This document shows positions 1 to 64,000 of a DNA stretch of 64,000 nt, in pieces (within the stretch, counting starts at the first letter, position 1; each line of letters starts with the position of its first letter). Location: the NCBI GenBank assembly GCA_965237675.1, contig OZ250150.1:2784001-2848000 (forward strand). The letters run 5' to 3'. The notes under the pieces were generated by a model, which saw only the letters and a program-made list of their open reading frames with translations, did not search any database and was not told where the DNA came from. Both the position numbers and the translations under genes were made by a program. This DNA is from Candidatus Latescibacterota bacterium (GTDB lineage Bacteria > Latescibacterota > UBA2968 > GCA-2709665).

Positions 1-644
1 GGTACATCGGAGAGTTCATCCACACTGTGATATCCGATGGTCATACTCATGCGCGTGCTGTCTGTGCGGTTCTCACCGATGCCGTGCATTATCATACTGT
101 CGATGACAAGCATGCCTCCCTCGCGCATGGCCGCCAGCAGCGACTGCCCGAGTATGGATTGGGTCGACGTCCGGTCGTAAAGTCGACCTTCGACGCCGGG
201 AAAGTGGTGGGAGCCGGGCACGAGACGTGTGGCGCCGTTTTCGGATGTTGTTTCTTCCAGATAGAAAATTACGGTAAAGATCGTTCGGGACCACTGTCTT
301 ACGTCGCGGTGCAATCCGTCTGGCGGGGTTTCGCCTGACATGTTCAGGGTTGCGTGGTTGTGCCGGTTCTTGACGAGTTCAATATTGGGCCCCATCAGGC
401 ACTCCAGCGGGTCGAGCACCATGGGGCTGGACGCGGTTTCCAGGAAAATCGGGTCTCGGTCCACCAGATCCGAAATTCTGACCACCCGCCCGTCTCTATT
501 CCTCACCAGGGGTTCGACCTCCGCCTCGATATCCGCCAGAATAGCCCGTCGGAGCCTTTCAACGGTCTCTTCGGGAATGCGATCCGGCAGTTTCAAGAAG
601 CCGTTGTGGCGAAACAGGTGTACCTGTTCGGGTGAAAGTGACAT
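1..644 (-). CDS. Phytanoyl-CoA dioxygenase (PhyH) family protein, 3' end runs off window
   Basis: Not in ORF track. Manual translation from ATG at 644 (GGAGG RBS upstream) gives MSLSPEQVHLFRHNGFLKLP...GLHRDVRQW...FYLEETTSENGATRLVPGSH, with HxD and LVPGSH motifs; paralogous to the next gene. Confidence 0.85.
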   Translation of the reverse strand, partial: MSLSPEQVHLFRHNGFLKLPDRIPEETVERLRRAILADIEAEVEPLVRNRDGRVVRISDLVDRDPIFLETASSPMVLDPLECLMGPNIELVKNRHNHATLNMSGETPPDGLHRDVRQWSRTIFTVIFYLEETTSENGATRLVPGSHHFPGVEGRLYDRTSTQSILGQSLLAAMREGGMLVIDSMIMHGIGENRTDSTRMSMTIGYHSVDELSDV

Positions 645-659
645 CGATGCGACCTCCGG

Positions 660-1397
660 TTACGGAGACTGTGGGAAGGGGTGGGGGTGCCCGATGTAGG
701 TTCGTTCGCCGGCCACGAGGATTTTTTCAGGATCCTCCTTGTTGACGTCGTGCGCGTCGTGAGCCTGGTAGCCCAGGGTCATGCTTCTGCGGGAAGCCTC
801 CGTGCCGTTGACGCCGGCACCGTGGAAACAGCAGTCGTTGAAGAGCAGAACACCGCCCCGGGGCATCGGCACCGGAAGGGATTTGTGGAAGAGAGCGCAG
901 GTTTCGAATCCCTCGTTCGGCCGGCGACCGCGCTGAAAGGGGCGTTGATGGCTGCCTGGCACGATGCGGACGCAGCCGTTCTCCAGGGTGGATTCTTCGA
1001 GGTAGACGAGGGCGGTGACCAGCGTGGGATGGTAGGGTTCTTCCCCGCTGTGCCAGTATACGTGTTCGGAACCGGGCGGGCGGACCATAATGTGGTTGTG
1101 TTTGTTTGTGAGCAATTCGATATTGGGCCCGAGGATGGATGCCAGTGGATCCAAGATAAATGGATGCGTGGCTGCTTCCAGGTAACCAGGGTCACGGGAG
1201 AGAATTTTTGAGAGCCGCCGCACGTCACCTGGCTCGCGTGAACCGGTTTTCTCCCATACAAGCGGCTCGATCATCCCGTTGATCTGTTCGTCCGTGGTCG
1301 TGTTCAGGCGGTCAATCAGGTCGCCCGGCAGGGGTTCCGGCGCCCTGTAAAAGCCGGTCTGGTTGAAATACCAGAGATCCTCTTCGGTCAGATTCAA
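660..1397 (-). CDS. Phytanoyl-CoA dioxygenase (PhyH) family protein
   Basis: FNQTGF N-terminus, LVYLEESTLENGCVRIVPGSH, FHGAGVNGTEASRRS typical of PhyH 2OG-Fe(II) dioxygenases. Confidence 0.85.
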   Translation of the reverse strand: MNLTEEDLWYFNQTGFYRAPEPLPGDLIDRLNTTTDEQINGMIEPLVWEKTGSREPGDVRRLSKILSRDPGYLEAATHPFILDPLASILGPNIELLTNKHNHIMVRPPGSEHVYWHSGEEPYHPTLVTALVYLEESTLENGCVRIVPGSHQRPFQRGRRPNEGFETCALFHKSLPVPMPRGGVLLFNDCCFHGAGVNGTEASRRSMTLGYQAHDAHDVNKEDPEKILVAGERTYIGHPHPFPQSP

Positions 1398-1755
1398 AGC
1401 GTTCTCCAGTAATTTGTGGAAGATGGAGCCGTCAATTTCGGGATACGGGGTTCCATTGGCATGTTATATTGGTTTCAGACCCCATGTCAAGGGTATTCTG
1501 GATGTCCGAGCAGAGGATGGCAGCGTGTCGGACCGAGTCCCGGCGCTGGCGGATGGAGACGAGGTGACGCCGGTCATTTTTACTGTGGCGTGAATTTAAA
1601 AAAGTGTTATATTTATGTGCTTGAAGTGTTTGATGCCCACGCCGATCGGGCGTCTACACGTTGATGACCCGTCAGGGTGGATAGACGATCTGCTACGGTT
1701 GTGCGGCCGTTCCTGAAGAGGCGGTCTTTTTACGTGTTCTTGAAAGGGTTGTTAC

Positions 1756-3597
1756 ATGCCGAATGCGTTGCTGGTAAGTCCCCAGAATCCTGTTACTTTC
1801 TGGAGTTTTGACGAAGCTCTGAAAATGATCGACAAGAAGGTCGCATTTCCGCCGCTGGGGTTGTTGACCATTGCCGGGATGATTCCCAACACTTACGAAT
1901 TGCGAATGGTGGATATGAATGCGCGCCCGCTCATGGACGAGGATATCGAGTGGGCCGATATTGTAATTACGTCGTCGATGATTATTCACTGGCACTCGTT
2001 GGAAGACGTGATCGCGCGCAGCAACCGGATGGGCGTGCCGGTTTTGAACGGCGGGCCCTTGCCAACCCAATACTGTGAAGAGATCGAGGGCGATGCCGTT
2101 TTTTACCTGGGGGAAGCGGAAAACGGGTTTACGGATATCGTAGACCGTCTCGCCGCCCGGTCCGGTAACGTCGAACGGGAATATGTGGATCGCCGCGGCA
2201 AATTTCAGGATCTGGCTGTCACGCCATTGCCGCGCTGGTCCCTCATCGATTCTAATGACTATAGCAACATGGTTATTCAGGTCACGCGTGGCTGCCCCGA
2301 GAGCTGTACCTTCTGCAACATTCCGTCGCTATATGGCAAAACGACACGGCTGAAGAGCAAGAGCAGAATGGTTCAGGAACTGGATGCGATCTACGATACG
2401 GGCTGGCGGGGTGCGGTGATGGCGGTGGACGATAATTTCGTGGGTAACAGGGATGCAATTCGGCACGCGCTCGAGGATGAGGTCGTGCCGTGGCAGCAGG
2501 AGCGCGGCTATCCGTTTCAGTTCCACACCCAGGCCAGCATCCGGGTCAGCGACGATCCGGAATTGCTCGAGGCCATGTATCATGCGGGCTTCGACAAAGT
2601 GTTCGCCGGGATTGAGTCTCCCGTTGAAGAGAGCCTGAAATTCATGGGAGCCCAGAAGAATTTACAGGGTAATACCTCGCTGATGGACAAGGTCAAGATT
2701 CTTCAACGAACCGGGTTCGAGGTGCAGGCGGGATTCATTATCGGGCTGGACACCGACCCCGACGATATCGCGGACCTCACCATCGCCTTCATTCGTGAGG
2801 CGGGCATCCCGGTGGCCATGGTAGGCATTCTGGGGGTACTGCGCGATACACCCGACTACAAGAGGTTCAGCCGGCAGGGGCGGCTGGTGGAGGGCGCAAA
2901 GTACACCGGCGACTCTGGAATCTTCAGCCGGGAACTTAGTTACGTGCCGCTGATCGACCCGGATACACTTCTGGAACGCCACCGGATGACGGTGGAGACG
3001 TTAAACAGTCCCGAGGCCTTTTTTGAACGGTGCCTCACGTTCCTGAATCACCGGCAGCGTCAACCAATATGCAGGGGACCCATTCGGATGCTCGAGGTCA
3101 AGGCGTTTTTCCGGTCGATCTGGCGGCAGGGCATTTGGGGTCACAATTACCGGGGGAAGTACTGGAAGTTTCTGCTGGACGTTTTGTTCAGACATCCCGC
3201 CAGTTTTCCGGATGCGGTGCGCTTGGCGGTGCAGGGTCATCATCTGATTCTGACCACGCAGCGCGCATTGCAGGTGGATGAAGTAAAGACGTTTCTGGAT
3301 GAGGCGCTCGAGCATCTGAAGCATTTTCGAAATGGATATCGCGCGACCTACCGGAAAAACATGGGCACGTACGCCAGCAATCTCATGCGGGCGGCACACC
3401 GCCGCTTCGAACATTTCCAGGATGACCACCGTACCCTTCAACACCATGCCTCCGTACTCCGCATGGCCGCCCAGGAGTGCTATCAGGCAACGTGCGAGGA
3501 GTTCCGACATCAGATCCAGGAGCCTCTGGATCGTTTTCAGCAGGATACGGAACACGTGCTGCAATCCTTCGCGACCGAGCAAACCGCCCTTCAATAG
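1756..3597 (+). CDS. B12-binding radical SAM protein (DUF4070-type C-terminus)
   Basis: FPPLGLLTIA cobalamin-binding N-terminus, TRGCPESCTFC (CxxxCxxC), VDDNF, FIIGLDTD. Confidence 0.85.
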   Translation: MPNALLVSPQNPVTFWSFDEALKMIDKKVAFPPLGLLTIAGMIPNTYELRMVDMNARPLMDEDIEWADIVITSSMIIHWHSLEDVIARSNRMGVPVLNGGPLPTQYCEEIEGDAVFYLGEAENGFTDIVDRLAARSGNVEREYVDRRGKFQDLAVTPLPRWSLIDSNDYSNMVIQVTRGCPESCTFCNIPSLYGKTTRLKSKSRMVQELDAIYDTGWRGAVMAVDDNFVGNRDAIRHALEDEVVPWQQERGYPFQFHTQASIRVSDDPELLEAMYHAGFDKVFAGIESPVEESLKFMGAQKNLQGNTSLMDKVKILQRTGFEVQAGFIIGLDTDPDDIADLTIAFIREAGIPVAMVGILGVLRDTPDYKRFSRQGRLVEGAKYTGDSGIFSRELSYVPLIDPDTLLERHRMTVETLNSPEAFFERCLTFLNHRQRQPICRGPIRMLEVKAFFRSIWRQGIWGHNYRGKYWKFLLDVLFRHPASFPDAVRLAVQGHHLILTTQRALQVDEVKTFLDEALEHLKHFRNGYRATYRKNMGTYASNLMRAAHRRFEHFQDDHRTLQHHASVLRMAAQECYQATCEEFRHQIQEPLDRFQQDTEHVLQSFATEQTALQ

Positions 3598-3672
3598 CCT
3601 TAGGCGCCGTTCTACTCCCGGACGTCAGCAGAAAACCGTGTTTCTGACCACACCCGGGCGTGGCGAGGCGCC

Positions 3673-4888
3673 TTATAGTTTCCAGTACTCGTCGATGTCG
3701 CGCTGGTAGGCATTAATCGTGCCCGTCAGCACGTCATTGACTTTGACAATCTGTCCGGATTTTCCGGATTCGTACAACGCTTCGCTTACCGCTTTGCTGC
3801 GCAGTCCTTCCTCGGCATCGATTTCCACGTTGCGCCCGGTGCTTATCGCGTCGATGAAGTCCCAGAGTTCCAGGGGCATGCCGCCGGTGAGGCCGTTGGG
3901 AAACAGGCGTTCGTTCTCTTCTTTGCACAGGCTCTTCCGAAACATATCCACAACTCTTTCCATGCTGTAGGAAACGCCATCCAGGAGTTGGCACTCGCCG
4001 CGATGCGTGCTTGCCGCAGGATGGAAGATATCGTATTCCACGATGGTGCCCTTGCTGCCGGTCAGGCTGAGTTGGAGAAATCCTTTTCCCGGTGCGCTGT
4101 TGGTCCAGGACCACGTGCCAATAACGCCGCTCTTGAAGTTGAAAATGCTGGTCCAGAAGTCTTCTCGCGTGTCGTTGACGATCCTGCCCCCTTTCCTGTG
4201 TGGGCGTTTTTCGAATTGTTTCACGCGGGCGTAAACGCTCTGAACGTCGCCAAACCAGTAGCGCATCGTGTCCACCCAGTGGGCGCCGCTGTCCATTAGC
4301 ATGCCGCATCCGCCCAGGTGGCGGTCTACCCGCCAGTGCCAGGCCGGGATGTTTTTGGGGTCTTGCCACGAGGCGCTGGCGGCCAGCCAGAACCCGGGGG
4401 GTCCCCAGCAGGCCGCCCGAGTTAAACGCCCACTGGATGGCGCGTTGTCCCACGCTGCGGCGGCATTGTTCGGCCGTCGCGGCAATGCGTTTGTGTTTTT
4501 TTGCTGCTGCGATGATTTTTTTTGTGGCTTTCACGGTGATACCGATGGGTTTTTCGCAGAGAATGTGCACGCCGCCGGCAAGGAGTTCGCAGGCAAGGAC
4601 GTGATGCAGGCCGTGGGGCCCGCAGATGTCGGCGCCATCCAGGTGATTCTCGCCGTTGAGCAATTCATCCACACTTCTGTAGGCGTTTACCGGCTGGCCG
4701 GCGTGGCTTTCGATCCGGTCTGCCATGGCTCTGGCGCGTTCCGGGACGTCGTCTACGGTGGCGACGATGCGGAAGCGCGTTTCGTTCTTTTCGAGGAGTT
4801 CGGCGTAACCCCTGAGATGCGCGCCGGCAATGCCACCGCAGCCTACGATGGCGAGGTTGACCTGTCTGCCATTGGGCTGTTTGGCCAT
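3673..4888 (-). pseudogene. Gfo/Idh/MocA oxidoreductase split by a single frameshift near 4393
   Basis: N-half (GCGGIA, CEKP) lies in ORF 3734..4975 from ATG 4888; C-half (WHWRVDRHLGGCGMLMDSGAHWVD) lies in ORF 3673..4485; the frames switch at the C6G3 run. Confidence 0.75.
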
Positions 4889-5112
4889 AGCATTTCCTTT
4901 CTGTCGTACGGTTGCGGTCAATGATGACGATTGCCGGTGGACACGGCCAGCTTTCCGGTTCTCGGCGGCATTCATATTACCCGGTTTGCATGATTTGTCA
5001 AGTCGTTTGTTCGCGCTGTAGAAAGGCCCTGCCGGAACCGGACGTTCTGATTTCTTCGTGTCTTGGCGTCATTGTGTCTCTATGTGAGATCTTTTTCAGG
5101 AGGTAAATTGAA

Positions 5113-5982
5113 ATGCTGATCGACGCCCACAACCACCCGAATTGGCACGGTTACGATGCAAAGAAAATCCTGAACAATATGGATGAGCAGGGCATCGACC
5201 GGATGTGGTTGTTTACCTGGGAGGTGCCGGAAAACGAATATGATCCTTCCTACCACAAAGCCCTGCCTCCCGGTGGTGTGGGCATTCCGCTCGAAGACGT
5301 GTTACAGGTGGGACGCGAGGCGCGCGACCGTTTCGTACTGGGCTACTTCCCGCACCCCAAACGGCCGGACGCGGCGGACCGCCTGCGGGCGGCGCATGAG
5401 ATTCATGGTATTCAGGTCGCCAGTGAGATGAAGGTGCGCGTGTTGTTCGACGATCCGGATGCGATTCAGCTCTATAACGCATGCGCGGAGATGAAGCTGC
5501 CCATTACAATCCACCTTGATTATCCCATCAATCATGGCCGGGGGAACTATCCCAGGCCGAACTACTGGTACGGCGGGAGTATCGAGGCGTTCGAGCGGGC
5601 GATCGTAGCGTGCCCTGAAACGACGTTCATCGGTCACGCGCCGGGGTTCTGGGCTCACATCTCGGGAGACGATCTCTACGATAAGGAGTCCTATCCCCGT
5701 GCGCCGGTGCTTCCGGGGGGAAAACTGTGGGATATGATGCGGCAGTACGATAATCTGTGGGCGGACCTCTCGGCGGGTTCGGCGCTGAATGCCCTCAAGC
5801 GGGACCCTGAGGCCGGAAAGAAATTCCTGATTGAGTTTCAGGATAAGCTCCTGTGGGGGCGGGACTATTTCGACACGGCGCTGATGGATTTTTTCCAGCC
5901 ACTGTCATTGCCGAAGGACGCGTATGACAAGATAACATATCGGAATGCGCTGCGAATCCTGGGGGAATCTCTTCACAGATAG
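5113..5982 (+). CDS. Amidohydrolase family (Amidohydro_2) protein
   Basis: IDAHNH metal motif, ITIH, IGHAPG, LLWGRD; AGGAGG RBS. Confidence 0.85.
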   Translation: MLIDAHNHPNWHGYDAKKILNNMDEQGIDRMWLFTWEVPENEYDPSYHKALPPGGVGIPLEDVLQVGREARDRFVLGYFPHPKRPDAADRLRAAHEIHGIQVASEMKVRVLFDDPDAIQLYNACAEMKLPITIHLDYPINHGRGNYPRPNYWYGGSIEAFERAIVACPETTFIGHAPGFWAHISGDDLYDKESYPRAPVLPGGKLWDMMRQYDNLWADLSAGSALNALKRDPEAGKKFLIEFQDKLLWGRDYFDTALMDFFQPLSLPKDAYDKITYRNALRILGESLHR

Positions 5983-6073
5983 GTGGGAAAATCAGGAATC
6001 ATAAACGCCTCCGCAGGATCCCATCCGGAGGCGTTACCGTTATTTTCCTGGTGCATTCGTGTTGTCGGCCAGG

Positions 6074-7192
6074 TTATGCTCTGACGAATTCCGAGAGCTT
6101 CCGGGCATAGGCCGCGTTGCCATATTCTTTCAAGACGCGTTCCTGCGCGCGCGCCGCGGCCTGTTCGCGTTCGGTGTCGTGGGCAAGCCACCAACGGGCC
6201 TTTTCCCGGAGTTCCTCCAGGGTGGTCCACGTGTCGATTTCCGTCCCTATGTCGAAGATGTCCTCAATGCCTTCGACATGGTCGGTGAGCATGAATCCGC
6301 CGCTTCCGGTGATGGCGGTGTCTCGTTGGTTCAGATAACCGAACGCGTCGGGCGAATTGTGCTGGTTGATATTGATCTTTGAGGCCCTGTATACGCCCGG
6401 AAGTTCCGCATAACTCCGGAAGCCGCGATAGGAAAACCGGGGCAGGTCCTGGAACGTGCCGAATCCCAGGCCGCCGTAGACGTGGATCCGTCCCAGGTCC
6501 TTGAGTGCGGCGACCACTTCCTGCCTCAGGGCGCGCTGTTGTGGAAAGGGGATGGTGTGCGTAATGCGCTTGACCAGATCATCGGATTCCAGGTACTCTT
6601 CCGGGCTGCCGCCTTCCTTCGTGTAGAGAGACATGACGGTGATGGAAAAGTCACATCGTTCGTGCGGCGCAGGTCTGGCGATGTGATGCAGTTCCATCGC
6701 AGGGGGAGGATAGAGCGCGATGGCTTTTATTCCACGTTTGGCATAGACATCGATGCTCTGTTTGCAACATGTGGCCGCATATTCGAACTCTTCCGTGAAA
6801 TGGGGGCTTCGCAGCAGGTCCCACGGATCGTCCTGGGCGTGGGTGACGGTTTTGCACCAGGGGAATCTCTCTCGTAATTCCGCGATAAGGCCCCGCGGCC
6901 GGTCGTCTTTGCTGAACCACCAGATGAGCAGTTCCGGTTCGTGTTCCGCGATAATCTCGAACAGGCCGTCTTGAAAAGCGCCGACGTCCCTGTATTTCCT
7001 GTCCCACGTTTCGTGTGGGGGGATAATGTCGGCCTCCTCCTTTGCCAGTGCGATATCCGCCTCCAGTTGGGCTTCAATGCACCCGCGCGTGGGCTGATAG
7101 AGCACCTCGTAGCCGATACGTTTAAATCCGTGTCGAATGCTCCAGAGAGACTGGCCCGGTTGGAATCCGCCCATTAAGAGAACCTTAGGCAT
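6074..7192 (-). CDS. CgeB-like glycosyltransferase (Glyco_trans_1_2)
   Basis: C-terminal YRASKININ...LNQRDTAITGSGGFMLTD...EREQAAARAQERVLKEY pattern. Confidence 0.75.
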   Translation of the reverse strand: MPKVLLMGGFQPGQSLWSIRHGFKRIGYEVLYQPTRGCIEAQLEADIALAKEEADIIPPHETWDRKYRDVGAFQDGLFEIIAEHEPELLIWWFSKDDRPRGLIAELRERFPWCKTVTHAQDDPWDLLRSPHFTEEFEYAATCCKQSIDVYAKRGIKAIALYPPPAMELHHIARPAPHERCDFSITVMSLYTKEGGSPEEYLESDDLVKRITHTIPFPQQRALRQEVVAALKDLGRIHVYGGLGFGTFQDLPRFSYRGFRSYAELPGVYRASKININQHNSPDAFGYLNQRDTAITGSGGFMLTDHVEGIEDIFDIGTEIDTWTTLEELREKARWWLAHDTEREQAAARAQERVLKEYGNAAYARKLSEFVRA

Positions 7193-7309
7193 TGAGGTTT
7201 CCTTTCAAGTCAGGCATCAGGCCTGTGTGAGGTACTCCTGCCGCGAGGGGCATGATTTAGAGGGGAAAGGCGAATGACGGATCATGCTCTGGGCCTAAGA
7301 GTTCATTTT

Positions 7310-8150
7310 TCTCGCCAAAGAAAAGGGCCAAAAAGAACGGCGCCGCTCGGCGCGGGGCCGGTTTTTCCGCGAATCTCCTTAGTGGAGAAATCGTGAGACA
7401 TTGCCCTGAGACCGCCTGTGCATACACGAGGCGACACGGCTGGACGGAAAGGCGCGGAAAAACCCCCCACGCCACAACCGGGCGGCCGTGAGGCAGAACG
7501 GACGGGCTGCCTCGCAATTTGGCTTCGAACCGCTGTTGTCGCATTTCGCGACACCTGGAAGCGCGGGCGTAGCGCCGCCGTTGCATTTGTAGGGGCAACC
7601 CTCAGGGTTGCCCGCGTAAGGGCGAAGTTATCGGAAATTGTCTTGGCCAGGCCATATCGCAACGGACTCTCGCCGGGTTAAAGCGGACTGCTGTACGCCA
7701 ATAGCTGTTTTTGCTTCTCGCTTTCAGGAAGCCACGCCGGTTTCGAACGTGATGTGTTTCCAAAGCGAGATCAGAGCAGAGCGCGCGGTTCCGTCCAGCG
7801 CCGAGAACCGTTGTTCTTCCGTGGCTGACAGGGCAGCAGGTTCGGTGCGTCCCGTGAGGCGATTCGCGCTGTGTAGTTGCACGGCCCCGCGCCGAGCGGC
7901 GACTTTTGGTCCCGAAAATCAGTGAGAAGCAAGAGGCGAGAAGTGAGAAGGGTTGGTAACATTGTCCGATGACACCCCTGTATCCAGATTCTCGCCTACA
8001 AGAAGCCAAAGGGGTCTCGATTGTGGAACACAAACGCGGACAAGAGATCAGGGGGACGAGTGGTGCACTCTTACTTCTAACGTCTCACGTCTGGCCGCTT
8101 TTGGGAACCCGCCGGAGGCAGGGAATTTGGGGAGAAATGGATGTTGAATT
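7310..8150. repeat. Modular long inverted-arm intergenic element, copy A
   Basis: Perfect 20-bp IR 7341-7360/7882-7901; complementary anchors GCGAATC, TGCCCTG, GCTGGACGGA in both arms; 32-bp tail 8104-8135 identical to 12119-12150 and 48894-48925. Confidence 0.85.
7589..7613 (+). repeat. GTAG-type REP palindrome inside element A
   Basis: GTAGGGGCAACCCTCAGGGTTGCCC; near-identical to copies at 39889, 42662, 43043 and 49363. Confidence 0.8.
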
Positions 8151-8429
8151 TGCTTTTCTCCTTTTCCTTTGGCCCCCGCGCCGACGCGAGGAAACCGGAT
8201 CCCTCTCGCGGGCGTATAAATGTACAGGAGCGGAACCCGTCGATTCAGGCCACGATCCTGGACTCTCTGGCGTCCGGCGATGGCCAAAAGATAGGGGAAT
8301 CGATGTTCTCGCGAAAGACGAAAGCGGTCCGGTCTTCACACCTCGCCTTTTGAGTTGCCAGCGCGGGATTATTGCCCCTGTTTGGAAGCGCACGCCTTCG
8401 CGGGTGGCACGTCGAACGGAGGTGTTACG

Positions 8430-9278
8430 TTGACAACGGACACAGATCTGGCAGCGCTCCGGTCCTCAATGCGTTCATGGTGGTCGACCGCCGGTCATCG
8501 GTTTCTTCCGCCTGCGCTTATCACCTGCATTCTGATTGGCAGCCAGATTACGTTTGGAATTCTCGAGGGTTTTTCTAAAACCGCGTTGGCCATCTTGGTG
8601 GCAATTGGCGCGGAGGCGGTGCTGGGTTGGCTCGATGGGAGCCGCAAGCCGAATTTTGCAAGCGGGTACATCACCGGAATCAGCGTGGGGATTCTCATCC
8701 GGTCGCTTTGGCTCTGGCCCTACGCGCTTTGCAGCCTGGTGTCAATACTGTCCAAATATGTGATCCGTTGGCGCGGGCGGCATCTCTGGAACCCCTCCAA
8801 TCTCGGCGTGAGCGCGATGTTCTTCCTGGCGCCCGAGCTGGCGGCGGGGCTGAGCATTCAGTGGGGAAACGCCGTCTGGGTCATGCTGGTGATCTGGGTC
8901 TTTGGCTGGATGGCGGTCTGGCGGGTAAAGCGGTTGCATATCTGCCTGACGTACGTCGTATCGTTCCTCGCGCTGGGGTTTGTTCGAAGTCTTGTAACGG
9001 GGCAGGCGTATCTGGCTGGCATCGCGCCCATTACGGGGCCGATGTACCAACTGTTTATTTTCTTTATGATTACCGATCCAAAGACAACGGTGAAGACAAC
9101 GCGGGGACAGTGCGGGGTTGCGTTTACCGTGGCTGCGGTGGAGGCCGTGTTGCGTCTGCACGAACAGGTTTATGCCCCGTTCTATGCGCTATTCCTCGTG
9201 GGACCCCTCGCAAACGCCGCGGAAATCTGGTTGGCGACCCGTGCATCCGTACCGAAAAATAATGGAGCGCACGGGTAG
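8430..9278 (+). CDS. RnfD/NqrB-like (UnbU-like) multi-pass membrane protein
   Basis: Hydrophobic helices with SKYVIRWRGRHLWNPSN and FFMITDPKT motifs; TTG start after GGAGG. Confidence 0.7.
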   Translation: MTTDTDLAALRSSMRSWWSTAGHRFLPPALITCILIGSQITFGILEGFSKTALAILVAIGAEAVLGWLDGSRKPNFASGYITGISVGILIRSLWLWPYALCSLVSILSKYVIRWRGRHLWNPSNLGVSAMFFLAPELAAGLSIQWGNAVWVMLVIWVFGWMAVWRVKRLHICLTYVVSFLALGFVRSLVTGQAYLAGIAPITGPMYQLFIFFMITDPKTTVKTTRGQCGVAFTVAAVEAVLRLHEQVYAPFYALFLVGPLANAAEIWLATRASVPKNNGAHG

Positions 9279-9319
9279 ATCCGAAGGCCGATGAAGTCAT
9301 CAACTGCAAGGAGGTAGCG

Positions 9320-9631
9320 ATGAAAATCGAAATTAAGGGGAAACACTTTGAGGTTTCCAGCCGCTTGCGGGAATATATCGAAAAAGAAACAGAAAAGCTG
9401 AATCAGTATTATGAACCGATTCTGGACGCGCGATTGACGCTGGAGCGGGAGAATCGGATGTACAAGGTCGAGATTGTGGTGCACGTTCATAGCCATATCT
9501 TGAAGGCCACTGACGAACAGGATGTCATTCATCCCGCGATTGGCGGCGCCATCCACAAGATGGTTCGACAGCTCAAGCGGGCGAAGGAAAGACAGCGCAG
9601 GCCGCGCGTTCCCGCCCCGGACCCGGATTGA
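9320..9631 (+). CDS. hpf: Ribosome hibernation promoting factor (HPF/RaiA)
   Basis: MKIEIKGKHFEVSSRLREYIEKE...AIHKMVRQLKR; AAGGAGG RBS. Confidence 0.9.
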   Translation: MKIEIKGKHFEVSSRLREYIEKETEKLNQYYEPILDARLTLERENRMYKVEIVVHVHSHILKATDEQDVIHPAIGGAIHKMVRQLKRAKERQRRPRVPAPDPD

Positions 9632-9649
9632 TCACAGACAGGTGGAGCG

Positions 9650-9690
9650 AACCCCTCCCAGTGGCGGCAACCGTCCAGGGAGGGGTTTTT
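9650..9690 (+). terminator. Intrinsic terminator after hpf
   Basis: AACCCCTCCC...GGGAGGGGTT stem followed by T-run. Confidence 0.7.
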
Positions 9691-9777
9691 GTGTCTGCGT
9701 CGATAGTGTGGTTCCCGGGCAAGAAAACGAAACGCGCCTGTGCGCATGTTTCGATGCGCCGCCGGTTCGCTGTTCAA

Positions 9778-11232
9778 CTACGGGTCCTGCCGGGGAACGT
9801 CCGAACCTGGCGACGGGCTACTGACCTGGGGGCCGATCCAGGTCATCGAGAGATTGTAAGCCAGTACGGCGGCCGCCAGCCACCCGAGCAGGCCGGAAAG
9901 GCCGAATGCGGTCATCGAAGCGGGCAGGCCGTAGGGAAGGTTGTCAAGTATCCCCGCCAGGAGCAACGGTCCAATACGGCAGATCGCGGCGGCGGTGGCC
10001 AGACAGAAGGTCGCAAACACAAGGCCCGGAATCGCCACTTTGCGTCTGTGGAGAAATCCGGGCACCATTCGCGGGGCCATGCCCAGCAGCAGCAGGGTGA
10101 TAAAACCAGCAAGATAAGTGTGGCGCAACGCGTCGGGATCGAACGGAGAACCGAGCCGCAACAGGGCAAGGACGCCATCGACCAGTTCAACCGCGGCTGC
10201 CAGCGCCAGGAAGACGAATGCAGCATAAAGCAGCAACTCGAACCGGCCGAACTCGCCGTAGTCCGGCAGTCCGGGACGCGTGGAACGGCGGTCGGGCCCG
10301 GGTTCGCCAAGCCGATTGACGGTCCATGGCGGATACCACCGGAAGAGGATGTCCAGTTTCCAGATGAAGAGGAGCAGAATACCACCTCTTAAGACCTTTC
10401 CGATGGGCGATAGATGCGAAAGTAACGACGCAAAGGAAAGTTGGGTGAGATCCGCCAGGACGGGCAACTGGATGAGGATGAGCGCCAGGAGATAGACCTG
10501 GCCAAACCGGGCCACGGGCCAGCGGACGGCGGGCAGACGCAGGTAGAGCGGAAACGTGCGAACTGAAAAGGCCATCGCTGTCGGCAGGATGACAAATCCA
10601 ATGAAGAATTCAATGCCGAATCTGTTCCACGCAATGTGCAGAACCGGGTTGTCGCCGAAGCTCGCGTGAAGCGCGAGCGCGCCCGCGAGCAGGGAATACA
10701 ACCCCCATCCTGCAATCGATATTACCAGGAAGATCCGCACCGTCTGCAGGGCGGGGCGATTCGGCGCAGCGTGGCGCAAGGAGGTGACCAGCAGGGCGAG
10801 GTAACAATAGACGCCGGCGGTCTCCACCACCGCGGAGAGCCCCAGCGTCCATCTCAGGCCATCGTGAAACGGGTTTTCAACCCCCGCGGCAAGCAGCGGC
10901 TGGGAAACGGCGCGCAGCAGAATGCCGGTTGCAAGGAGGGAGAGAATCCACGCGGGAAGCCGGGGAAAGCGGAGCGGCGTACCGGCCAGACGAGGCAGGA
11001 AGTAGAGGCTGACTCCAATGATAAAGAGGCCGATCCAACCCAGGAGTTGGGCGTGACCATGGGCCTGGAGCATGGCAACCCACCAATCGCCCATGGAGAT
11101 CTGAAAGCCGATCAGCACGGCCAGAATGGCCGCATAGCCGAATCCGACCGTCAGCGCGACAAAAAGCGACGCCAGCACAAAGCCGAAGTGGAAATGGGTA
11201 TGGTGGGTTTTCTGGCTATCGGACAAGGTCAT
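9778..11232 (-). CDS. NnrS family membrane protein
   Basis: QAHGHAQLLGWIG, DALRHTYLAGFITLLLLGMAPRMVP; many TM helices. Confidence 0.75.
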   Translation of the reverse strand: MTLSDSQKTHHTHFHFGFVLASLFVALTVGFGYAAILAVLIGFQISMGDWWVAMLQAHGHAQLLGWIGLFIIGVSLYFLPRLAGTPLRFPRLPAWILSLLATGILLRAVSQPLLAAGVENPFHDGLRWTLGLSAVVETAGVYCYLALLVTSLRHAAPNRPALQTVRIFLVISIAGWGLYSLLAGALALHASFGDNPVLHIAWNRFGIEFFIGFVILPTAMAFSVRTFPLYLRLPAVRWPVARFGQVYLLALILIQLPVLADLTQLSFASLLSHLSPIGKVLRGGILLLFIWKLDILFRWYPPWTVNRLGEPGPDRRSTRPGLPDYGEFGRFELLLYAAFVFLALAAAVELVDGVLALLRLGSPFDPDALRHTYLAGFITLLLLGMAPRMVPGFLHRRKVAIPGLVFATFCLATAAAICRIGPLLLAGILDNLPYGLPASMTAFGLSGLLGWLAAAVLAYNLSMTWIGPQVSSPSPGSDVPRQDP

Positions 11233-11483
11233 TTCCTCGAATTGGGCCGAGAGACAATTCGAATTCGTAACGAATGTGGAGAAATGAATCTGTAGGCCGA
11301 TGTCACGGGCGAAAGCGTGGAGTCGAACTCCTTTGCCCTTACCCACGTGGCAATCGGCCGTTCTCGATCGATCGCGTACTCGTTAATTAAACCCGTTCAC
11401 GGGATTCGGCAACCCCTTTCGCACGATCGTTCGAGCATGTCGAGGCAATCGCCGATCTGCCCTCTATTCTTGTATTCTCCGTC

Positions 11484-12200
11484 CTTTTTCTTGTACGCCC
11501 AAAAAAAGACCAAAAAGAACGGCGCCGCTCAAACGCCGCGGGGCTGCTTTTCCGCAAATCGCCTCAACAGTGTCGACACGCATTCGTGCCCTTCGCCCCT
11601 ACGATCCGTCCCTGAACCATGGTGCTGGACGGATTAGCGCGGAAAAGCCCCGTCACCACAACCGGGCGGTCGGGAGGTTGACTGGGGAGGGCCGCCACGT
11701 GATTTGGCGTCGTACCGCTTTTCTCTTTTAGTGGGTCGGTGTCTTCACACTCTTCAACGGAAAGCCAGTTGGTTCTCGATCGCGAGCCCTGTCCGGAGGC
11801 CAACCAGAGCAGCGCGCGCGTTTCCGTCCATCTCCGAGTACAGGTATCGGCCTTCGTTGGCAGGGCAGCGGGCCATGTGCATACCATGAGACAGTTCGCG
11901 CTGTGCATATGGCAGGCTCCGCGCCGAGCGGCGACTTTTAAAAGCGGAAAGAAGAAAGAGGGAAGAAGGGAGAAGGGTTGGTAACTTTGTCATATGACAC
12001 CTTCGGAACTGGAGTCTGGCCAACTGGCAAAAAGAAGTGGATCAGGAAAGAAGGCGCGAAACCGGTGGGTGGCGGAGAGGTCTTCTCACCTCTCCCGTCT
12101 TTCGTCTCGCGGTTTTGAGGAACCCGCCGGAGGCAGGGAATTTGGGGAGAGGTTGTGACTTTGGAGTTCCTTTTCGCTTTTTCAATTTACGCCCTTTTTC
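11484..12200. repeat. Modular long inverted-arm intergenic element, copy B
   Basis: Same anchor order as copy A (CCAAAAAGAACGGCGCCGCTC, TGCCCT, GCTGGACGGA, CCACAACCGGGCGG, CAGGGCA, CCGCGCCGAGCGGCGACTTTT, 32-bp tail). Confidence 0.85.
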
Positions 12201-12314
12201 TAATGCGGATTAACATCGTGGGTCCTTATCGCTAACCGGTTTTGACTGTCTGCTGTACGCTGATAGCTGATCGCCGACCGCCTTTTGCTTGCTGCTTTTC
12301 GTCTGGATCTTTTT

Positions 12315-14651
12315 ATGAAACCTGAGATTCTGAATTCCATTGCCGTTCTGCTCCTGCTGAACCTCACGGGATGTGCGCCCAGGGAGACGGTGACCGTGTC
12401 AGGCGCGGTGAGCCGCCCTGGCGACTACGCGATTCGCCCTGGATGGGGTGTGCGGAACTATGTGACGACCGCCGGAGGATATCTGGCCGAGGCGGATACC
12501 GGGCGAGTCGCGCTGGTCCGGCATATGCGGGACAGCGTGTCCGTCCGGCAGCGGTGGAATGTAAGCCGATGGGCGGCATACGACGCTCCGGCCGCCATGT
12601 CGGGTGATCTGATCACCGTGCCGTTGAAGGCGTATCGGGTTCGGTTCGATACGGTGTTGGCGGTACGGAATCTGCGGCTGGAATGGGAAGATCGCATTTA
12701 CAGCATGGAGCTTGGAATGGTCGCGCTCGGTACGACATTGCGGGGGGTCGTGGCGGCGGTGTTCTTTGGGAATGGCGAGGCAATCCAGCAGGTTTCCGGA
12801 AAAGCAGCAGGCCCGTTTCAATACCTCTATCTCACGATGCATCCGGACAGATACGGCGTCCTGCTTCCGGCGCTCAGAGAGCCGGTCTCGGATCCAGAGG
12901 CGCAGGAGGACGCTGTGGCGCTGCATCGCTTTATGTTCCAGGCGTCGACGTTCAGGTCGGGCCGATTGGCGCATCTGCCACCCGCGGGTTATCTGCGGCT
13001 ACAGGCGGGCGTCTGGCTGAGGCCGAAAAATCCTTCCTATCCCGGTAGGGGGGTGCGCAAACGACATTACAGGGATGGCCGGGTATGGACGACGTTTCCG
13101 GACGGGAGGCAGCGGTGGCGGTATACGGACGGGCGGATTGTGATGCAGTTTCCCAATTACACGCGGGAAGTACGGTTTCCGGATGGTTCGGTTCGATTTG
13201 AAGATACGCTGGGAGGCGTGAGAACGTTGTATCCCGATGGGCACATGGTTTTCGAAGATGCCGACGGCAATCGGCACAGGGTGTATAAGGATGGACGGCA
13301 GGAATGGCGGCGTGCATCCGGAAACCGGATGACGATATATCCCGATGGGCGGCGGGTGCATCGCTTTTCCAGTGGAACGGTGCGTACGGTACATCCGACA
13401 GGTGCGGAACGGACGGTTTTCACGGACGGGACGCGGCATGTGCTTTATCCGGACGGTAGGGTGGAGATTGAGGTGCCGGGCGGCGCGCGGGAGACGCGCT
13501 ACCCGGATGGAAGTGTTTTTGCATTAACGCCCGACGGGCACCGGATCACGGTCTTCAAGGACGGCCGACAGTTTACGCAAATGAACGATGGGACCACGAT
13601 TGAACAGTTTCCGGATGGGCGAAAGATCCAGAAACATCCTTCCGGCGAGACGCTGGAGGTTTTTGCGGATCGTTCCAGGCGCACCGTTTATTCGGATGGC
13701 TCGGAAACGGTACGTCGTACCGATGGCGTACGTGTCGCAAGGCTCGCGGATGGGACCGTGATTGAGGAGTTTCCGGACGGTAGGATTGTACAGACCGATA
13801 CGTCGGGAGTTCGGCTCGAGGTTCTTTCTCCTGATCGATATGTAATTACGGACCAGGAGGGCAACCGCGTTGAGGCGCGTCCCGATGGAACATCCGAAAG
13901 GCAATTCGTGGAACCCTATCGGTACCGTGGTTGGATACGGCGCAACCTGATCCGGCTGGAGCGGGCACCGGAACGCATCTCTCCGGGCATGGTTGCGTTC
14001 GTCCGGGGATCGGCGGAGGATGCCGTGAAGAAGATGTCAATGGCCGTGTTCGCGCTTCCGGACGGGGATGTGCTCGATATGGAGATCGTGCTTGACGCGG
14101 GGCAATTTGACGGGACGTTGCAGGTAGGGGAGTCCGGATATTACCGGTTGCAGATCCAATGCGAGATGGAAAACGGCGATGCTGTAATGCTGGAAGATCG
14201 CATGTTGAAGGTTGGCAACCCGAAGCCTCTTGAGACGCCTGGTATCGAGGTCGCGCCGTTTCCCGGCGACGCGGCTGCAGGCCGGCGGCTGATGGATATA
14301 GTGAACGAGGCGCGCGGCAGGAAGGGTCGCATGATATTGGAGTGGGACCACGACCTGGCCTACGCGGCGTTGTCCCATTTGAAGGACATGCTGGCGTACG
14401 GCTCCGTTTCGCACTGGTCGCCAATGTATGGAGACCTGGTAAGCCGCCTGGAATGGCTGGACATTTCGTTTGAGGTCGCGCTGGAAAACCTGGCGACGGC
14501 GCCCTCGCTGGAGGAAGCTCACTGGCACCTGATGTTGAGCGCCGAACACAGGCGCAATATTCTGGACGCGCGTTTAACCCATATCGGAATCGCGGTGGCA
14601 CGCGAGCGGGGCCAGGTGTGGGTGGCGGAAATCTTCAAACGGAGAGAATAA
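12315..14651 (+). CDS. Lipoprotein with SLBB, Tcp10_C/G-box-like beta repeats and C-terminal CAP (SCP) domain
   Basis: LLLNLTGC lipobox; VTVSGAVSRPGDY...AGG (SLBB); about 30 xxxx(F/Y)PDG 9-mers; VNEAR...SH...ENLA...SAEHRRNILD...HIGIAV (CAP). Confidence 0.75.
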   Translation: MKPEILNSIAVLLLLNLTGCAPRETVTVSGAVSRPGDYAIRPGWGVRNYVTTAGGYLAEADTGRVALVRHMRDSVSVRQRWNVSRWAAYDAPAAMSGDLITVPLKAYRVRFDTVLAVRNLRLEWEDRIYSMELGMVALGTTLRGVVAAVFFGNGEAIQQVSGKAAGPFQYLYLTMHPDRYGVLLPALREPVSDPEAQEDAVALHRFMFQASTFRSGRLAHLPPAGYLRLQAGVWLRPKNPSYPGRGVRKRHYRDGRVWTTFPDGRQRWRYTDGRIVMQFPNYTREVRFPDGSVRFEDTLGGVRTLYPDGHMVFEDADGNRHRVYKDGRQEWRRASGNRMTIYPDGRRVHRFSSGTVRTVHPTGAERTVFTDGTRHVLYPDGRVEIEVPGGARETRYPDGSVFALTPDGHRITVFKDGRQFTQMNDGTTIEQFPDGRKIQKHPSGETLEVFADRSRRTVYSDGSETVRRTDGVRVARLADGTVIEEFPDGRIVQTDTSGVRLEVLSPDRYVITDQEGNRVEARPDGTSERQFVEPYRYRGWIRRNLIRLERAPERISPGMVAFVRGSAEDAVKKMSMAVFALPDGDVLDMEIVLDAGQFDGTLQVGESGYYRLQIQCEMENGDAVMLEDRMLKVGNPKPLETPGIEVAPFPGDAAAGRRLMDIVNEARGRKGRMILEWDHDLAYAALSHLKDMLAYGSVSHWSPMYGDLVSRLEWLDISFEVALENLATAPSLEEAHWHLMLSAEHRRNILDARLTHIGIAVARERGQVWVAEIFKRRE

Positions 14652-14754
14652 GTGGGAAAACGTGCGGAAAATGGCCGACAGCGTACATCAATGTGCGAAG
14701 TGACGATGCAAATGGTCTCGAATCGGTAAACCCGCGATTGGCCGCTTGTGAGGA

Positions 14755-16995
14755 TTGGCCGTGAGGATCAGACGTCGAACAATATACACAGTTGTCGTCG
14801 CTGTGGCCTGGTGTGGCGGCGGATTCGCGTTTTCGGACGAGCGGAGAACGGTCGACGGACGGTTCCGGATTGCAATGGAGCGGTCGGGCCGCGTTTCGGT
14901 CGAGGAGAGCGTCCGCGCATTGAAAGACGTGCTGGCGCTGGATGAGAATTACGCTCCGGCGTACGCGGAAATCGCGAAGTTGTACATGTCTTTGAATACA
15001 CCTCTGGATCGCCAAAGCGCCGAGAAGATGGTGCGCCGGGCGATTCGTCTGGATCGCGACAACGCGGCGTATCAGGTGCTACTGGGCGATCTCATGTGGG
15101 CACAGGGGTTCTTGTCAAACGCAAAGCGACAATATGAAGCGGTATTGGCGCAGGATCCCCGAAACCCACAGGCGGCCTTCGGGCTGGGAACCTATTATGT
15201 GAATGATTTCATGAAGTATTGGAACATGATCGACATGGAGGGCAATAGCCACAGTGTGGTGTTGGAATGGCGGCATTTCGCCAGGGAGTACCGTGAATTG
15301 GCAATCCAGAATCTTGAGCAAAGCATCCAACACGATCCAGGGTTCAAAGATGCACATTACCAGTTGGGTCTGGTCTATATGGAGGACATGAAATCGGACC
15401 CTGCGGCTGCGGGCAGGGCGCTGGTCAACGTCGCCAACTCATTGTTGAAGGTGTACCCGGAGGACAAGGACGCATTGCTGTTCGTCGGGCTTGGATACCA
15501 TGTCAGCGGGTATCTGGATTGGGCGTGGGATTATTATGCCAGGGCGCTGGCGAGGATGGACGTGCAGGAGCGTTCGATCATCGAATCGGTGGAGGCCGTC
15601 GCTGTGGATGAAGAGCGGGTGCGTATTGCTAAAGCGGACTCGCTGGTGTATAAGGAGGGCGGGCAGTGGGCGGATAGTTCTGAGCGTGAGCGTTTCTGGC
15701 GAAAACAGGATCCGCTGTTGCTGACCGAACGGAACGAACGGCGAATGGAGCACTACCGGCGCGTGGCCTACGCCAATTTGCGATTCAGCAAGCCGAGGAG
15801 GGGAATTGCGGGCTGGCGGACGGAAATGGGTCGGGTTTACATCAAGTACGGAGACCCGCTTGGACGAACGGTGATGCGCCCCGAGGTCGGCCCGAGGGGA
15901 CGCCTCGTTCAGGCGCACATGGAGCTGTGGGCTTATGAAGGCTTTTCCTTTCGATTCAGAAATTGGAATGGCCTGGACGCGTGGCATTTTGACGTGAGCT
16001 CTCTCTTTCTTCCGTCCGGAGAATGGGTTCTCAAGCGCACGCCGCAGCGATATGTCGATCCCTATCGTGAGTTGAAATACAGCCTGCCGTATCAGGTGGC
16101 TGCGTTTCGAGATGCAGGCAAGATACGCCTCGAGGTGGCTTATGCGATTGCGAAAGAAAAATTGAGAACTTCTGACGCCGGCGACGTGGACCTCGAAGAC
16201 GGGCTCTTCCTGTTTGACGGGGACTGGGAAGAGGTTTCGCGGGCGGTCTATGCGACGACCAGGCTCGCGGATGCCGGCGCGGATAGCTTCAGAAAACGGT
16301 ATATGCTGTCCCAATCGACACTCATGGTAGAGCCGGGAGAATACAATCTCATCGCCGAGGTAAGGGACCGCCGGAACCGCTCGATCGGGACGTTCAGGAA
16401 CACTTACACATTTGCAATGGAAGAAAACTCGCCGACAATGAGTGACCTGCTGGTGGCGACCGCAATTGAGATGGAAGACCCGTTTCCCGCACGCCGGGAA
16501 GAATTGAAGGTGGCGATAAATCCGCTGCACACGTTTTACAGGTCGGAGTCGATGTATATCTACTTCGAGGTCTATAACTTGAAGCAGGACGACTTCGGAC
16601 GGACAGAGTACGAAATCACATACCGGATCGGGCAGCCCGAGGAGGCTGAAGTCGTTCCCGAGAGATTCGAGGCGGTGGCACTGGCGGAACCGGTGGGGAA
16701 AGTGCGTCTAGGGATTGGAGCGGTCCTCGAGGGCGGGCCAGTCCAATATCAGGTGAGATACATTCCCGCCGAGAGGAACAGAGTTTCGAAGTCGATCCGA
16801 AATTTCGACAGGAATACGGGCGAAACAGCGGTGACCGTTCGGTACGAAGGGGATCAGGCCGAAGATTTCACCTATCTTCAGATTGACCTGGATAGCGTTC
16901 CGGTGGGCGTACACAGACTGTCGGTGAGCATGAGGGATCTGAACCGCGGTGGACAGGGAGACGAACGGCGCGTGTTGTTCCGGGTGATTGAGTGA
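14755..16995 (+). CDS. TPR- and GWxTD-domain protein
   Basis: N-terminal TPRs; FWRKQDP...EHYRRVAYANLRF...GWRTEMGRVYIKYGDP. Confidence 0.8.
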   Translation: MAVRIRRRTIYTVVVAVAWCGGGFAFSDERRTVDGRFRIAMERSGRVSVEESVRALKDVLALDENYAPAYAEIAKLYMSLNTPLDRQSAEKMVRRAIRLDRDNAAYQVLLGDLMWAQGFLSNAKRQYEAVLAQDPRNPQAAFGLGTYYVNDFMKYWNMIDMEGNSHSVVLEWRHFAREYRELAIQNLEQSIQHDPGFKDAHYQLGLVYMEDMKSDPAAAGRALVNVANSLLKVYPEDKDALLFVGLGYHVSGYLDWAWDYYARALARMDVQERSIIESVEAVAVDEERVRIAKADSLVYKEGGQWADSSERERFWRKQDPLLLTERNERRMEHYRRVAYANLRFSKPRRGIAGWRTEMGRVYIKYGDPLGRTVMRPEVGPRGRLVQAHMELWAYEGFSFRFRNWNGLDAWHFDVSSLFLPSGEWVLKRTPQRYVDPYRELKYSLPYQVAAFRDAGKIRLEVAYAIAKEKLRTSDAGDVDLEDGLFLFDGDWEEVSRAVYATTRLADAGADSFRKRYMLSQSTLMVEPGEYNLIAEVRDRRNRSIGTFRNTYTFAMEENSPTMSDLLVATAIEMEDPFPARREELKVAINPLHTFYRSESMYIYFEVYNLKQDDFGRTEYEITYRIGQPEEAEVVPERFEAVALAEPVGKVRLGIGAVLEGGPVQYQVRYIPAERNRVSKSIRNFDRNTGETAVTVRYEGDQAEDFTYLQIDLDSVPVGVHRLSVSMRDLNRGGQGDERRVLFRVIE

Positions 16996-17063
16996 AATAG
17001 GTTAGACGTCAAACGGCAGAAGCAAGAGGTCCATTGCTCTCCACGGACGCCGTTCCCGTCGCC

Positions 17064-18236
17064 TCACGCACCCTTGCCGAAGCTGCCGGCAAAAATGAGA
17101 AAATCGCTGAACTCGATGGCGCCGTCGCCGTCCAGATCGAACCGCGCGTCATATTCCGCATCTCCCTGGCTCAGCCCGAAGTTCCCCGCGAATAGCAGGA
17201 AGTCGGAAAATCCCACGGTTCCGTCGCCATCGAAATCGGGGTTGGCGGTTTGAGGAGTGATGTACGGCGACACATCCCAAAGCAGGATCGTGCCGTCGTG
17301 ACTGCCACTTGCCAGCGTCCTCCCGTCCGGCGAAAACACCACCAGAGTGACAGTGCCCGTATGTCCTGTGAGGGTGTGTCTTTCCTGTCCCGTGGCCACG
17401 TCCCACAACCGCACCGTATTGTCCCGATTGCCACTACCGCTTGCCAGCGTCCCCCCATCCGGTGAGAACACCACCGAAAGGACAGTGCCCGTGTGTCCTG
17501 TGAGGGTTTGTGATTCACGTCCTGTGGCCACGTCCCACAGCCGCACCGTATAATCGAATGTGCCGGCACTGGCCAGCGTGTTCCCATCGGGTGAAAACAC
17601 CACCGAAACGACAATACCGGAATGTCCCGTGAGTGTGTGTTTTTCCTGCCCGGCGGCCACGTCCCACAACCGCGCCGTTTGATCGGCACTACCGCTGGCA
17701 AGGGTCATTCCATCCGGCGAAAACACCACCGAAAGGACACTATGCGTATGACCTGCGAGTGTGTGTTTTTCCTGCCCGGTGTCCACGTCCCATAACCGAA
17801 CCGTATGATCGTAACTGCCACTTGCCAGCGTCCTCCCGTCCGGTGAGTACACCACCGAAACGACCCCGCGGGTATGTCCAGTGAGGGTGTGTTTTTCCTG
17901 TCCGGTGTCCACGTCCCATAACCGCACCGTACGATCACCACTGCCGCTTGCCAGCGTCCTCCCGTCCGGTGAAAACACCACCGACCGGGTAGTGCCCTTA
18001 TGTCCAGTGAGGGTGTGTTTTTCCTGTCCCGTGGCCACGTCCCACAACCGCACGGTGTCATCGAAACTACCGCTTGCCAGTGTCCTTCCATCCGGTGAAA
18101 ACACCACCGACCAGATCCAATCCGTATGACCCGTGAGGATGTGCTTTGCCTGTCCGGTGGTCAGCGCCTTCCCATCCTGTGAAAACAAGACGACGGCTAA
18201 AAGAAGAAGAAGGCTCAATATAGTCAGCCTTTTCAT
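17064..18236 (-). CDS. Secreted WD40 beta-propeller protein with C-terminal double EF-hand dockerin-like domain
   Basis: Signal peptide; 7 repeats LTGH...SVVFSPDGRTLASGS.D.TVRLWDV; DFDGDGTVGFSDF...DLDGDGAIEFSDF. Confidence 0.9.
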   Translation of the reverse strand: MKRLTILSLLLLLAVVLFSQDGKALTTGQAKHILTGHTDWIWSVVFSPDGRTLASGSFDDTVRLWDVATGQEKHTLTGHKGTTRSVVFSPDGRTLASGSGDRTVRLWDVDTGQEKHTLTGHTRGVVSVVYSPDGRTLASGSYDHTVRLWDVDTGQEKHTLAGHTHSVLSVVFSPDGMTLASGSADQTARLWDVAAGQEKHTLTGHSGIVVSVVFSPDGNTLASAGTFDYTVRLWDVATGRESQTLTGHTGTVLSVVFSPDGGTLASGSGNRDNTVRLWDVATGQERHTLTGHTGTVTLVVFSPDGRTLASGSHDGTILLWDVSPYITPQTANPDFDGDGTVGFSDFLLFAGNFGLSQGDAEYDARFDLDGDGAIEFSDFLIFAGSFGKGA

Positions 18237-18323
18237 TTGTTCCGTTTTGATGTATGTGAGCAGACAAGAATGTCCGCTCCACCCTCTCAAGCTCTCGTTC
18301 GATGTTTACATCACAGCCTATCA

Positions 18324-18407
18324 GGCTGCTCTCTTCGCCAATCCATCAGCTCCACCGCCGCACAATGGCTTTTGCCCCTGAGGCGATTCGCGGAAAAGCT
18401 GCCCCGC
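18324..18407 (-). repeat. Shortened single arm of the modular element family
   Basis: Minus strand GCGGGGCAGCTTTTCCGCGAATCGCCTCA...GCTGATGGATTGGCGAAGAGAGCAGCC resembles left arm of copy B (11538-11651). Confidence 0.6.
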
Positions 18408-18408
18408 T

Positions 18409-19212
18409 TCATTCAAGTCGAATGACGTCACTGGGTATTCGCAGTTCAAACCGGCGATCCGGAACGCCGGAATTGACTTTCCGGCTGACAACCTGAATCC
18501 GGATCCGGTCGTTGCCCTGGATCATCTCCATCTTTCCGGGAAGAACCACGCCGTTTTGCCGCCGGTATTCCGACAGGATTCGGCGAGACATCAATAGCCC
18601 GTCGGGCGTATATACCCGTTCTTCGAGCAGGACGGCGGTGCGGGGTTCGAATCGAAGGCGGCGCGTCCACAGCGGTTCAATGATTTCCACGATAAGACTG
18701 TCCCGGTGTGACGCGAACTCGCCGATGCGAGGTAAATTGAGTGGGGAGAGGTTGACGAGGCCAAGCAACGCGTGCCGAACGCCGTAAGGCGCGAGATCGA
18801 CACCCGTAATGGCGCGCAGCACGTCCTCCGGGGGTCCTTCCAGATAGTGGTTGGTCCTGGACAGATAGACGGCAAGGGAGTCCCCCTGCGCGCGGGCAGA
18901 CAGCACGCCGAACCCGAGCAGGGCATCTTTAATCTCGATTTTCAGTTCGTTGGGCGATCGATAGAAGAGTACGGCGAACCCCTTTTGTTTGATACCGTCG
19001 ACACGCATGTTGATGCCGGCGCGGATCTCCAGATCCTTGAGGCTGTCTGCACGCGAGGATACGATGTACAGCAGGTCGGCCGGGGTCGTTACCGGACCAA
19101 CGTCCGGGAGGCGGGAAAGGGATGCGGCGCAGCCGGGAAGTACCAGGAGGAGGAAATACAGGACAGGTGTTCGGGTGACGGAGCGCATTCCAGACCGCAA
19201 ATGGCACGCCAT
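18409..19212 (-). CDS. DUF4292 / LolB-like lipoprotein
   Basis: LLVLPGC lipobox; beta-rich; ends FELRIPSDVIRLE; directly follows TPR gene; start uncertain (19212 or 19188). Confidence 0.65.
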   Translation of the reverse strand: MACHLRSGMRSVTRTPVLYFLLLVLPGCAASLSRLPDVGPVTTPADLLYIVSSRADSLKDLEIRAGINMRVDGIKQKGFAVLFYRSPNELKIEIKDALLGFGVLSARAQGDSLAVYLSRTNHYLEGPPEDVLRAITGVDLAPYGVRHALLGLVNLSPLNLPRIGEFASHRDSLIVEIIEPLWTRRLRFEPRTAVLLEERVYTPDGLLMSRRILSEYRRQNGVVLPGKMEMIQGNDRIRIQVVSRKVNSGVPDRRFELRIPSDVIRLE

Positions 19213-19213
19213 T

Positions 19214-21124
19214 TCAGGGTCCGTTTGCGTTGATAGAGTCGAATGTCTGCAGTTTGCGCCGAATGGCTTCGTTGTCGGGATGGAGATCAACCGCCCTCTG
19301 CCAGTGCACGAGCGCTTCTTCTACGTTGCCGAGGGCCTGCGCGGCATCACCGACATGATCCAGAATAACCGATAGGTTCTCGCGCTGACCTGGCGTTCGG
19401 TCTTCCAATGCGATCTTTTCCAGCCTGCTTTCTTCCGCTTTCAGTGCCAGCTTGAGATAATTCATGGCATCATCGTACCGCTGCTGCTGGAAATATACCC
19501 ACCCCATGCTATCCAGGTACGCGCCATTTTTCGGATCGCCGCGCAGGGCCCGTTCAATATAGTCTTCCGCTTCACTGAGGCGAACGCCTTTTTCCGCGAA
19601 CATATATCCCAGATAGTTCAATGCCTGATGGTTGTTGGGCGCCCGGGCAAGCAGGTATTGAAATATGGCAACAGCGCTATCGAAACGTCCTGCACGCTCG
19701 TAACTGTGTCCCAGGTCGTAAAGCACTTCATCCAGGAGTTCCGTGTCGTCGCCCAGGCGAGTCTTCAGCCGTTCAAGAGTGGGAATCGCCTCTTCCCAGT
19801 TTTTCTCGGCCAGATAAGTACGGCCAATAGCCAGATGATACCGAAGTTCCTCTGGCCGGGCGCTTAGGGCATGGTTGTAGACGACTCTCGCCTGTTCCGG
19901 GCGGTTGGTGATCGCGTAAGTCCCTCCGAGGTCAAATACGACCTGGGAAAACAGGTCGGATTCCGTCGGCGTTCCGTGGAAGAGTCCATCAAGAATCTCG
20001 ATGGCGGGGTCCCAATCCCGTTCTTTCAGATAGGTATGCGCTACGCCCAGTCGATACCTTGGATCGGGCTCAAGCGATATCGCCTGGCTAAAGATACGTC
20101 GGGCTTCTTCGGGGCGGTCGGTGAAGAGTAGCAGCGACGCCTTCCGGCCAAGCAGGTCGTGTCGTTCCGGCATTTCAGGGATGAGGCGGTTCAGAAGGGT
20201 TTCCGTATGTCTATAGCGGCGCGTGGCCAGACCGCTTTCGGGCCCCGGACGTGGAATGCTCCCCGGGAGATATGTGGACAATCGGTCCAGAAAAAGCGTA
20301 TCCAGGGGCGTCTCCGAGATCAGGGATTCCACGTGGTCGTCACGATCGTAGATCGCAATGAGCTTCTCCCAGAGCGCGCGGGTCGTCTTATTAAAACGGT
20401 GTTGAAAATGGGTCAGACCGGAACGATAGACGGCGGCGGCTTCCAGGGTGTCGCCCGTAGCAAGCGTCAGGTCGCCGAGGCGATTCCAGATTTGCACCTG
20501 TTCCGGATCGCGATGCAGGATGCGGCGGTAGATGCCGGCTGCCTTCCGGGGCAGATTCAGACGCTGATACCCGTCGGCGATCAACAGATCGTGCCGGATG
20601 TTCGGAGCAGGCACGGTTGCGGCCCGATCCAGCACGCGGAGGACGTCCTGACGCTGCCCTTTGGTCGTGTAGATCTGGAGCAGGTGGGTATGGGCCCTAA
20701 AATCCGCGGGATTCAGACGGGCGATGGCTTCAAGCTGAGCCGTCGCCAGGAGCGTATCCCGGTGCCCTTTGATCAGGGTGTGATAAAGTAGCCATCGATG
20801 GGCGGGCGCCCCGGGTTCCAACTGCACGGCTTTTCGTGCATTTTCACCGGCTTCTGCAATCCGGTTCAACGAGATCAGATTGTGGGCAAGCGAGCTGTAC
20901 AGGGTGGCCGCAGTCGAGTCGATGGCAATGGCCGCCCTTAGCGCCTCTGTGGCCTCTTCAATTCGCCCTGTAAGTTCGAACCGTTTGGCGTCTATGAAAT
21001 GACCCATCGCTTGGGGATTGGGGCCGTGCGGTTGCGGCGGCGGACGATCGACGGCCTGGCGGGAAGCAGCGCACCCCGCGAGGCCGGTCAGAAGGAACAG
21101 GTAGAAAATTGGACGCGTTTTCAT
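19214..21124 (-). CDS. TPR-repeat lipoprotein
   Basis: LLTGLAGC lipobox; multiple TPRs including ALNYLGYMFAE...GAYLDSMGWVYF. Confidence 0.85.
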   Translation of the reverse strand: MKTRPIFYLFLLTGLAGCAASRQAVDRPPPQPHGPNPQAMGHFIDAKRFELTGRIEEATEALRAAIAIDSTAATLYSSLAHNLISLNRIAEAGENARKAVQLEPGAPAHRWLLYHTLIKGHRDTLLATAQLEAIARLNPADFRAHTHLLQIYTTKGQRQDVLRVLDRAATVPAPNIRHDLLIADGYQRLNLPRKAAGIYRRILHRDPEQVQIWNRLGDLTLATGDTLEAAAVYRSGLTHFQHRFNKTTRALWEKLIAIYDRDDHVESLISETPLDTLFLDRLSTYLPGSIPRPGPESGLATRRYRHTETLLNRLIPEMPERHDLLGRKASLLLFTDRPEEARRIFSQAISLEPDPRYRLGVAHTYLKERDWDPAIEILDGLFHGTPTESDLFSQVVFDLGGTYAITNRPEQARVVYNHALSARPEELRYHLAIGRTYLAEKNWEEAIPTLERLKTRLGDDTELLDEVLYDLGHSYERAGRFDSAVAIFQYLLARAPNNHQALNYLGYMFAEKGVRLSEAEDYIERALRGDPKNGAYLDSMGWVYFQQQRYDDAMNYLKLALKAEESRLEKIALEDRTPGQRENLSVILDHVGDAAQALGNVEEALVHWQRAVDLHPDNEAIRRKLQTFDSINANGP

Positions 21125-21210
21125 AATTGACGATGGAAATCCGGAGGAATGGCGGACGGGCTCGCGGAGCCGCCGCGTGTGAGGTGATACAGATGTTTTT
21201 GCGATCCGGA

Positions 21211-22623
21211 TCAAAAAAGGTTGCCCGCTCGTTTTTCCAGTAGCAGCTTGCCGGTTTCGTTCTCAATGGGGATCGGGTAGTCTTGCGTAAAACACGCCGT
21301 GCAATACTGTAGAGACGAATTGGGGGCTACGCTGAGCATGCCGTCCAGAGAGAGATAACCCAGGCTGTCGACGCCGAGGTGTTCGCGGATCTCCTCCACG
21401 GTTTTCGCGCTGGCGATCAGTTCCTTCTTGGTCTGAAAGTCAATGCCGTAAAAACAGGGACCGACAATCGGAGGGCAACTCACGCGCACGTGAACCTGAC
21501 GGGCGCCGGCTTCCCGTAACATTCGAACCAGGTGTCGAAGGGTTGTGCCTCGAACGATGGAGTCTTCGACGACGACCACCCGTTTTCCGTTCAGAACACC
21601 CCGAACCGGGTTGAACTTGAGGCGAACCTTGGACGAACGACTGTCCTGTCCGGGCGTAATAAAAGTGCGTCCGACGTAGTGGTTTCGAATAAGGCCGATT
21701 TCGTGTTTGATTCCGGATTGGTTGGCATAGCCCAGCGTCGCGGTATTGCTGGAGTCCGGCACGGATATCACGATATCTGCGGTGGCAGGTTGTTCAATGG
21801 CCAACTGTCTGCCGAGCCGGCGCCGGGTCTTGTCGACGTTGTCGCCAAAGATGATGCTGTCAGGTCGCGAGAAGTATATGTATTCGAAGATGCAGAACGC
21901 GTGCCGTTCGGCTTCGGTGGTTGTGAATGCGCGGAGACCGTTCGCGTCTATCATGACGAGTTCACCGGGCTCGATGTCGCGAATATAACGTGCCGAGATG
22001 ATGTCCAGCGCGCATGATTCGGAGGCGACAATCCAGGCATCACCGAGCTTGCCCAGGCACAGCGGACGGAATCCGTAGGGATCCCGGGCGGCAAAGAGCC
22101 GGTTTTCCGTGGCCATGACAAGCGAATACGCGCCTTCGATCTGCAGGAGAGCGCTGGTGATACGTTCGGCCATCTTTTCTTCTCTCGACCTGGCGACGAG
22201 ATGGAGAATCAGTTCGCTGTCCGTGGTTGTTTGAAAGATGGCGCCGTCGTTCTGCATCCGGCTGCGGAGTTCGACTGTATTGGTGAGGTTGCCGTTGTGC
22301 CCGACGGCAAGAAAGGCGTCCCGGCATTCAGCCAGAAAAGGCTGGGCGTTGATGAGCGTGTTCGAACCTGTTGTGGAATACCGATTGTGTCCGATGGCCA
22401 GGTGGCCCGGCAGCCGGCCCAGCACGCCGACATCGGAGAACACATCGGCTACATGCCCCATTTCGGCGTGGCGAAATAGATACTCACCGTTGCCGGAAAC
22501 AATGCCGCTGCTTTCCTCTCCGCGGTGCTGGAGGGCATGCAGGCCCAGCGTGGTGAGTTTCGCCGCATCGTTATTCCCATATATGCCGAAGATGCCGCAA
22601 AAGTGTTTGACGTGTTGGTCCAT
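21211..22623 (-). CDS. purF: Amidophosphoribosyltransferase
   Basis: Short propeptide then CGIFG; LQHRGEES, HNRYST, VVVEDSIVRGTT, YCTACF. Confidence 0.97.
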   Translation of the reverse strand: MDQHVKHFCGIFGIYGNNDAAKLTTLGLHALQHRGEESSGIVSGNGEYLFRHAEMGHVADVFSDVGVLGRLPGHLAIGHNRYSTTGSNTLINAQPFLAECRDAFLAVGHNGNLTNTVELRSRMQNDGAIFQTTTDSELILHLVARSREEKMAERITSALLQIEGAYSLVMATENRLFAARDPYGFRPLCLGKLGDAWIVASESCALDIISARYIRDIEPGELVMIDANGLRAFTTTEAERHAFCIFEYIYFSRPDSIIFGDNVDKTRRRLGRQLAIEQPATADIVISVPDSSNTATLGYANQSGIKHEIGLIRNHYVGRTFITPGQDSRSSKVRLKFNPVRGVLNGKRVVVVEDSIVRGTTLRHLVRMLREAGARQVHVRVSCPPIVGPCFYGIDFQTKKELIASAKTVEEIREHLGVDSLGYLSLDGMLSVAPNSSLQYCTACFTQDYPIPIENETGKLLLEKRAGNLF

Positions 22624-22855
22624 CGCCCCTCCTGGTCGGGGATGTGTGAGTTGAATGTGCTCGGACGAACTGCAATTGCGCAGAAGGGTTGGCAGGCCAC
22701 CCGCTGGAGGCCCGCTGCGTTGCGTGAGAATCCTGGCGGGCCAGGGCGCCGCATCGTCGTTCGGGATCCGAGCCGGTGAAATCTCCCGGGCCACGTCTCA
22801 TGCCGGGCAGTCCGAAAGACCCACCCGACCAGGGGAGCACGCGCAACCGGAACCG

Positions 22856-25021
22856 TCAGTGCCTGCGTCGTCGGCGTTTTCCGGGTTTCGTTCTCCGGCG
22901 GCTGTCCCTTTCCGGCGTGGAACCGCCTTCTTGCAACAGAAAATCAAGCCGGCGGAATCTCCGGTCCGCCCGTGCAAGCTGAACCACCACGGGGTCGCCC
23001 AACCGGAACCGCCTGCCGGAACGTTCTCCAGTCAAAGCGCCCTCGATTTCGTGGTAGACGTAGTAATCGTCTCCCAGTGTACTGACTCTGACGAGTCCGT
23101 CGATCAAAAAATCGTCGAGCTGTGCAAAGAAACCAATGGGCCGGACACCAACGATTACGGCGTTGAAGGCGTCGCCGACGCGGTCTTCCAGAAAACGGAT
23201 CTGTTTGACTTTGATGGACGCACGTTCCGCCTCCTGAGCGACGGTTTCCCGGCTGGTTGCCAGGCCGCCGAGCGTGGGCAGTCGTTCCCTGAGCCCGTCC
23301 TTCTGTTCTTCGGTCAATCCGCCGGCTTCCTTCAACAGGCGGTGAACCAGCAGGTCCGGGTAGCGACGAATGGGGGAGGTGAAGTGGGTGTAGGTGTCAC
23401 AGGCAAGGCCGAAATGGCCGATATTGTCGGGAGAGTAGACGGCTTTTTTCATGGACCGCAGCAGCCACGCATTCAGTACCTGGCCGGACGGCTTTCCTTC
23501 AACCGCGGCCAGAAACTTCTGAATGTCGGTGGGTGTGATCCGATCCCGGCGTGGAAACCCGAACCCGAAGGCGGCGGCCGTGTTTGCAAAATCCGCGAGT
23601 TTTTGCGCGTCCGGCCTTTCATGCACCCGGTACAGGCCGGGCAGAGTCCGGTCTCGCAGATGGCTGGCCACGGTTTCATTGGCGAGCAGCATGAACTCTT
23701 CGATGATACGGTGACTGTCCAGGCGTTCGCTTTTCCGAATCGCGGTGACATTGCCCTCGGGGTCCAAGACGATATGCGGTTCGGCAATGTTGAAATCAAT
23801 CGCGCCCCGTTTTATCCGGCGGCGGGTGATACGCCTGCGCAGGTTGTCCATCTTCCGCACGAGGGCGGCGTGGGGGGGCGCCTTGGACGATCCGTTTCCG
23901 TCCAGAAACTTCTGGGCTTGCCGGTAGGACAGTTTTGCCCGGCTCCGGACCAGGGACGGTGCGATCTCCGTCTTCAGTGCACGGCCGTTCGAATCCAGAT
24001 CGATAATGACGCTGACGGCGAGCCGGTCCTTTCCGGGAAGAAGGGAGCACAGATTGGCGGACAGGCGCTCCGGCAGCATGGGAATGACCCGGTCGGCGAG
24101 ATACACGCTGGTTCCCCGCGTGAGGGCCTCATGGTCCAGGGGGCTTCCTTCCTTAACATAGTAGCCGACGTCGGCAATGTGTACGCCCAACCGGCATCCG
24201 CCTCCCGGTCGATCTTCCAACGAGACGGCGTCGTCGTGGTCCCGGGCGTCTTCCGGATCGATGGTAACGCACAGGAGATGGCGAAGGTCCAGCCGGTTAC
24301 GAATCTCCAATTCAGGGGCGTGATCTGGAAATTCCTCTGCGGCTTCGAGCACGTGCGGGGGAAACTCGATGGGCAGGCCGTACTCTTTCACGACGGAAAG
24401 GGTATCGATGCCGGGGTCGTCGGGGTGTCCCAGGACTTCGACGACCTCGCCTTCGGGATCGGGATTTCCCGGGAGCCAGGATCGGAGGCGGGCAACGACC
24501 ACCTGGCCGTCCCGTGCCCCTCCGGCATCGGCGGGGGAGACGTAGACATCTCTGAGAATTCGGGGATCGTCCGGTTCTACGAGGCCAAAGCGGGTTCCGG
24601 CGCGATAAATTCCCAAAACGCTTCTGGCGCCGCGTTCCAGCACGCGGACGATCTCGCCTTCGGGTTTGCCGCCGGCCCTGCGCGAGACCCGGGCCACGAC
24701 GCGGTCGCCATGCAACGCGCCGCGCAGGCCGCCAGCCCCGATGAAGATGTCCGGGTTTCCTTCATCGGGGCAGACAAATCCGAATCCGTCGGGGTTAACG
24801 CTGAGTCGACCCGTGACGAGGTTGAGCCTGCCGGGAGGTCCTAAGCGGTTGTTGCGCTGCCTGACAATGACACCTTCCCGTTCGAGTTGGACGAGCAGGC
24901 GTCGAAAACGCCGGTAGTCTTTTTCGGGTACCCTCAACGCCCGGCTCAGCTCGCGAGGTTTGAGCGGGCGAACCGTTTCTTTGCTGATATAAGCCAGAAC
25001 CCGGTCACGGGTTATGGGCAT
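22856..25021 (-). CDS. rnr: Ribonuclease R
   Basis: N-terminal HTH and CSDs, TIDPEDARDHDDA, HIADV, YTHFTSPIRRYPDL, S1 domain and basic tail. Confidence 0.97.
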   Translation of the reverse strand: MPITRDRVLAYISKETVRPLKPRELSRALRVPEKDYRRFRRLLVQLEREGVIVRQRNNRLGPPGRLNLVTGRLSVNPDGFGFVCPDEGNPDIFIGAGGLRGALHGDRVVARVSRRAGGKPEGEIVRVLERGARSVLGIYRAGTRFGLVEPDDPRILRDVYVSPADAGGARDGQVVVARLRSWLPGNPDPEGEVVEVLGHPDDPGIDTLSVVKEYGLPIEFPPHVLEAAEEFPDHAPELEIRNRLDLRHLLCVTIDPEDARDHDDAVSLEDRPGGGCRLGVHIADVGYYVKEGSPLDHEALTRGTSVYLADRVIPMLPERLSANLCSLLPGKDRLAVSVIIDLDSNGRALKTEIAPSLVRSRAKLSYRQAQKFLDGNGSSKAPPHAALVRKMDNLRRRITRRRIKRGAIDFNIAEPHIVLDPEGNVTAIRKSERLDSHRIIEEFMLLANETVASHLRDRTLPGLYRVHERPDAQKLADFANTAAAFGFGFPRRDRITPTDIQKFLAAVEGKPSGQVLNAWLLRSMKKAVYSPDNIGHFGLACDTYTHFTSPIRRYPDLLVHRLLKEAGGLTEEQKDGLRERLPTLGGLATSRETVAQEAERASIKVKQIRFLEDRVGDAFNAVIVGVRPIGFFAQLDDFLIDGLVRVSTLGDDYYVYHEIEGALTGERSGRRFRLGDPVVVQLARADRRFRRLDFLLQEGGSTPERDSRRRTKPGKRRRRRH

Positions 25022-25439
25022 GGCGAGTTTCCATCCCGGGCGCGGGAGATCCTGAAACCATCCTGAGGGGTCGGTGCCATCGCTATTCTCTTGATGCAGG
25101 CAGGTAAATTCCTTACGTTTGAGCGGCCGATTGAGTTCGTATTTAATATATAGGTTGGCGCCAGGAAAACCAAAAACAAAAGGGCACGAAGGTAGCAAAT
25201 ATCCATAAAAACAGAATCAGGTTGTGGTGCGGTTGAACCGGGTTGTTCGTGTCTTGAGTTCAGCGACAGGCGATTCGACCCTTCGATGCCCGGTTCAGGC
25301 GGGTCCGGAAGAGCCCGGCGCAGGCCTCCAATCCATACCCCCGATGTCGCGCGTGCTTGCCGTGGGGGCCCCTTGGTCCAGTTTCCGATATCTTGTGACA
25401 GTCCGATAATCCAGTCAACTTTTCCGAAGGAGATTCGTT

Positions 25440-25901
25440 ATGAGACGTCTGGTTCCGGCAATTCTCCTCCCGCTCTTTCTGCTTGCTTCGCGTGGGTCGA
25501 CGTTTGCGCACTGTGAAATTCCCTGTGGGATCTATGGCGACGAGGCCAGGTTCTCGGCCATTGCCGAGAATTTGAAGACCATTGAGAAGTCAATGAATCA
25601 GATCGTCCAGCTTTCGGCCGATGCCGGCAAGAATATGAATCAGCTGGTGCGATGGGTGAATAACAAGGAAAAACACGCGGACGACATTCGTGAGATTGTG
25701 GCCCAGTATTTCCTGGCGCAGCGCATCAAGACGCCCGAGGGCGACGATCCGTCCGCGCGTCAGGCCTATTCGGAGAAGCTGGCATTGCTCCATCAAATGA
25801 TCGTTTCGGCGATGAAATGCAAGCAGACCACCGACCCTGCCCACGTGAAGAAATCAAAGGAACTGTTGCAGGCGTTCCAGGCGCTGTACAATCAGAAATG
25901 A
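25440..25901 (+). CDS. sodN: Nickel superoxide dismutase with Sec-type leader
   Basis: Ni-hook HCEIPCGIY immediately after a hydrophobic leader; C-terminal AMKCKQTTD. Confidence 0.9.
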   Translation: MRRLVPAILLPLFLLASRGSTFAHCEIPCGIYGDEARFSAIAENLKTIEKSMNQIVQLSADAGKNMNQLVRWVNNKEKHADDIREIVAQYFLAQRIKTPEGDDPSARQAYSEKLALLHQMIVSAMKCKQTTDPAHVKKSKELLQAFQALYNQK

Positions 25902-25945
25902 AGGGTCGCGGGCTCTTTTCGCCCTGAATCCGCGAGAAATTCCAA

Positions 25946-25978
25946 ACCGGGTCTTCCGAGGAAGGCCCGGTATTTTTT
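25946..25978 (+). terminator. Intrinsic terminator after sodN
   Basis: ACCGGGTCTTCC-GA-GGAAGGCCCGGT followed by T6. Confidence 0.7.
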
Positions 25979-25999
25979 CTTGTAACAGCCAAATTTTCC

Positions 26000-26028
26000 T
26001 TGCCAAGAATATCCAAGTTTGATATATT
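26000..26028 (+). promoter_or_regulatory. Sigma70-type promoter of groESL
   Basis: TTGCCA-17 bp-TATATT just upstream of CIRCE. Confidence 0.6.
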
Positions 26029-26037
26029 GGTTGACTG

Positions 26038-26064
26038 TTAGCACTCATCAAGCCAGAGTGCTAA
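26038..26064 (+). promoter_or_regulatory. CIRCE element (HrcA operator)
   Basis: TTAGCACTC-N9-GAGTGCTAA perfect consensus upstream of groES. Confidence 0.97.
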
Positions 26065-26137
26065 CAGCGACGTTAAGCATTTAAAATCAATAAATTTAAC
26101 GCCGATCCCGGCTCATTTTTTCAAGGAGGTTAGAGAC

Positions 26138-26434
26138 ATGGCAGTCAAGGTGAAACCGCTGGGAGATCGTGTGCTGGTCAGGCCCCAGGAAGAAGAAGAG
26201 CAGGTGAAGGGTGGCATCATTATTCCTGACACGGCAAAAGAAAAGCCTCAGCGCGGTGAAGTCGTGGCCGTCGGAGATGGTAAACTGGACGATTCCGGCA
26301 ACAGGATCGCGCCGTCCGTGTCATCCGGCGACGTGGTGCTTTACGGAAAATATTCCGGCACGGAGATACGGCTGGACGACGAGGATCATCTCATTATGTC
26401 AGAGAGCGATATCCTGGCGATTATTGAAGACTAA
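26138..26434 (+). CDS. groES: Co-chaperonin GroES
   Basis: [28 protein letters not shown]. Confidence 0.99.
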
Positions 26435-26473
26435 TGCGATTCCTTAATTCAAAGATACGTCAAGGAGGACGAT

Positions 26474-28096
26474 ATGCCGAAGCAGCTTGAATTCGATGTT
26501 GCGGCCAGAGATGCGCTGAAGCGTGGCGTGGATCAACTGGCCGCGGCCGTTAAGGTAACGTTGGGCCCAAAGGGCCGGAACGTGGTGCTGGACAAGAAGT
26601 TCGGATCCCCCACGGTCACCAAGGACGGCGTGACGGTAGCCAAGGAAATCGAACTGAAAGATCCCTATGAAAATATGGGCGCTCAGATGGTGAAGGAAGT
26701 CGCCTCCAAGACCTCCGACGTGGCAGGCGATGGCACCACGACCGCAACCGTGCTGGCTCAGGCGATCTACACTGAAGGGCTGAAAAACGTGACCGCCGGC
26801 GCCAACCCCATGGACCTGAAGCGGGGCATCGACAAGGCGGTGACAACGGTCGTGAAGGCAATCCATGAAATCAGCAAGCCGGTTGCCGGGCACACGGAAA
26901 TCGCTCAGGTGGCTACGGTTTCCGCCAACAACGATAAGGCAATTGGAGACCTGATTGCCGAAGCCATGGAAAAAGTCGGTAAAGATGGCGTCATTACAGT
27001 GGAAGAGGCGAAATCCATCGAAACCGGGCTGGAAGTGGTGGAAGGCATGCAGTTCGATCGTGGTTATCTGTCGCCTCATTTCGTGACGGATCCGGACAAC
27101 ATGGAAACGGCGCTTGAAGACGCCTATCTGCTGATCCACGACAAGAAGATCTCGGCGATGCGGGATTTGCTGCCGGTTCTGGAAAAAACGGCGCAAACGG
27201 GCAAGCCGTTGCTGATTATTGCCGAAGATATCGAAGGTGAGGCCCTTGCCACGCTGGTTGTAAACAAGATTCGCGGTACGCTGAAGGTGGCGGGGGTCAA
27301 GGCGCCCGGCTTCGGCGACCGGCGCACGGAGATGCTGGAAGATATCGCCATCCTGACGGGCGGCCGCGTGCTGTCCGAAGACGCGGGGTTCAAGCTGGAG
27401 AACGCGACCACGGCGGATTTGGGGCAGGCCAAGCGGATCACGATTGACAAGGACAACACGACAATCGTGGAAGGCGGGGGTGAGTCCGCAGATATCCGCG
27501 GCCGGGTCGGACAGATCCGGCGTCAGATCGACGAGACGACTTCCGACTACGACAGCGAGAAGCTGCAGGAGCGTCTCGCCAAGCTGGCGGGCGGCGTGGC
27601 GGTGGTGAACGTGGGCGCGGCGACGGAGACGGAGATGAAGGAGAAGAAGGCGCGCGTAGAAGACGCGCTGCACGCCACGCGGGCGGCCGTGGAAGAGGGA
27701 ATCGTTCCCGGCGGCGGCGTGGCCTTTCTCCGCGCGATCGCCTCTTTGGATCAGGCCCGGAAAGATGCGCGCGCCGACGAGAAAATCGGCGTGGAAATTG
27801 TCCGACGGGCCCTGGAGGAGCCGCTCCGGCTGATTGCCGATAACGCCGGTGTCGAGGGCGCCATTGTGGTGCAGAAGGTAAACGCCGGTGAGGGCGCTTA
27901 TGGATTTAACGCCGACACCGAGATTTACGAAGACATGATCTCCGCCGGATTGCTGGATCCCACGAAGGTAGCGCGCACGGCGCTGGAGAACGCGGCCAGT
28001 ATTGCCGGGTTGCTCCTGACCACCGAAGCCATCGTGGCGGATATTCCGGAAGAAGAAAAACCTCCGCCAGCGCCTCCGGGCGGCGGGATGTACTAG
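26474..28096 (+). CDS. groEL: Chaperonin GroEL
   Basis: [27 protein letters not shown]. Confidence 0.99.
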
Positions 28097-28131
28097 AAGC
28101 GAAGTTTCCACTCCAGAGCGGAGGTCAGCAC

Positions 28132-28172
28132 AAAAAAAGAAACGCGCCCTGTCCGGGGCGCGTTTCTTTTTT
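28132..28172. terminator. Bidirectional intrinsic terminator between groEL and moeB
   Basis: A7-GAAACGCGCCC...GGGCGCGTTTC-T6. Confidence 0.85.
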
Positions 28173-28194
28173 CAGATGTTGCCGTTCCCGCGTC

Positions 28195-29373
28195 TCAATC
28201 GTCCGCGGCGGCGTGTTGCGTAACGCCGTTACAGAAGGCGACGTAGTCGATGAGCTCCGTCACCTCGGGCTGGTCCCCGCACACCGGGCAGCCGGGGTCG
28301 CGGCGAATTTTAAAGGTACGGAAACTCATGGCAAGCGCATCGTACATGAGCAATCTGCCGATGAGCGGTTCTCCCTGGCCAAGAATGAGCTTGACCACTT
28401 CGGTGGCCTGAATCAGTCCCACGGTGCCCGGAAGTACTCCCAGAACCCCCGCGTCGGCGCAGGAGGGCGCCAGTTCGGCGGGAGGCGGTTCTGGGTAGAG
28501 GCAGCGGTAGCACGGACCCTCCAGATCGCACGGATAGATGGTCACCTGTCCCTCAAAGCGGAATATGCTTCCGTCTACGATGGGCTTGCGCGCGAAAACG
28601 CAGGCGTCGTTCACCATGTAACGCGTGGGAAAGTTGTCGCAGCCGTTCACCACAATGTCGTAGTCCGCGATGATGTCCATCACGTTTTCGGAATTGAGGT
28701 ATTCGACATACGGGACGACCTTGCAGCCGGGATTGAGGTCTTGCAGAGTTTCCCGCGCGGAGATGGCTTTGGGCCGGCCCAGGTCGGATGTGCCGTGAAG
28801 GATCTGGCGCTGGAGGTTGGTGACGTCCACCACATCCGCGTCGACGATCCCCAGGGTGCCGACGCCTGCCGCAGCGAGGTAATAGGCCGCTGGACACCCA
28901 AGGCCGCCGGCGCCGACCATCAGGACCTTTGCCTCCAGCAACTTTCCCTGCCCCTTTTCACCCACTTCGGGCACCAGGAGGTGCCTTGAGTAACGCTGGA
29001 CCTCGGCTTTGGTGAGCGCTCTGTCGCGCTGAACCGGCAGGCCCGCCGCCACCCAGGCGTCGTAGCCGCCCTCGAGGTAGACGACGTTTTCATATCCCAT
29101 ATTCTGCAGGTCTCGCGCCGCCAGTGGCCCCTGGTTCTCGTCACCGTAGACGAGGATGGCGGTTGAGCGGTCGTTCGCCAGGGTTTCGATGCGCAGTTCG
29201 AGAAATCCCCTGGAGAGGTTCTCGGCGCCCGCAATATAACCCAGGGCGTAGTCCTCCCGTTCCCGGACGTCCAGCAGCAGGACGCTGTCCAGCCGCCCCC
29301 GGGCGTCTTCAGGCGAAATGCCCCGGACCTCGCTCCGGACGGTCTCCATAAGGGTTTCAAATGCCGTAATCAT
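28195..29373 (-). CDS. moeB: MoeB/ThiF E1-like adenylyltransferase with N-terminal rhodanese domain
   Basis: RYSRH, VGAGGLG, NLQRQ, CYRC, CPVC; N-terminal DVRE...LEGGYDAW rhodanese fold. Confidence 0.9.
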   Translation of the reverse strand: MITAFETLMETVRSEVRGISPEDARGRLDSVLLLDVREREDYALGYIAGAENLSRGFLELRIETLANDRSTAILVYGDENQGPLAARDLQNMGYENVVYLEGGYDAWVAAGLPVQRDRALTKAEVQRYSRHLLVPEVGEKGQGKLLEAKVLMVGAGGLGCPAAYYLAAAGVGTLGIVDADVVDVTNLQRQILHGTSDLGRPKAISARETLQDLNPGCKVVPYVEYLNSENVMDIIADYDIVVNGCDNFPTRYMVNDACVFARKPIVDGSIFRFEGQVTIYPCDLEGPCYRCLYPEPPPAELAPSCADAGVLGVLPGTVGLIQATEVVKLILGQGEPLIGRLLMYDALAMSFRTFKIRRDPGCPVCGDQPEVTELIDYVAFCNGVTQHAAADD

Positions 29374-29576
29374 AAAATTCCCCCCGGTGCTAAGTGTTTG
29401 AAATCAGGTACTGGTAATGTATCGAATTCCGGCCGGGAACGCAAAATTTAATGTCGAAGTCGGCGGTTGGACGCTGAAGCGATGTGTCCCCTCTCGAATC
29501 GGCCCGATTTTTCTGTTCGGGATTCGGACATTCGGGGCGATGCAACCGAATAGTCGGCGGTCCGTACGCGGACCGG

Positions 29577-30395
29577 TCACGAAATGGTGATTCGAGGTCC
29601 CGGCTGTTCGAAGGCGTCGATCTCTTCCATGATCTTCTTTGCGATTTCCAGGAAGGTCCGCGTCTCATCGGATTCCCGTGCGGCAATCGGATTGCCGGTG
29701 TCGCCGCCTTCGCGAATCGCGGGCAGAATGGGCAGCCGTCCCAGCACCGGGATGTTGAAGTGCATGGCGATCTTGTCGCCGCCGCCATCACCGAAGATTG
29801 GCGCCCGCTCGCCGCAGCAGGGACATATAAAGCCGCTCATGTTTTCGACGGCGCCGAGGATGGGAACGTCTACCTTCCGGAACATCTCGATGCCTCGAGT
29901 GACGTCTTCAAGCGCGACGTCCTGCGGCGTGGTGACAATGACCGCGCCGCTGAGCGGAACGGTTTGCGCCAGGGTGAGTTGGGCATCACCGGTACCAGGC
30001 GGAAGGTCTACAATGAGGTAATCCAGCGCCCCCCAGGCGACGTCGGACATGAACTGCTGGATCATTTTTCCCACAATAGGGCCCCGCCAGATCACGGGTG
30101 TGTCTTCCCCCGCGATAAGTCCGAGAGACATCAGTTTGACGCCGTGGCGTTCAAGCGGGATGATTTTGCCGCTCACCGCCCGCGGTTGATCCGTGGCGCC
30201 CAGCATCATGGGGACGTTGGGGCCGTAGATGTCGGCATCGAGCAGGCCAACGGCCTGACCCTGACGCGCCAGGGCGACGGAGAGATTCACGCTGACGGTG
30301 GTTTTGCCCACGCCGCCCTTGCCGCTGGAAACGGCCACGATATGTTTGACCTCTGGGATGGGCCTTGGTTTCGGCATGCCGGGTGGCATTTGCAT
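29577..30395 (-). CDS. mrp: Mrp/ApbC Fe-S cluster carrier ATPase
   Basis: SGKGGVGKTT, DADIYGP, DLPPGTGD, ENMSGFICPCC. Confidence 0.93.
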   Translation of the reverse strand: MQMPPGMPKPRPIPEVKHIVAVSSGKGGVGKTTVSVNLSVALARQGQAVGLLDADIYGPNVPMMLGATDQPRAVSGKIIPLERHGVKLMSLGLIAGEDTPVIWRGPIVGKMIQQFMSDVAWGALDYLIVDLPPGTGDAQLTLAQTVPLSGAVIVTTPQDVALEDVTRGIEMFRKVDVPILGAVENMSGFICPCCGERAPIFGDGGGDKIAMHFNIPVLGRLPILPAIREGGDTGNPIAARESDETRTFLEIAKKIMEEIDAFEQPGPRITIS

Positions 30396-30449
30396 GGGGT
30401 CGGTCCTTGAAGTGAGTTGAAAGTTGCGTCGTCCGTGTTGTGGAAAGCG

Positions 30450-31628
30450 TTATCTGCGGCGCGGTTTTGCGCTGGAGTACGGCGAGATTTCACGCAGCCG
30501 GCCGACTTCGGCGATGACACGCCCGGCCGCATGGTCGATCTCGGCTTCGGTGTTGAATCTTCCCAGGCCGAAGCGGATGCTGCTCTCGGCCAGGCTGGTG
30601 GACACACCCAGCGCCCTCAGGACGTAAGAGGGTTCCAGCGAAGCGGACGTGCACGCGGAGCCGGACGAGAGCGCAATCTCACCCAGGCCGATCAACAGGC
30701 TCTCGCCATCCACGCCTTCGAAGCTGATGTTGAGGTTTCCGTCCAGCCGTTTCTCCGGATGGCCGTTGAGACTGATACCGTCCAGGGCGTCGAACAGGCG
30801 GGCTCTGAGCCGTTCGCGCAACCCCCGGAGGCGAACGCCTTCGGGGCCCATCTCAGCGCGCGCAAATTCGCAGGCCGAGCCGAGACCCACAATGCCCGGC
30901 ACGTTGAGCGTACCCGAGCGCATTCCGCGTTCGTGGCCGCCCCCGTCGATTTCGGCAACGAGGCGCACACGGGGCCGGCTGCGAACGTAGAGGGCGCCGA
31001 CGCCCTTGGGACCGTACAGTTTGTGGGCGGATATCGAGAGCAGGTCAATGCCAAGGGCCTTCACGTCGATCGGCATCTTGCCCACAGCCTGTGCGGCGTC
31101 GCAGTGGAAGAGGATGTTCCGTTCCATGCAGATGGCACCGATTTCGTCCAGTGGCTGGAGGGTGCCGATTTCGTTGTTGGCCGCCATTATCGAGACAAGG
31201 ATGGTGTCTTCCCGTATCGCGTCCGAGACGGCTTCAGGTGCGACCTGTCCGTAGCAGTCTGCGGGCAGGACGGTAACGTCGAAACCTCGCCGCTCAATCG
31301 ATTTGCACGAATCCAGGACGGCGTGGTGCTCGGTGGTCTGGGTGATGACGTGCCCGCCTTTCTCGCGGTGTACGGCAGCCACGCCCTTTATGGCCAGGTT
31401 ATCCGATTCGGTCGCGCCGCTGGTGAAAATGATCTCCCTGGCGTCGGCATGGATCAGTTCCGCGGCCTGTTCCCGCGCCCGGTCAACCGCTGCTTCGGCG
31501 GTCCACCCGAAGCTGTGGGTTCGGCTGGCGGCGTTGCCGAAATTCGCGTTGAAATAGGGCAACATGGCATCCACCACCCTGGGGTCGACCGGTGTGGTGG
31601 CCTGATTGTCCAGATAGATGGGCGTCAT
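30450..31628 (-). CDS. iscS: Cysteine desulfurase
   Basis: [27 protein letters not shown]. Confidence 0.93.
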
Positions 31629-31635
31629 ATTCGAG

Positions 31636-32568
31636 TCAGTCCCCTTCGAAGAGAGCCCTGACGAAGGCCTCCGGTTCAAAGTCACTCAGATCATCCTGAC
31701 CTTCGCCAAGGCCGACCATTCGGACGGGAAGGCCGAGTTCGTCGGCAATCGCGATGACGACACCGCCTCTGGCCGTGCCATCCAATTTGGCCAGAACAAG
31801 GCCGGTGATTCCTATATCCGCGTGGAATTGCCGGGCCTGGGCAACGGCGTTCTGTCCGGTGGTGGCGTCCAGGACCAGCAGGGTCTCGTGAGGAGCGCCC
31901 GGCTGACATTTGCCCAGGACGCGTCGGATTTTTTTAAGTTCCTCCATCAGATTCACTCTGGTGTGCAGGCGCCCTGCGGTGTCGATAATGACCACGTCCA
32001 CGTCGCGGGATCGGGCGGCGGCAAGGGCGTCGAAAGCCACGGATGCGGCGTCTGCGCCCGGCCGGTGGCGTACGATGTCCGCGCCGGAACGGTCTGCCCA
32101 GATGGAAAGCTGTTCGATCGCGGCGGCCCGGAAAGTGTCGCAGGCGGCCAGGAGCACTCGCTTGCGCCGCAAGCCGTACCTGCAGGCCAGCTTGCCGATG
32201 GTTGTCGTTTTTCCAGCGCCGTTCACGCCGGCGACCAGGATGACGTGAGGCCTGAACCACGGAGGCGCTGAGGACGGGGGTTGGACGGACCGGAGAATCT
32301 CGAGCAGTTCGGCCTCAAGCCGGCCGCGGACCCAGTTTTCCGTCTGATCGGGCGCCGTGCCTCGCTGGTCGCGCTCCCGAAGACGGTCGATGATCCGGAG
32401 CGTCGCGTTGACGCCGACGTCTGCCCGGATCAGGATTTCTTCGATCTCCTCCAGGGTTTCATCATCCAGCCTGGGGCTGCGGCGCAAGACCTCGCTGATT
32501 TTTCCGGATAGTCCCTCGCGGGTCTTTGATAGACCCAGTTTGAGTTTTTCCAGGAAATTTCCGAGCAT
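31636..32568 (-). CDS. ftsY: SRP receptor FtsY
   Basis: [31 protein letters not shown]. Confidence 0.96.
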
Positions 32569-32683
32569 GCCGCAACGGATTCCTCGTATGGGTCTTGTGA
32601 TCGGCCGGCCACCCCACACAACCAGATAGGGGCACGGCGCGCCGTGCCCACGGTCAGGGATCGTCTGTGGGCCGGGTGGGGCG

Positions 32684-33589
32684 TCAGTACGACGTTTCCC
32701 GGAGGAGGTCCAGGATGCGTTCCAGGTCGTCGTCCGTGTAGAACTCGATTTCGATTCTTCCTTTTTTGCCACGGCGGTTGATATTCACCCCCGTGCCAAA
32801 ACGGCGCTGAAGGTCTTCTTCCAGCGAGAGGGTCTGAGGATCTTTACCCCGGGGCAGGGGCCCGGGTGGCTCACGGCGTCCGTCTCTGCCAACCTTGACA
32901 AGGTCTTCAACCTGTCGTACCGAGAGGCCTTCGGTGACAATTTTCCTGCAGAGATTCGCCTGCAGACGGTCGTCTGCAAGACCCAGGAGAGCGCGAGCGT
33001 GCCCCATGGAGATTTGTCCGTCCTGGAGGGCGTTTCTGACCTCTTCAGTGAGATGGAGGAGGCGCAGCGTATTGGTAACGGTGGATCGGTTCTTGCCGAC
33101 CTTCTGTGCGACCTCTTCCTGCGTCAAGAAACACGATTCCATAAGGGCCCTGTACGCCCTGGCTTCTTCGATCGGATTCAGGTCTTCACGCTGCACATTT
33201 TCGATCAGGGATATTTCCATCATCTCCTGATCGGTTCCTACGTCCACCAGGATGGCGGGGACGGTCTCAAGCCCCGCCTGTCTCGCGGCACGGAGGCGTC
33301 GCTCGCCGGCAACGAGCTGATATCCGGACCCGTAACGTCGAACGACAACAGGCTGGATGACCCCCTTTTCCTTGATCGAGTCCGCCAATTCCTGTACGGC
33401 GTCCGGATCGAATCTGGCCCGGGGCTGGTGCGTGTTGGGCTCGAGATCTACAATGTCGATCTCGAGCACCCGCGCGCCCGGCTGGATGTCACCCGGCTCC
33501 ATCGGCCCGGCGGGTTTTTCCAGCGGCGATTCGTCAGCGCCGGGTATGAGAGCGCCCAGGCCTCTGCCCAGGGCGTTACGCTTGGCCAT
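32684..33589 (-). CDS. parB: Chromosome partitioning protein ParB
   Basis: LGRGLGALI, AGERRLRA, ENVQREDLNPIEEA. Confidence 0.96.
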   Translation of the reverse strand: MAKRNALGRGLGALIPGADESPLEKPAGPMEPGDIQPGARVLEIDIVDLEPNTHQPRARFDPDAVQELADSIKEKGVIQPVVVRRYGSGYQLVAGERRLRAARQAGLETVPAILVDVGTDQEMMEISLIENVQREDLNPIEEARAYRALMESCFLTQEEVAQKVGKNRSTVTNTLRLLHLTEEVRNALQDGQISMGHARALLGLADDRLQANLCRKIVTEGLSVRQVEDLVKVGRDGRREPPGPLPRGKDPQTLSLEEDLQRRFGTGVNINRRGKKGRIEIEFYTDDDLERILDLLRETSY

Positions 33590-34343
33590 GGTTGATTACC
33601 TCCCCAGCCAGGCTCATATAATTCTGGGCCCCCGGAGACATAATGTCGTACAGGATGATGGGTTTGCCGAAACTGGGCGCCTCGCCGAGCTTGACGTTTC
33701 GGCCGATGATGGTCTTGTAAACGCGCTCTCCGAAGTGGGCGCGGGCCTCGTCGACGACCTGCCGGGCGAGATTGAGCCGCCGGTCGAACATCGTGAGCAG
33801 TACGCCCTCGATCAGGAGCGGAGGATTCAGACGACGCCGAACCAGCCGCAGTGTATTCAACAGTTTCCCCAGACCTTCCAGGGCATAGTATTCGCACTGT
33901 ATCGGAATGAGGACGGAGCCGGCGGCGGTAAGCGCGTTGAGGGTAAGCAATCCCAGAGAGGGCGGGCAGTCGATCAAAAGGAATTCGTAGTTTTCGCCGG
34001 CGCTTTCCAGCGCGACCCGGAGCCGGTGCTCCCGGGCGCCGAGGTTGACCAATTCGACTTCGGCCCCGGTGAGGCGCATATGCGACGGGGCAACGTTCAG
34101 GTAGGGTATCTCGGTTTCCCGGGTGATGTCAGAAAGCGGATGCTCCTCGAGGAGCACCTCGTATATGCACGGGTCTCCCGCGCCCACCGACACGCCGAAG
34201 CTGCTGGTGGCGTTGGACTGCGGATCCAGGTCGACAAGGAGGGTTTTCTTTTCTGCGGCCGCCAGGCAAGCGGAGAGGTTGACCGCCGTGGTGGTTTTTC
34301 CGACGCCGCCTTTCTGGTTGGCAATGGCAATGATTCGAGGCAT
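33576..34343 (-). CDS. parA: Chromosome partitioning ATPase ParA/Soj
   Basis: NQKGGVGKTTT, DLDPQ, DCPPSLG. Confidence 0.96.
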   Translation of the reverse strand: MPRIIAIANQKGGVGKTTTAVNLSACLAAAEKKTLLVDLDPQSNATSSFGVSVGAGDPCIYEVLLEEHPLSDITRETEIPYLNVAPSHMRLTGAEVELVNLGAREHRLRVALESAGENYEFLLIDCPPSLGLLTLNALTAAGSVLIPIQCEYYALEGLGKLLNTLRLVRRRLNPPLLIEGVLLTMFDRRLNLARQVVDEARAHFGERVYKTIIGRNVKLGEAPSFGKPIILYDIMSPGAQNYMSLAGEVINHGQA

Positions 34344-34627
34344 ATACGGAAAACCCTATACGATGCCACGCCCGTCTGGAAATACCTTGAAAATACAGGC
34401 TGTCGCGGATCGAAAATCATGCGTCGCGCCGGCGTGATCCAGTGGCGGCCTCGCCGTCGAAACGCTGAGGGAACCGCGTTTTCCGATCGGCAGAAAGCCC
34501 GCGATGGAACACGCTGCAACAGAATTGTTGGGAAAACCGCGGCCTGGGGCGATGGCCCCATCCGACGGTCCGTCCGGGTTTGGCGAGGGGAGGGTGGGTC
34601 CCCGCGCACTGGTTCGGCGCTTTCGAC

Positions 34628-37288
<2,661 letters not shown>

Positions 37289-37302
37289 CCTCGTTGTGGA
37301 TG

Positions 37303-38538
37303 TCAGGGCTTCCGTGCCACTGCCGTGCCGCCTACGGAATCGGCCGACGTGGTATACGTGGAGGGTGCCTTAGTGATGGGGTCGGAGATGGTCTGACGGG
37401 ATGGCGACGGTTGAATCTTGTCCATTTTACTTTGATTACGGACGTCTTGCCGGCTCGCCTTGACCACGTCGCGATCTTCGATATTCAGGAGGAATTTGAG
37501 AATGCTGCGCCTGCCCACAATAATGCGCAGGTCTGCGGTGGAGCCGTATTTGAGCGGCAACGGGGTTTCCACAATGCCAATTTCCAACTCAAAGGTTCGG
37601 GCGCCGCTGCTGTGTACCGCATATCGGTATATCCTGGAGATTTCGCCGTTACCGACGAATTCCTCGCGGTCGGAAAATAGATTGCTGAGGATTTCTACGG
37701 GGTGTCCCAGACGGATTTTCCACGCGTTGGTTTCCGGGACCCAGGCGTCGATCGTATCTCCTCCGCCCTCTCCGGCAATAATGAGTACGATTTGCCCCTG
37801 GTCGGCAAGCATGCCGGGATGCAGATCTCGCCTGACAACAATACCGTTGACGGGCGACCGGAGTGTGGTTAGTTTCAGGCCTTCCTGCGCCGCCTTCAGA
37901 CTGTTTCGGGCGTTGTCCAGCGCTGCCGCTGCGCGGCGAACGTCGGCCACGGCCTGCCGAAGTTCCGCAGGCGATGCGCCGCGCCGGGTCAGGTTCAGGA
38001 CCTCAAATACCACCTTCAGGTTGGTTTCCGCGAGTTCGCAGTTCGTTTTTGTGCGTTCGAGTTCCTCTATGCTCCAGAGACGTTCGCCCAGGTAGAGGTG
38101 CTCGGCCCGCTGCATTTCCTGGTTGCGGGCTTTCAGCGCGATGCGTGCCTGTTCGACCCTGGATTCCGCGATCTTCAACGCTTCTACGGTCGGTTTTTCT
38201 TTCAGCAGCGCCAGGTTTGCCCTGGCATGTTCCAGGTTCGCTTCGTTGCGCTGGATCTCCTTCGCCGCCGCTTCAACCGAGGCGGCCAGGTCGCCATTAT
38301 AGAGTTGGACAACCGGCTGTCCGGCTTTCACCGGCGTTCCAGGTTCACAATGGATGCTTTCGATAACGCGCTTGAGCGGAGAATCGATATAGATTTTTTC
38401 ACCGGGTTCTACGATGCCCTGGGCCATGACGACGTCGTCTATCTCGATAAGCGACAGGGCAAGAAAAATAACCGCCAGTACTCCCGTGATCCAAAGTACC
38501 CACTTCAGCATGCGGCGCTTGCTTCGCCTGCGCATCAT
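37303..38538 (-). CDS. HlyD-family membrane fusion protein
   Basis: N-terminal TM, lipoyl halves (PGTPVKAGQPVVQL; LRSPVNGIV) around a long coiled coil. Confidence 0.8.
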   Translation of the reverse strand: MMRRRSKRRMLKWVLWITGVLAVIFLALSLIEIDDVVMAQGIVEPGEKIYIDSPLKRVIESIHCEPGTPVKAGQPVVQLYNGDLAASVEAAAKEIQRNEANLEHARANLALLKEKPTVEALKIAESRVEQARIALKARNQEMQRAEHLYLGERLWSIEELERTKTNCELAETNLKVVFEVLNLTRRGASPAELRQAVADVRRAAAALDNARNSLKAAQEGLKLTTLRSPVNGIVVRRDLHPGMLADQGQIVLIIAGEGGGDTIDAWVPETNAWKIRLGHPVEILSNLFSDREEFVGNGEISRIYRYAVHSSGARTFELEIGIVETPLPLKYGSTADLRIIVGRRSILKFLLNIEDRDVVKASRQDVRNQSKMDKIQPSPSRQTISDPITKAPSTYTTSADSVGGTAVARKP

Positions 38539-38555
38539 TACGGAAACCCTTTTTC

Positions 38556-38584
38556 TTGACAGGGGAGAAAGGCTTGTCTATATT
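38556..38584 (+). promoter_or_regulatory. Sigma70 promoter of tRNA-Lys
   Basis: TTGACA-17 bp-TATATT. Confidence 0.7.
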
Positions 38585-38638
38585 CATCACTTTGCCCGAT
38601 CACGCACCGATTTCTGTTGTGTGATCCGGGAACGGAAT

Positions 38639-38710
38639 GGGCCCGTAGCTCAGGGGTAGAGCAGCGGCCTTTTAAGCCGTTGGTCGAAGGTTCAAATCCT
38701 TCCGGGCTCA
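38639..38710 (+). tRNA. tRNA-Lys(TTT)
   Basis: Acceptor GGGCCCG/CGGGCTC, D-arm TAGCTCAGGGGTAGAGC, anticodon arm GCGGC-CTTTTAA-GCCGT, T-loop GGTTCAAATCC; CCA not encoded. Confidence 0.96.
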
Positions 38711-38749
38711 TTTAACTTTCTCAAAATAAATTACTTGTATTATAAAACG

Positions 38750-38778
38750 GCCCGGATCGCAATAGATCGGGCTTTTTT
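38750..38778 (+). terminator. Terminator after tRNA-Lys
   Basis: GCCCGGATC...GATCGGGC followed by T6. Confidence 0.6.
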
Positions 38779-38955
38779 CTTTCTCATATCGCGACGGTTC
38801 CACGATGACGCGAAACGCCAGCGTTTTTTGAGTCTTCTAAGGTACCATATCCCATTTTAAAAGTCAAGGCGATTTCAAATTCCGTTTGCGGGCATCTCAA
38901 CGATCCGCGTCGATTCCACCGGCGCTCCTGGTCATCGGAATTTTTCACGAAAGAC

Positions 38956-39003
38956 TTGACAGGACGACATGAATTCGTTATTGTTGTTGAATTAGATCAA
39001 CAA
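38956..39003 (+). promoter_or_regulatory. cysH promoter with adjacent inverted-repeat operator
   Basis: TTGACA-17-TATTGT followed by TTGTTGA-N6-TCAACAA (38984-39003). Confidence 0.55.
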
Positions 39004-39027
39004 TATAGTAATTAAAGCTGGCAGAGG

Positions 39028-39783
39028 ATGTGCATGGGTATCGATAGTGAGAAGATCGGCCGACTGGCCGATGCATTCGAGGGAACGGGGCCGGAAGAAA
39101 TTCTGGCGTGGGCCTGGCGGGACATGGGTCCTGCCGTGGCAATGAGCACGGCCTTCGGCGCGAGTGGCCTTGTGATGTTGGATATGGCGCAGCGGGTGGC
39201 GCCGGACCTGCCGGTTTTTACAATCGACACCGGGTATCTGTTTCCTGAAACGCTGGCACTTAAAGAGCGTATCGAGGCGCGTTACGATATTCGGATCGAG
39301 TCCTTGCAGCCGCGTTTGAGCGTACCCGAGCAGGATCGCGCCTGCGGCCGCGATCTGTACAATCGAGATCCGGATCGATGTTGCCGGATGCGCAAGGTGG
39401 AACCGCTGCAGCGGAAATTGGCAGGCCTGAACGGCTGGATTGCCGGCCTTCGGAGAGACCAGTCTGGAACGCGGGCCGGAGTACGTGTCGTGGAAGGTTA
39501 CCGAACCAGCTGCGGTCGGGACGTCACCAAGATCAATCCGCTTGCAGCATGGACGCGGAAGCAGGTGTGGGATTACATCATTGAAAATGATCTGCCGTAC
39601 AATTCGCTCATGGACCGGGGCTATTCCAGCATCGGCTGTTGGCCCTGTACCCAGCCGGCGGCGCCTGGCGCCGACGAGCGCGCAGGACGCTGGGCGGGCA
39701 CGTCCAAATCAGAGTGCGGCATACATACGCCGTTGATGGAGGTCGAAATACCGGAAGCGGAGGGGCAATTGGCAGCGGGATAG
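39028..39783 (+). CDS. cysH: APS/PAPS reductase
   Basis: IDTGYLFPET, CC..RKVEPL, GYSSIGCWPCT, RAGRW, ECGIH. Confidence 0.93.
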   Translation: MCMGIDSEKIGRLADAFEGTGPEEILAWAWRDMGPAVAMSTAFGASGLVMLDMAQRVAPDLPVFTIDTGYLFPETLALKERIEARYDIRIESLQPRLSVPEQDRACGRDLYNRDPDRCCRMRKVEPLQRKLAGLNGWIAGLRRDQSGTRAGVRVVEGYRTSCGRDVTKINPLAAWTRKQVWDYIIENDLPYNSLMDRGYSSIGCWPCTQPAAPGADERAGRWAGTSKSECGIHTPLMEVEIPEAEGQLAAG

Positions 39784-39888
39784 GCGGTGCCGAATAGACA
39801 GCGGTCCTGGACCGAACCGGATCTTCATTGGCGGAAGCCTGCAGGCTTCCGCCTCTGTATTTCGTCCGGAGAACCCGCTTTTGGATCT

Positions 39889-39948
39889 GTAGGGGCAACC
39901 CTTGTGGTTGCCCACGCGATGGCGCAGACGTCGGTCAATTGACGTCGC
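39889..39948 (+). repeat. GTAG REP with 35-bp extension (direct repeat of 42662-42720)
   Basis: GTAGGGGCAACCCTTGTGGTTGCCCAC...GGCGCAGAC.TCG....ATTGAC.TCGC. Confidence 0.8.
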
Positions 39949-40210
39949 TATCTGCTGTGACGCACTACGAAAGCGGAGGAAGCTCTACAAGGACTGGCAC
40001 AGACCGGGATGGCGCAGCGGAAGATTTCACAGGATGAGCATTTCATTGGGAATCGAGAACTTGTCGCGGAAGGGCGCCGACTGTGTTTTCGAGTGTGTTC
40101 AGCGGACAGAATAGAGAACGCCGATAGGGATCAGACGCAAGAATCTCGACAGGCAGGATGACTGCTTCTACGATATCAGCGGGTACAATCACCCTCGAGA
40201 CAAGATGAAG

Positions 40211-42235
40211 TCAACTGTCGATGTCCGTTCCAAAGGCCTTCGAGAAAATCAGAAAGTCTGAGAAGCCAACTTCGCCATCTTCATCCAGATCGAACGAGGG
40301 ATCGAAATTCTCGTCGGCTGAGGACAGGCCGAACGCTTTCGCAAACGCGATGAAATCCGTAAACTCGACCGTGCCGTCGCGGTCGAAATCGGGAGAGGGA
40401 GGATCCCCTTCTATGACAGTTATTTGACGAATATACTGAGACACATAATACAGCCTATCCTGCCTTACACCCACAGAGAGAAAAATTTCGCCGGTTTCTT
40501 TTGAATTAAAAGAGATGTTTCTACTGAATCGACCGTTCTTGACCATTGCGACAAGGGCTTTCTCCCATTCGTCGTTTTCAAAATAAAATTTGACCGAATT
40601 GGACACGGAAGAATCGGACACCGTGCCGCTGATCCGAATGTCCTCCCCGGTCCTGAATTGGACAGGTAGTGGCGGTTCAAAGCGAGCTATGGGCCTGTAA
40701 CCCCTCGGTACATCCAAACGTGGCCGCCAATTTTTCGGGATCGGGATTAACTGAGCTCGAATTTTGCCGTTCGGATCGGCTTTAATGGTTAGCATTGTCT
40801 TGCTTCGATTTCCAATAAGGCGTACATAGGCGGAAGAGAGTTGATGTACCACCCCGTTGACGGTGACTGCGCCGGTTGAATCCGGTTTGACGGCAAAATA
40901 GTATACGTCTAATTGGTAGCCACCTTCAGGCCAAAGGACATATTCCTTAGGGAGCGGGAAGGCTCGACCTTGCGAAATGTTGTTTACGAGAGGAGCTGTC
41001 GTATAATTGAGCTTGGGGTTGAGGCCCAGCCCACTCAAAAACAACCTCGATACGTGCCGCTCGAAGATGTCTACGATTGGGCTACCGGTTGCATTCTCGA
41101 TATTTGCAACTCCAGATTTACTTGTTTGTACCAGCCGTGTCACAATTCCCGAGCCAAACTCCTCAATGAGACTGCGTATGAACATGTACGCGGCGCCTCG
41201 TCTCGCTTTTTCCGGAGAAGACGGTGCACCAAGGGCTCCCCTCACCGTATTCCGGAAGAAGACATCGACATCCCGGCGCTTGCTTCTGCTAAACTCACCG
41301 ATCAGATCTTCGGCGACGTGAGACAACCCTTCATTGAGCCATGCCTCTTCCGATTGTTCGTTGCGCACGAGCACGTGCTGATTGAAGCTGATGAGATGTT
41401 GAAACTCATGGGCAATCACGGGATCGAAGTCTTCGGGCTTAAGGTCTGGATTGACATAGAACATATCCGATTGATTTCCGTTGCCTCCCTGGCGCGCGGG
41501 CAGAAGCGCCCGGGCATCGAAAATACCCCATGCACCTGCGAAAAGGACGTTGGGGTCAGGATCCGTCAGGTGGGTGTAGAGGAAATGGATTTTGCCATCG
41601 TTGTCCACGTCAGATTCACTTCCGAATACGGATGTGATTTTGGGATAGGTCCTTGTACTGAAGCGGTCGACTTGTGCCTGGATCTGCTCCTTGCTCACTC
41701 TGCTGGTATCGGCCACGTCCACGTAGGCATTTGCCCGCTGGCTCGTCGCATAAAGGACGGCTGTAATTGTGGTATCTTCCTCGATAATCCAGCAAGCATA
41801 GCCAGGAATGACAAAATCTCGGGTACTGCCGATTTGTTGGGATACAATCTTCGCTGCCGGTGCGTGATAACCACCGGACTGTTGAAGGCGGCGCGCAAGT
41901 CCGCGTTCTTGGTTTCGCAGCGTGGCTTCTAGACTGGCGCTGTTCGGGAGGTTTGTTGGCCGTCTTGCCCCGTCAAAATGCACCATTGCCGGTTCCGAAT
42001 CGCCAAAGGCGGCAGTTACGGAGAAGCCGAACCGATGGCCAATTCCAAATCCACTGGTTTCCACGTCAGTCTGTGTGGAATAGACGATCAACTGATAGTC
42101 GCGGTCTGAAAAATCCAGTGTCAATGTGGTTGAACCTTCAGCGAGATCGACCTTGAAGGGTTCGCCGATTTTCTGAGCGAAAAGCGGCTGAAAACAGATC
42201 AATAACAAAAACATAGAACTCGTAAGGCGCCTCAT
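40211..42235 (-). CDS. Secreted zinc metallopeptidase (M30/hyicolysin-like) with C-terminal double EF-hand dockerin-like domain
   Basis: Signal peptide; DVDNDGKI, IAHEFQHLI, WLNEGLSH; C-terminal DFDRDGTVEFTDF...DLDEDGEVGFSDF. Confidence 0.8.
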   Translation of the reverse strand: MRRLTSSMFLLLICFQPLFAQKIGEPFKVDLAEGSTTLTLDFSDRDYQLIVYSTQTDVETSGFGIGHRFGFSVTAAFGDSEPAMVHFDGARRPTNLPNSASLEATLRNQERGLARRLQQSGGYHAPAAKIVSQQIGSTRDFVIPGYACWIIEEDTTITAVLYATSQRANAYVDVADTSRVSKEQIQAQVDRFSTRTYPKITSVFGSESDVDNDGKIHFLYTHLTDPDPNVLFAGAWGIFDARALLPARQGGNGNQSDMFYVNPDLKPEDFDPVIAHEFQHLISFNQHVLVRNEQSEEAWLNEGLSHVAEDLIGEFSRSKRRDVDVFFRNTVRGALGAPSSPEKARRGAAYMFIRSLIEEFGSGIVTRLVQTSKSGVANIENATGSPIVDIFERHVSRLFLSGLGLNPKLNYTTAPLVNNISQGRAFPLPKEYVLWPEGGYQLDVYYFAVKPDSTGAVTVNGVVHQLSSAYVRLIGNRSKTMLTIKADPNGKIRAQLIPIPKNWRPRLDVPRGYRPIARFEPPLPVQFRTGEDIRISGTVSDSSVSNSVKFYFENDEWEKALVAMVKNGRFSRNISFNSKETGEIFLSVGVRQDRLYYVSQYIRQITVIEGDPPSPDFDRDGTVEFTDFIAFAKAFGLSSADENFDPSFDLDEDGEVGFSDFLIFSKAFGTDIDS

Positions 42236-42549
42236 TTTAGGCCTCGAATCACGATGTAGACCAACTTTACCTTTCGATGCAGATATGCAACGTGTTGCAC
42301 AAGTGACTAAGATAGTTCGCCTGGCGTGTCGGGCCAAGTGTATTTTTCGCGCATTAGTTGGACTCATAGTAAGAATGTACACTCCCGGCGTCCAATGCCC
42401 TGTGATCTGCGTGGTCAGATTTTGGGAAGTCCATCTGGCTCAGAACGCCGGTTGCCACGAGCGGTTTGAACTGGATGTTGGGCTGCCAGTTGATCTTAGC
42501 GCAGAAAGTCCGGATTTCATGTCAGACGCCTCAGGTGTCGCCGTTCTAT

Positions 42550-42614
42550 GCTGATGGTGAGCGGCGCGGTTTTTGCCGCGAACAAACCCCTATCACCACA
42601 ACCGGGCGGGCGAC
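42550..42614 (+). repeat. 65-bp direct repeat identical to 48533-48597 (fragment of modular element)
   Basis: GCTGATGGTGAGCGGCGCGG...CACCACAACCGGGCGGGCGAC present at both sites. Confidence 0.9.
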
Positions 42615-42661
42615 TGGAGTACCCATGAAGCCGCAAGCCATTGCGCGCCGCGTTTGTGTTT

Positions 42662-42900
42662 GTAGGGGCAACCCTTGTGGTTGCCCACATAACGGCGCAG
42701 ACTTCGCTGATTGACATCGCGGGCCCGTATCGCTGACTCTACGCCGAACGAAATCTGTAGGGGCGACCGGCCGGTCGCCCCTACCCCAATCGGTCGAAAC
42801 GCCCCGATGATGTCGAAGAGGCTCTGTAGCCGGTGTAGGGCTAATCATAGTCGCACGCGTCGCATTGTGCGACTCTTTGGAACGCGGGCGTCCCGCCTGC
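42662..42900. repeat. Cluster of REP-like palindromes of several classes
   Basis: GTAG REP 42662-42686; perfect 28-bp palindrome GTAGGGGCGACCGGCCGGTCGCCCCTAC 42757-42784; AGTCGCAC...GTGCGACT; GCGGGCGTCCCGC. Confidence 0.75.
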
Positions 42901-42970
42901 CCAATTATCGGGCAATATAGCGAAAGGTTCTCGTGGGTTCTGTGGTGTATGTTCACGCTGACCGCTGCCT

Positions 42971-43161
42971 GCTGATCGCTGTCGTTCCCCTTGTGTCTTT
43001 GTGCCTTCGTGCGAGTCGGTGTTCCGCGCCGTCGTTGCATTTGTAGGGGCAACCCTTGTGGTTGCCCTTCTATTGACTTCCGCCGTTTACGCTTGACAAA
43101 GCCGGTCGTCCGTATATATTGTTTTTTGCTGCTTGGTCCCGGGCAACACGGGGCCATTTTT
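42971..43161 (+). repeat. Duplicate of cysM upstream region (REP plus promoter), matches 49289-49480
   Basis: Near-identical sequence including REP 43043-43067 and TTGACA-16-TATATT (43093-43120). Confidence 0.9.
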
Positions 43162-43199
43162 GTACGTGATCCGGGGGTTGCAATTGAGCACCGAACGGC

Positions 43200-43333
43200 G
43201 TTCCCAATCCGCTTCCTGTTCCCTCAAACGACCTGCCGGCCAACACAACATACGGATCAACGCACAATGGCGCATCTGTTTCCGATGGACGGACGATGGG
43301 GCGTGCGACGTGGAGATCGAAGACTACCACTGA
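43200..43333 (+). pseudogene. HigB (RelE-like killer) toxin remnant, C-terminal part only
   Basis: AGQHNIRINAQWRICFRWTDDGACDVEIEDYH* directly before higA; no N-terminal half. Confidence 0.75.
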
Positions 43334-43344
43334 GAGGCGCTAAC

Positions 43345-43650
43345 ATGAACGCGAAGAATGGGATGAGACCGGTTCATCCGGGTGAGATACTCGGCGAGGA
43401 ACTCGACGCGCTCGGTCTGTCGGCCAACGCCTTGTCGGAGGCGCTGGGAGTGCCGGTGAACCGTATCACGATGATTCTGAACGGCCAATGTGGGGTGAGC
43501 GCGGACACGGCGTTGCGGCTGGCGCGCTACTTCGGCACGACGCCTCAGCTATGGCTCAACCTGCAAAAGTCGTGGGAGCTTCGCAGGGCGGAGATCGAGG
43601 CGGGACGCGATATCGCTGAAAGCGTAACGCCCCGTCAAACGGTGGCTTAG
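43345..43650 (+). CDS. higA: HigA family antitoxin
   Basis: RPVHPGEIL...SADTALRLARYFGTTPQLWLNLQ. Confidence 0.92.
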   Translation: MNAKNGMRPVHPGEILGEELDALGLSANALSEALGVPVNRITMILNGQCGVSADTALRLARYFGTTPQLWLNLQKSWELRRAEIEAGRDIAESVTPRQTVA

Positions 43651-43687
43651 ATAAGTGACGGCCAAATGCCTTCCATTGACTACACCA

Positions 43688-44037
43688 GGCCATTTTTATA
43701 GGTGATCGGGGTGTATTCCACCCGCACGACCGGGAAGAGGTTGCTTGTGGGGCATCAGGTTGGCAGTACGGACATCGGTTCCCGAATTCAGCCGACAATT
43801 GTCGACGCCATCGGCAAGACGCCGCTGTTGCGCATCCGGAAGTTTGCGGATCACCTGGATGGCGTTGAGATATACGCGAAAATGGAGATGTTCAACCCGG
43901 GCGGATCGGTGAAGGACCGGCCGGCGTTGCAGATGATCCAGGATGCCATCGCGTCCGGTGAGTTGACACCCGATCGGGTGATTATCGATTCGACGTCCGG
44001 CAATACGGGAATCGCGTACGCGATGATCGGCGCGGCG
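43688..44037 (+). pseudogene. Truncated 5' copy of cysteine synthase cysM
   Basis: 350-bp colinear copy of 49471-49820 (roughly 90% identical by eye), breaks after AMIGAA. Confidence 0.92.
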
Positions 44038-44078
44038 AATCACAGCTATCAAAGTTGCATAGGGAATGACATATTACC

Positions 44079-44513
44079 ATGACGCATGCGGCTAGTTTTG
44101 GAATAAGAACTGCTCATGACTTTTTGCGTGAAATGGTCATACCTCAATACGAAGAATTCATTAAAAAGAATTCATCTTCACGCCATGCTCTGATAGCAAT
44201 TATACTTTCATGCCATATGTACGAATGGGTTCACCGTAGGAAGTTTTGTCGTCAACATTTCGAGGCGACCTATCCCGATGATCGAGGCTTGGCGGAAAAA
44301 TTCGATCTTGCAAGAAAAATCACAAACGGAACGAAGCACTTTAGGTCAACGATTAGATCGCAGACACAATCGGGGTTTTCGTCCGGTTTTGGCGACGCCT
44401 TCTCTCGGCCCCTAAACGTGACATTGGATGACTGAAACAGGCTTTCTGTAGACGTTTTATTGCGTGATATTGTGGATTTTTGGAAAAGACAGGACGAACG
44501 TGGTGTTCTCTGA
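44079..44513 (+). pseudogene. Putative HEPN-like protein with internal TGA at 44433
   Basis: AT-rich; RKITNGTKH motif; frame continues NRLSVDVLLRDIVDFWKRQDERGVL* after the TGA. Confidence 0.5.
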
Positions 44514-44639
44514 GGTTGTTCCATCGCCGCCGTGCCCGTTTTGTTTCTGCAACGGTGAATCTCGCTGCATCGCCGGATGGGCAAACGCGCATTGTAATGC
44601 CACATGCGGCGCGTATCGCATCGCGCCACAGTCGATATC

Positions 44640-44761
44640 ATGAAGGTCAAGCATAAGGGCTTGCGGGCGAGTGGAGCGTAACCGTCACCGGCAACTGGCG
44701 TGTGGTGTTCCGCTTCGAGGACGGCGAGGCCGTGCACGTGGACCTGATCGATTATCACTGA
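44640..44761 (+). pseudogene. Second HigB-like toxin with internal deletion
   Basis: MKVKHKGLRA joined out of frame to WSVTVTGNWRVVFRFEDGEAVHVDLIDYH*. Confidence 0.8.
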
Positions 44762-44780
44762 CTGGAAGGGAGTGTTGACC

Positions 44781-45095
44781 ATGAACGACATTGAAAGCAA
44801 TCGTGTCGGCACCATGCTGAACCCTCCGCACCTGGGCGAACTGATCCGAGAGAGCATGGAAGAGGTTGGCTGGAACGTCACGCAGACGGCGGCGCGCCTC
44901 GACTGCGAGCGCGGCACGCTATCGCGCTTGTTGAACGGCAGGACGGGGGTGTCCGCGAACATGGCGCTGGCGCTGGAGGATATCGGCTGGGGCACCGCCG
45001 ATCACTGGATGCGGATGCAGGCGAGTTATGAGCTTGCGCAAGCCCGCCGGGTACGTGGCGACGCTAAGCGCCAGGCGGATCTGAGATTCGCGTGA
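44781..45095 (+). CDS. higA: HigA family antitoxin (second)
   Basis: MLNPPHLGELIRE...LSRLLNGRTGVSANMALALE...WMRMQASYEL. Confidence 0.88.
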   Translation: MNDIESNRVGTMLNPPHLGELIRESMEEVGWNVTQTAARLDCERGTLSRLLNGRTGVSANMALALEDIGWGTADHWMRMQASYELAQARRVRGDAKRQADLRFA

Positions 45096-45103
45096 ACCCG
45101 GAC

Positions 45104-45167
45104 TTGCGGCGGTGCGCTTTTTTGGGATAACGCCGCACCTATGGCTCAACCTGCAAAAGACTTGGAG
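45104..45167 (+). pseudogene. Short remnant of a third higA
   Basis: ...FFGITPHLWLNLQKTW; CTATGGCTCAACCTGCAAAAG shared with higA at about 43549. Confidence 0.65.
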
Positions 45168-45357
45168 GCTCCGCTGGCGGTAACTTGACGCGGACTACGA
45201 GAATCTGAAATTGAATGACGAACACACGCCCCGGTTCGTCGAATAGATTCGTCGGATGTTCCCGAACACGCCTTCACCGGCAGCGGTCGACGGATCGCTG
45301 CCGCTTAACACGACTTGCTATTTGGACCATTCAATAATGTCTTTTGTGGGGACACCG

Positions 45358-47208
45358 ATGACTAACAGAACGATGAAAAGGCGTTTTGAAATCGACGCGG
45401 AACACCTACCCGATCTGCCCGGAATGATGTTGGTCACGGTCGAGGCCCTTAGGGATTTGGGCGGTTCGGCCACCATTCAGGAACTGGACGAAAAAGTGAT
45501 CGAACTGGAGGAGGTGACCGAAGCCGAGCAATCATTCACTATGCGGGATAACGCAAATCTGCCGCGGGTAAACTACTACCTCGCTTGGGCGCGTACCAAC
45601 CTTAAACGCGGCAATGCACTGGCGAATCCATCGCGTGGAATATGGGAACTAACAGAAAGCGGTTCGGTGATCACAACGCGTGCTCAGACTGATGCAATGT
45701 GGGAACAGGTAATACAGGACCTAAATGAACAGACACGCGTCAAGGAGCAGACCAGTAAAGTCTTAAACGAAGCAGACGATGATTCAGTCGAAGAAAGATT
45801 AGAAGGAACTGAGGATTGGACGTCAACGGCCTGGTACCGCGAGCGTTTCGGTACGGCCGATGTTTGGACTATCGCGCCGGGCGAGGGCGCACGGTTTTGG
45901 GGAGAGTTTCTCGAATTCGGTATCGCGGCAATTGGTTGGGACCATCTTGGAGACCTTAGCGATTATGCATCTAGGGAGGATATCCACAGCGCGTTGATAG
46001 AGAGCGGCGCAGGACAAAACCCCTACAACCAGTCGCTTGCCGCTTGGGAATTCGTTCACGAGATAAAGATCGGAGACATTGTCCTTGCCAAAAAAGGCCG
46101 CCGCGTCATTCTAGGCTGGGGAAAGGTTACCGGAGATTACACCTACTTGCCTGAACGGGCAGAATATCAAAGCGTCAGGACTGTAGATTGGCATCCGTGC
46201 CGTTCACCGATCAACCTAAAGGACCAGATCACGACCAAAACACTGACTCGATTCACGGCCTACGAAGATTGGTTGCGATTTGTATTCGACTTGATAGATG
46301 CCGATGTTGAAGATGCGGATCTTAGACCCAGCAGCGTGGAACCCGAATCCTTCAATATTGCCACCGCACTTGGTGACCTTTTTTTGGAAGAAACTCAGTT
46401 CCAGCGTATCCTCGACTCCATTGCGCTCCGCAAGAATCTGATTCTTCAGGGGCCACCGGGGGTCGGCAAGACGTTCATCGCGCGACGGATCGCATGGTGC
46501 TTGTTGAGGCGCGAGGACTCACGGTTCATCGAGATGGTGCAATTCCATCAGTCCTATGCCTACGAGGACTTCGTGCAGGGCTGGCGGCCGACGGATACCG
46601 GCGGTTTCACCCTGCGTAATGGCGTGTTCTTCGAATTCTGTAAGCGCGCGGAGCACCAGCCTGAAAAGAACTTCGTCTTCATCATCGACGAGATCAACAG
46701 GGGCAATCTGTCCAAGATATTCGGGGAATTGCTCATGCTGATCGAAGCGGACAAACGCGGCCCGAAGCATGCGATTGCGCTGACGTACAGCAATACCGGT
46801 GAGCGCTTTAGTGTCCCTGACAACGTGCATATTCTGGGACTTATGAATACCGCCGATCGCTCGCTCGCAATCGTCGACTACGCTCTGCGCCGCCGGTTCG
46901 CATTTGAAACGCTTCTGCCCGCATACGGCACTGGGAAGTTTCGGGATTACCTGCGGAAAGCGGACGTCGACCAAGTCCTGGTCGACCGTGTTAACAGGAA
47001 CCTAACTGAGCTCAACAAGCGTATCCGTGACGACAAGGATCTCGGACCTGGTTTCCAGATCGGGCACAGCTACTTTATGCCAGAGGAGGCAGCGGACGAC
47101 GAATGGTACCTTGGCATCGTCGATACGCAGGTTGAGCCCCTGTTGCGAGAGTACTGGTTCGACCGTCCCGAACAGGTGGATGAACTGGTGGAGAAATTGC
47201 GGCAGTGA
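45358..47208 (+). CDS. mcrB: McrB-like AAA+ GTPase with N-terminal Mrr_N and EVE/PUA-like domains
   Basis: QGPPGVGKT, FHQSYAYEDFVQG, IIDEINRGN, MNTADRS; N-terminal LRDLGGSAT...LAWARTNLKR...SRGIWELT; start uncertain. Confidence 0.88.
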   Translation: MTNRTMKRRFEIDAEHLPDLPGMMLVTVEALRDLGGSATIQELDEKVIELEEVTEAEQSFTMRDNANLPRVNYYLAWARTNLKRGNALANPSRGIWELTESGSVITTRAQTDAMWEQVIQDLNEQTRVKEQTSKVLNEADDDSVEERLEGTEDWTSTAWYRERFGTADVWTIAPGEGARFWGEFLEFGIAAIGWDHLGDLSDYASREDIHSALIESGAGQNPYNQSLAAWEFVHEIKIGDIVLAKKGRRVILGWGKVTGDYTYLPERAEYQSVRTVDWHPCRSPINLKDQITTKTLTRFTAYEDWLRFVFDLIDADVEDADLRPSSVEPESFNIATALGDLFLEETQFQRILDSIALRKNLILQGPPGVGKTFIARRIAWCLLRREDSRFIEMVQFHQSYAYEDFVQGWRPTDTGGFTLRNGVFFEFCKRAEHQPEKNFVFIIDEINRGNLSKIFGELLMLIEADKRGPKHAIALTYSNTGERFSVPDNVHILGLMNTADRSLAIVDYALRRRFAFETLLPAYGTGKFRDYLRKADVDQVLVDRVNRNLTELNKRIRDDKDLGPGFQIGHSYFMPEEAADDEWYLGIVDTQVEPLLREYWFDRPEQVDELVEKLRQ

Positions 47209-48245
47209 ACACCAAGACAATTCCAATCGCCAACATCTACTACCTTTTGTGCTACGCCTGGAGCCATGTCGATGAGCGAGATGTGGTGCGGCTGGAGCAA
47301 CTGGAAGGGCTGGAGAGAGTTTACGATCTGCTGGGCAAGGTGCTTGCAGCAGGGACCGTCCGTCTGATCCGCAGAGGCATTGACCGAGGGTATCGGGAGG
47401 TGCGTGAGGACTTCGCCGGCATACGCGGAAAGATCGCGGTGGGGGAGACCGTGAAACGGGCACTCCGCGCCCGCGGACGGGTCGTTTGCGACTTCGAGGA
47501 ACTGTCCCGCGATGTCCTGCACAACCGCATCCTCCGCTCCACGCTCGGATCCCTCCTCCGACTTCCGAACCTGGATTCCGACGTGTACGCCGAGGTCCGG
47601 AATGCATACACCAAGTTGAACGACGTTCGCGTGTTGCGCTTAAGTCGCCGGCTTTTCCGACAGGTGCAACTCGACCGCAACCGGCGGTACTATCGATTCC
47701 TGTTGTCGGTTTGCAAACTCATCCATGAACAGTTGCTGGTAGATGAACGATCCGGTGACGCGAGGTTCACCGACTTCAGCGAAGATCGAATGGAGAAACT
47801 GTACGAGGACTTCATAATCGAGTTCTATAAGCGTGAGCAAGACCGTTATCGGGTCAACCATCGCGGGCGCGCCATCGCTTGGGCCGACGAAGGCACGCCC
47901 GATCACCATCGCTTGAAACTTCCGAAAATGGAAGCCGACGTCATACTGGAAGCGCCGGATCGGCGAATCATCATGGACGCGAAATACTACCGAGAGGCGT
48001 TTGGCGGCCGCTACGGCGGGAAGCTACATTCTGACAATCTTTACCAACTCCTGGCCTATCTAAGAAATCGCGAAGCAACCAGGGCGCCCGGGCCGAGACA
48101 CGAAGGAATCCTGCTCTACCCGACAGTCGACGCGTCGGTGAAGGTCGATGTCTGCCTGGAGGGTTACTCGATCCGTGCTCGGAGCATTGATCTTGCTCAG
48201 AACTGGCGCAACATCCATCGTGATATGTTGAAGTTGATCGCGTAG
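47205..48245 (+). CDS. mcrC: McrC PD-(D/E)xK restriction nuclease subunit
   Basis: IPIANIYYLLCYAW, EADVIL...IMDAKYY, NLYQLLAYL; GTGA overlap with mcrB. Confidence 0.9.
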   Translation: MNTKTIPIANIYYLLCYAWSHVDERDVVRLEQLEGLERVYDLLGKVLAAGTVRLIRRGIDRGYREVREDFAGIRGKIAVGETVKRALRARGRVVCDFEELSRDVLHNRILRSTLGSLLRLPNLDSDVYAEVRNAYTKLNDVRVLRLSRRLFRQVQLDRNRRYYRFLLSVCKLIHEQLLVDERSGDARFTDFSEDRMEKLYEDFIIEFYKREQDRYRVNHRGRAIAWADEGTPDHHRLKLPKMEADVILEAPDRRIIMDAKYYREAFGGRYGGKLHSDNLYQLLAYLRNREATRAPGPRHEGILLYPTVDASVKVDVCLEGYSIRARSIDLAQNWRNIHRDMLKLIA

Positions 48246-48328
48246 TTGGGTTTGCCCTCTGCATGGGTGAGGATGAAGCCGAGGCGCTTCAACTCGTCGA
48301 GCGACAGGAACCGATCGCGCGGCTTGGC
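48246..48328 (-). pseudogene. Tyrosine recombinase (integrase) fragment
   Basis: Manual translation AKPRDRFLSLDELKRLGFILTHAE resembles the R.RFLS.(D/E)EL.RLG segment that precedes the catalytic domain of phage-type integrases. Confidence 0.55.
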
Positions 48329-48336
48329 CGCTGTTG

Positions 48337-49135
48337 CGCCGCTCGGCTGCTCTTCCGCGAAACGTCACAACAGTGTCGACACGCTTTGGTGCCCTTCGTC
48401 CCCTCCAGCCGTTCCTGAATCGTGGTGCTGGACGTTAAAGCGCGGAGAACCAACCGCCGACCTCGCAAGGGGTGGCATGTTGTTCCGGTGTTTATACGGG
48501 ACAACAGGGGACGCTTGGTGTTGGCGTTCGAGGCTGATGGTGAGCGGCGCGGTTTTTGCCGCGAACAAACCCCTATCACCACAACCGGGCGGGCGACCAC
48601 TGACCACTCGCCGCTGACTGTTGTTTTTCTCTTTGTGTTTTCGTGTGAGCCATTTCCGTACTCTCGTCAGCAGGAAGCCAATAGAACATCGGCAGCGATG
48701 CCCATCATGAGGTCAACCAGAGCAGAGCGCGTAGTTCCGTCCGGCACTGAGCACCGTTTTCCACTTTCGCTCGCAGGGCAACCGATCATGTGGAGCCGCC
48801 AGCGAGATTCGCGCTATCAGCGAGATTCGCGCTATGCATATGGCAGGCTCCGCGCCTAGCGGCGACTTTTGGTTCCTTTTGGTCGCATCAAAAGGAACCC
48901 GCCGGAGGCAGGGAATTTGGGGAGAGATTGTGAATTTGGATTTTTTTCGATTTTTAATTTACGCCCTTTTTCTTTCTCGCCATGAAAAAGCGCAAAGGAG
49001 CGCACTGCCCAGACGCAGCGGGTAGCCTTTTCGCGAATTACCGCTGTAGATAGTTCGTGAGACTCTGCCCTGCGGGCTATGTAGGCATTTCTGGACAGCT
49101 CTACTGAACGAACGAGCGCGGAAAGGCCCCTTCCC
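48337..49135. repeat. Modular element copy C plus tandem left arm of a further copy (C2)
   Basis: Left arm 48337-48450, right arm 48718-48872, 32-bp tail 48894-48925, new left arm 48970-49130. Confidence 0.85.
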
Positions 49136-49288
49136 CCCGGAATGGGCACCTGCAGGACGGGCCGACCGAGATAGCGCAGGCCTTTCCCTTCCTCCCCGAG
49201 GGAGGTTCGCGAACCGCCCCTGCAAATGCAGCATGGGCGCGGTCGTCGGCAAATGGAGATCGCTTGGCCGTATCGACAACCGCAGTAC

Positions 49289-49480
49289 GCTGATCGCTGT
49301 TTTACCCTTTTTGTCATTGTGCCTTCGTGTGAGCCGGTGTTCCGCGCCGCGTCATCGAAATTGTAGGGGCAACCCTTGTGGTTGCCCTTCTATTGACTTC
49401 CGCCGTTTACGCTTGACAAAGCCGGTCGTCGGTATATATTGTTTTTGCTGCTTGGTCCCGGGCAACACGGGGCCATTTTT
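49289..49480 (+). promoter_or_regulatory. cysM upstream region with REP (49363-49387) and sigma70 promoter
   Basis: TTGACA 49413-49418, 16 bp, TATATT 49435-49440; duplicated at 42971-43161. Confidence 0.65.
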
Positions 49481-49529
49481 ATAGGTGATCGGGGTGTATC
49501 CCACCCGCACGATCGGGAAGAGGTTGCTT

Positions 49530-50477
49530 GTGGGGCATCAGGCGCGGAAGTCAGAGAACGGTTCCCGAATTCAGCCTACAATTGTCGAACACATCGGCGA
49601 GACGCCGCTGTTGCGCATCCGGAAGTTTGCGGATCACCTGGATCGCGTCGAGATCTACGCGAAAATGGAGATGTTCAACCCGGGCGGATCGGTGAAGGAC
49701 CGGCCGGCGTTGCAGATGATCCTGGATGCCATCGCATCCGGGGAGTTGACACCCGATAGGGTGATTATCGATTCGACGTCGGGCAATACGGGAATCGCGT
49801 ACGCGATGATCGGAGCGGCGCTGGGGTACCGGGTGGAACTGGTTATGCCGGGCAGCGTCAGCGTGGAACGCCGGCACGTGATTCAGGCCTATGGCGCGAG
49901 CCTTGTTCTGAGCGATGCGCTGGAGGGATCCGATGGCGCCATTCTGAAATGCAGGGAGATTCTGGCGGCCAGCCCGGAGCGGTATTACAAACCGGATCAA
50001 TACAATAACCCTTCGAATCCCAGGGCGCACTATCTGCAGACCGCACCGGAAATCTGGCGGCAGACGCGGGGGCGCGTGACCCATTTCGTGGCGACCCTCG
50101 GCACCAGCGGCACGCTGATCGGCACCGGCCGGCGGTTGAAGGAGTACAACCCCGATATCCGGATCGTGGCTGTGGAACCGCACGAGTTTCACGGAATCGA
50201 AGGCCTTAAGAATATGGATGTATCCATTGTGCCGGGCATTTACGACCCTTCGGTGTGGGATCGCAAGATCCGCGTGGAGACGGAAGATGCCTATGAGGCC
50301 GCCAGGCGGTTGACGCGCGAACTCGGCATTCCTGCCGGACAGTCGTGCGGTGCGGCCTTCGCGGGGGCGTTGCGCGTGGCCGAGGAGGCGGGCGAGGGGG
50401 TTGTGGTTACCCTTTTCCCTGACAGCGGCGAGAAATATATGAGCACTCCGCTGTGGCGTCTGGACGAGCCGGTTTGA
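49530..50477 (+). CDS. cysM: Cysteine synthase (CysM-type, PLP)
   Basis: NPGGSVKDR, STSGNTG, LGTSGT, FPDSGEKY; probable GTG start 49530; followed by mec and cysO. Confidence 0.88.
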   Translation: MGHQARKSENGSRIQPTIVEHIGETPLLRIRKFADHLDRVEIYAKMEMFNPGGSVKDRPALQMILDAIASGELTPDRVIIDSTSGNTGIAYAMIGAALGYRVELVMPGSVSVERRHVIQAYGASLVLSDALEGSDGAILKCREILAASPERYYKPDQYNNPSNPRAHYLQTAPEIWRQTRGRVTHFVATLGTSGTLIGTGRRLKEYNPDIRIVAVEPHEFHGIEGLKNMDVSIVPGIYDPSVWDRKIRVETEDAYEAARRLTRELGIPAGQSCGAAFAGALRVAEEAGEGVVVTLFPDSGEKYMSTPLWRLDEPV

Positions 50478-50489
50478 AGGAGGGCGGAT

Positions 50490-50957
50490 TTGGAGCAGGC
50501 GGTCTGGAAACGGATTTACGAGCATGCGCGCAGGGATTACCCGGCCGAGTGCTGCGGGATTGTGGCGACAGGGACGGACGGTGACTATCAGGTACATCCG
50601 TGCGAGAATATCCAGGACCGGCTGCATGCCCGAAACCCGGAGGAACACCCGCGCACCTCGAAAACCGCTTACCGGATGGACGATCTGGAAGTTCACCGGA
50701 TTTTTTCTGAGACAGAAAGCGCGGGCGGCCGCGTGGTGACGTTTTATCATTCACACATCGACTGCGGCGCGTATTTCTCCGAGGAAGATCGCCAGGCCGC
50801 GATGTTTATGGACGCGCCGGCCTTTCCGAACGTGGTCTACCTGGTGGTCTCCGTGGTAGACGGCGCCGTACGGGGGGCGGCCGGGTTCGGATGGGACGAA
50901 CGGAGGAAGACATTTGCGGAAACGGCGCTGGAGGGTTACGATCCGGCAATACAATAG
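50490..50957 (+). CDS. mec: JAB/MPN metalloprotease (Mec-like)
   Basis: YPAECCG...FYHSHIDCGAYFSEED (E...HxH-x7-S-x2-D). Confidence 0.85.
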   Translation: MEQAVWKRIYEHARRDYPAECCGIVATGTDGDYQVHPCENIQDRLHARNPEEHPRTSKTAYRMDDLEVHRIFSETESAGGRVVTFYHSHIDCGAYFSEEDRQAAMFMDAPAFPNVVYLVVSVVDGAVRGAAGFGWDERRKTFAETALEGYDPAIQ

Positions 50958-51089
50958 AAACCGGATCGCAGGTGCGTAACGCATGAGGTGGAGGCGTACC
51001 CGCTCACGACGGGAAGAACGGACAAATCCGACGCATCCAAAATGCAACCCCCGTAACCTTATATACCCACCATTCAGGAGGTTCACACA

Positions 51090-51374
51090 ATGGGCTTGAC
51101 CGTACGGATACCGACGCCATTGCGAAAATTCACCGGCGATCGGGCGGATGTTGAAGCCAGCGGCGCAACACTTGGGGAATTGCTCGACGATCTCGAATCG
51201 AATCATCCGGGCATCAAGGAGAATCTCGTCGACGCCGGAACCGGCGGCTTGCGCCGATTTGTAAACGTGTACGTCAACGACGAGGACGTTCGTTTTCTGG
51301 AGGGTACGGATACCCCCCTGAAAGACGGCGACAGCGTGACGATTGTTCCGGCCATCGCCGGAGGGCGATGTTAA
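51090..51374 (+). CDS. Ubiquitin-like sulfur carrier (CysO/MoaD/ThiS)
   Basis: VRIPTPLR...LRRFVNVYVNDEDVRFL...IVPAIAGG-RC. Confidence 0.9.
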   Translation: MGLTVRIPTPLRKFTGDRADVEASGATLGELLDDLESNHPGIKENLVDAGTGGLRRFVNVYVNDEDVRFLEGTDTPLKDGDSVTIVPAIAGGRC

Positions 51375-51432
51375 ATCGTCAATCGGCGTTGCCGGTGGGC
51401 CTGTAGCCCGCCTGGCTGTTTGGAGGCCGCGT

Positions 51433-51861
51433 ATGCAAATCTCCTCGAAGGGTAATTACGGATTGCGGGCCGTATTGGATCTGGCGCTGCATTACGGCGA
51501 GGGTGTCGTGCAAAGTGCGGGAATCGCCTCCCGGCAGGATATTCCGGAGTCCTATTTGGTACAGTTGTTGAATCTGCTGCGCAATGCCGGGCTGGTGCGC
51601 AGCGTCAGAGGCCCCAAAGGCGGCCACGAATTGATCCGGCGGCCGGAGGAAATTACGGTCGGCGCTGTTCTGGAGGTCCTCGAAGGTCCGGTCCAACTCA
51701 CCGGAGAAACGAGAGAAAGCGGGAACGGGGCAAAAGACGTATTGCGGGAAGTCTATGAGCGGTTGGAGGAAGCTGTGGAGGATGTACTGACCTCCGTTAC
51801 GTTCGGCGACCTCTGCAGGAAATACCGAATCCAAAGCGGTCGAATTGTCTTTCGCATATAG
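51433..51861 (+). CDS. Rrf2 family regulator (CymR-like)
   Basis: SSKGNYGLRA, IPESYLVQLL, VRSVRGPKGG; lacks the three Fe-S Cys of IscR. Confidence 0.88.
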   Translation: MQISSKGNYGLRAVLDLALHYGEGVVQSAGIASRQDIPESYLVQLLNLLRNAGLVRSVRGPKGGHELIRRPEEITVGAVLEVLEGPVQLTGETRESGNGAKDVLREVYERLEEAVEDVLTSVTFGDLCRKYRIQSGRIVFRI

Positions 51862-52006
51862 TGTTCTGTCCCGGAAATAGATTGCCGAAATTCGGCCGAC
51901 GAGCGAAGGCAATGCAAGCAGACGGGATGAACCGGCGCCTGCCTGTGCGTGCTGCCTCACGCACGCAGACAGCGAAGAATGGTGACGTATTTCTGAGACA
52001 GGACAT
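51861..52006. mobile_element. Putative MITE, long form
   Basis: TIRs GTGTTCTGTCCCGGAAATA / TATTTCTGAGACAGGACAT; ends shared with 52984-53053. Confidence 0.6.
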
Positions 52007-52057
52007 CTGATCACGGAAGGCGTGCAGCCTATCCAACACATCCACAGGGCGTACAGC

Positions 52058-52984
52058 ATGGATGCCCTCAGAAAAGGCAACAATATTCTGGATCTCATCG
52101 GCGCAACGCCGATGGTCCGGCTGAACCGGGTGGTCGATCCGGAGGGGGCCGTTGTCTGGGCCAAGCTGGAGGCGTTCAATCCGGCGGGGAGTGTGAAAGA
52201 CCGGACCGCGCTGGCCATGATCGAGACGGCGGAGGCGCGCGGCGACTTGACGCCCGGCATGAGGATTATAGAGCCCACCAGCGGGAATACGGGCATCGGC
52301 CTGGCGATGGTGGCCGCGGTGAAAGGGTACCGGCTGACGATAACGATGCCGGACGGCGTCAGCGATGAACGCCAGAAGTTGCTCAGGGCGCTGGGCGCCG
52401 AGGTCGTGCTGACACCGGCCTACGACGGGATGCAGGGCACTATCGAAAAGGCGCTGGAACTGGTCGACGACGGTGTTGGGTGTTATATACCGCAACAATT
52501 CGAAAATCCGGCCAATCCCGACGTTCACCGCCGCACGACCGCACGTGAGATCCTGCGGCAGATGGAGGGAGCGCCGGACGTATTCGTGGCGGGCGTGGGG
52601 ACCGGCGGGACGGTCACCGGCGTGGGGGAGGTCTTAAAGGCGGAGTTCCCGAAGACGCGTGTTGTCGGCGTCGAGCCCGAGGATTCCGCCGTGTTGTCCG
52701 GCGGACAACCCGGGCCTACGGAGATCGACGGGCTGGGCGCCGGGATGATCCCCGACGTGCTTAACGTGGATATCCTGGATCGCGTGGTTTCGGTTTCAAA
52801 TACACAGGCTCGCCGGATGGCACGCAGACTGGCGAGGGAAGAGGGCATCCTGGCGGGCATTTCCTCAGGGGCGGCGGCCCATGCGGCGGTTGCGATTGCC
52901 GCGGCCATGACGGCGGGCGAGCGCGTGGTGGTCATTCTGCCGGATACGGGAGAACGTTACATGGACGCTTTTCTTTTTTCATAG
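52058..52984 (+). CDS. cysK: Cysteine synthase A
   Basis: NPAGSVKDR, EPTSGNTG, QQFENPAN, GVGTGGT, LPDTGERY. Confidence 0.93.
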   Translation: MDALRKGNNILDLIGATPMVRLNRVVDPEGAVVWAKLEAFNPAGSVKDRTALAMIETAEARGDLTPGMRIIEPTSGNTGIGLAMVAAVKGYRLTITMPDGVSDERQKLLRALGAEVVLTPAYDGMQGTIEKALELVDDGVGCYIPQQFENPANPDVHRRTTAREILRQMEGAPDVFVAGVGTGGTVTGVGEVLKAEFPKTRVVGVEPEDSAVLSGGQPGPTEIDGLGAGMIPDVLNVDILDRVVSVSNTQARRMARRLAREEGILAGISSGAAAHAAVAIAAAMTAGERVVVILPDTGERYMDAFLFS

Positions 52985-53053
52985 TGTTCTGTCCCGGAAA
53001 TAAATTGCCTAAATTCGGCGGAAGAATGGTGACATATTTCTTGGACGGGACAC
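52984..53053. mobile_element. Putative MITE, short form
   Basis: TIRs GTGTTCTGTCCCGGAAATA / TATTTCTTGGACGGGACAC. Confidence 0.6.
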
Positions 53054-53071
53054 AATACGCAACCAATCAAG

Positions 53072-53112
53072 AAAACGCGCCCGATGTCCTTATAGACACC
53101 GGGCGCGTTTTT
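53072..53112. terminator. Bidirectional terminator between cysK and rpsT
   Basis: AAAACGCGCCCG...CGGGCGCGTTTT. Confidence 0.75.
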
Positions 53113-53129
53113 GTTTGTGTAAGGGCTGT

Positions 53130-53381
53130 CTACAGGGCATTGGCCCGTCGGGCAAGGTCGGATTTGTAACGGGCCGCGGTGTTTCGATGCAGGATACCCT
53201 TTTTTACACTTTTGTCTATGACCGATACCGCCTGCGGCATCAACGATTCCGTTTCCTCTCTGTCAGTGGTGTTCGCCGCCTTTTTGAGGACGGTTCTCAG
53301 AGCGGAACGCGCGCTTTTATTTCGCAGCCGGGCCTTCCCGTTCTGTCGGAGCCTTTTGTAGGACGATTTGAGTGTGGGCAA
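53130..53381 (-). CDS. rpsT: 30S ribosomal protein S20
   Basis: (M)PTLKSSYKRLRQ...IDKSVKKGILHRNTAARYKS; TTG start 6 nt after AGGAGG. Confidence 0.95.
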   Translation of the reverse strand: MPTLKSSYKRLRQNGKARLRNKSARSALRTVLKKAANTTDREETESLMPQAVSVIDKSVKKGILHRNTAARYKSDLARRANAL

Positions 53382-53594
53382 CACGTACCTCCTTCGTGCC
53401 CCCGCATAAGGGAGCAAGCTTTTCAAATTACGGCAAATATAGAAGCACAACAATCTAACAAAAAAGCCGATTCTCCACAACAGATTTATTCAAAGTTGTT
53501 AAAAAGTAGATAGTTTTCCCGCAGAGAGCGTTTGTCTTCATCTCTGGACGAAAAATCGCGGTGCCCGCGACGTTTCAACCCGTCGGCTCCGTTG

Positions 53595-54515
53595 TCAATT
53601 GACCTTGAGCAGCTCAACCTCGAAGATGAGCGTGGCGCCGGGTGGAATGCTCGGATTTCTGCGGTCGCCGTAGGCGAGGTGGGACGGAATGAAGAGCAAG
53701 CATTTGGAGCCCTCCTTCATCAACTGCAACCCCTCCGTCCAGCCCCTGATGACCTGATTGAGCGGGAAAGTGGCCGGTTCTCCGCGCTTGATGGAACTGT
53801 CGAATTCGTTGCCGTCGAGGAGGGTGCCTCGGTAGTGCACAGTCACCGTGTCGGTGGCCGAAGGTGATTTCCCGGAACCCTCTCTGGTCATCTTGTACTG
53901 AAGGCCGCTGGGTTGTTCCACGACGCCCTCTTTCGTTAGATTGTCCGTCAGGAACCGCCGGCCCTCTTCTTTGTTTTTCTCGGCCATCTGTCCCGGATTG
54001 GGCCGCGAGGCGCGTGCCTTCATCCGGGCCTGTTGCCTTTCGATCATTCTTTGCTTTAATGAAGTCATAACCGCATCGATCTCCTCTTTGGTCATCCGTG
54101 GGTCTCTTTTCAATACGCGGTCCTGTATGCCGAGCGAGAACGCATCAGGATCGACTTCAAGTACGGTATTCTGGCGCAGGCCGCTTAGGATATCCCTTCC
54201 CACAGCGTAACCCAGAGCATAGTTGAGTTTCTGTTTGTCCGGTACGTCTTTCTCCTGGCGAAAGGCCAGGAGTGCCTGCTCGATTTCATCGCGCGTGTAG
54301 AGTGTGCCCCCGCCCGCCGCCGCTTCCCTGACGCCTTTTCGGTAGGCATCGGCATCGAGGTCTATCTGCACTTTTTCCAACGCTTTCGCAACTTCCTCAC
54401 CAAAGGTGAATCCCAGGCTGTAGCTGGATCTCTCGTTTTCAGTTGCCAGTTCCTTCTTTTCGGCCTCGCAGGCGATAAGAAGCAGCGACACAAGCAATGT
54501 CCATCCGATTCTCAT
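53595..54515 (-). CDS. FKBP-type peptidyl-prolyl isomerase lipoprotein with duplicated FKBP_N domain
   Basis: LLIAC lipobox; two SYSLG/NYALG segments; VHYRGTL...FDSS...VIRGWTEGL...IPPGATLIFEVEL. Confidence 0.9.
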   Translation of the reverse strand: MRIGWTLLVSLLLIACEAEKKELATENERSSYSLGFTFGEEVAKALEKVQIDLDADAYRKGVREAAAGGGTLYTRDEIEQALLAFRQEKDVPDKQKLNYALGYAVGRDILSGLRQNTVLEVDPDAFSLGIQDRVLKRDPRMTKEEIDAVMTSLKQRMIERQQARMKARASRPNPGQMAEKNKEEGRRFLTDNLTKEGVVEQPSGLQYKMTREGSGKSPSATDTVTVHYRGTLLDGNEFDSSIKRGEPATFPLNQVIRGWTEGLQLMKEGSKCLLFIPSHLAYGDRRNPSIPPGATLIFEVELLKVN

Positions 54516-54640
54516 TCAGTTCTCCTGTCTGATTGGGTGTTTTTGCGGCGAGGTCTGGCGCATCAGAATCGAAATGCGTCTCGAACAAGCCGGAAACCCG
54601 CCAACGGTCATCAAGGACCGGCGGCGGACGACGTTCAGCG

Positions 54641-55405
54641 TCAGCGCATGTAGATCCCGCCGTTGGCGTCGATGATTTCACCGGTAATGAAACTTCCCTG
54701 CTCGGAGGCGAGAAGGAGCACGGCGCCGACCATTTCCTCGGGTTTGCCCACGCGTTTCAGAGGTGCGGCCTGCCCGAAGGAATCGAGCTGTTCGGGTGTG
54801 GAGTGCCGGTGTTGCATGGGGGTGTCGATGACGCCGGGCGCCAGGGCGTTGACCCGGATGCCGTGCGGGGCAAGCTCTTTTGCGAGTCCACGGGTGAAGG
54901 TGTTGACCCCGCCCTTTGCGGTGCCGTACGGCAGGGTGCCCCCCCCGCCGCCGGTATGGCCCGCGACGGAGGAGATATTGACGATGGCGCCGCCGTGTTT
55001 TTGCATGGCGGGAATGGCCGCGCGGCAGCAGAGGAAAACACTCTTCAGGTTGACGTTGATCATGTGGTCCCACAGTTCGTCCGGGCATTCCGCAATGGGC
55101 GACTTGTCCATCCACTGGCCGGCGTTGTTCACCAGTACATCGAGCCGGCCGCCGAAGATTTCGAGGGTATGGTCCACCATGCGCTGGACGTCTTTCGCGC
55201 TGCAGACGTCCGTCCGCACCGTTTCGATGCTGCCTTCCGACGTGGAGGCGTCTTCTTTGAGCGCATCCGCGCCGGCCTTGTTGCTATTGTAGGTGGCAAC
55301 GACCGACGCGCCCTCGTTCGCCAGGGCGAGTGCGACGGCCTTGCCGATGCCGCTGCTGGCGCCGGTGACGATTGCGACTCTGCCGGTGAATTGTGGTTGG
55401 CTCAT
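54641..55405 (-). CDS. SDR family oxidoreductase
   Basis: TGASSGIG, NNAG, YGTAK. Confidence 0.9.
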   Translation of the reverse strand: MSQPQFTGRVAIVTGASSGIGKAVALALANEGASVVATYNSNKAGADALKEDASTSEGSIETVRTDVCSAKDVQRMVDHTLEIFGGRLDVLVNNAGQWMDKSPIAECPDELWDHMINVNLKSVFLCCRAAIPAMQKHGGAIVNISSVAGHTGGGGGTLPYGTAKGGVNTFTRGLAKELAPHGIRVNALAPGVIDTPMQHRHSTPEQLDSFGQAAPLKRVGKPEEMVGAVLLLASEQGSFITGEIIDANGGIYMR

Positions 55406-55495
55406 ATCGGTCCTCTCTCCCCGTCGAACGACCCGTGCGTGGGATCCACCGGTGCGGCGCCCGCGGGTCCCGCCGGCGTAGGCCCGTGAAGCGCT

Positions 55496-56263
55496 TCAGG
55501 GCTTGTCAAAAAGCTTCTTCCAGTCCGAGAAGGCCATCTGGCCGCCGTCTGCCACAAGCGTCTGTCCGGTGATGAAGCGGGCGTCCGGGGTGGTGAGAAA
55601 GTACGCGATGCCCGCGATTTCTTCGGGTTCGCCGTAGCGGCCCTGCGGGATGAGCTTGAGGTAGTTGTCCAGGGTTTCCCGGTCGTCCAACAGGTCGTCG
55701 TTTGCGGGCGTATTGATGACGCCCGGGCAAATGGCGTTGACACGTACGTTATGTGGCGCGAATTCTCCCGCCGCGGTTCGCGTAAAGGCGACAAGGGCGG
55801 CTTTGGAGGAGTCGTAGGCGGCGGAGCCCTTACTGGAGACCATCGCGTTTCGGGAGGCGATGTTGACGACGACACCGTCGCCCAGTTCAATCATTCCGGG
55901 CGCGACCTCCCGTGTAAGGATGAACGGAGCGGTGGTATTGATACGGTAGATTTCTTCCCATCGGTCAAGGGGGATATCGACGAGGGGTTCGTAGCACCAG
56001 GCTCCGGCATTGTTGACAAGAACATCAATGATACCGTGCTCTCTGGTAAACCGCGCCACCAGGTCCGGGATGGCCTCCAGGTTGTTCAGGTCGAAGACGC
56101 ATGGGATGGCGTTGGAAACGCATCCGGCGAGCTCATAAAGGGCGCGTTCCGAACGGTCCAGGGCGATTACACGGCAGCCTTCGGCGGCAAACCGTTTCGC
56201 GATGGCCTTGCCGATGCCGCTGGCGGCGCCGGTGACGAAAGCCAGCTTGCCGGGTCTATTCAT
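55496..56263 (-). CDS. SDR family oxidoreductase
   Basis: TGAASGIG, NNAG, YDSSK. Confidence 0.9.
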   Translation of the reverse strand: MNRPGKLAFVTGAASGIGKAIAKRFAAEGCRVIALDRSERALYELAGCVSNAIPCVFDLNNLEAIPDLVARFTREHGIIDVLVNNAGAWCYEPLVDIPLDRWEEIYRINTTAPFILTREVAPGMIELGDGVVVNIASRNAMVSSKGSAAYDSSKAALVAFTRTAAGEFAPHNVRVNAICPGVINTPANDDLLDDRETLDNYLKLIPQGRYGEPEEIAGIAYFLTTPDARFITGQTLVADGGQMAFSDWKKLFDKP

Positions 56264-56363
56264 GCGACATACGCCCTGGGGTTTGAGGGACGACTCCGAA
56301 ACGCGGTTAGAAGAGGGTTACGTGGATGTCGCAGCCACCCGATAGCCCCGTCATTCGGTGCGT

Positions 56364-57566
56364 TTACAACCAGCCCGCAACGGTCCACATAGCGCTGAGG
56401 CGGCCGAAGGATGCGTTGATGAGTCTTCGGGCGTCCGCCACGGGGTCGCCGCCGTAGTAGCGATTGAACTCGGCGCGTATGCGTTCTTCCAGGCTCGTGG
56501 GGTCGGTAAGCGGGAAGTCAACCCACCCGCCCCCGGTGTCGGCGCTTTCGCGCAGCGCCACCCACATTTCATAGTCCAGCCGACCGCCGGCCGCACCGTA
56601 TTGGGGGCTGGTGTTCCGGGTAACGGAGCTGTGCAGGCTTTCCAGGATGGCGGCTTTCGCCACGTCGTCCTGGCTGGAAATTTTGAACTGTTTGTAGGGA
56701 TTTTCCCAGGCGATGGGAGGGTCCGTGTCTACCTGAACCCTCGCGAGGATCTGTTCACCGTCGACTTCCTCGTGAATTTCACGGATGGGATAGGTGCGGT
56801 GTTGACCGTTGTGATAGAGGGTCAGTTCTTCACCTGAGAGGTAGCCGTTGACGCCTTCGATGTCCCAATTCATGCCGGGACTCGCACCAGGTGTGGTGGG
56901 CATTTCGTAGATGCACGCCACGTCGTTCTCAAATTCGATCACGCCGCTTTCCCACCAGCGAGTCGTTTCGTCTCCCCCGCCATAGTTCTTGTAGGGCGGC
57001 ACGTCAATGGCCCGGGCATAACCCATCGCGCGCCGGGGTTTGCTGTGCAGGATCGTGCGGACGGCGTTCAGGCCGTGGTAACTGCCCGCGGGATACCGGA
57101 GGCGTGCATGCGTGAGTTTACCCAGGATACCCGCCTGCGTGATACTCTGTTTGAGCCGCTCGTTGGGCCAGAGCCAGACGTTTTCGGCGACTTCCCATTT
57201 CAGGCCCTTCGCGCTTGCCGCACTGTCGATTGCGTCTCCAATGTCCAGGGTGAGCGCATAGGGGATTTCGGTGATAATGTGGCAGCCGTATTCGATGCCC
57301 GCAAGGGCGGCCACCATCTGACCGTCGGTGGGGAGCAGGACAAAGAAGACATCCGGCCTCTGTTCCTCCAGTAGCGATTCCATACAGGTATAGCGTGCCG
57401 AAACGTCAAACAACCCGCCCGCCGCGTGTAGGGCGTCTTCGCCCGCGTCGCAGACGGCGCAAAGGTCGTAGAGATGCGCGAGTTTCCGTATGGTGGCGAG
57501 GTAGCCTCTGGCGCGGGAGCCATTCTCGGCACCGACACCGGCAACGGCCATACGGAGGGTGGACAT
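56364..57566 (-). CDS. Gfo/Idh/MocA family oxidoreductase
   Basis: MAVAGVG Rossmann start, HIITEIP, VAENVW. Confidence 0.75.
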   Translation of the reverse strand: MSTLRMAVAGVGAENGSRARGYLATIRKLAHLYDLCAVCDAGEDALHAAGGLFDVSARYTCMESLLEEQRPDVFFVLLPTDGQMVAALAGIEYGCHIITEIPYALTLDIGDAIDSAASAKGLKWEVAENVWLWPNERLKQSITQAGILGKLTHARLRYPAGSYHGLNAVRTILHSKPRRAMGYARAIDVPPYKNYGGGDETTRWWESGVIEFENDVACIYEMPTTPGASPGMNWDIEGVNGYLSGEELTLYHNGQHRTYPIREIHEEVDGEQILARVQVDTDPPIAWENPYKQFKISSQDDVAKAAILESLHSSVTRNTSPQYGAAGGRLDYEMWVALRESADTGGGWVDFPLTDPTSLEERIRAEFNRYYGGDPVADARRLINASFGRLSAMWTVAGWL

Positions 57567-57705
57567 GGGGTGAGTTCCTCGAATTGACCGGTGGTTACGG
57601 ATCGACCTGACGCATTGACGTTGTGATCGGATTGCTGATTGAACGGTGAATGCAGTCATGGCCTGCGTCTTCCACGGTAAACGGGAAGAAAGGCGATGGT
57701 GGCGG

Positions 57706-58515
57706 CTACGAGATACAATCCTCCGCGCTGTCCTGAGGGACAAAGCCGAGAATTTCCCTGGCATGGTCCATGTCCACCCAGCAGTACCTGTTGTTGGAGA
57801 TGCTGTAGAAGATATCGAAGCGGAGATCGTCCGGCGCGTTGATGCAAAGTTCGTTGATCTTCACAACGTCGCGCTGGCTGCACCAGACCGCGGAAAGTTC
57901 GGGGCTGGACGGCCGGTCTTCAGCGTTGACGGCCCCGATCCGCAGGGAAAGGCACGAGAGTCCATGTACGTCTGAGTAAATTCGAGCCAGGGCTTCACCC
58001 CAGACCTTGCTGGCCGAATAGGGTTCCGTCGGCCGCGTCGGGTGTTTGTGCGTAACGATGGGTATGGGATCGGGTACGTCGTCGAACCGACATTCTCTAA
58101 TGGCCGTGTAGGGTTCGTCGGCCTGATAGCCCCAACTGGTCATGATGGAACTGGCGTAAACGATCCGCCTGACGCCGGCGATCCGGCACGCTTCGAAGAC
58201 GTTGTAGGCACCGATCACGTTGCTGTTCAGTATGTTCTCCCAACTCGCTTCAGGCCGGGGATCCGCAGCCATCTGGACGACGGTGTCCATGCCGTTGACG
58301 GCGTTTTGCACGGCCTGCATGTCGGAGAGATCCGCGAGGTGGAATTTGTCGTCGGGGATGTTGAGCGCGCGGCCGTCGGGCGCCCGGTCCGAAGGATAGC
58401 GGCGGCGCGCAAGGGCATAGGTGTCGTATCTGTCGGGCGACTGGATCAGATGCTCGTAAATGGCTCCGGGTATGAGGCCGTATACGCCGGTGACGAGAAC
58501 TTTTCGGGGGGGCAT
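57706..58515 (-). CDS. NAD-dependent epimerase/dehydratase (uronate dehydrogenase-like)
   Basis: VLVTGVYG, YASS, YSASK, SLRIG. Confidence 0.8.
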   Translation of the reverse strand: MPPRKVLVTGVYGLIPGAIYEHLIQSPDRYDTYALARRRYPSDRAPDGRALNIPDDKFHLADLSDMQAVQNAVNGMDTVVQMAADPRPEASWENILNSNVIGAYNVFEACRIAGVRRIVYASSIMTSWGYQADEPYTAIRECRFDDVPDPIPIVTHKHPTRPTEPYSASKVWGEALARIYSDVHGLSCLSLRIGAVNAEDRPSSPELSAVWCSQRDVVKINELCINAPDDLRFDIFYSISNNRYCWVDMDHAREILGFVPQDSAEDCIS

Positions 58516-58798
58516 GTCACCTCCATAATGGGATGTGTCCGGGAGAAAACGTGGTCAGAGAATATCCGGCTTCGCGCTGGAAGGCGCTGCATTGCCGCCA
58601 CTTGCGTGCCTCCGCCGGAATCCCGGAACGCATCCGTTTTTTTGGTACCCTTCCGCTTCGATTGCCGAACCAAGTTAACGTAAATACGTGGATCATCAAA
58701 GAGAAAATACAACTGTGCACCCCACTGACGGGATGGATGTAGACAGCGGAAGCCTGTGGTGTCGGGCCTGCGCGCATTCAGGGTAGAATTGAATTCCG

Positions 58799-58826
58799 TT
58801 GACACACGACATAACGATTCTATATT
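58799..58826 (+). promoter_or_regulatory. Sigma70 promoter about 230 nt upstream of the UMP kinase gene
   Basis: TTGACA-16 bp-TATATT. Confidence 0.5.
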
Positions 58827-59058
58827 AAACGAGTGCGGTTGACGCCGTGACGCCTCCCGGCTGAGCGCGGGAGCATCGTCGCCGGAAATCCCGTACGGGT
58901 CCCCAGGCGTCTGCGGCAAATACGAGGTTCACCGACTGCACGCATGCCGAACTGTAGCCCGCCTTGCTCTCCCGGGCGGCCGAATTCGATTTGTCGTTCT
59001 CCCCCGATGGTCACCACCTATATTTCTTCCCGTTTGAACCCCGGAGTATGTATAAACG

Positions 59059-59793
59059 ATGAGATACAGGCGAATTGTCCTCAAGTTGAGCGGCGCGGCC
59101 GTCGCAAGAGATCGGGAATTCGGATTTGATCCCGGTGCGCTGGAGTACATAGCGGATGAGATTCTGGCCGTTCACAGGCTCGGCGTCGGTGTCGGTGTCG
59201 TGATCGGAGGCGGTAACATTTTCAGAGGGGCGCTCGGCGCTCAGTGGGGCATTGAAGAGTCTGAGGCTCACAACATCGGGATGCTCGCTACGATCGTCAA
59301 CAGCCTGATGTTGCGGGGCGTCATGACCGCCAGGAGTGATGCTGAAGTCCGCGTGATGACGGCAATCCCGATCAACGCGGTCGCCGAACCTTTTATCCGG
59401 CTGCGCGCCATTCACCATATCGAAAAAGGATATATCGTGATCTTCGCCGGAGGTATCGGCAATCCTTACGTCACAACGGACTATCCCGGCGTGCAGCGGG
59501 CGCTTGAGATACGGGCCGATGCCATTCTTTTCGCGAAGCACAAAACGGCCGGAGTCTACACCGACGACCCCAACAGGAGTCCTGGCGCGCGCCTGTACCG
59601 CAGCGTTGGATACGATACCGTTGTGAGGGAAAATCTGGGCGCGCTGGATCAGTCCGCGGTGATTCTCGCCCGGGACAACAGGCTCCCCATCCACGTTTTT
59701 GATTTTGACACGCATGGGACCATGCGCCGGATTCTGGAGGGCGAGGATCTGGGCACGCTGATCGCACATGGTCCCGGAGACGAGTTGGCATAG
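59059..59793 (+). CDS. pyrH: UMP kinase (paralogous type)
   Basis: VLKLSG, IGGGNIFRG, GNPYVTTD, GVYTDDP. Confidence 0.85.
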   Translation: MRYRRIVLKLSGAAVARDREFGFDPGALEYIADEILAVHRLGVGVGVVIGGGNIFRGALGAQWGIEESEAHNIGMLATIVNSLMLRGVMTARSDAEVRVMTAIPINAVAEPFIRLRAIHHIEKGYIVIFAGGIGNPYVTTDYPGVQRALEIRADAILFAKHKTAGVYTDDPNRSPGARLYRSVGYDTVVRENLGALDQSAVILARDNRLPIHVFDFDTHGTMRRILEGEDLGTLIAHGPGDELA

Positions 59794-59914
59794 CGGTGTC
59801 GGGAGCCGACTGACGCATTGTCGGGAGAAAGGTACCGCAGATGTCCGGGACAGAACACTTGTCGTTCTCCGGGATTGAACGCCCACGCTTTCCTTTACGG
59901 GGGATTACGTTCAG

Positions 59915-61195
59915 ATGAAAGTGTTGATTGTGGGAAAGGGTGGCCGCGAGCACGCGTTTGCCTGGAAGATCGCCCAGAGTCCGAAGGTGAGCCGCATCTA
60001 TGCCGCTCCCGGCAACCCCGGTATGGCCAGACAGGCCACCTGCGTGGATATCGGTGTCGACGACCTGGACGGTCTGGTGGGATTTGCACAGCAGGAGCGT
60101 ATCGATTTAACGGTTGTAGGGCCCGAGGACCCGCTTGCAAATGGGCTTGTGGATCGATTCGAGGCAGTGGGCCTTCGGGTGTTCGGACCCTCGCGGAGGG
60201 CGGCTCAGATTGAGGCCGATAAGGATTTCGCACTCCGCATCATGCACAAATACGGCATTCCCACCGGGCAGTATTGGACGTTTACCGACACGGACGCCGC
60301 GAGGGGGTTCGTGCGGGATTGGGGAGCGCCGGTGGTGTTGAAAGCCGCGGGACTGGCTGCCGGAAAGGGTGCGGTGGTGTGCCACTCAGTGGAAGAGGCG
60401 CTGCGTGCCGTGGACAGGGTGATGGTGGACCGGGAATTCGGCGCTGCGGGAGATAAACTGGTGCTAATGGAGTACCTGGAGGGGGAGGAAGCATCGATTA
60501 CGGGGTTTACCGATGGGAAACACGTGGCGTGCATCGTGCCGTCTCAGGATCACAAGACCCTCCGCGAGGGAGATACCGGCCCCAATACGGGCGGGATGGG
60601 CGCCTACGCACCTGCCCCCGTGGTGACGCCGGAGATGCAGAAGGCCATTGTGGAACGCGTGATGCTTCCCACCGTGGAGGCACTGGCCGCGGAAGGGCGG
60701 CCCTACAAGGGGATTCTTTACGGCGGTTTGATCATTACAGAAAGCGGCCCCCGGGTCATCGAATTCAACTGCCGGCTGGGCGACCCGGAGGCGCAGGTGG
60801 TGCTGCCTCTGCTGAAGACCGATCTGGTGGATATTATCGAGGCCGTGTACGATGGCACCCTGAAAGACCTGGAAATTGAGCTGGACAACCGGGCCGCGAC
60901 CTGCGTGGTACTGGCTTCCGGAGGATATCCGGGCGAGTTCGAAACGGGATTTGCGATTTCGGGCCTGGACGAGGCGGAAGCCCAGGACGACGTATTGGTG
61001 TTTCACGCGGGCACGGCACGGAAAGAAGGGGCGATGGTGACCAACGGCGGCCGGGTTCTGGGTGTCACGGCCGTCGGCCGGAATATTCAGGCTTCGACCA
61101 GTCGGGCCTATGGGGCGATCGAGAAGATTCAATTCGACAACGTGTATTACCGGATGGATATCGGATACAGGGCGTTGGAGCGGCTGGGGGTTTGA
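59915..61195 (+). CDS. purD: Phosphoribosylamine-glycine ligase
   Basis: GKGGREHA, GLAAGKG, GPNTGGMGAY, EFNCRLGDPE, TNGGRV. Confidence 0.98.
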   Translation: MKVLIVGKGGREHAFAWKIAQSPKVSRIYAAPGNPGMARQATCVDIGVDDLDGLVGFAQQERIDLTVVGPEDPLANGLVDRFEAVGLRVFGPSRRAAQIEADKDFALRIMHKYGIPTGQYWTFTDTDAARGFVRDWGAPVVLKAAGLAAGKGAVVCHSVEEALRAVDRVMVDREFGAAGDKLVLMEYLEGEEASITGFTDGKHVACIVPSQDHKTLREGDTGPNTGGMGAYAPAPVVTPEMQKAIVERVMLPTVEALAAEGRPYKGILYGGLIITESGPRVIEFNCRLGDPEAQVVLPLLKTDLVDIIEAVYDGTLKDLEIELDNRAATCVVLASGGYPGEFETGFAISGLDEAEAQDDVLVFHAGTARKEGAMVTNGGRVLGVTAVGRNIQASTSRAYGAIEKIQFDNVYYRMDIGYRALERLGV

Positions 61196-61355
61196 AACGC
61201 TCGAAAGGCGTTGTCGCGGGTCGGAAATAATGGATACGGACGTCGACGAACAAATCAGACGGCATCGTTCCGCCGTCAGGGAGGCGCTTCCACGTCATCG
61301 ATTTTGCCGCTAAACCGTAGAGAGATGTTGGACATCACAAAGGAGGAAGAGGATC

Positions 61356-61802
61356 GTGGTTGGCATAATTATGGGTAGCCGTTCCGATGAACCGATCATG
61401 CAGAAAGCAGCGCCCATTCTGGATGAACTGGGCATTGCATACGAGATGACCGTGTCGTCCGCACATCGGAATCCCGAACGGACGGGCGAATATGCGCGCA
61501 CGGCGGAAGCGCGCGGTCTGAAAGTCATTATTGCCGGGGCAGGGTTGGCGGCGGCGCTGCCGGGCGTGATGGCGGCGCATACCACATTGCCCGTAATCGG
61601 GGTGCCGATCGCCTCCGGCGCGCTCAACGGCGTCGATTCGCTGTATGCGATCGTGCAGATGCCGCCCGGAGTGCCGGTAGGGTGCGTGGGCATCGACAAC
61701 GCCCGCAACGCGGCCGTTCTGGCCGCACAGATCATCGCGCAGACGGACGCGGGGGTAAAAGAGAAGCTGGACGCGTACAAACAACGCCTCGCGGAGGGAT
61801 AG
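61356..61802 (+). CDS. purE: N5-CAIR mutase
   Basis: [28 protein letters not shown]. Confidence 0.97.
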
Positions 61803-62925
61803 GACACGGCGTCAGGCGGGAAGCGGCGGTCATTTCCCGCACCAACGACTGGGCATCGCCTGTTTTTTTCAGGATTTCCACCTGTCGCTGCGCCCAGGTC
61901 GGGCTGGACGCCAGATCCAGATTCCGCTCCAAGTAGGGAACGCAATCCAGGTCCCGGGCGGTCGGCTTCAGTTGATCGACCAGACGTCTTACGAGTTCGC
62001 GCGCCGGCTGTAGCTGGTAGGTGTCGGAGTCGACAAGCTGCGCGTCGAGCCCGTAACGGGCCGCGCGCCACTTGTTCTGCCGTATGAGCATGGGGTGACA
62101 GTCGTGCTGATAGGCGCCCTGGTCGATGTGGTCGGAAAGGTATTTGATGAGGGACTGCATCAGCGCGACAAGGCCCAGGGTATCGTGGAAGTTGCCGGGA
62201 ATATCGCAGATGCGGATTTCGACCGTTCCGAATTTGTTGTGGGGGCGGACGTCCCACCAGATTTCCCGTATGGTCTCTATGTAACCCGTTTCGACGAGGT
62301 GATTGACCAGCCAGACATATTCACTCCAGTTTCGCATCAGCGGCGGCAGACCGGCGGTGGGCAGGCCGTCCATGATCTTGGACCGCCATGAGCAGACACC
62401 CGTGTTCCGACCTTCCCAGAATGGACTGTTGCAGCTCAATGCCAGCAGGAGCGGCAGGTATCGTAAAATGAACTCGCAGATCATCACCGCCTTGTCGCCG
62501 CTGTCCACTCCCACGTGCACGTGCAGGCCGAACGTGACCAGTTGGCGAGCCGTGTCCTGCAGCAGGTCGACCAGGCCCGCGTATCGTTTGTTGCGCGTGA
62601 TCTCCTGGTCTCGCCAGGTAGAGAATGGATGGGTTGCCGACCAGTAGAGTCTCACGCCCTCCTTATCCGCAACGGCCTCGAGCGCGCACAGCTTTTTGCT
62701 GAGATCGGCTTCGACCTCCCGGACGTTCATACAGACGTCGGAATTGATTTCAACGTAACACTGCATCAGTTCCGGCTTGATCGATCCGTGGAGGTGCGGC
62801 GGCACCCGAGCAAGAAGCCTCTCGCTGGCGCTGCAAAGGCGCATCGTACGATTGTCCACCAGCGCCAGTTCGATTTCGACGCCAACCGTGGGCTTCCGGC
62901 TGGGGTTGAATACCATCCCGCTCAT
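61732..62925 (-). CDS. ybdK: YbdK/GCS2 carboxylate-amine ligase
   Basis: [44 protein letters not shown]. Confidence 0.9.
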
Positions 62926-64000
62926 CGATTTGCCTCGCTGTCGCTCGTTTTCGATTCCGACCAACGTACAACCGCGCGCGCCAGAATCTTTGCGCCGATG
63001 GCCAGCGCGCGTTCGTCGATGTCGAATTCGGGCGAATGCAGGCCCGGCCCGGCCGACGTGGGAGCAGAGCATCCAAGGCGAAACAGACTGCCTGGAACGT
63101 GGTGGAGATAATGGGCGAAATCATCCCCTCCCATGCTGGGCTGCCCGATATACTGAACCCGGTCGGCCCCGAGCAGATCGACCGCGCACTGCCGGATCAC
63201 ATCGGTCAGACCCGGATCGTTAAGGACCGACGGAGGGCCCGACTTGAACGTGATTTCAATTTCCGTGCCGGACAACCGCGCCACCCCCTGCGCGATCTCC
63301 CGCACACGGTCCATGGCCAGGCGGCGCGCATCGTTGTCGAGGCTGCGTACGGTGCCCTTGAGCACCGCGCGATCGGGAATCGCGTTGTAGCGCTTACCGG
63401 CGGTAATGGAGCCGACCGTGAGGACCACGGTATGTTGCGGATCGAGCGACCTCGGCACCGTCACGTAGAGTGCGTTGATCAACTGGGCCGCCGCGGCAAT
63501 GGGGTCCCGGGATTCGTAGGGGCGGGCCGCGTGACCGCCGCTCCCCCGGATGAGTACGTGCATTTCATCACAATGCGCGGTGAGAACACCCGATCGCTGG
63601 CCGATGTATCCGGCAGGGCGCGACGGATCCACATGAAGCGCCAGCACCGCGCTGACGCCTTCGAGCGCCCCGGCTTCGATCATTTCCAGGGCGCCCTGGT
63701 TGGTCTCCTCGGCAGGTTGAAAAATGGCCCGCCAGGAAACGGGCCAGGGCAATATTCCGGATTTCGTGGCTGATGCCAGCGCCAGTGCGGCGCCGAGCAC
63801 CGCGGCCGTATGGGCGTCGTGGCCGCACGCGTGCATCACCCCGCGCACGTTGCTGCGATAGTCTACCTCTTTGGCGTCCTGAATGGGTAGCGCGTCCAGG
63901 TCGGCCCTTATGGCGATCTTGGGCCCGGACCCGTTCCCGGCCGCTTCGGCGATCACCCCGCGGCCTGTGGGACCGGTGCGGACATGGAAGCCGTCGGACA
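62922..64000 (-). CDS. M20D amidohydrolase, 5' end outside window
   Basis: RADLDALP, MHACGHDAH, FQPAEE, GGHAARP, LHSPEF; frame stays open to the window edge. Confidence 0.9.
   Translation of the reverse strand, partial: SDGFHVRTGPTGRGVIAEAAGNGSGPKIAIRADLDALPIQDAKEVDYRSNVRGVMHACGHDAHTAAVLGAALALASATKSGILPWPVSWRAIFQPAEETNQGALEMIEAGALEGVSAVLALHVDPSRPAGYIGQRSGVLTAHCDEMHVLIRGSGGHAARPYESRDPIAAAAQLINALYVTVPRSLDPQHTVVLTVGSITAGKRYNAIPDRAVLKGTVRSLDNDARRLAMDRVREIAQGVARLSGTEIEITFKSGPPSVLNDPGLTDVIRQCAVDLLGADRVQYIGQPSMGGDDFAHYLHHVPGSLFRLGCSAPTSAGPGLHSPEFDIDERALAIGAKILARAVVRWSESKTSDSEANR

Follow-up and report, generated by a model that had tools for sequence, protein, structure and literature searches.

A multicopy intergenic unit of Latescibacterota with covarying helices, fixed spacing and turnover between species

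The BIME/REP mosaics of enterobacteria, together with RIME, ERIC/IRU and BOX, are similar intergenic mosaic repeats. REP sequences are short (20-40 nt) imperfect palindromes, often with a GTAG or CGTC tag at one end, and the BIMEs of E. coli are bound by IHF, gyrase and Pol I. Correia/NEMIS, RUP and Nezha are examples of MITEs. For REP, the comparison draws on PMC3733652, PMC3116915 and PMC8266576.

Here we describe a repeated unit of ∼182 nt, called the L unit, and its copies A, B, C and C2 in a window of 64,000 nt (positions 2,784,001 to 2,848,000 of contig OZ250150.1) from the 5.6-Mb genome of a Candidatus Latescibacterota bacterium. Like BIME/REP mosaics, L units occur in high copy number, strictly between genes and in variable mosaics of hairpin modules; their stems are kept by compensatory change, their presence varies among relatives and their hairpins resemble terminators. 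They differ from these mosaics in size (∼180 nt), in an 83-nt loop whose frame is a long-range helix together with three motifs of constant spacing, and in a 13-bp hairpin that carries no GTAG or CGTC tag, tagged hairpins being neighbouring modules. In addition, they show no link to RAYT genes, and sites shared between species hold different subfamilies. MITEs are likewise small, non-coding and dispersed, with insertion polymorphism between species. L-unit composites have long imperfect inverted arms, but most L units are solo arms and not inverted-repeat pairs, no autonomous parent was found (inverted pairs of the source genome; 80 loci in relatives), and the interior of the arm is free in sequence and fixed in length. 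REPINs with their RAYT genes (PMC3116915) resemble L units in forming inverted doublets in intergenic DNA and diverged populations of copies. In contrast to REPINs, L-unit arms cannot pair together, flank no RAYT gene and have no dominant master sequence. The reading we prefer, with moderate confidence, is that L units form a family of BIME/MITE-like repeats in intergenic DNA that is non-coding, modular in build and restricted to this lineage.

Modular layout and genomic distribution

The layout described in the original prediction, in which an anchor is followed by V1, TGCCCT and V2, was found in the arms of the window (Table 1), and the non-coding, non-autonomous nature of the elements was supported. 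The idea of a single long element did not survive, since A, B and C are mosaics of separable modules. The flanks of L units are other repeat families. In mosaics such as A, B and C, L units are accompanied by REP-like hairpins with a GTAG tag, by various flank modules, and by a shorter right arm in inverted orientation to which a 32-bp tail is attached. Inverted arms of the composites measure ∼150 nt, and the ends of A are complementary over 25 nt at 92%; in each of A, B and C, V1/V2 differ between the left arm and the right. In the right arm of A, TTCCGTCCA (7789-7797) and CAGGGCA (7829-7835) lie 31 nt apart. The tail, claimed to be invariant, was indeed exact in three copies. It is a module of its own, kept at the site orthologous to composite A in two relatives (G012 and G008), both of which lack the arms. 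The left arm claimed for C is present but truncated; the McrC gene lies directly before it. The alignment showed the left half of the 5′ hairpin of A to be degenerate. Hairpin modules thus combine with other motifs in variable, intergenic, many-copy mosaics, as in BIMEs.

Table 1. Features of L-unit copies A, B, C and C2, in window coordinates
Feature	Position	Strand	Basis
Copy A, L unit, full length	7306..7483	+	nhmmer match 2791306-2791483, 153.5 bits
Copy A, GC hairpin H2 with A-run and T-run on either side	7340..7361	.	terminator prediction, covariation
Copy A, closing helix, 5′ half GGTTTTTCCGCG	7360..7371	+	covariation
Copy A, V1, subfamily-specific segment	7382..7401	+	alignment
Copy A, central anchor TGCCCTG	7402..7408	+	alignment
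Copy A, V2, subfamily-specific segment, 30 nt	7409..7438	+	alignment
Copy A, anchor GCTGGACGG (7439-7447), 5-nt link and closing helix 3′ half	7439..7464	+	
Copy A, closing helix, 3′ half CGCGGAAAAACC	7453-7464	+	covariation
GTAG-tagged REP-like hairpin module, middle of composite A	7589..7614	+	repeat family D4
Copy A, right-type arm, inverted shorter unit variant	7782..7913	-	nhmmer match 2791913-2791782, spacers
32-bp tail motif after copy A	8104..8135	+	exact match
Copy B, L unit	11485..11667	+	nhmmer, 136.3 bits
Copy B, right-type arm	11815..11939	-	nhmmer
32-bp tail motif after copy B	12119..12150	+	exact match
Copy C, truncated L unit, profile positions 14-165	48297..48454	+	nhmmer, 63.9 bits
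Copy C, right-type arm	48728..48897	-	nhmmer
32-bp tail motif after copy C; next L unit follows	48894..48925	+	exact match
Copy C2, solo L unit	48968..49141	+	nhmmer, 91 bits

An iterated nhmmer profile search detected 101 L units in the source genome, with matches far beyond chance (E-values down to 5e-47). Sixty-three copies above 120 bits formed the full-length set, and 61 of these, covering nearly the whole profile, were aligned. All copies but one (100/101) lay outside genes as predicted by a crude caller based on ORFs and codon usage. Full-length copies were found between tandem (38), convergent (11) and divergent (14) genes, these classes accounting for 64%, 15% and 20% of the intergenic length of the genome. 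L units have no preference of orientation or context, and their contexts mirror the background. Leading and lagging replication strands carried 30 and 33 copies, i.e., there was no bias, and 51 of the 101 copies were clustered within 1.0-2.0 Mb of the chromosome. The family was present in 14/14 genomes of the genus, 2/2 of the sister genus and 18/168 across the phylum. Grouping the aligned copies at 80% V identity gave 43 clusters of up to 8 members.

Helices, spacing and variable segments

The L unit opens with a perfect hairpin of 13 bp. A GC hairpin comes next, with an A-run before it and a T-run after it; this T-run pairs with an A-run further downstream to form a 12-bp closing helix, which encloses the loop. 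Examination of the arms for covariation, as the original prediction had proposed, revealed compensatory change in three helices, namely the 5′ hairpin, the GC hairpin and the closing helix. Two-sided changes occupied 92 cells compared to 23.7 ± 5.5 in shuffled controls; none of 500 shuffles reached 92 cells, and slid controls gave at most 6. One pair of the 5′ hairpin occurred in three states (CG 21, UA 17, GC 8), and pairs of the closing helix alternated between UA (27) and CG (20), GC (34) and AU (11), or CG (38) and UA (9). Among 1427 helix cells, five were of the G-T and eight of the A-C mismatch type, so that no strand asymmetry was apparent. This symmetry suggests that the unit may act as DNA rather than RNA. 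Against a DNA-only reading, paired changes in inverted repeats fit a folded RNA equally well. The pattern of an intrinsic terminator (GC-rich stem-loop with T-run) was predicted on both strands of A, where H2 holds terminator-like sites at 7353..7340 (-) and 7347..7361 (+), and on the minus strand of B.

The 83-nt loop contains the motifs CGCGAA, TGCCCTG and CTGGACGGAAT, with V1 and V2 as the stretches that separate them, and the spacings are constant within 1 nt. In the 58 of 63 full-length copies that were parsed, the spacer from CGCGAA to TGCCCT was 28 nt in 46 copies, 27 nt in 3 and 29 nt in 9; that from TGCCCT to GGACGG was 34 nt in 52 and 35 nt in 4, the other 2 being spurious regex parses. 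Among right-type arms, 18/25 were parsed; one spacer measured 27 nt in 15 of them, and the other 32-33 nt in 17. The fixed segment lengths first noticed in the window therefore hold genome-wide, and the structural constraint proposed from them is borne out by covarying helices and by spacing kept within 1 nt despite near-saturated substitution.

Identity between copies was 48% in V1 and 43% in V2, compared to 83-90% in helices and anchors. Shuffling V1/V2 left the fold energy unchanged (mean z -0.06, 61 copies), and no fixed-register helix was found, the best candidate being 47% paired where 36% was expected. Comparison of V1/V2 with their own flanks and the rest of the genome (116 queries) yielded no matches above chance, the genome search returning 8 weak ones (E 0.004-0.024). 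We read V1 and V2 as subfamily-specific filler, neither pairing partners nor guides. Taken together, the fixed spacing, the three helices and the segments differing by subfamily suggest a new family of dispersed intergenic repeats rather than a guide RNA. For an uncultured phylum without genetics, this family provides well-defined repeats (∼100 copies per genome, three covarying helices, a rigid frame), and ∼1% of the intergenic DNA there consists of exchangeable modules.

Turnover between related species

Composite A was missing from the orthologous site in three relatives (G012, G008 and G010), and the site orthologous to copy B in G012 held a different subfamily. We compared 35 units of relatives with syntenic flanks: for 15 of them the source genome also had a unit in the corresponding gap, and for the other 20 it had none. 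Together with the absence of composite A, this reveals insertion polymorphism. The flanks in alignments of empty and filled sites are too diverged for reading a target-site duplication. As read from the site comparison, orientation agreed at 14 of the 15 shared gaps. V identity at these sites was 0.25-0.68, with a single pair at 1.00, and four-fold sites of neighbouring genes were 0.54-0.80 identical (pooled, 0.665). In 11/11 cases a non-syntenic copy of the source genome was the closer relative. We conclude that copies are gained and lost between species, and that shared sites usually hold another subfamily in the same orientation. Fixed-length subfamily segments combined with replacement at the same site and in the same orientation are unusual for REP, BIME or MITE sequences, and point to a new recognition machinery.

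In one orthologous pair (L062 and the source-genome copy at 1140667), V1 and V2 were 100% identical and the core ∼98%, at 74% identity of neighbouring four-fold sites. Cross-species V matches of at least 0.9 were found for 4 of 41 source-genome units. Such conservation exceeds the expectation for neutral filler; V could be functional, or DNA could have been exchanged recently between species.

Candidate agents and rival explanations

At gathering thresholds, the sole Rfam match across the window was a tRNA, and a search over 7200-8400 at E ≤10 gave just two chance-level matches, in agreement with the original prediction, which recognised no named family. IS110 (PF01548) and TnpB (PF07282) had no match in this 99.9% complete genome, and an IS110 bridge RNA or an IS200-IS605 omega RNA, expected beside an IS110 recombinase or a TnpB/IscB gene, is accordingly not supported. 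Inverted unit pairs of the source genome enclosed no transposase; in the two cases with a single gene, one encoded an H+-pyrophosphatase (Pfam) and the other was judged a non-transposase by eye only. These pairs and 80 loci of relatives (up to 8 kb each) revealed neither a trans-acting enzyme nor an autonomous parent of L units.

The original prediction also named a non-autonomous element recognised by an HUH/RAYT-type enzyme. In a REPIN-like or IS200/IS605-like version of this idea, a hairpin-recognising RAYT/HUH tyrosine transposase would move the unit as single-stranded DNA. This would fit the hairpin-rich architecture, the GTAG-tagged hairpins within the mosaics and the three Y1/RAYT-like genes of the genome, one of which scores above the NCBIfam RAYT cut-off. 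However, these genes are flanked by different REP types of their own and not by L units, and just half (7) of the 14 family-carrying genomes of the genus had a Y1_Tnp match, whereas genera without the family had 2-32. The replication-strand bias is absent, the L unit is ∼5 times the length of a REP, and the two arms of a composite differ in V, so that a REPIN-type long hairpin is not possible; we regard this origin as highly improbable. L units might instead encode multicopy structured small RNAs, with a helix scaffold, a GC hairpin and U-run as terminator, and V1/V2 as guide- or decoy-like windows. Covarying helices, terminator-like hairpins and constant loop lengths are all consistent with this, as is a V more conserved than synonymous sites in several cross-species pairs and in one orthologous pair. 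It is nevertheless unlikely, and the guide-like RNA originally envisaged fares no better: upstream flanks are several unrelated module types and thus offer no common promoter, orientation is biased neither toward nor away from genes, G-U pairs are in excess on neither strand, and V contributes no structure, finds no target elsewhere in the genome beyond the weak matches above, and is unrelated in sequence at most shared sites. Rfam matches are likewise absent, and the whole composite A (841-nt query) matched no plasmid or phage.

A host cis-acting element kept at each site by selection would not be mobile; it could be a terminator working in both directions, an insulator or a binding platform for a nucleoid or topology protein. 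The terminator-like GC hairpin on both strands, helices and anchors that stay conserved while V decays, and the 15 of 35 sites common to species, with orientation preserved at 14, could all be explained in this way. We consider this explanation unlikely, since the divergent gene pairs around 14 of the 63 copies have no need of a terminator, and gene contexts follow the background; moreover, 20 of the 35 sites are empty in the source genome, shared sites are occupied by different subfamilies, and half of the copies are concentrated in one region of the chromosome. If L units are modular DNA repeats, as we favour, a trans-acting host or mobile-element protein would read the unit as a folded single strand or cruciform plus spaced motifs. 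Copies may then be gained, lost and overwritten through re-insertion or through ectopic gene conversion from one copy to another, with site and orientation preserved and the subfamily swapped. Flanked by its A- and T-runs, the GC hairpin is predicted to act as a two-way intrinsic terminator, possibly as a side effect.

A more speculative reading, which we hold to be very unlikely, takes V1 and V2 together as a two-part address code, with a trans-acting recombinase or a nucleic-acid-guided system installing or overwriting units at defined intergenic sites and orientations. It would account for subfamilies being swapped while site and orientation stay constant, for V conservation within subfamilies above the synonymous rate across species, and for the strict conservation of length; if true, non-coding DNA would be exchanged in the manner of cassettes by a programmable system. 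In practice, L units break assemblies, and may mislead searches for ncRNA or CRISPR-like arrays in such MAGs.

Internal frame of the L unit

Inspection of the copies in the window showed the coordinates and layout of the original prediction to be right: fixed motifs enclose two subfamily-specific segments, V1 and V2, in the L unit (the left arm), and again in the shorter, inverted right-type arm (see table). The spacing was then counted on copies from the whole genome, G000. These had been retrieved with a profile rather than a pattern of set spacing, which keeps the count from being circular; loci from related genomes were set aside because they had been fetched with a pattern that fixes 34-nt and 5-nt spacers. 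Spacers lay within 1 nt of each other in nearly all copies. Among full-length L units (58 of 63 parsed), the CGCGAA to TGCCCT spacer was 28 nt in 46, 27 nt in 3 and 29 nt in 9, and the TGCCCT to GGACGG spacer 34 nt in 52 and 35 nt in 4, with two spurious parses. In the right-type arms (18 of 25 parsed), the corresponding values were 27 nt in 15 and 32-33 nt in 17. Mean pairwise identity was 0.48 for V1 and 0.43 for V2, against 0.83-0.90 for helices and anchors. By general indel-to-substitution ratios, segments of freely varying length should show several indels per pair at such divergence. From this comparison of sequences we conclude that V1 and V2 are probably constrained in length, and the predicted pattern of heavy substitution with almost no indels extends to the genome-wide set.

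From 5′ to 3′, the L unit opens with the perfect 13-bp hairpin H1, followed by an A-run, the GC hairpin H2 and a T-run; this T-run pairs with a downstream A-run in the 12-bp helix H3, which encloses 83 nt. The loop inside H3 holds CGCGAA, TGCCCTG and CTGGACGGAAT. Covariation, proposed earlier as a check, was tested on 47 sequences, two from the window and the other 45 drawn from 76 units in relatives' loci; the 31 omitted were mostly those with a ~30-nt insertion in H2. All three helices covaried: 92.6% of helix cells were paired, and both sides had changed in 92 cells versus 23.7 ± 5.5 after shuffling (0 of 500 shuffles as high) and at most 6 in slid controls. One H1 pair occurred in three states. 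H2 with its flanking runs was predicted to be terminator-like on both strands in copy A and on the minus strand in copy B. Among 1427 helix cells, 5 G-T and 8 A-C pairs were equally rare and mark no transcribed strand, so we lean toward a constraint acting at the DNA level. When the 3′ flank was folded as a consensus, no structure emerged.

V1 and V2 contributed no folding energy (mean z -0.06 versus shuffled variable positions, 61 copies), contained no covarying columns by mutual information, and formed no fixed-register helix, the best candidate being 47% paired versus 36% expected. At window 18370-18405 lies a 36-nt inverted fragment, absent from the profile-search matches, with 78% complementarity to the H2 and closing-helix part of copy A.

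Coordinates of repeat features and Y1/RAYT-like genes (window positions unless a G000 contig is named)
Feature	Position	Remark
Copy A, V1	7382-7401	
Copy A, central anchor TGCCCTG	7402-7408	
Copy A, V2	7409-7438	
Copy A, GCTGGACGG	7439-7447	directly 3′ of V2
Copy A, inverted arm, TTCCGTCCA	7789-7797	
Copy A, inverted arm, CAGGGCA	7829-7835	31 nt from TTCCGTCCA
32-bp tail	8104-8135, 12119-12150, 48894-48925	exact match
GTAG-tagged REP-like hairpins (family D4)	7589-7614, 39875-39933, 42648-42706, 43029-43087	
Hexamer-periodic runs	G000:C1:1556118-1556190, 4586062-4586130	examples
Y1/RAYT-like genes	G000:C1:1781391-1782152, 1532791-1533420, 1677052-1677681	loci L111-L113

Distribution and class of the family

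Iterated nhmmer rounds seeded with the four left arms recovered 82, then 98, then 101 copies in G000 (5.6 Mb, 58% G+C; the window is G000:C1:2784001-2848000), providing the genome-wide collection that had been envisaged. Sixty-three copies exceeded 120 bits, and the 61 of these that covered nearly the whole profile were aligned; about 25 of the 101 matches were of the inverted right-arm type and the remainder were partial. BLAST with copy A detected the family in 14/14 genomes of the genus and 2/2 of the sister genus, gave a weak match in one further genus, and found it in 18 of 168 genomes phylum-wide. Related public records bear Candidatus Latescibacterota MAG titles, and composite A matched nothing in plasmid and phage collections. 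Our full-text literature searches turned up no account of such repeats in Latescibacterota.

All but one of the 101 copies lay outside genes predicted by our own crude caller (3,980 genes, 83% of G000 covered). Their gene contexts matched the background of intergenic classes, and their orientation showed no bias relative to neighbouring genes in G000. L units there were also unbiased with respect to replication strand (30 vs 33); right arms split 17 vs 8, which in our reading reflects the direction of the gene downstream. One fifth of the chromosome, 1.0-2.0 Mb of G000:C1, contained 51 of the 101 units. Near 1.546-1.549 Mb of this contig, at least 3.5 kb of repeat modules occur without a predicted gene.

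The original prediction had offered two candidates, a guide-like RNA and a non-autonomous element served by an HUH/RAYT-type enzyme. If V1 and V2 were guides, their targets might be sought in the host. Their longest match to their own 300-nt flanks averaged 8.5 nt, against 7.7 nt for the flanks of other copies, and 116 queries returned 8 weak matches in G000; neither the own flanks nor G000 outside other copies yielded anything beyond chance, and the guide reading found no support there. Neither IS110 genes, whose presence beside a copy had been suggested as a check, nor TnpB genes were found in G000. G000 carries three Y1/RAYT-like genes, the best scoring 99 bits on NF047646 (cut-off 80) and the others 71 and 64. 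Short palindromic repeats particular to each gene surround it; they belong to two further types and not to the L family, and these genes with their repeats are REP systems separate from it. Moreover, a Y1_Tnp match was present in only 7 of the 14 family-carrying genus genomes and also in genera without the family. Its presence thus does not track the family, and RAYT is not supported as the family's enzyme. No transposase that could mark an autonomous parent lay between inverted pairs.

Rfam returned nothing relevant at gathering thresholds or at E≤10, in keeping with the initial observation, which did not recognise the element as a named family. The L family lacks the defining features of REP-RAYT and REPIN elements and of bridge-RNA and omega-RNA systems, and fits MITEs only in part. 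The best reading is a new lineage-restricted family of dispersed, modular intergenic repeats, BIME/REP/MITE-like, set apart by its rigid internal frame, subfamily-specific segments of fixed length, and same-site replacement.

Turnover at shared sites

Composite A (~7257-7921) was absent from the orthologous site of three related genomes (G012, G008 and G010). When relatives' units were mapped to G000, 35 of 81 had syntenic flanks; a G000 unit occupied the same gap at 15 of these sites and none did at 20. Orientation matched at 14 of the 15 shared sites (binomial p ~0.0005, the sites being not fully independent). Shared-site units diverged to the extent seen between random members of the family (V1 identity 0.25-0.68, V2 0.29-0.65); four-fold degenerate sites of adjacent genes were 0.54-0.80 identical (pooled 0.665, 9,255 sites). 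A non-syntenic G000 copy was closer in 11/11 cases, a comparison of the best of ~60 copies with one syntenic copy which shows only that the latter is not the closest relative. Since same-site pairs also differ in subtype characters beyond V (upstream module, loop of H1 and insertion in H2), we read them as whole units replaced by re-insertion or ectopic conversion rather than as products of V-specific hypermutation.

An exception was the orthologous pair of locus L062 and G000 1140667, with 100% identity in V1 and V2 and ~98% in the core. The intergenic DNA around it is poorly conserved, and four-fold sites nearby were 74% identical. In a small sample of relatives' units, cross-species V matches reached ≥0.9 for 4 of 41 G000 units and ≥0.8 for 12 of 41. 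This conservation reflects either selection on V inside subfamilies or transfer of units among co-resident species, and it keeps more novel readings alive. DNA reads from four runs showed only cross-mapping from repeat copies elsewhere, and no joint cleanly marked an empty site. At the B site, one read joint (two runs, same sample) skips 884 nt.

Flanking modules and the tail

L units are flanked by further repeat families, with at least four types of module upstream and several downstream, GTAG-tagged REP-like hairpins among them. Three GTAG-tagged 11-14-mers were counted, with 66, 56 and 27 copies genome-wide, often beside L units.

The tail occurs in 22 copies at ≤3 mismatches and 23 at ≤4, preceded by a right-type arm in 20 of the 23. 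It was confirmed as an exact 32-bp motif after copies A, B and C; its proposed role as the end of one long element was not. G012 and G008, both without arms, retain the tail at the orthologous site, which on comparative grounds identifies it as a separate module. Sixteen of 23 tails lie 102-1181 nt upstream of a same-orientation gene. These genes include an ABC ATPase, RsmG, a DHDPS-family enzyme, a GHMP kinase, H+-pyrophosphatase, ribosomal protein S6, an aldo-keto reductase, MTHFR, GGT and a PLP enzyme, unrelated housekeeping functions with nothing shared, and a tail regulon was rejected.

The tail runs on into ~25 nt more of conserved sequence (window 8104-8170, 12119-12180 and 48894-48960), with which it may form a promoter-like module. 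An L unit follows within ~50 nt in 6 of 23 tail copies, window copy C included. GCTGAC/GCTGAT-like hexamer-periodic runs recur beside repeat modules and downstream of several tails.

Elsewhere in the window, direct repeats at 42961-43981 and 49279-49764 (83-93% identical) bracket a ~6-kb block with an Mrr_N-AAA_5 (McrB-like) gene and an McrC gene (45256-48245), which looks like an inserted defence island. Judging by coordinates, the left repeat appears to include a duplicated start of the PLP-enzyme gene at 49485. The minus-strand ORF 17064-18290 contains, at 17271-18200, a 126-nt repeat in seven tandem copies that share 61-79% identity with the reference copy.
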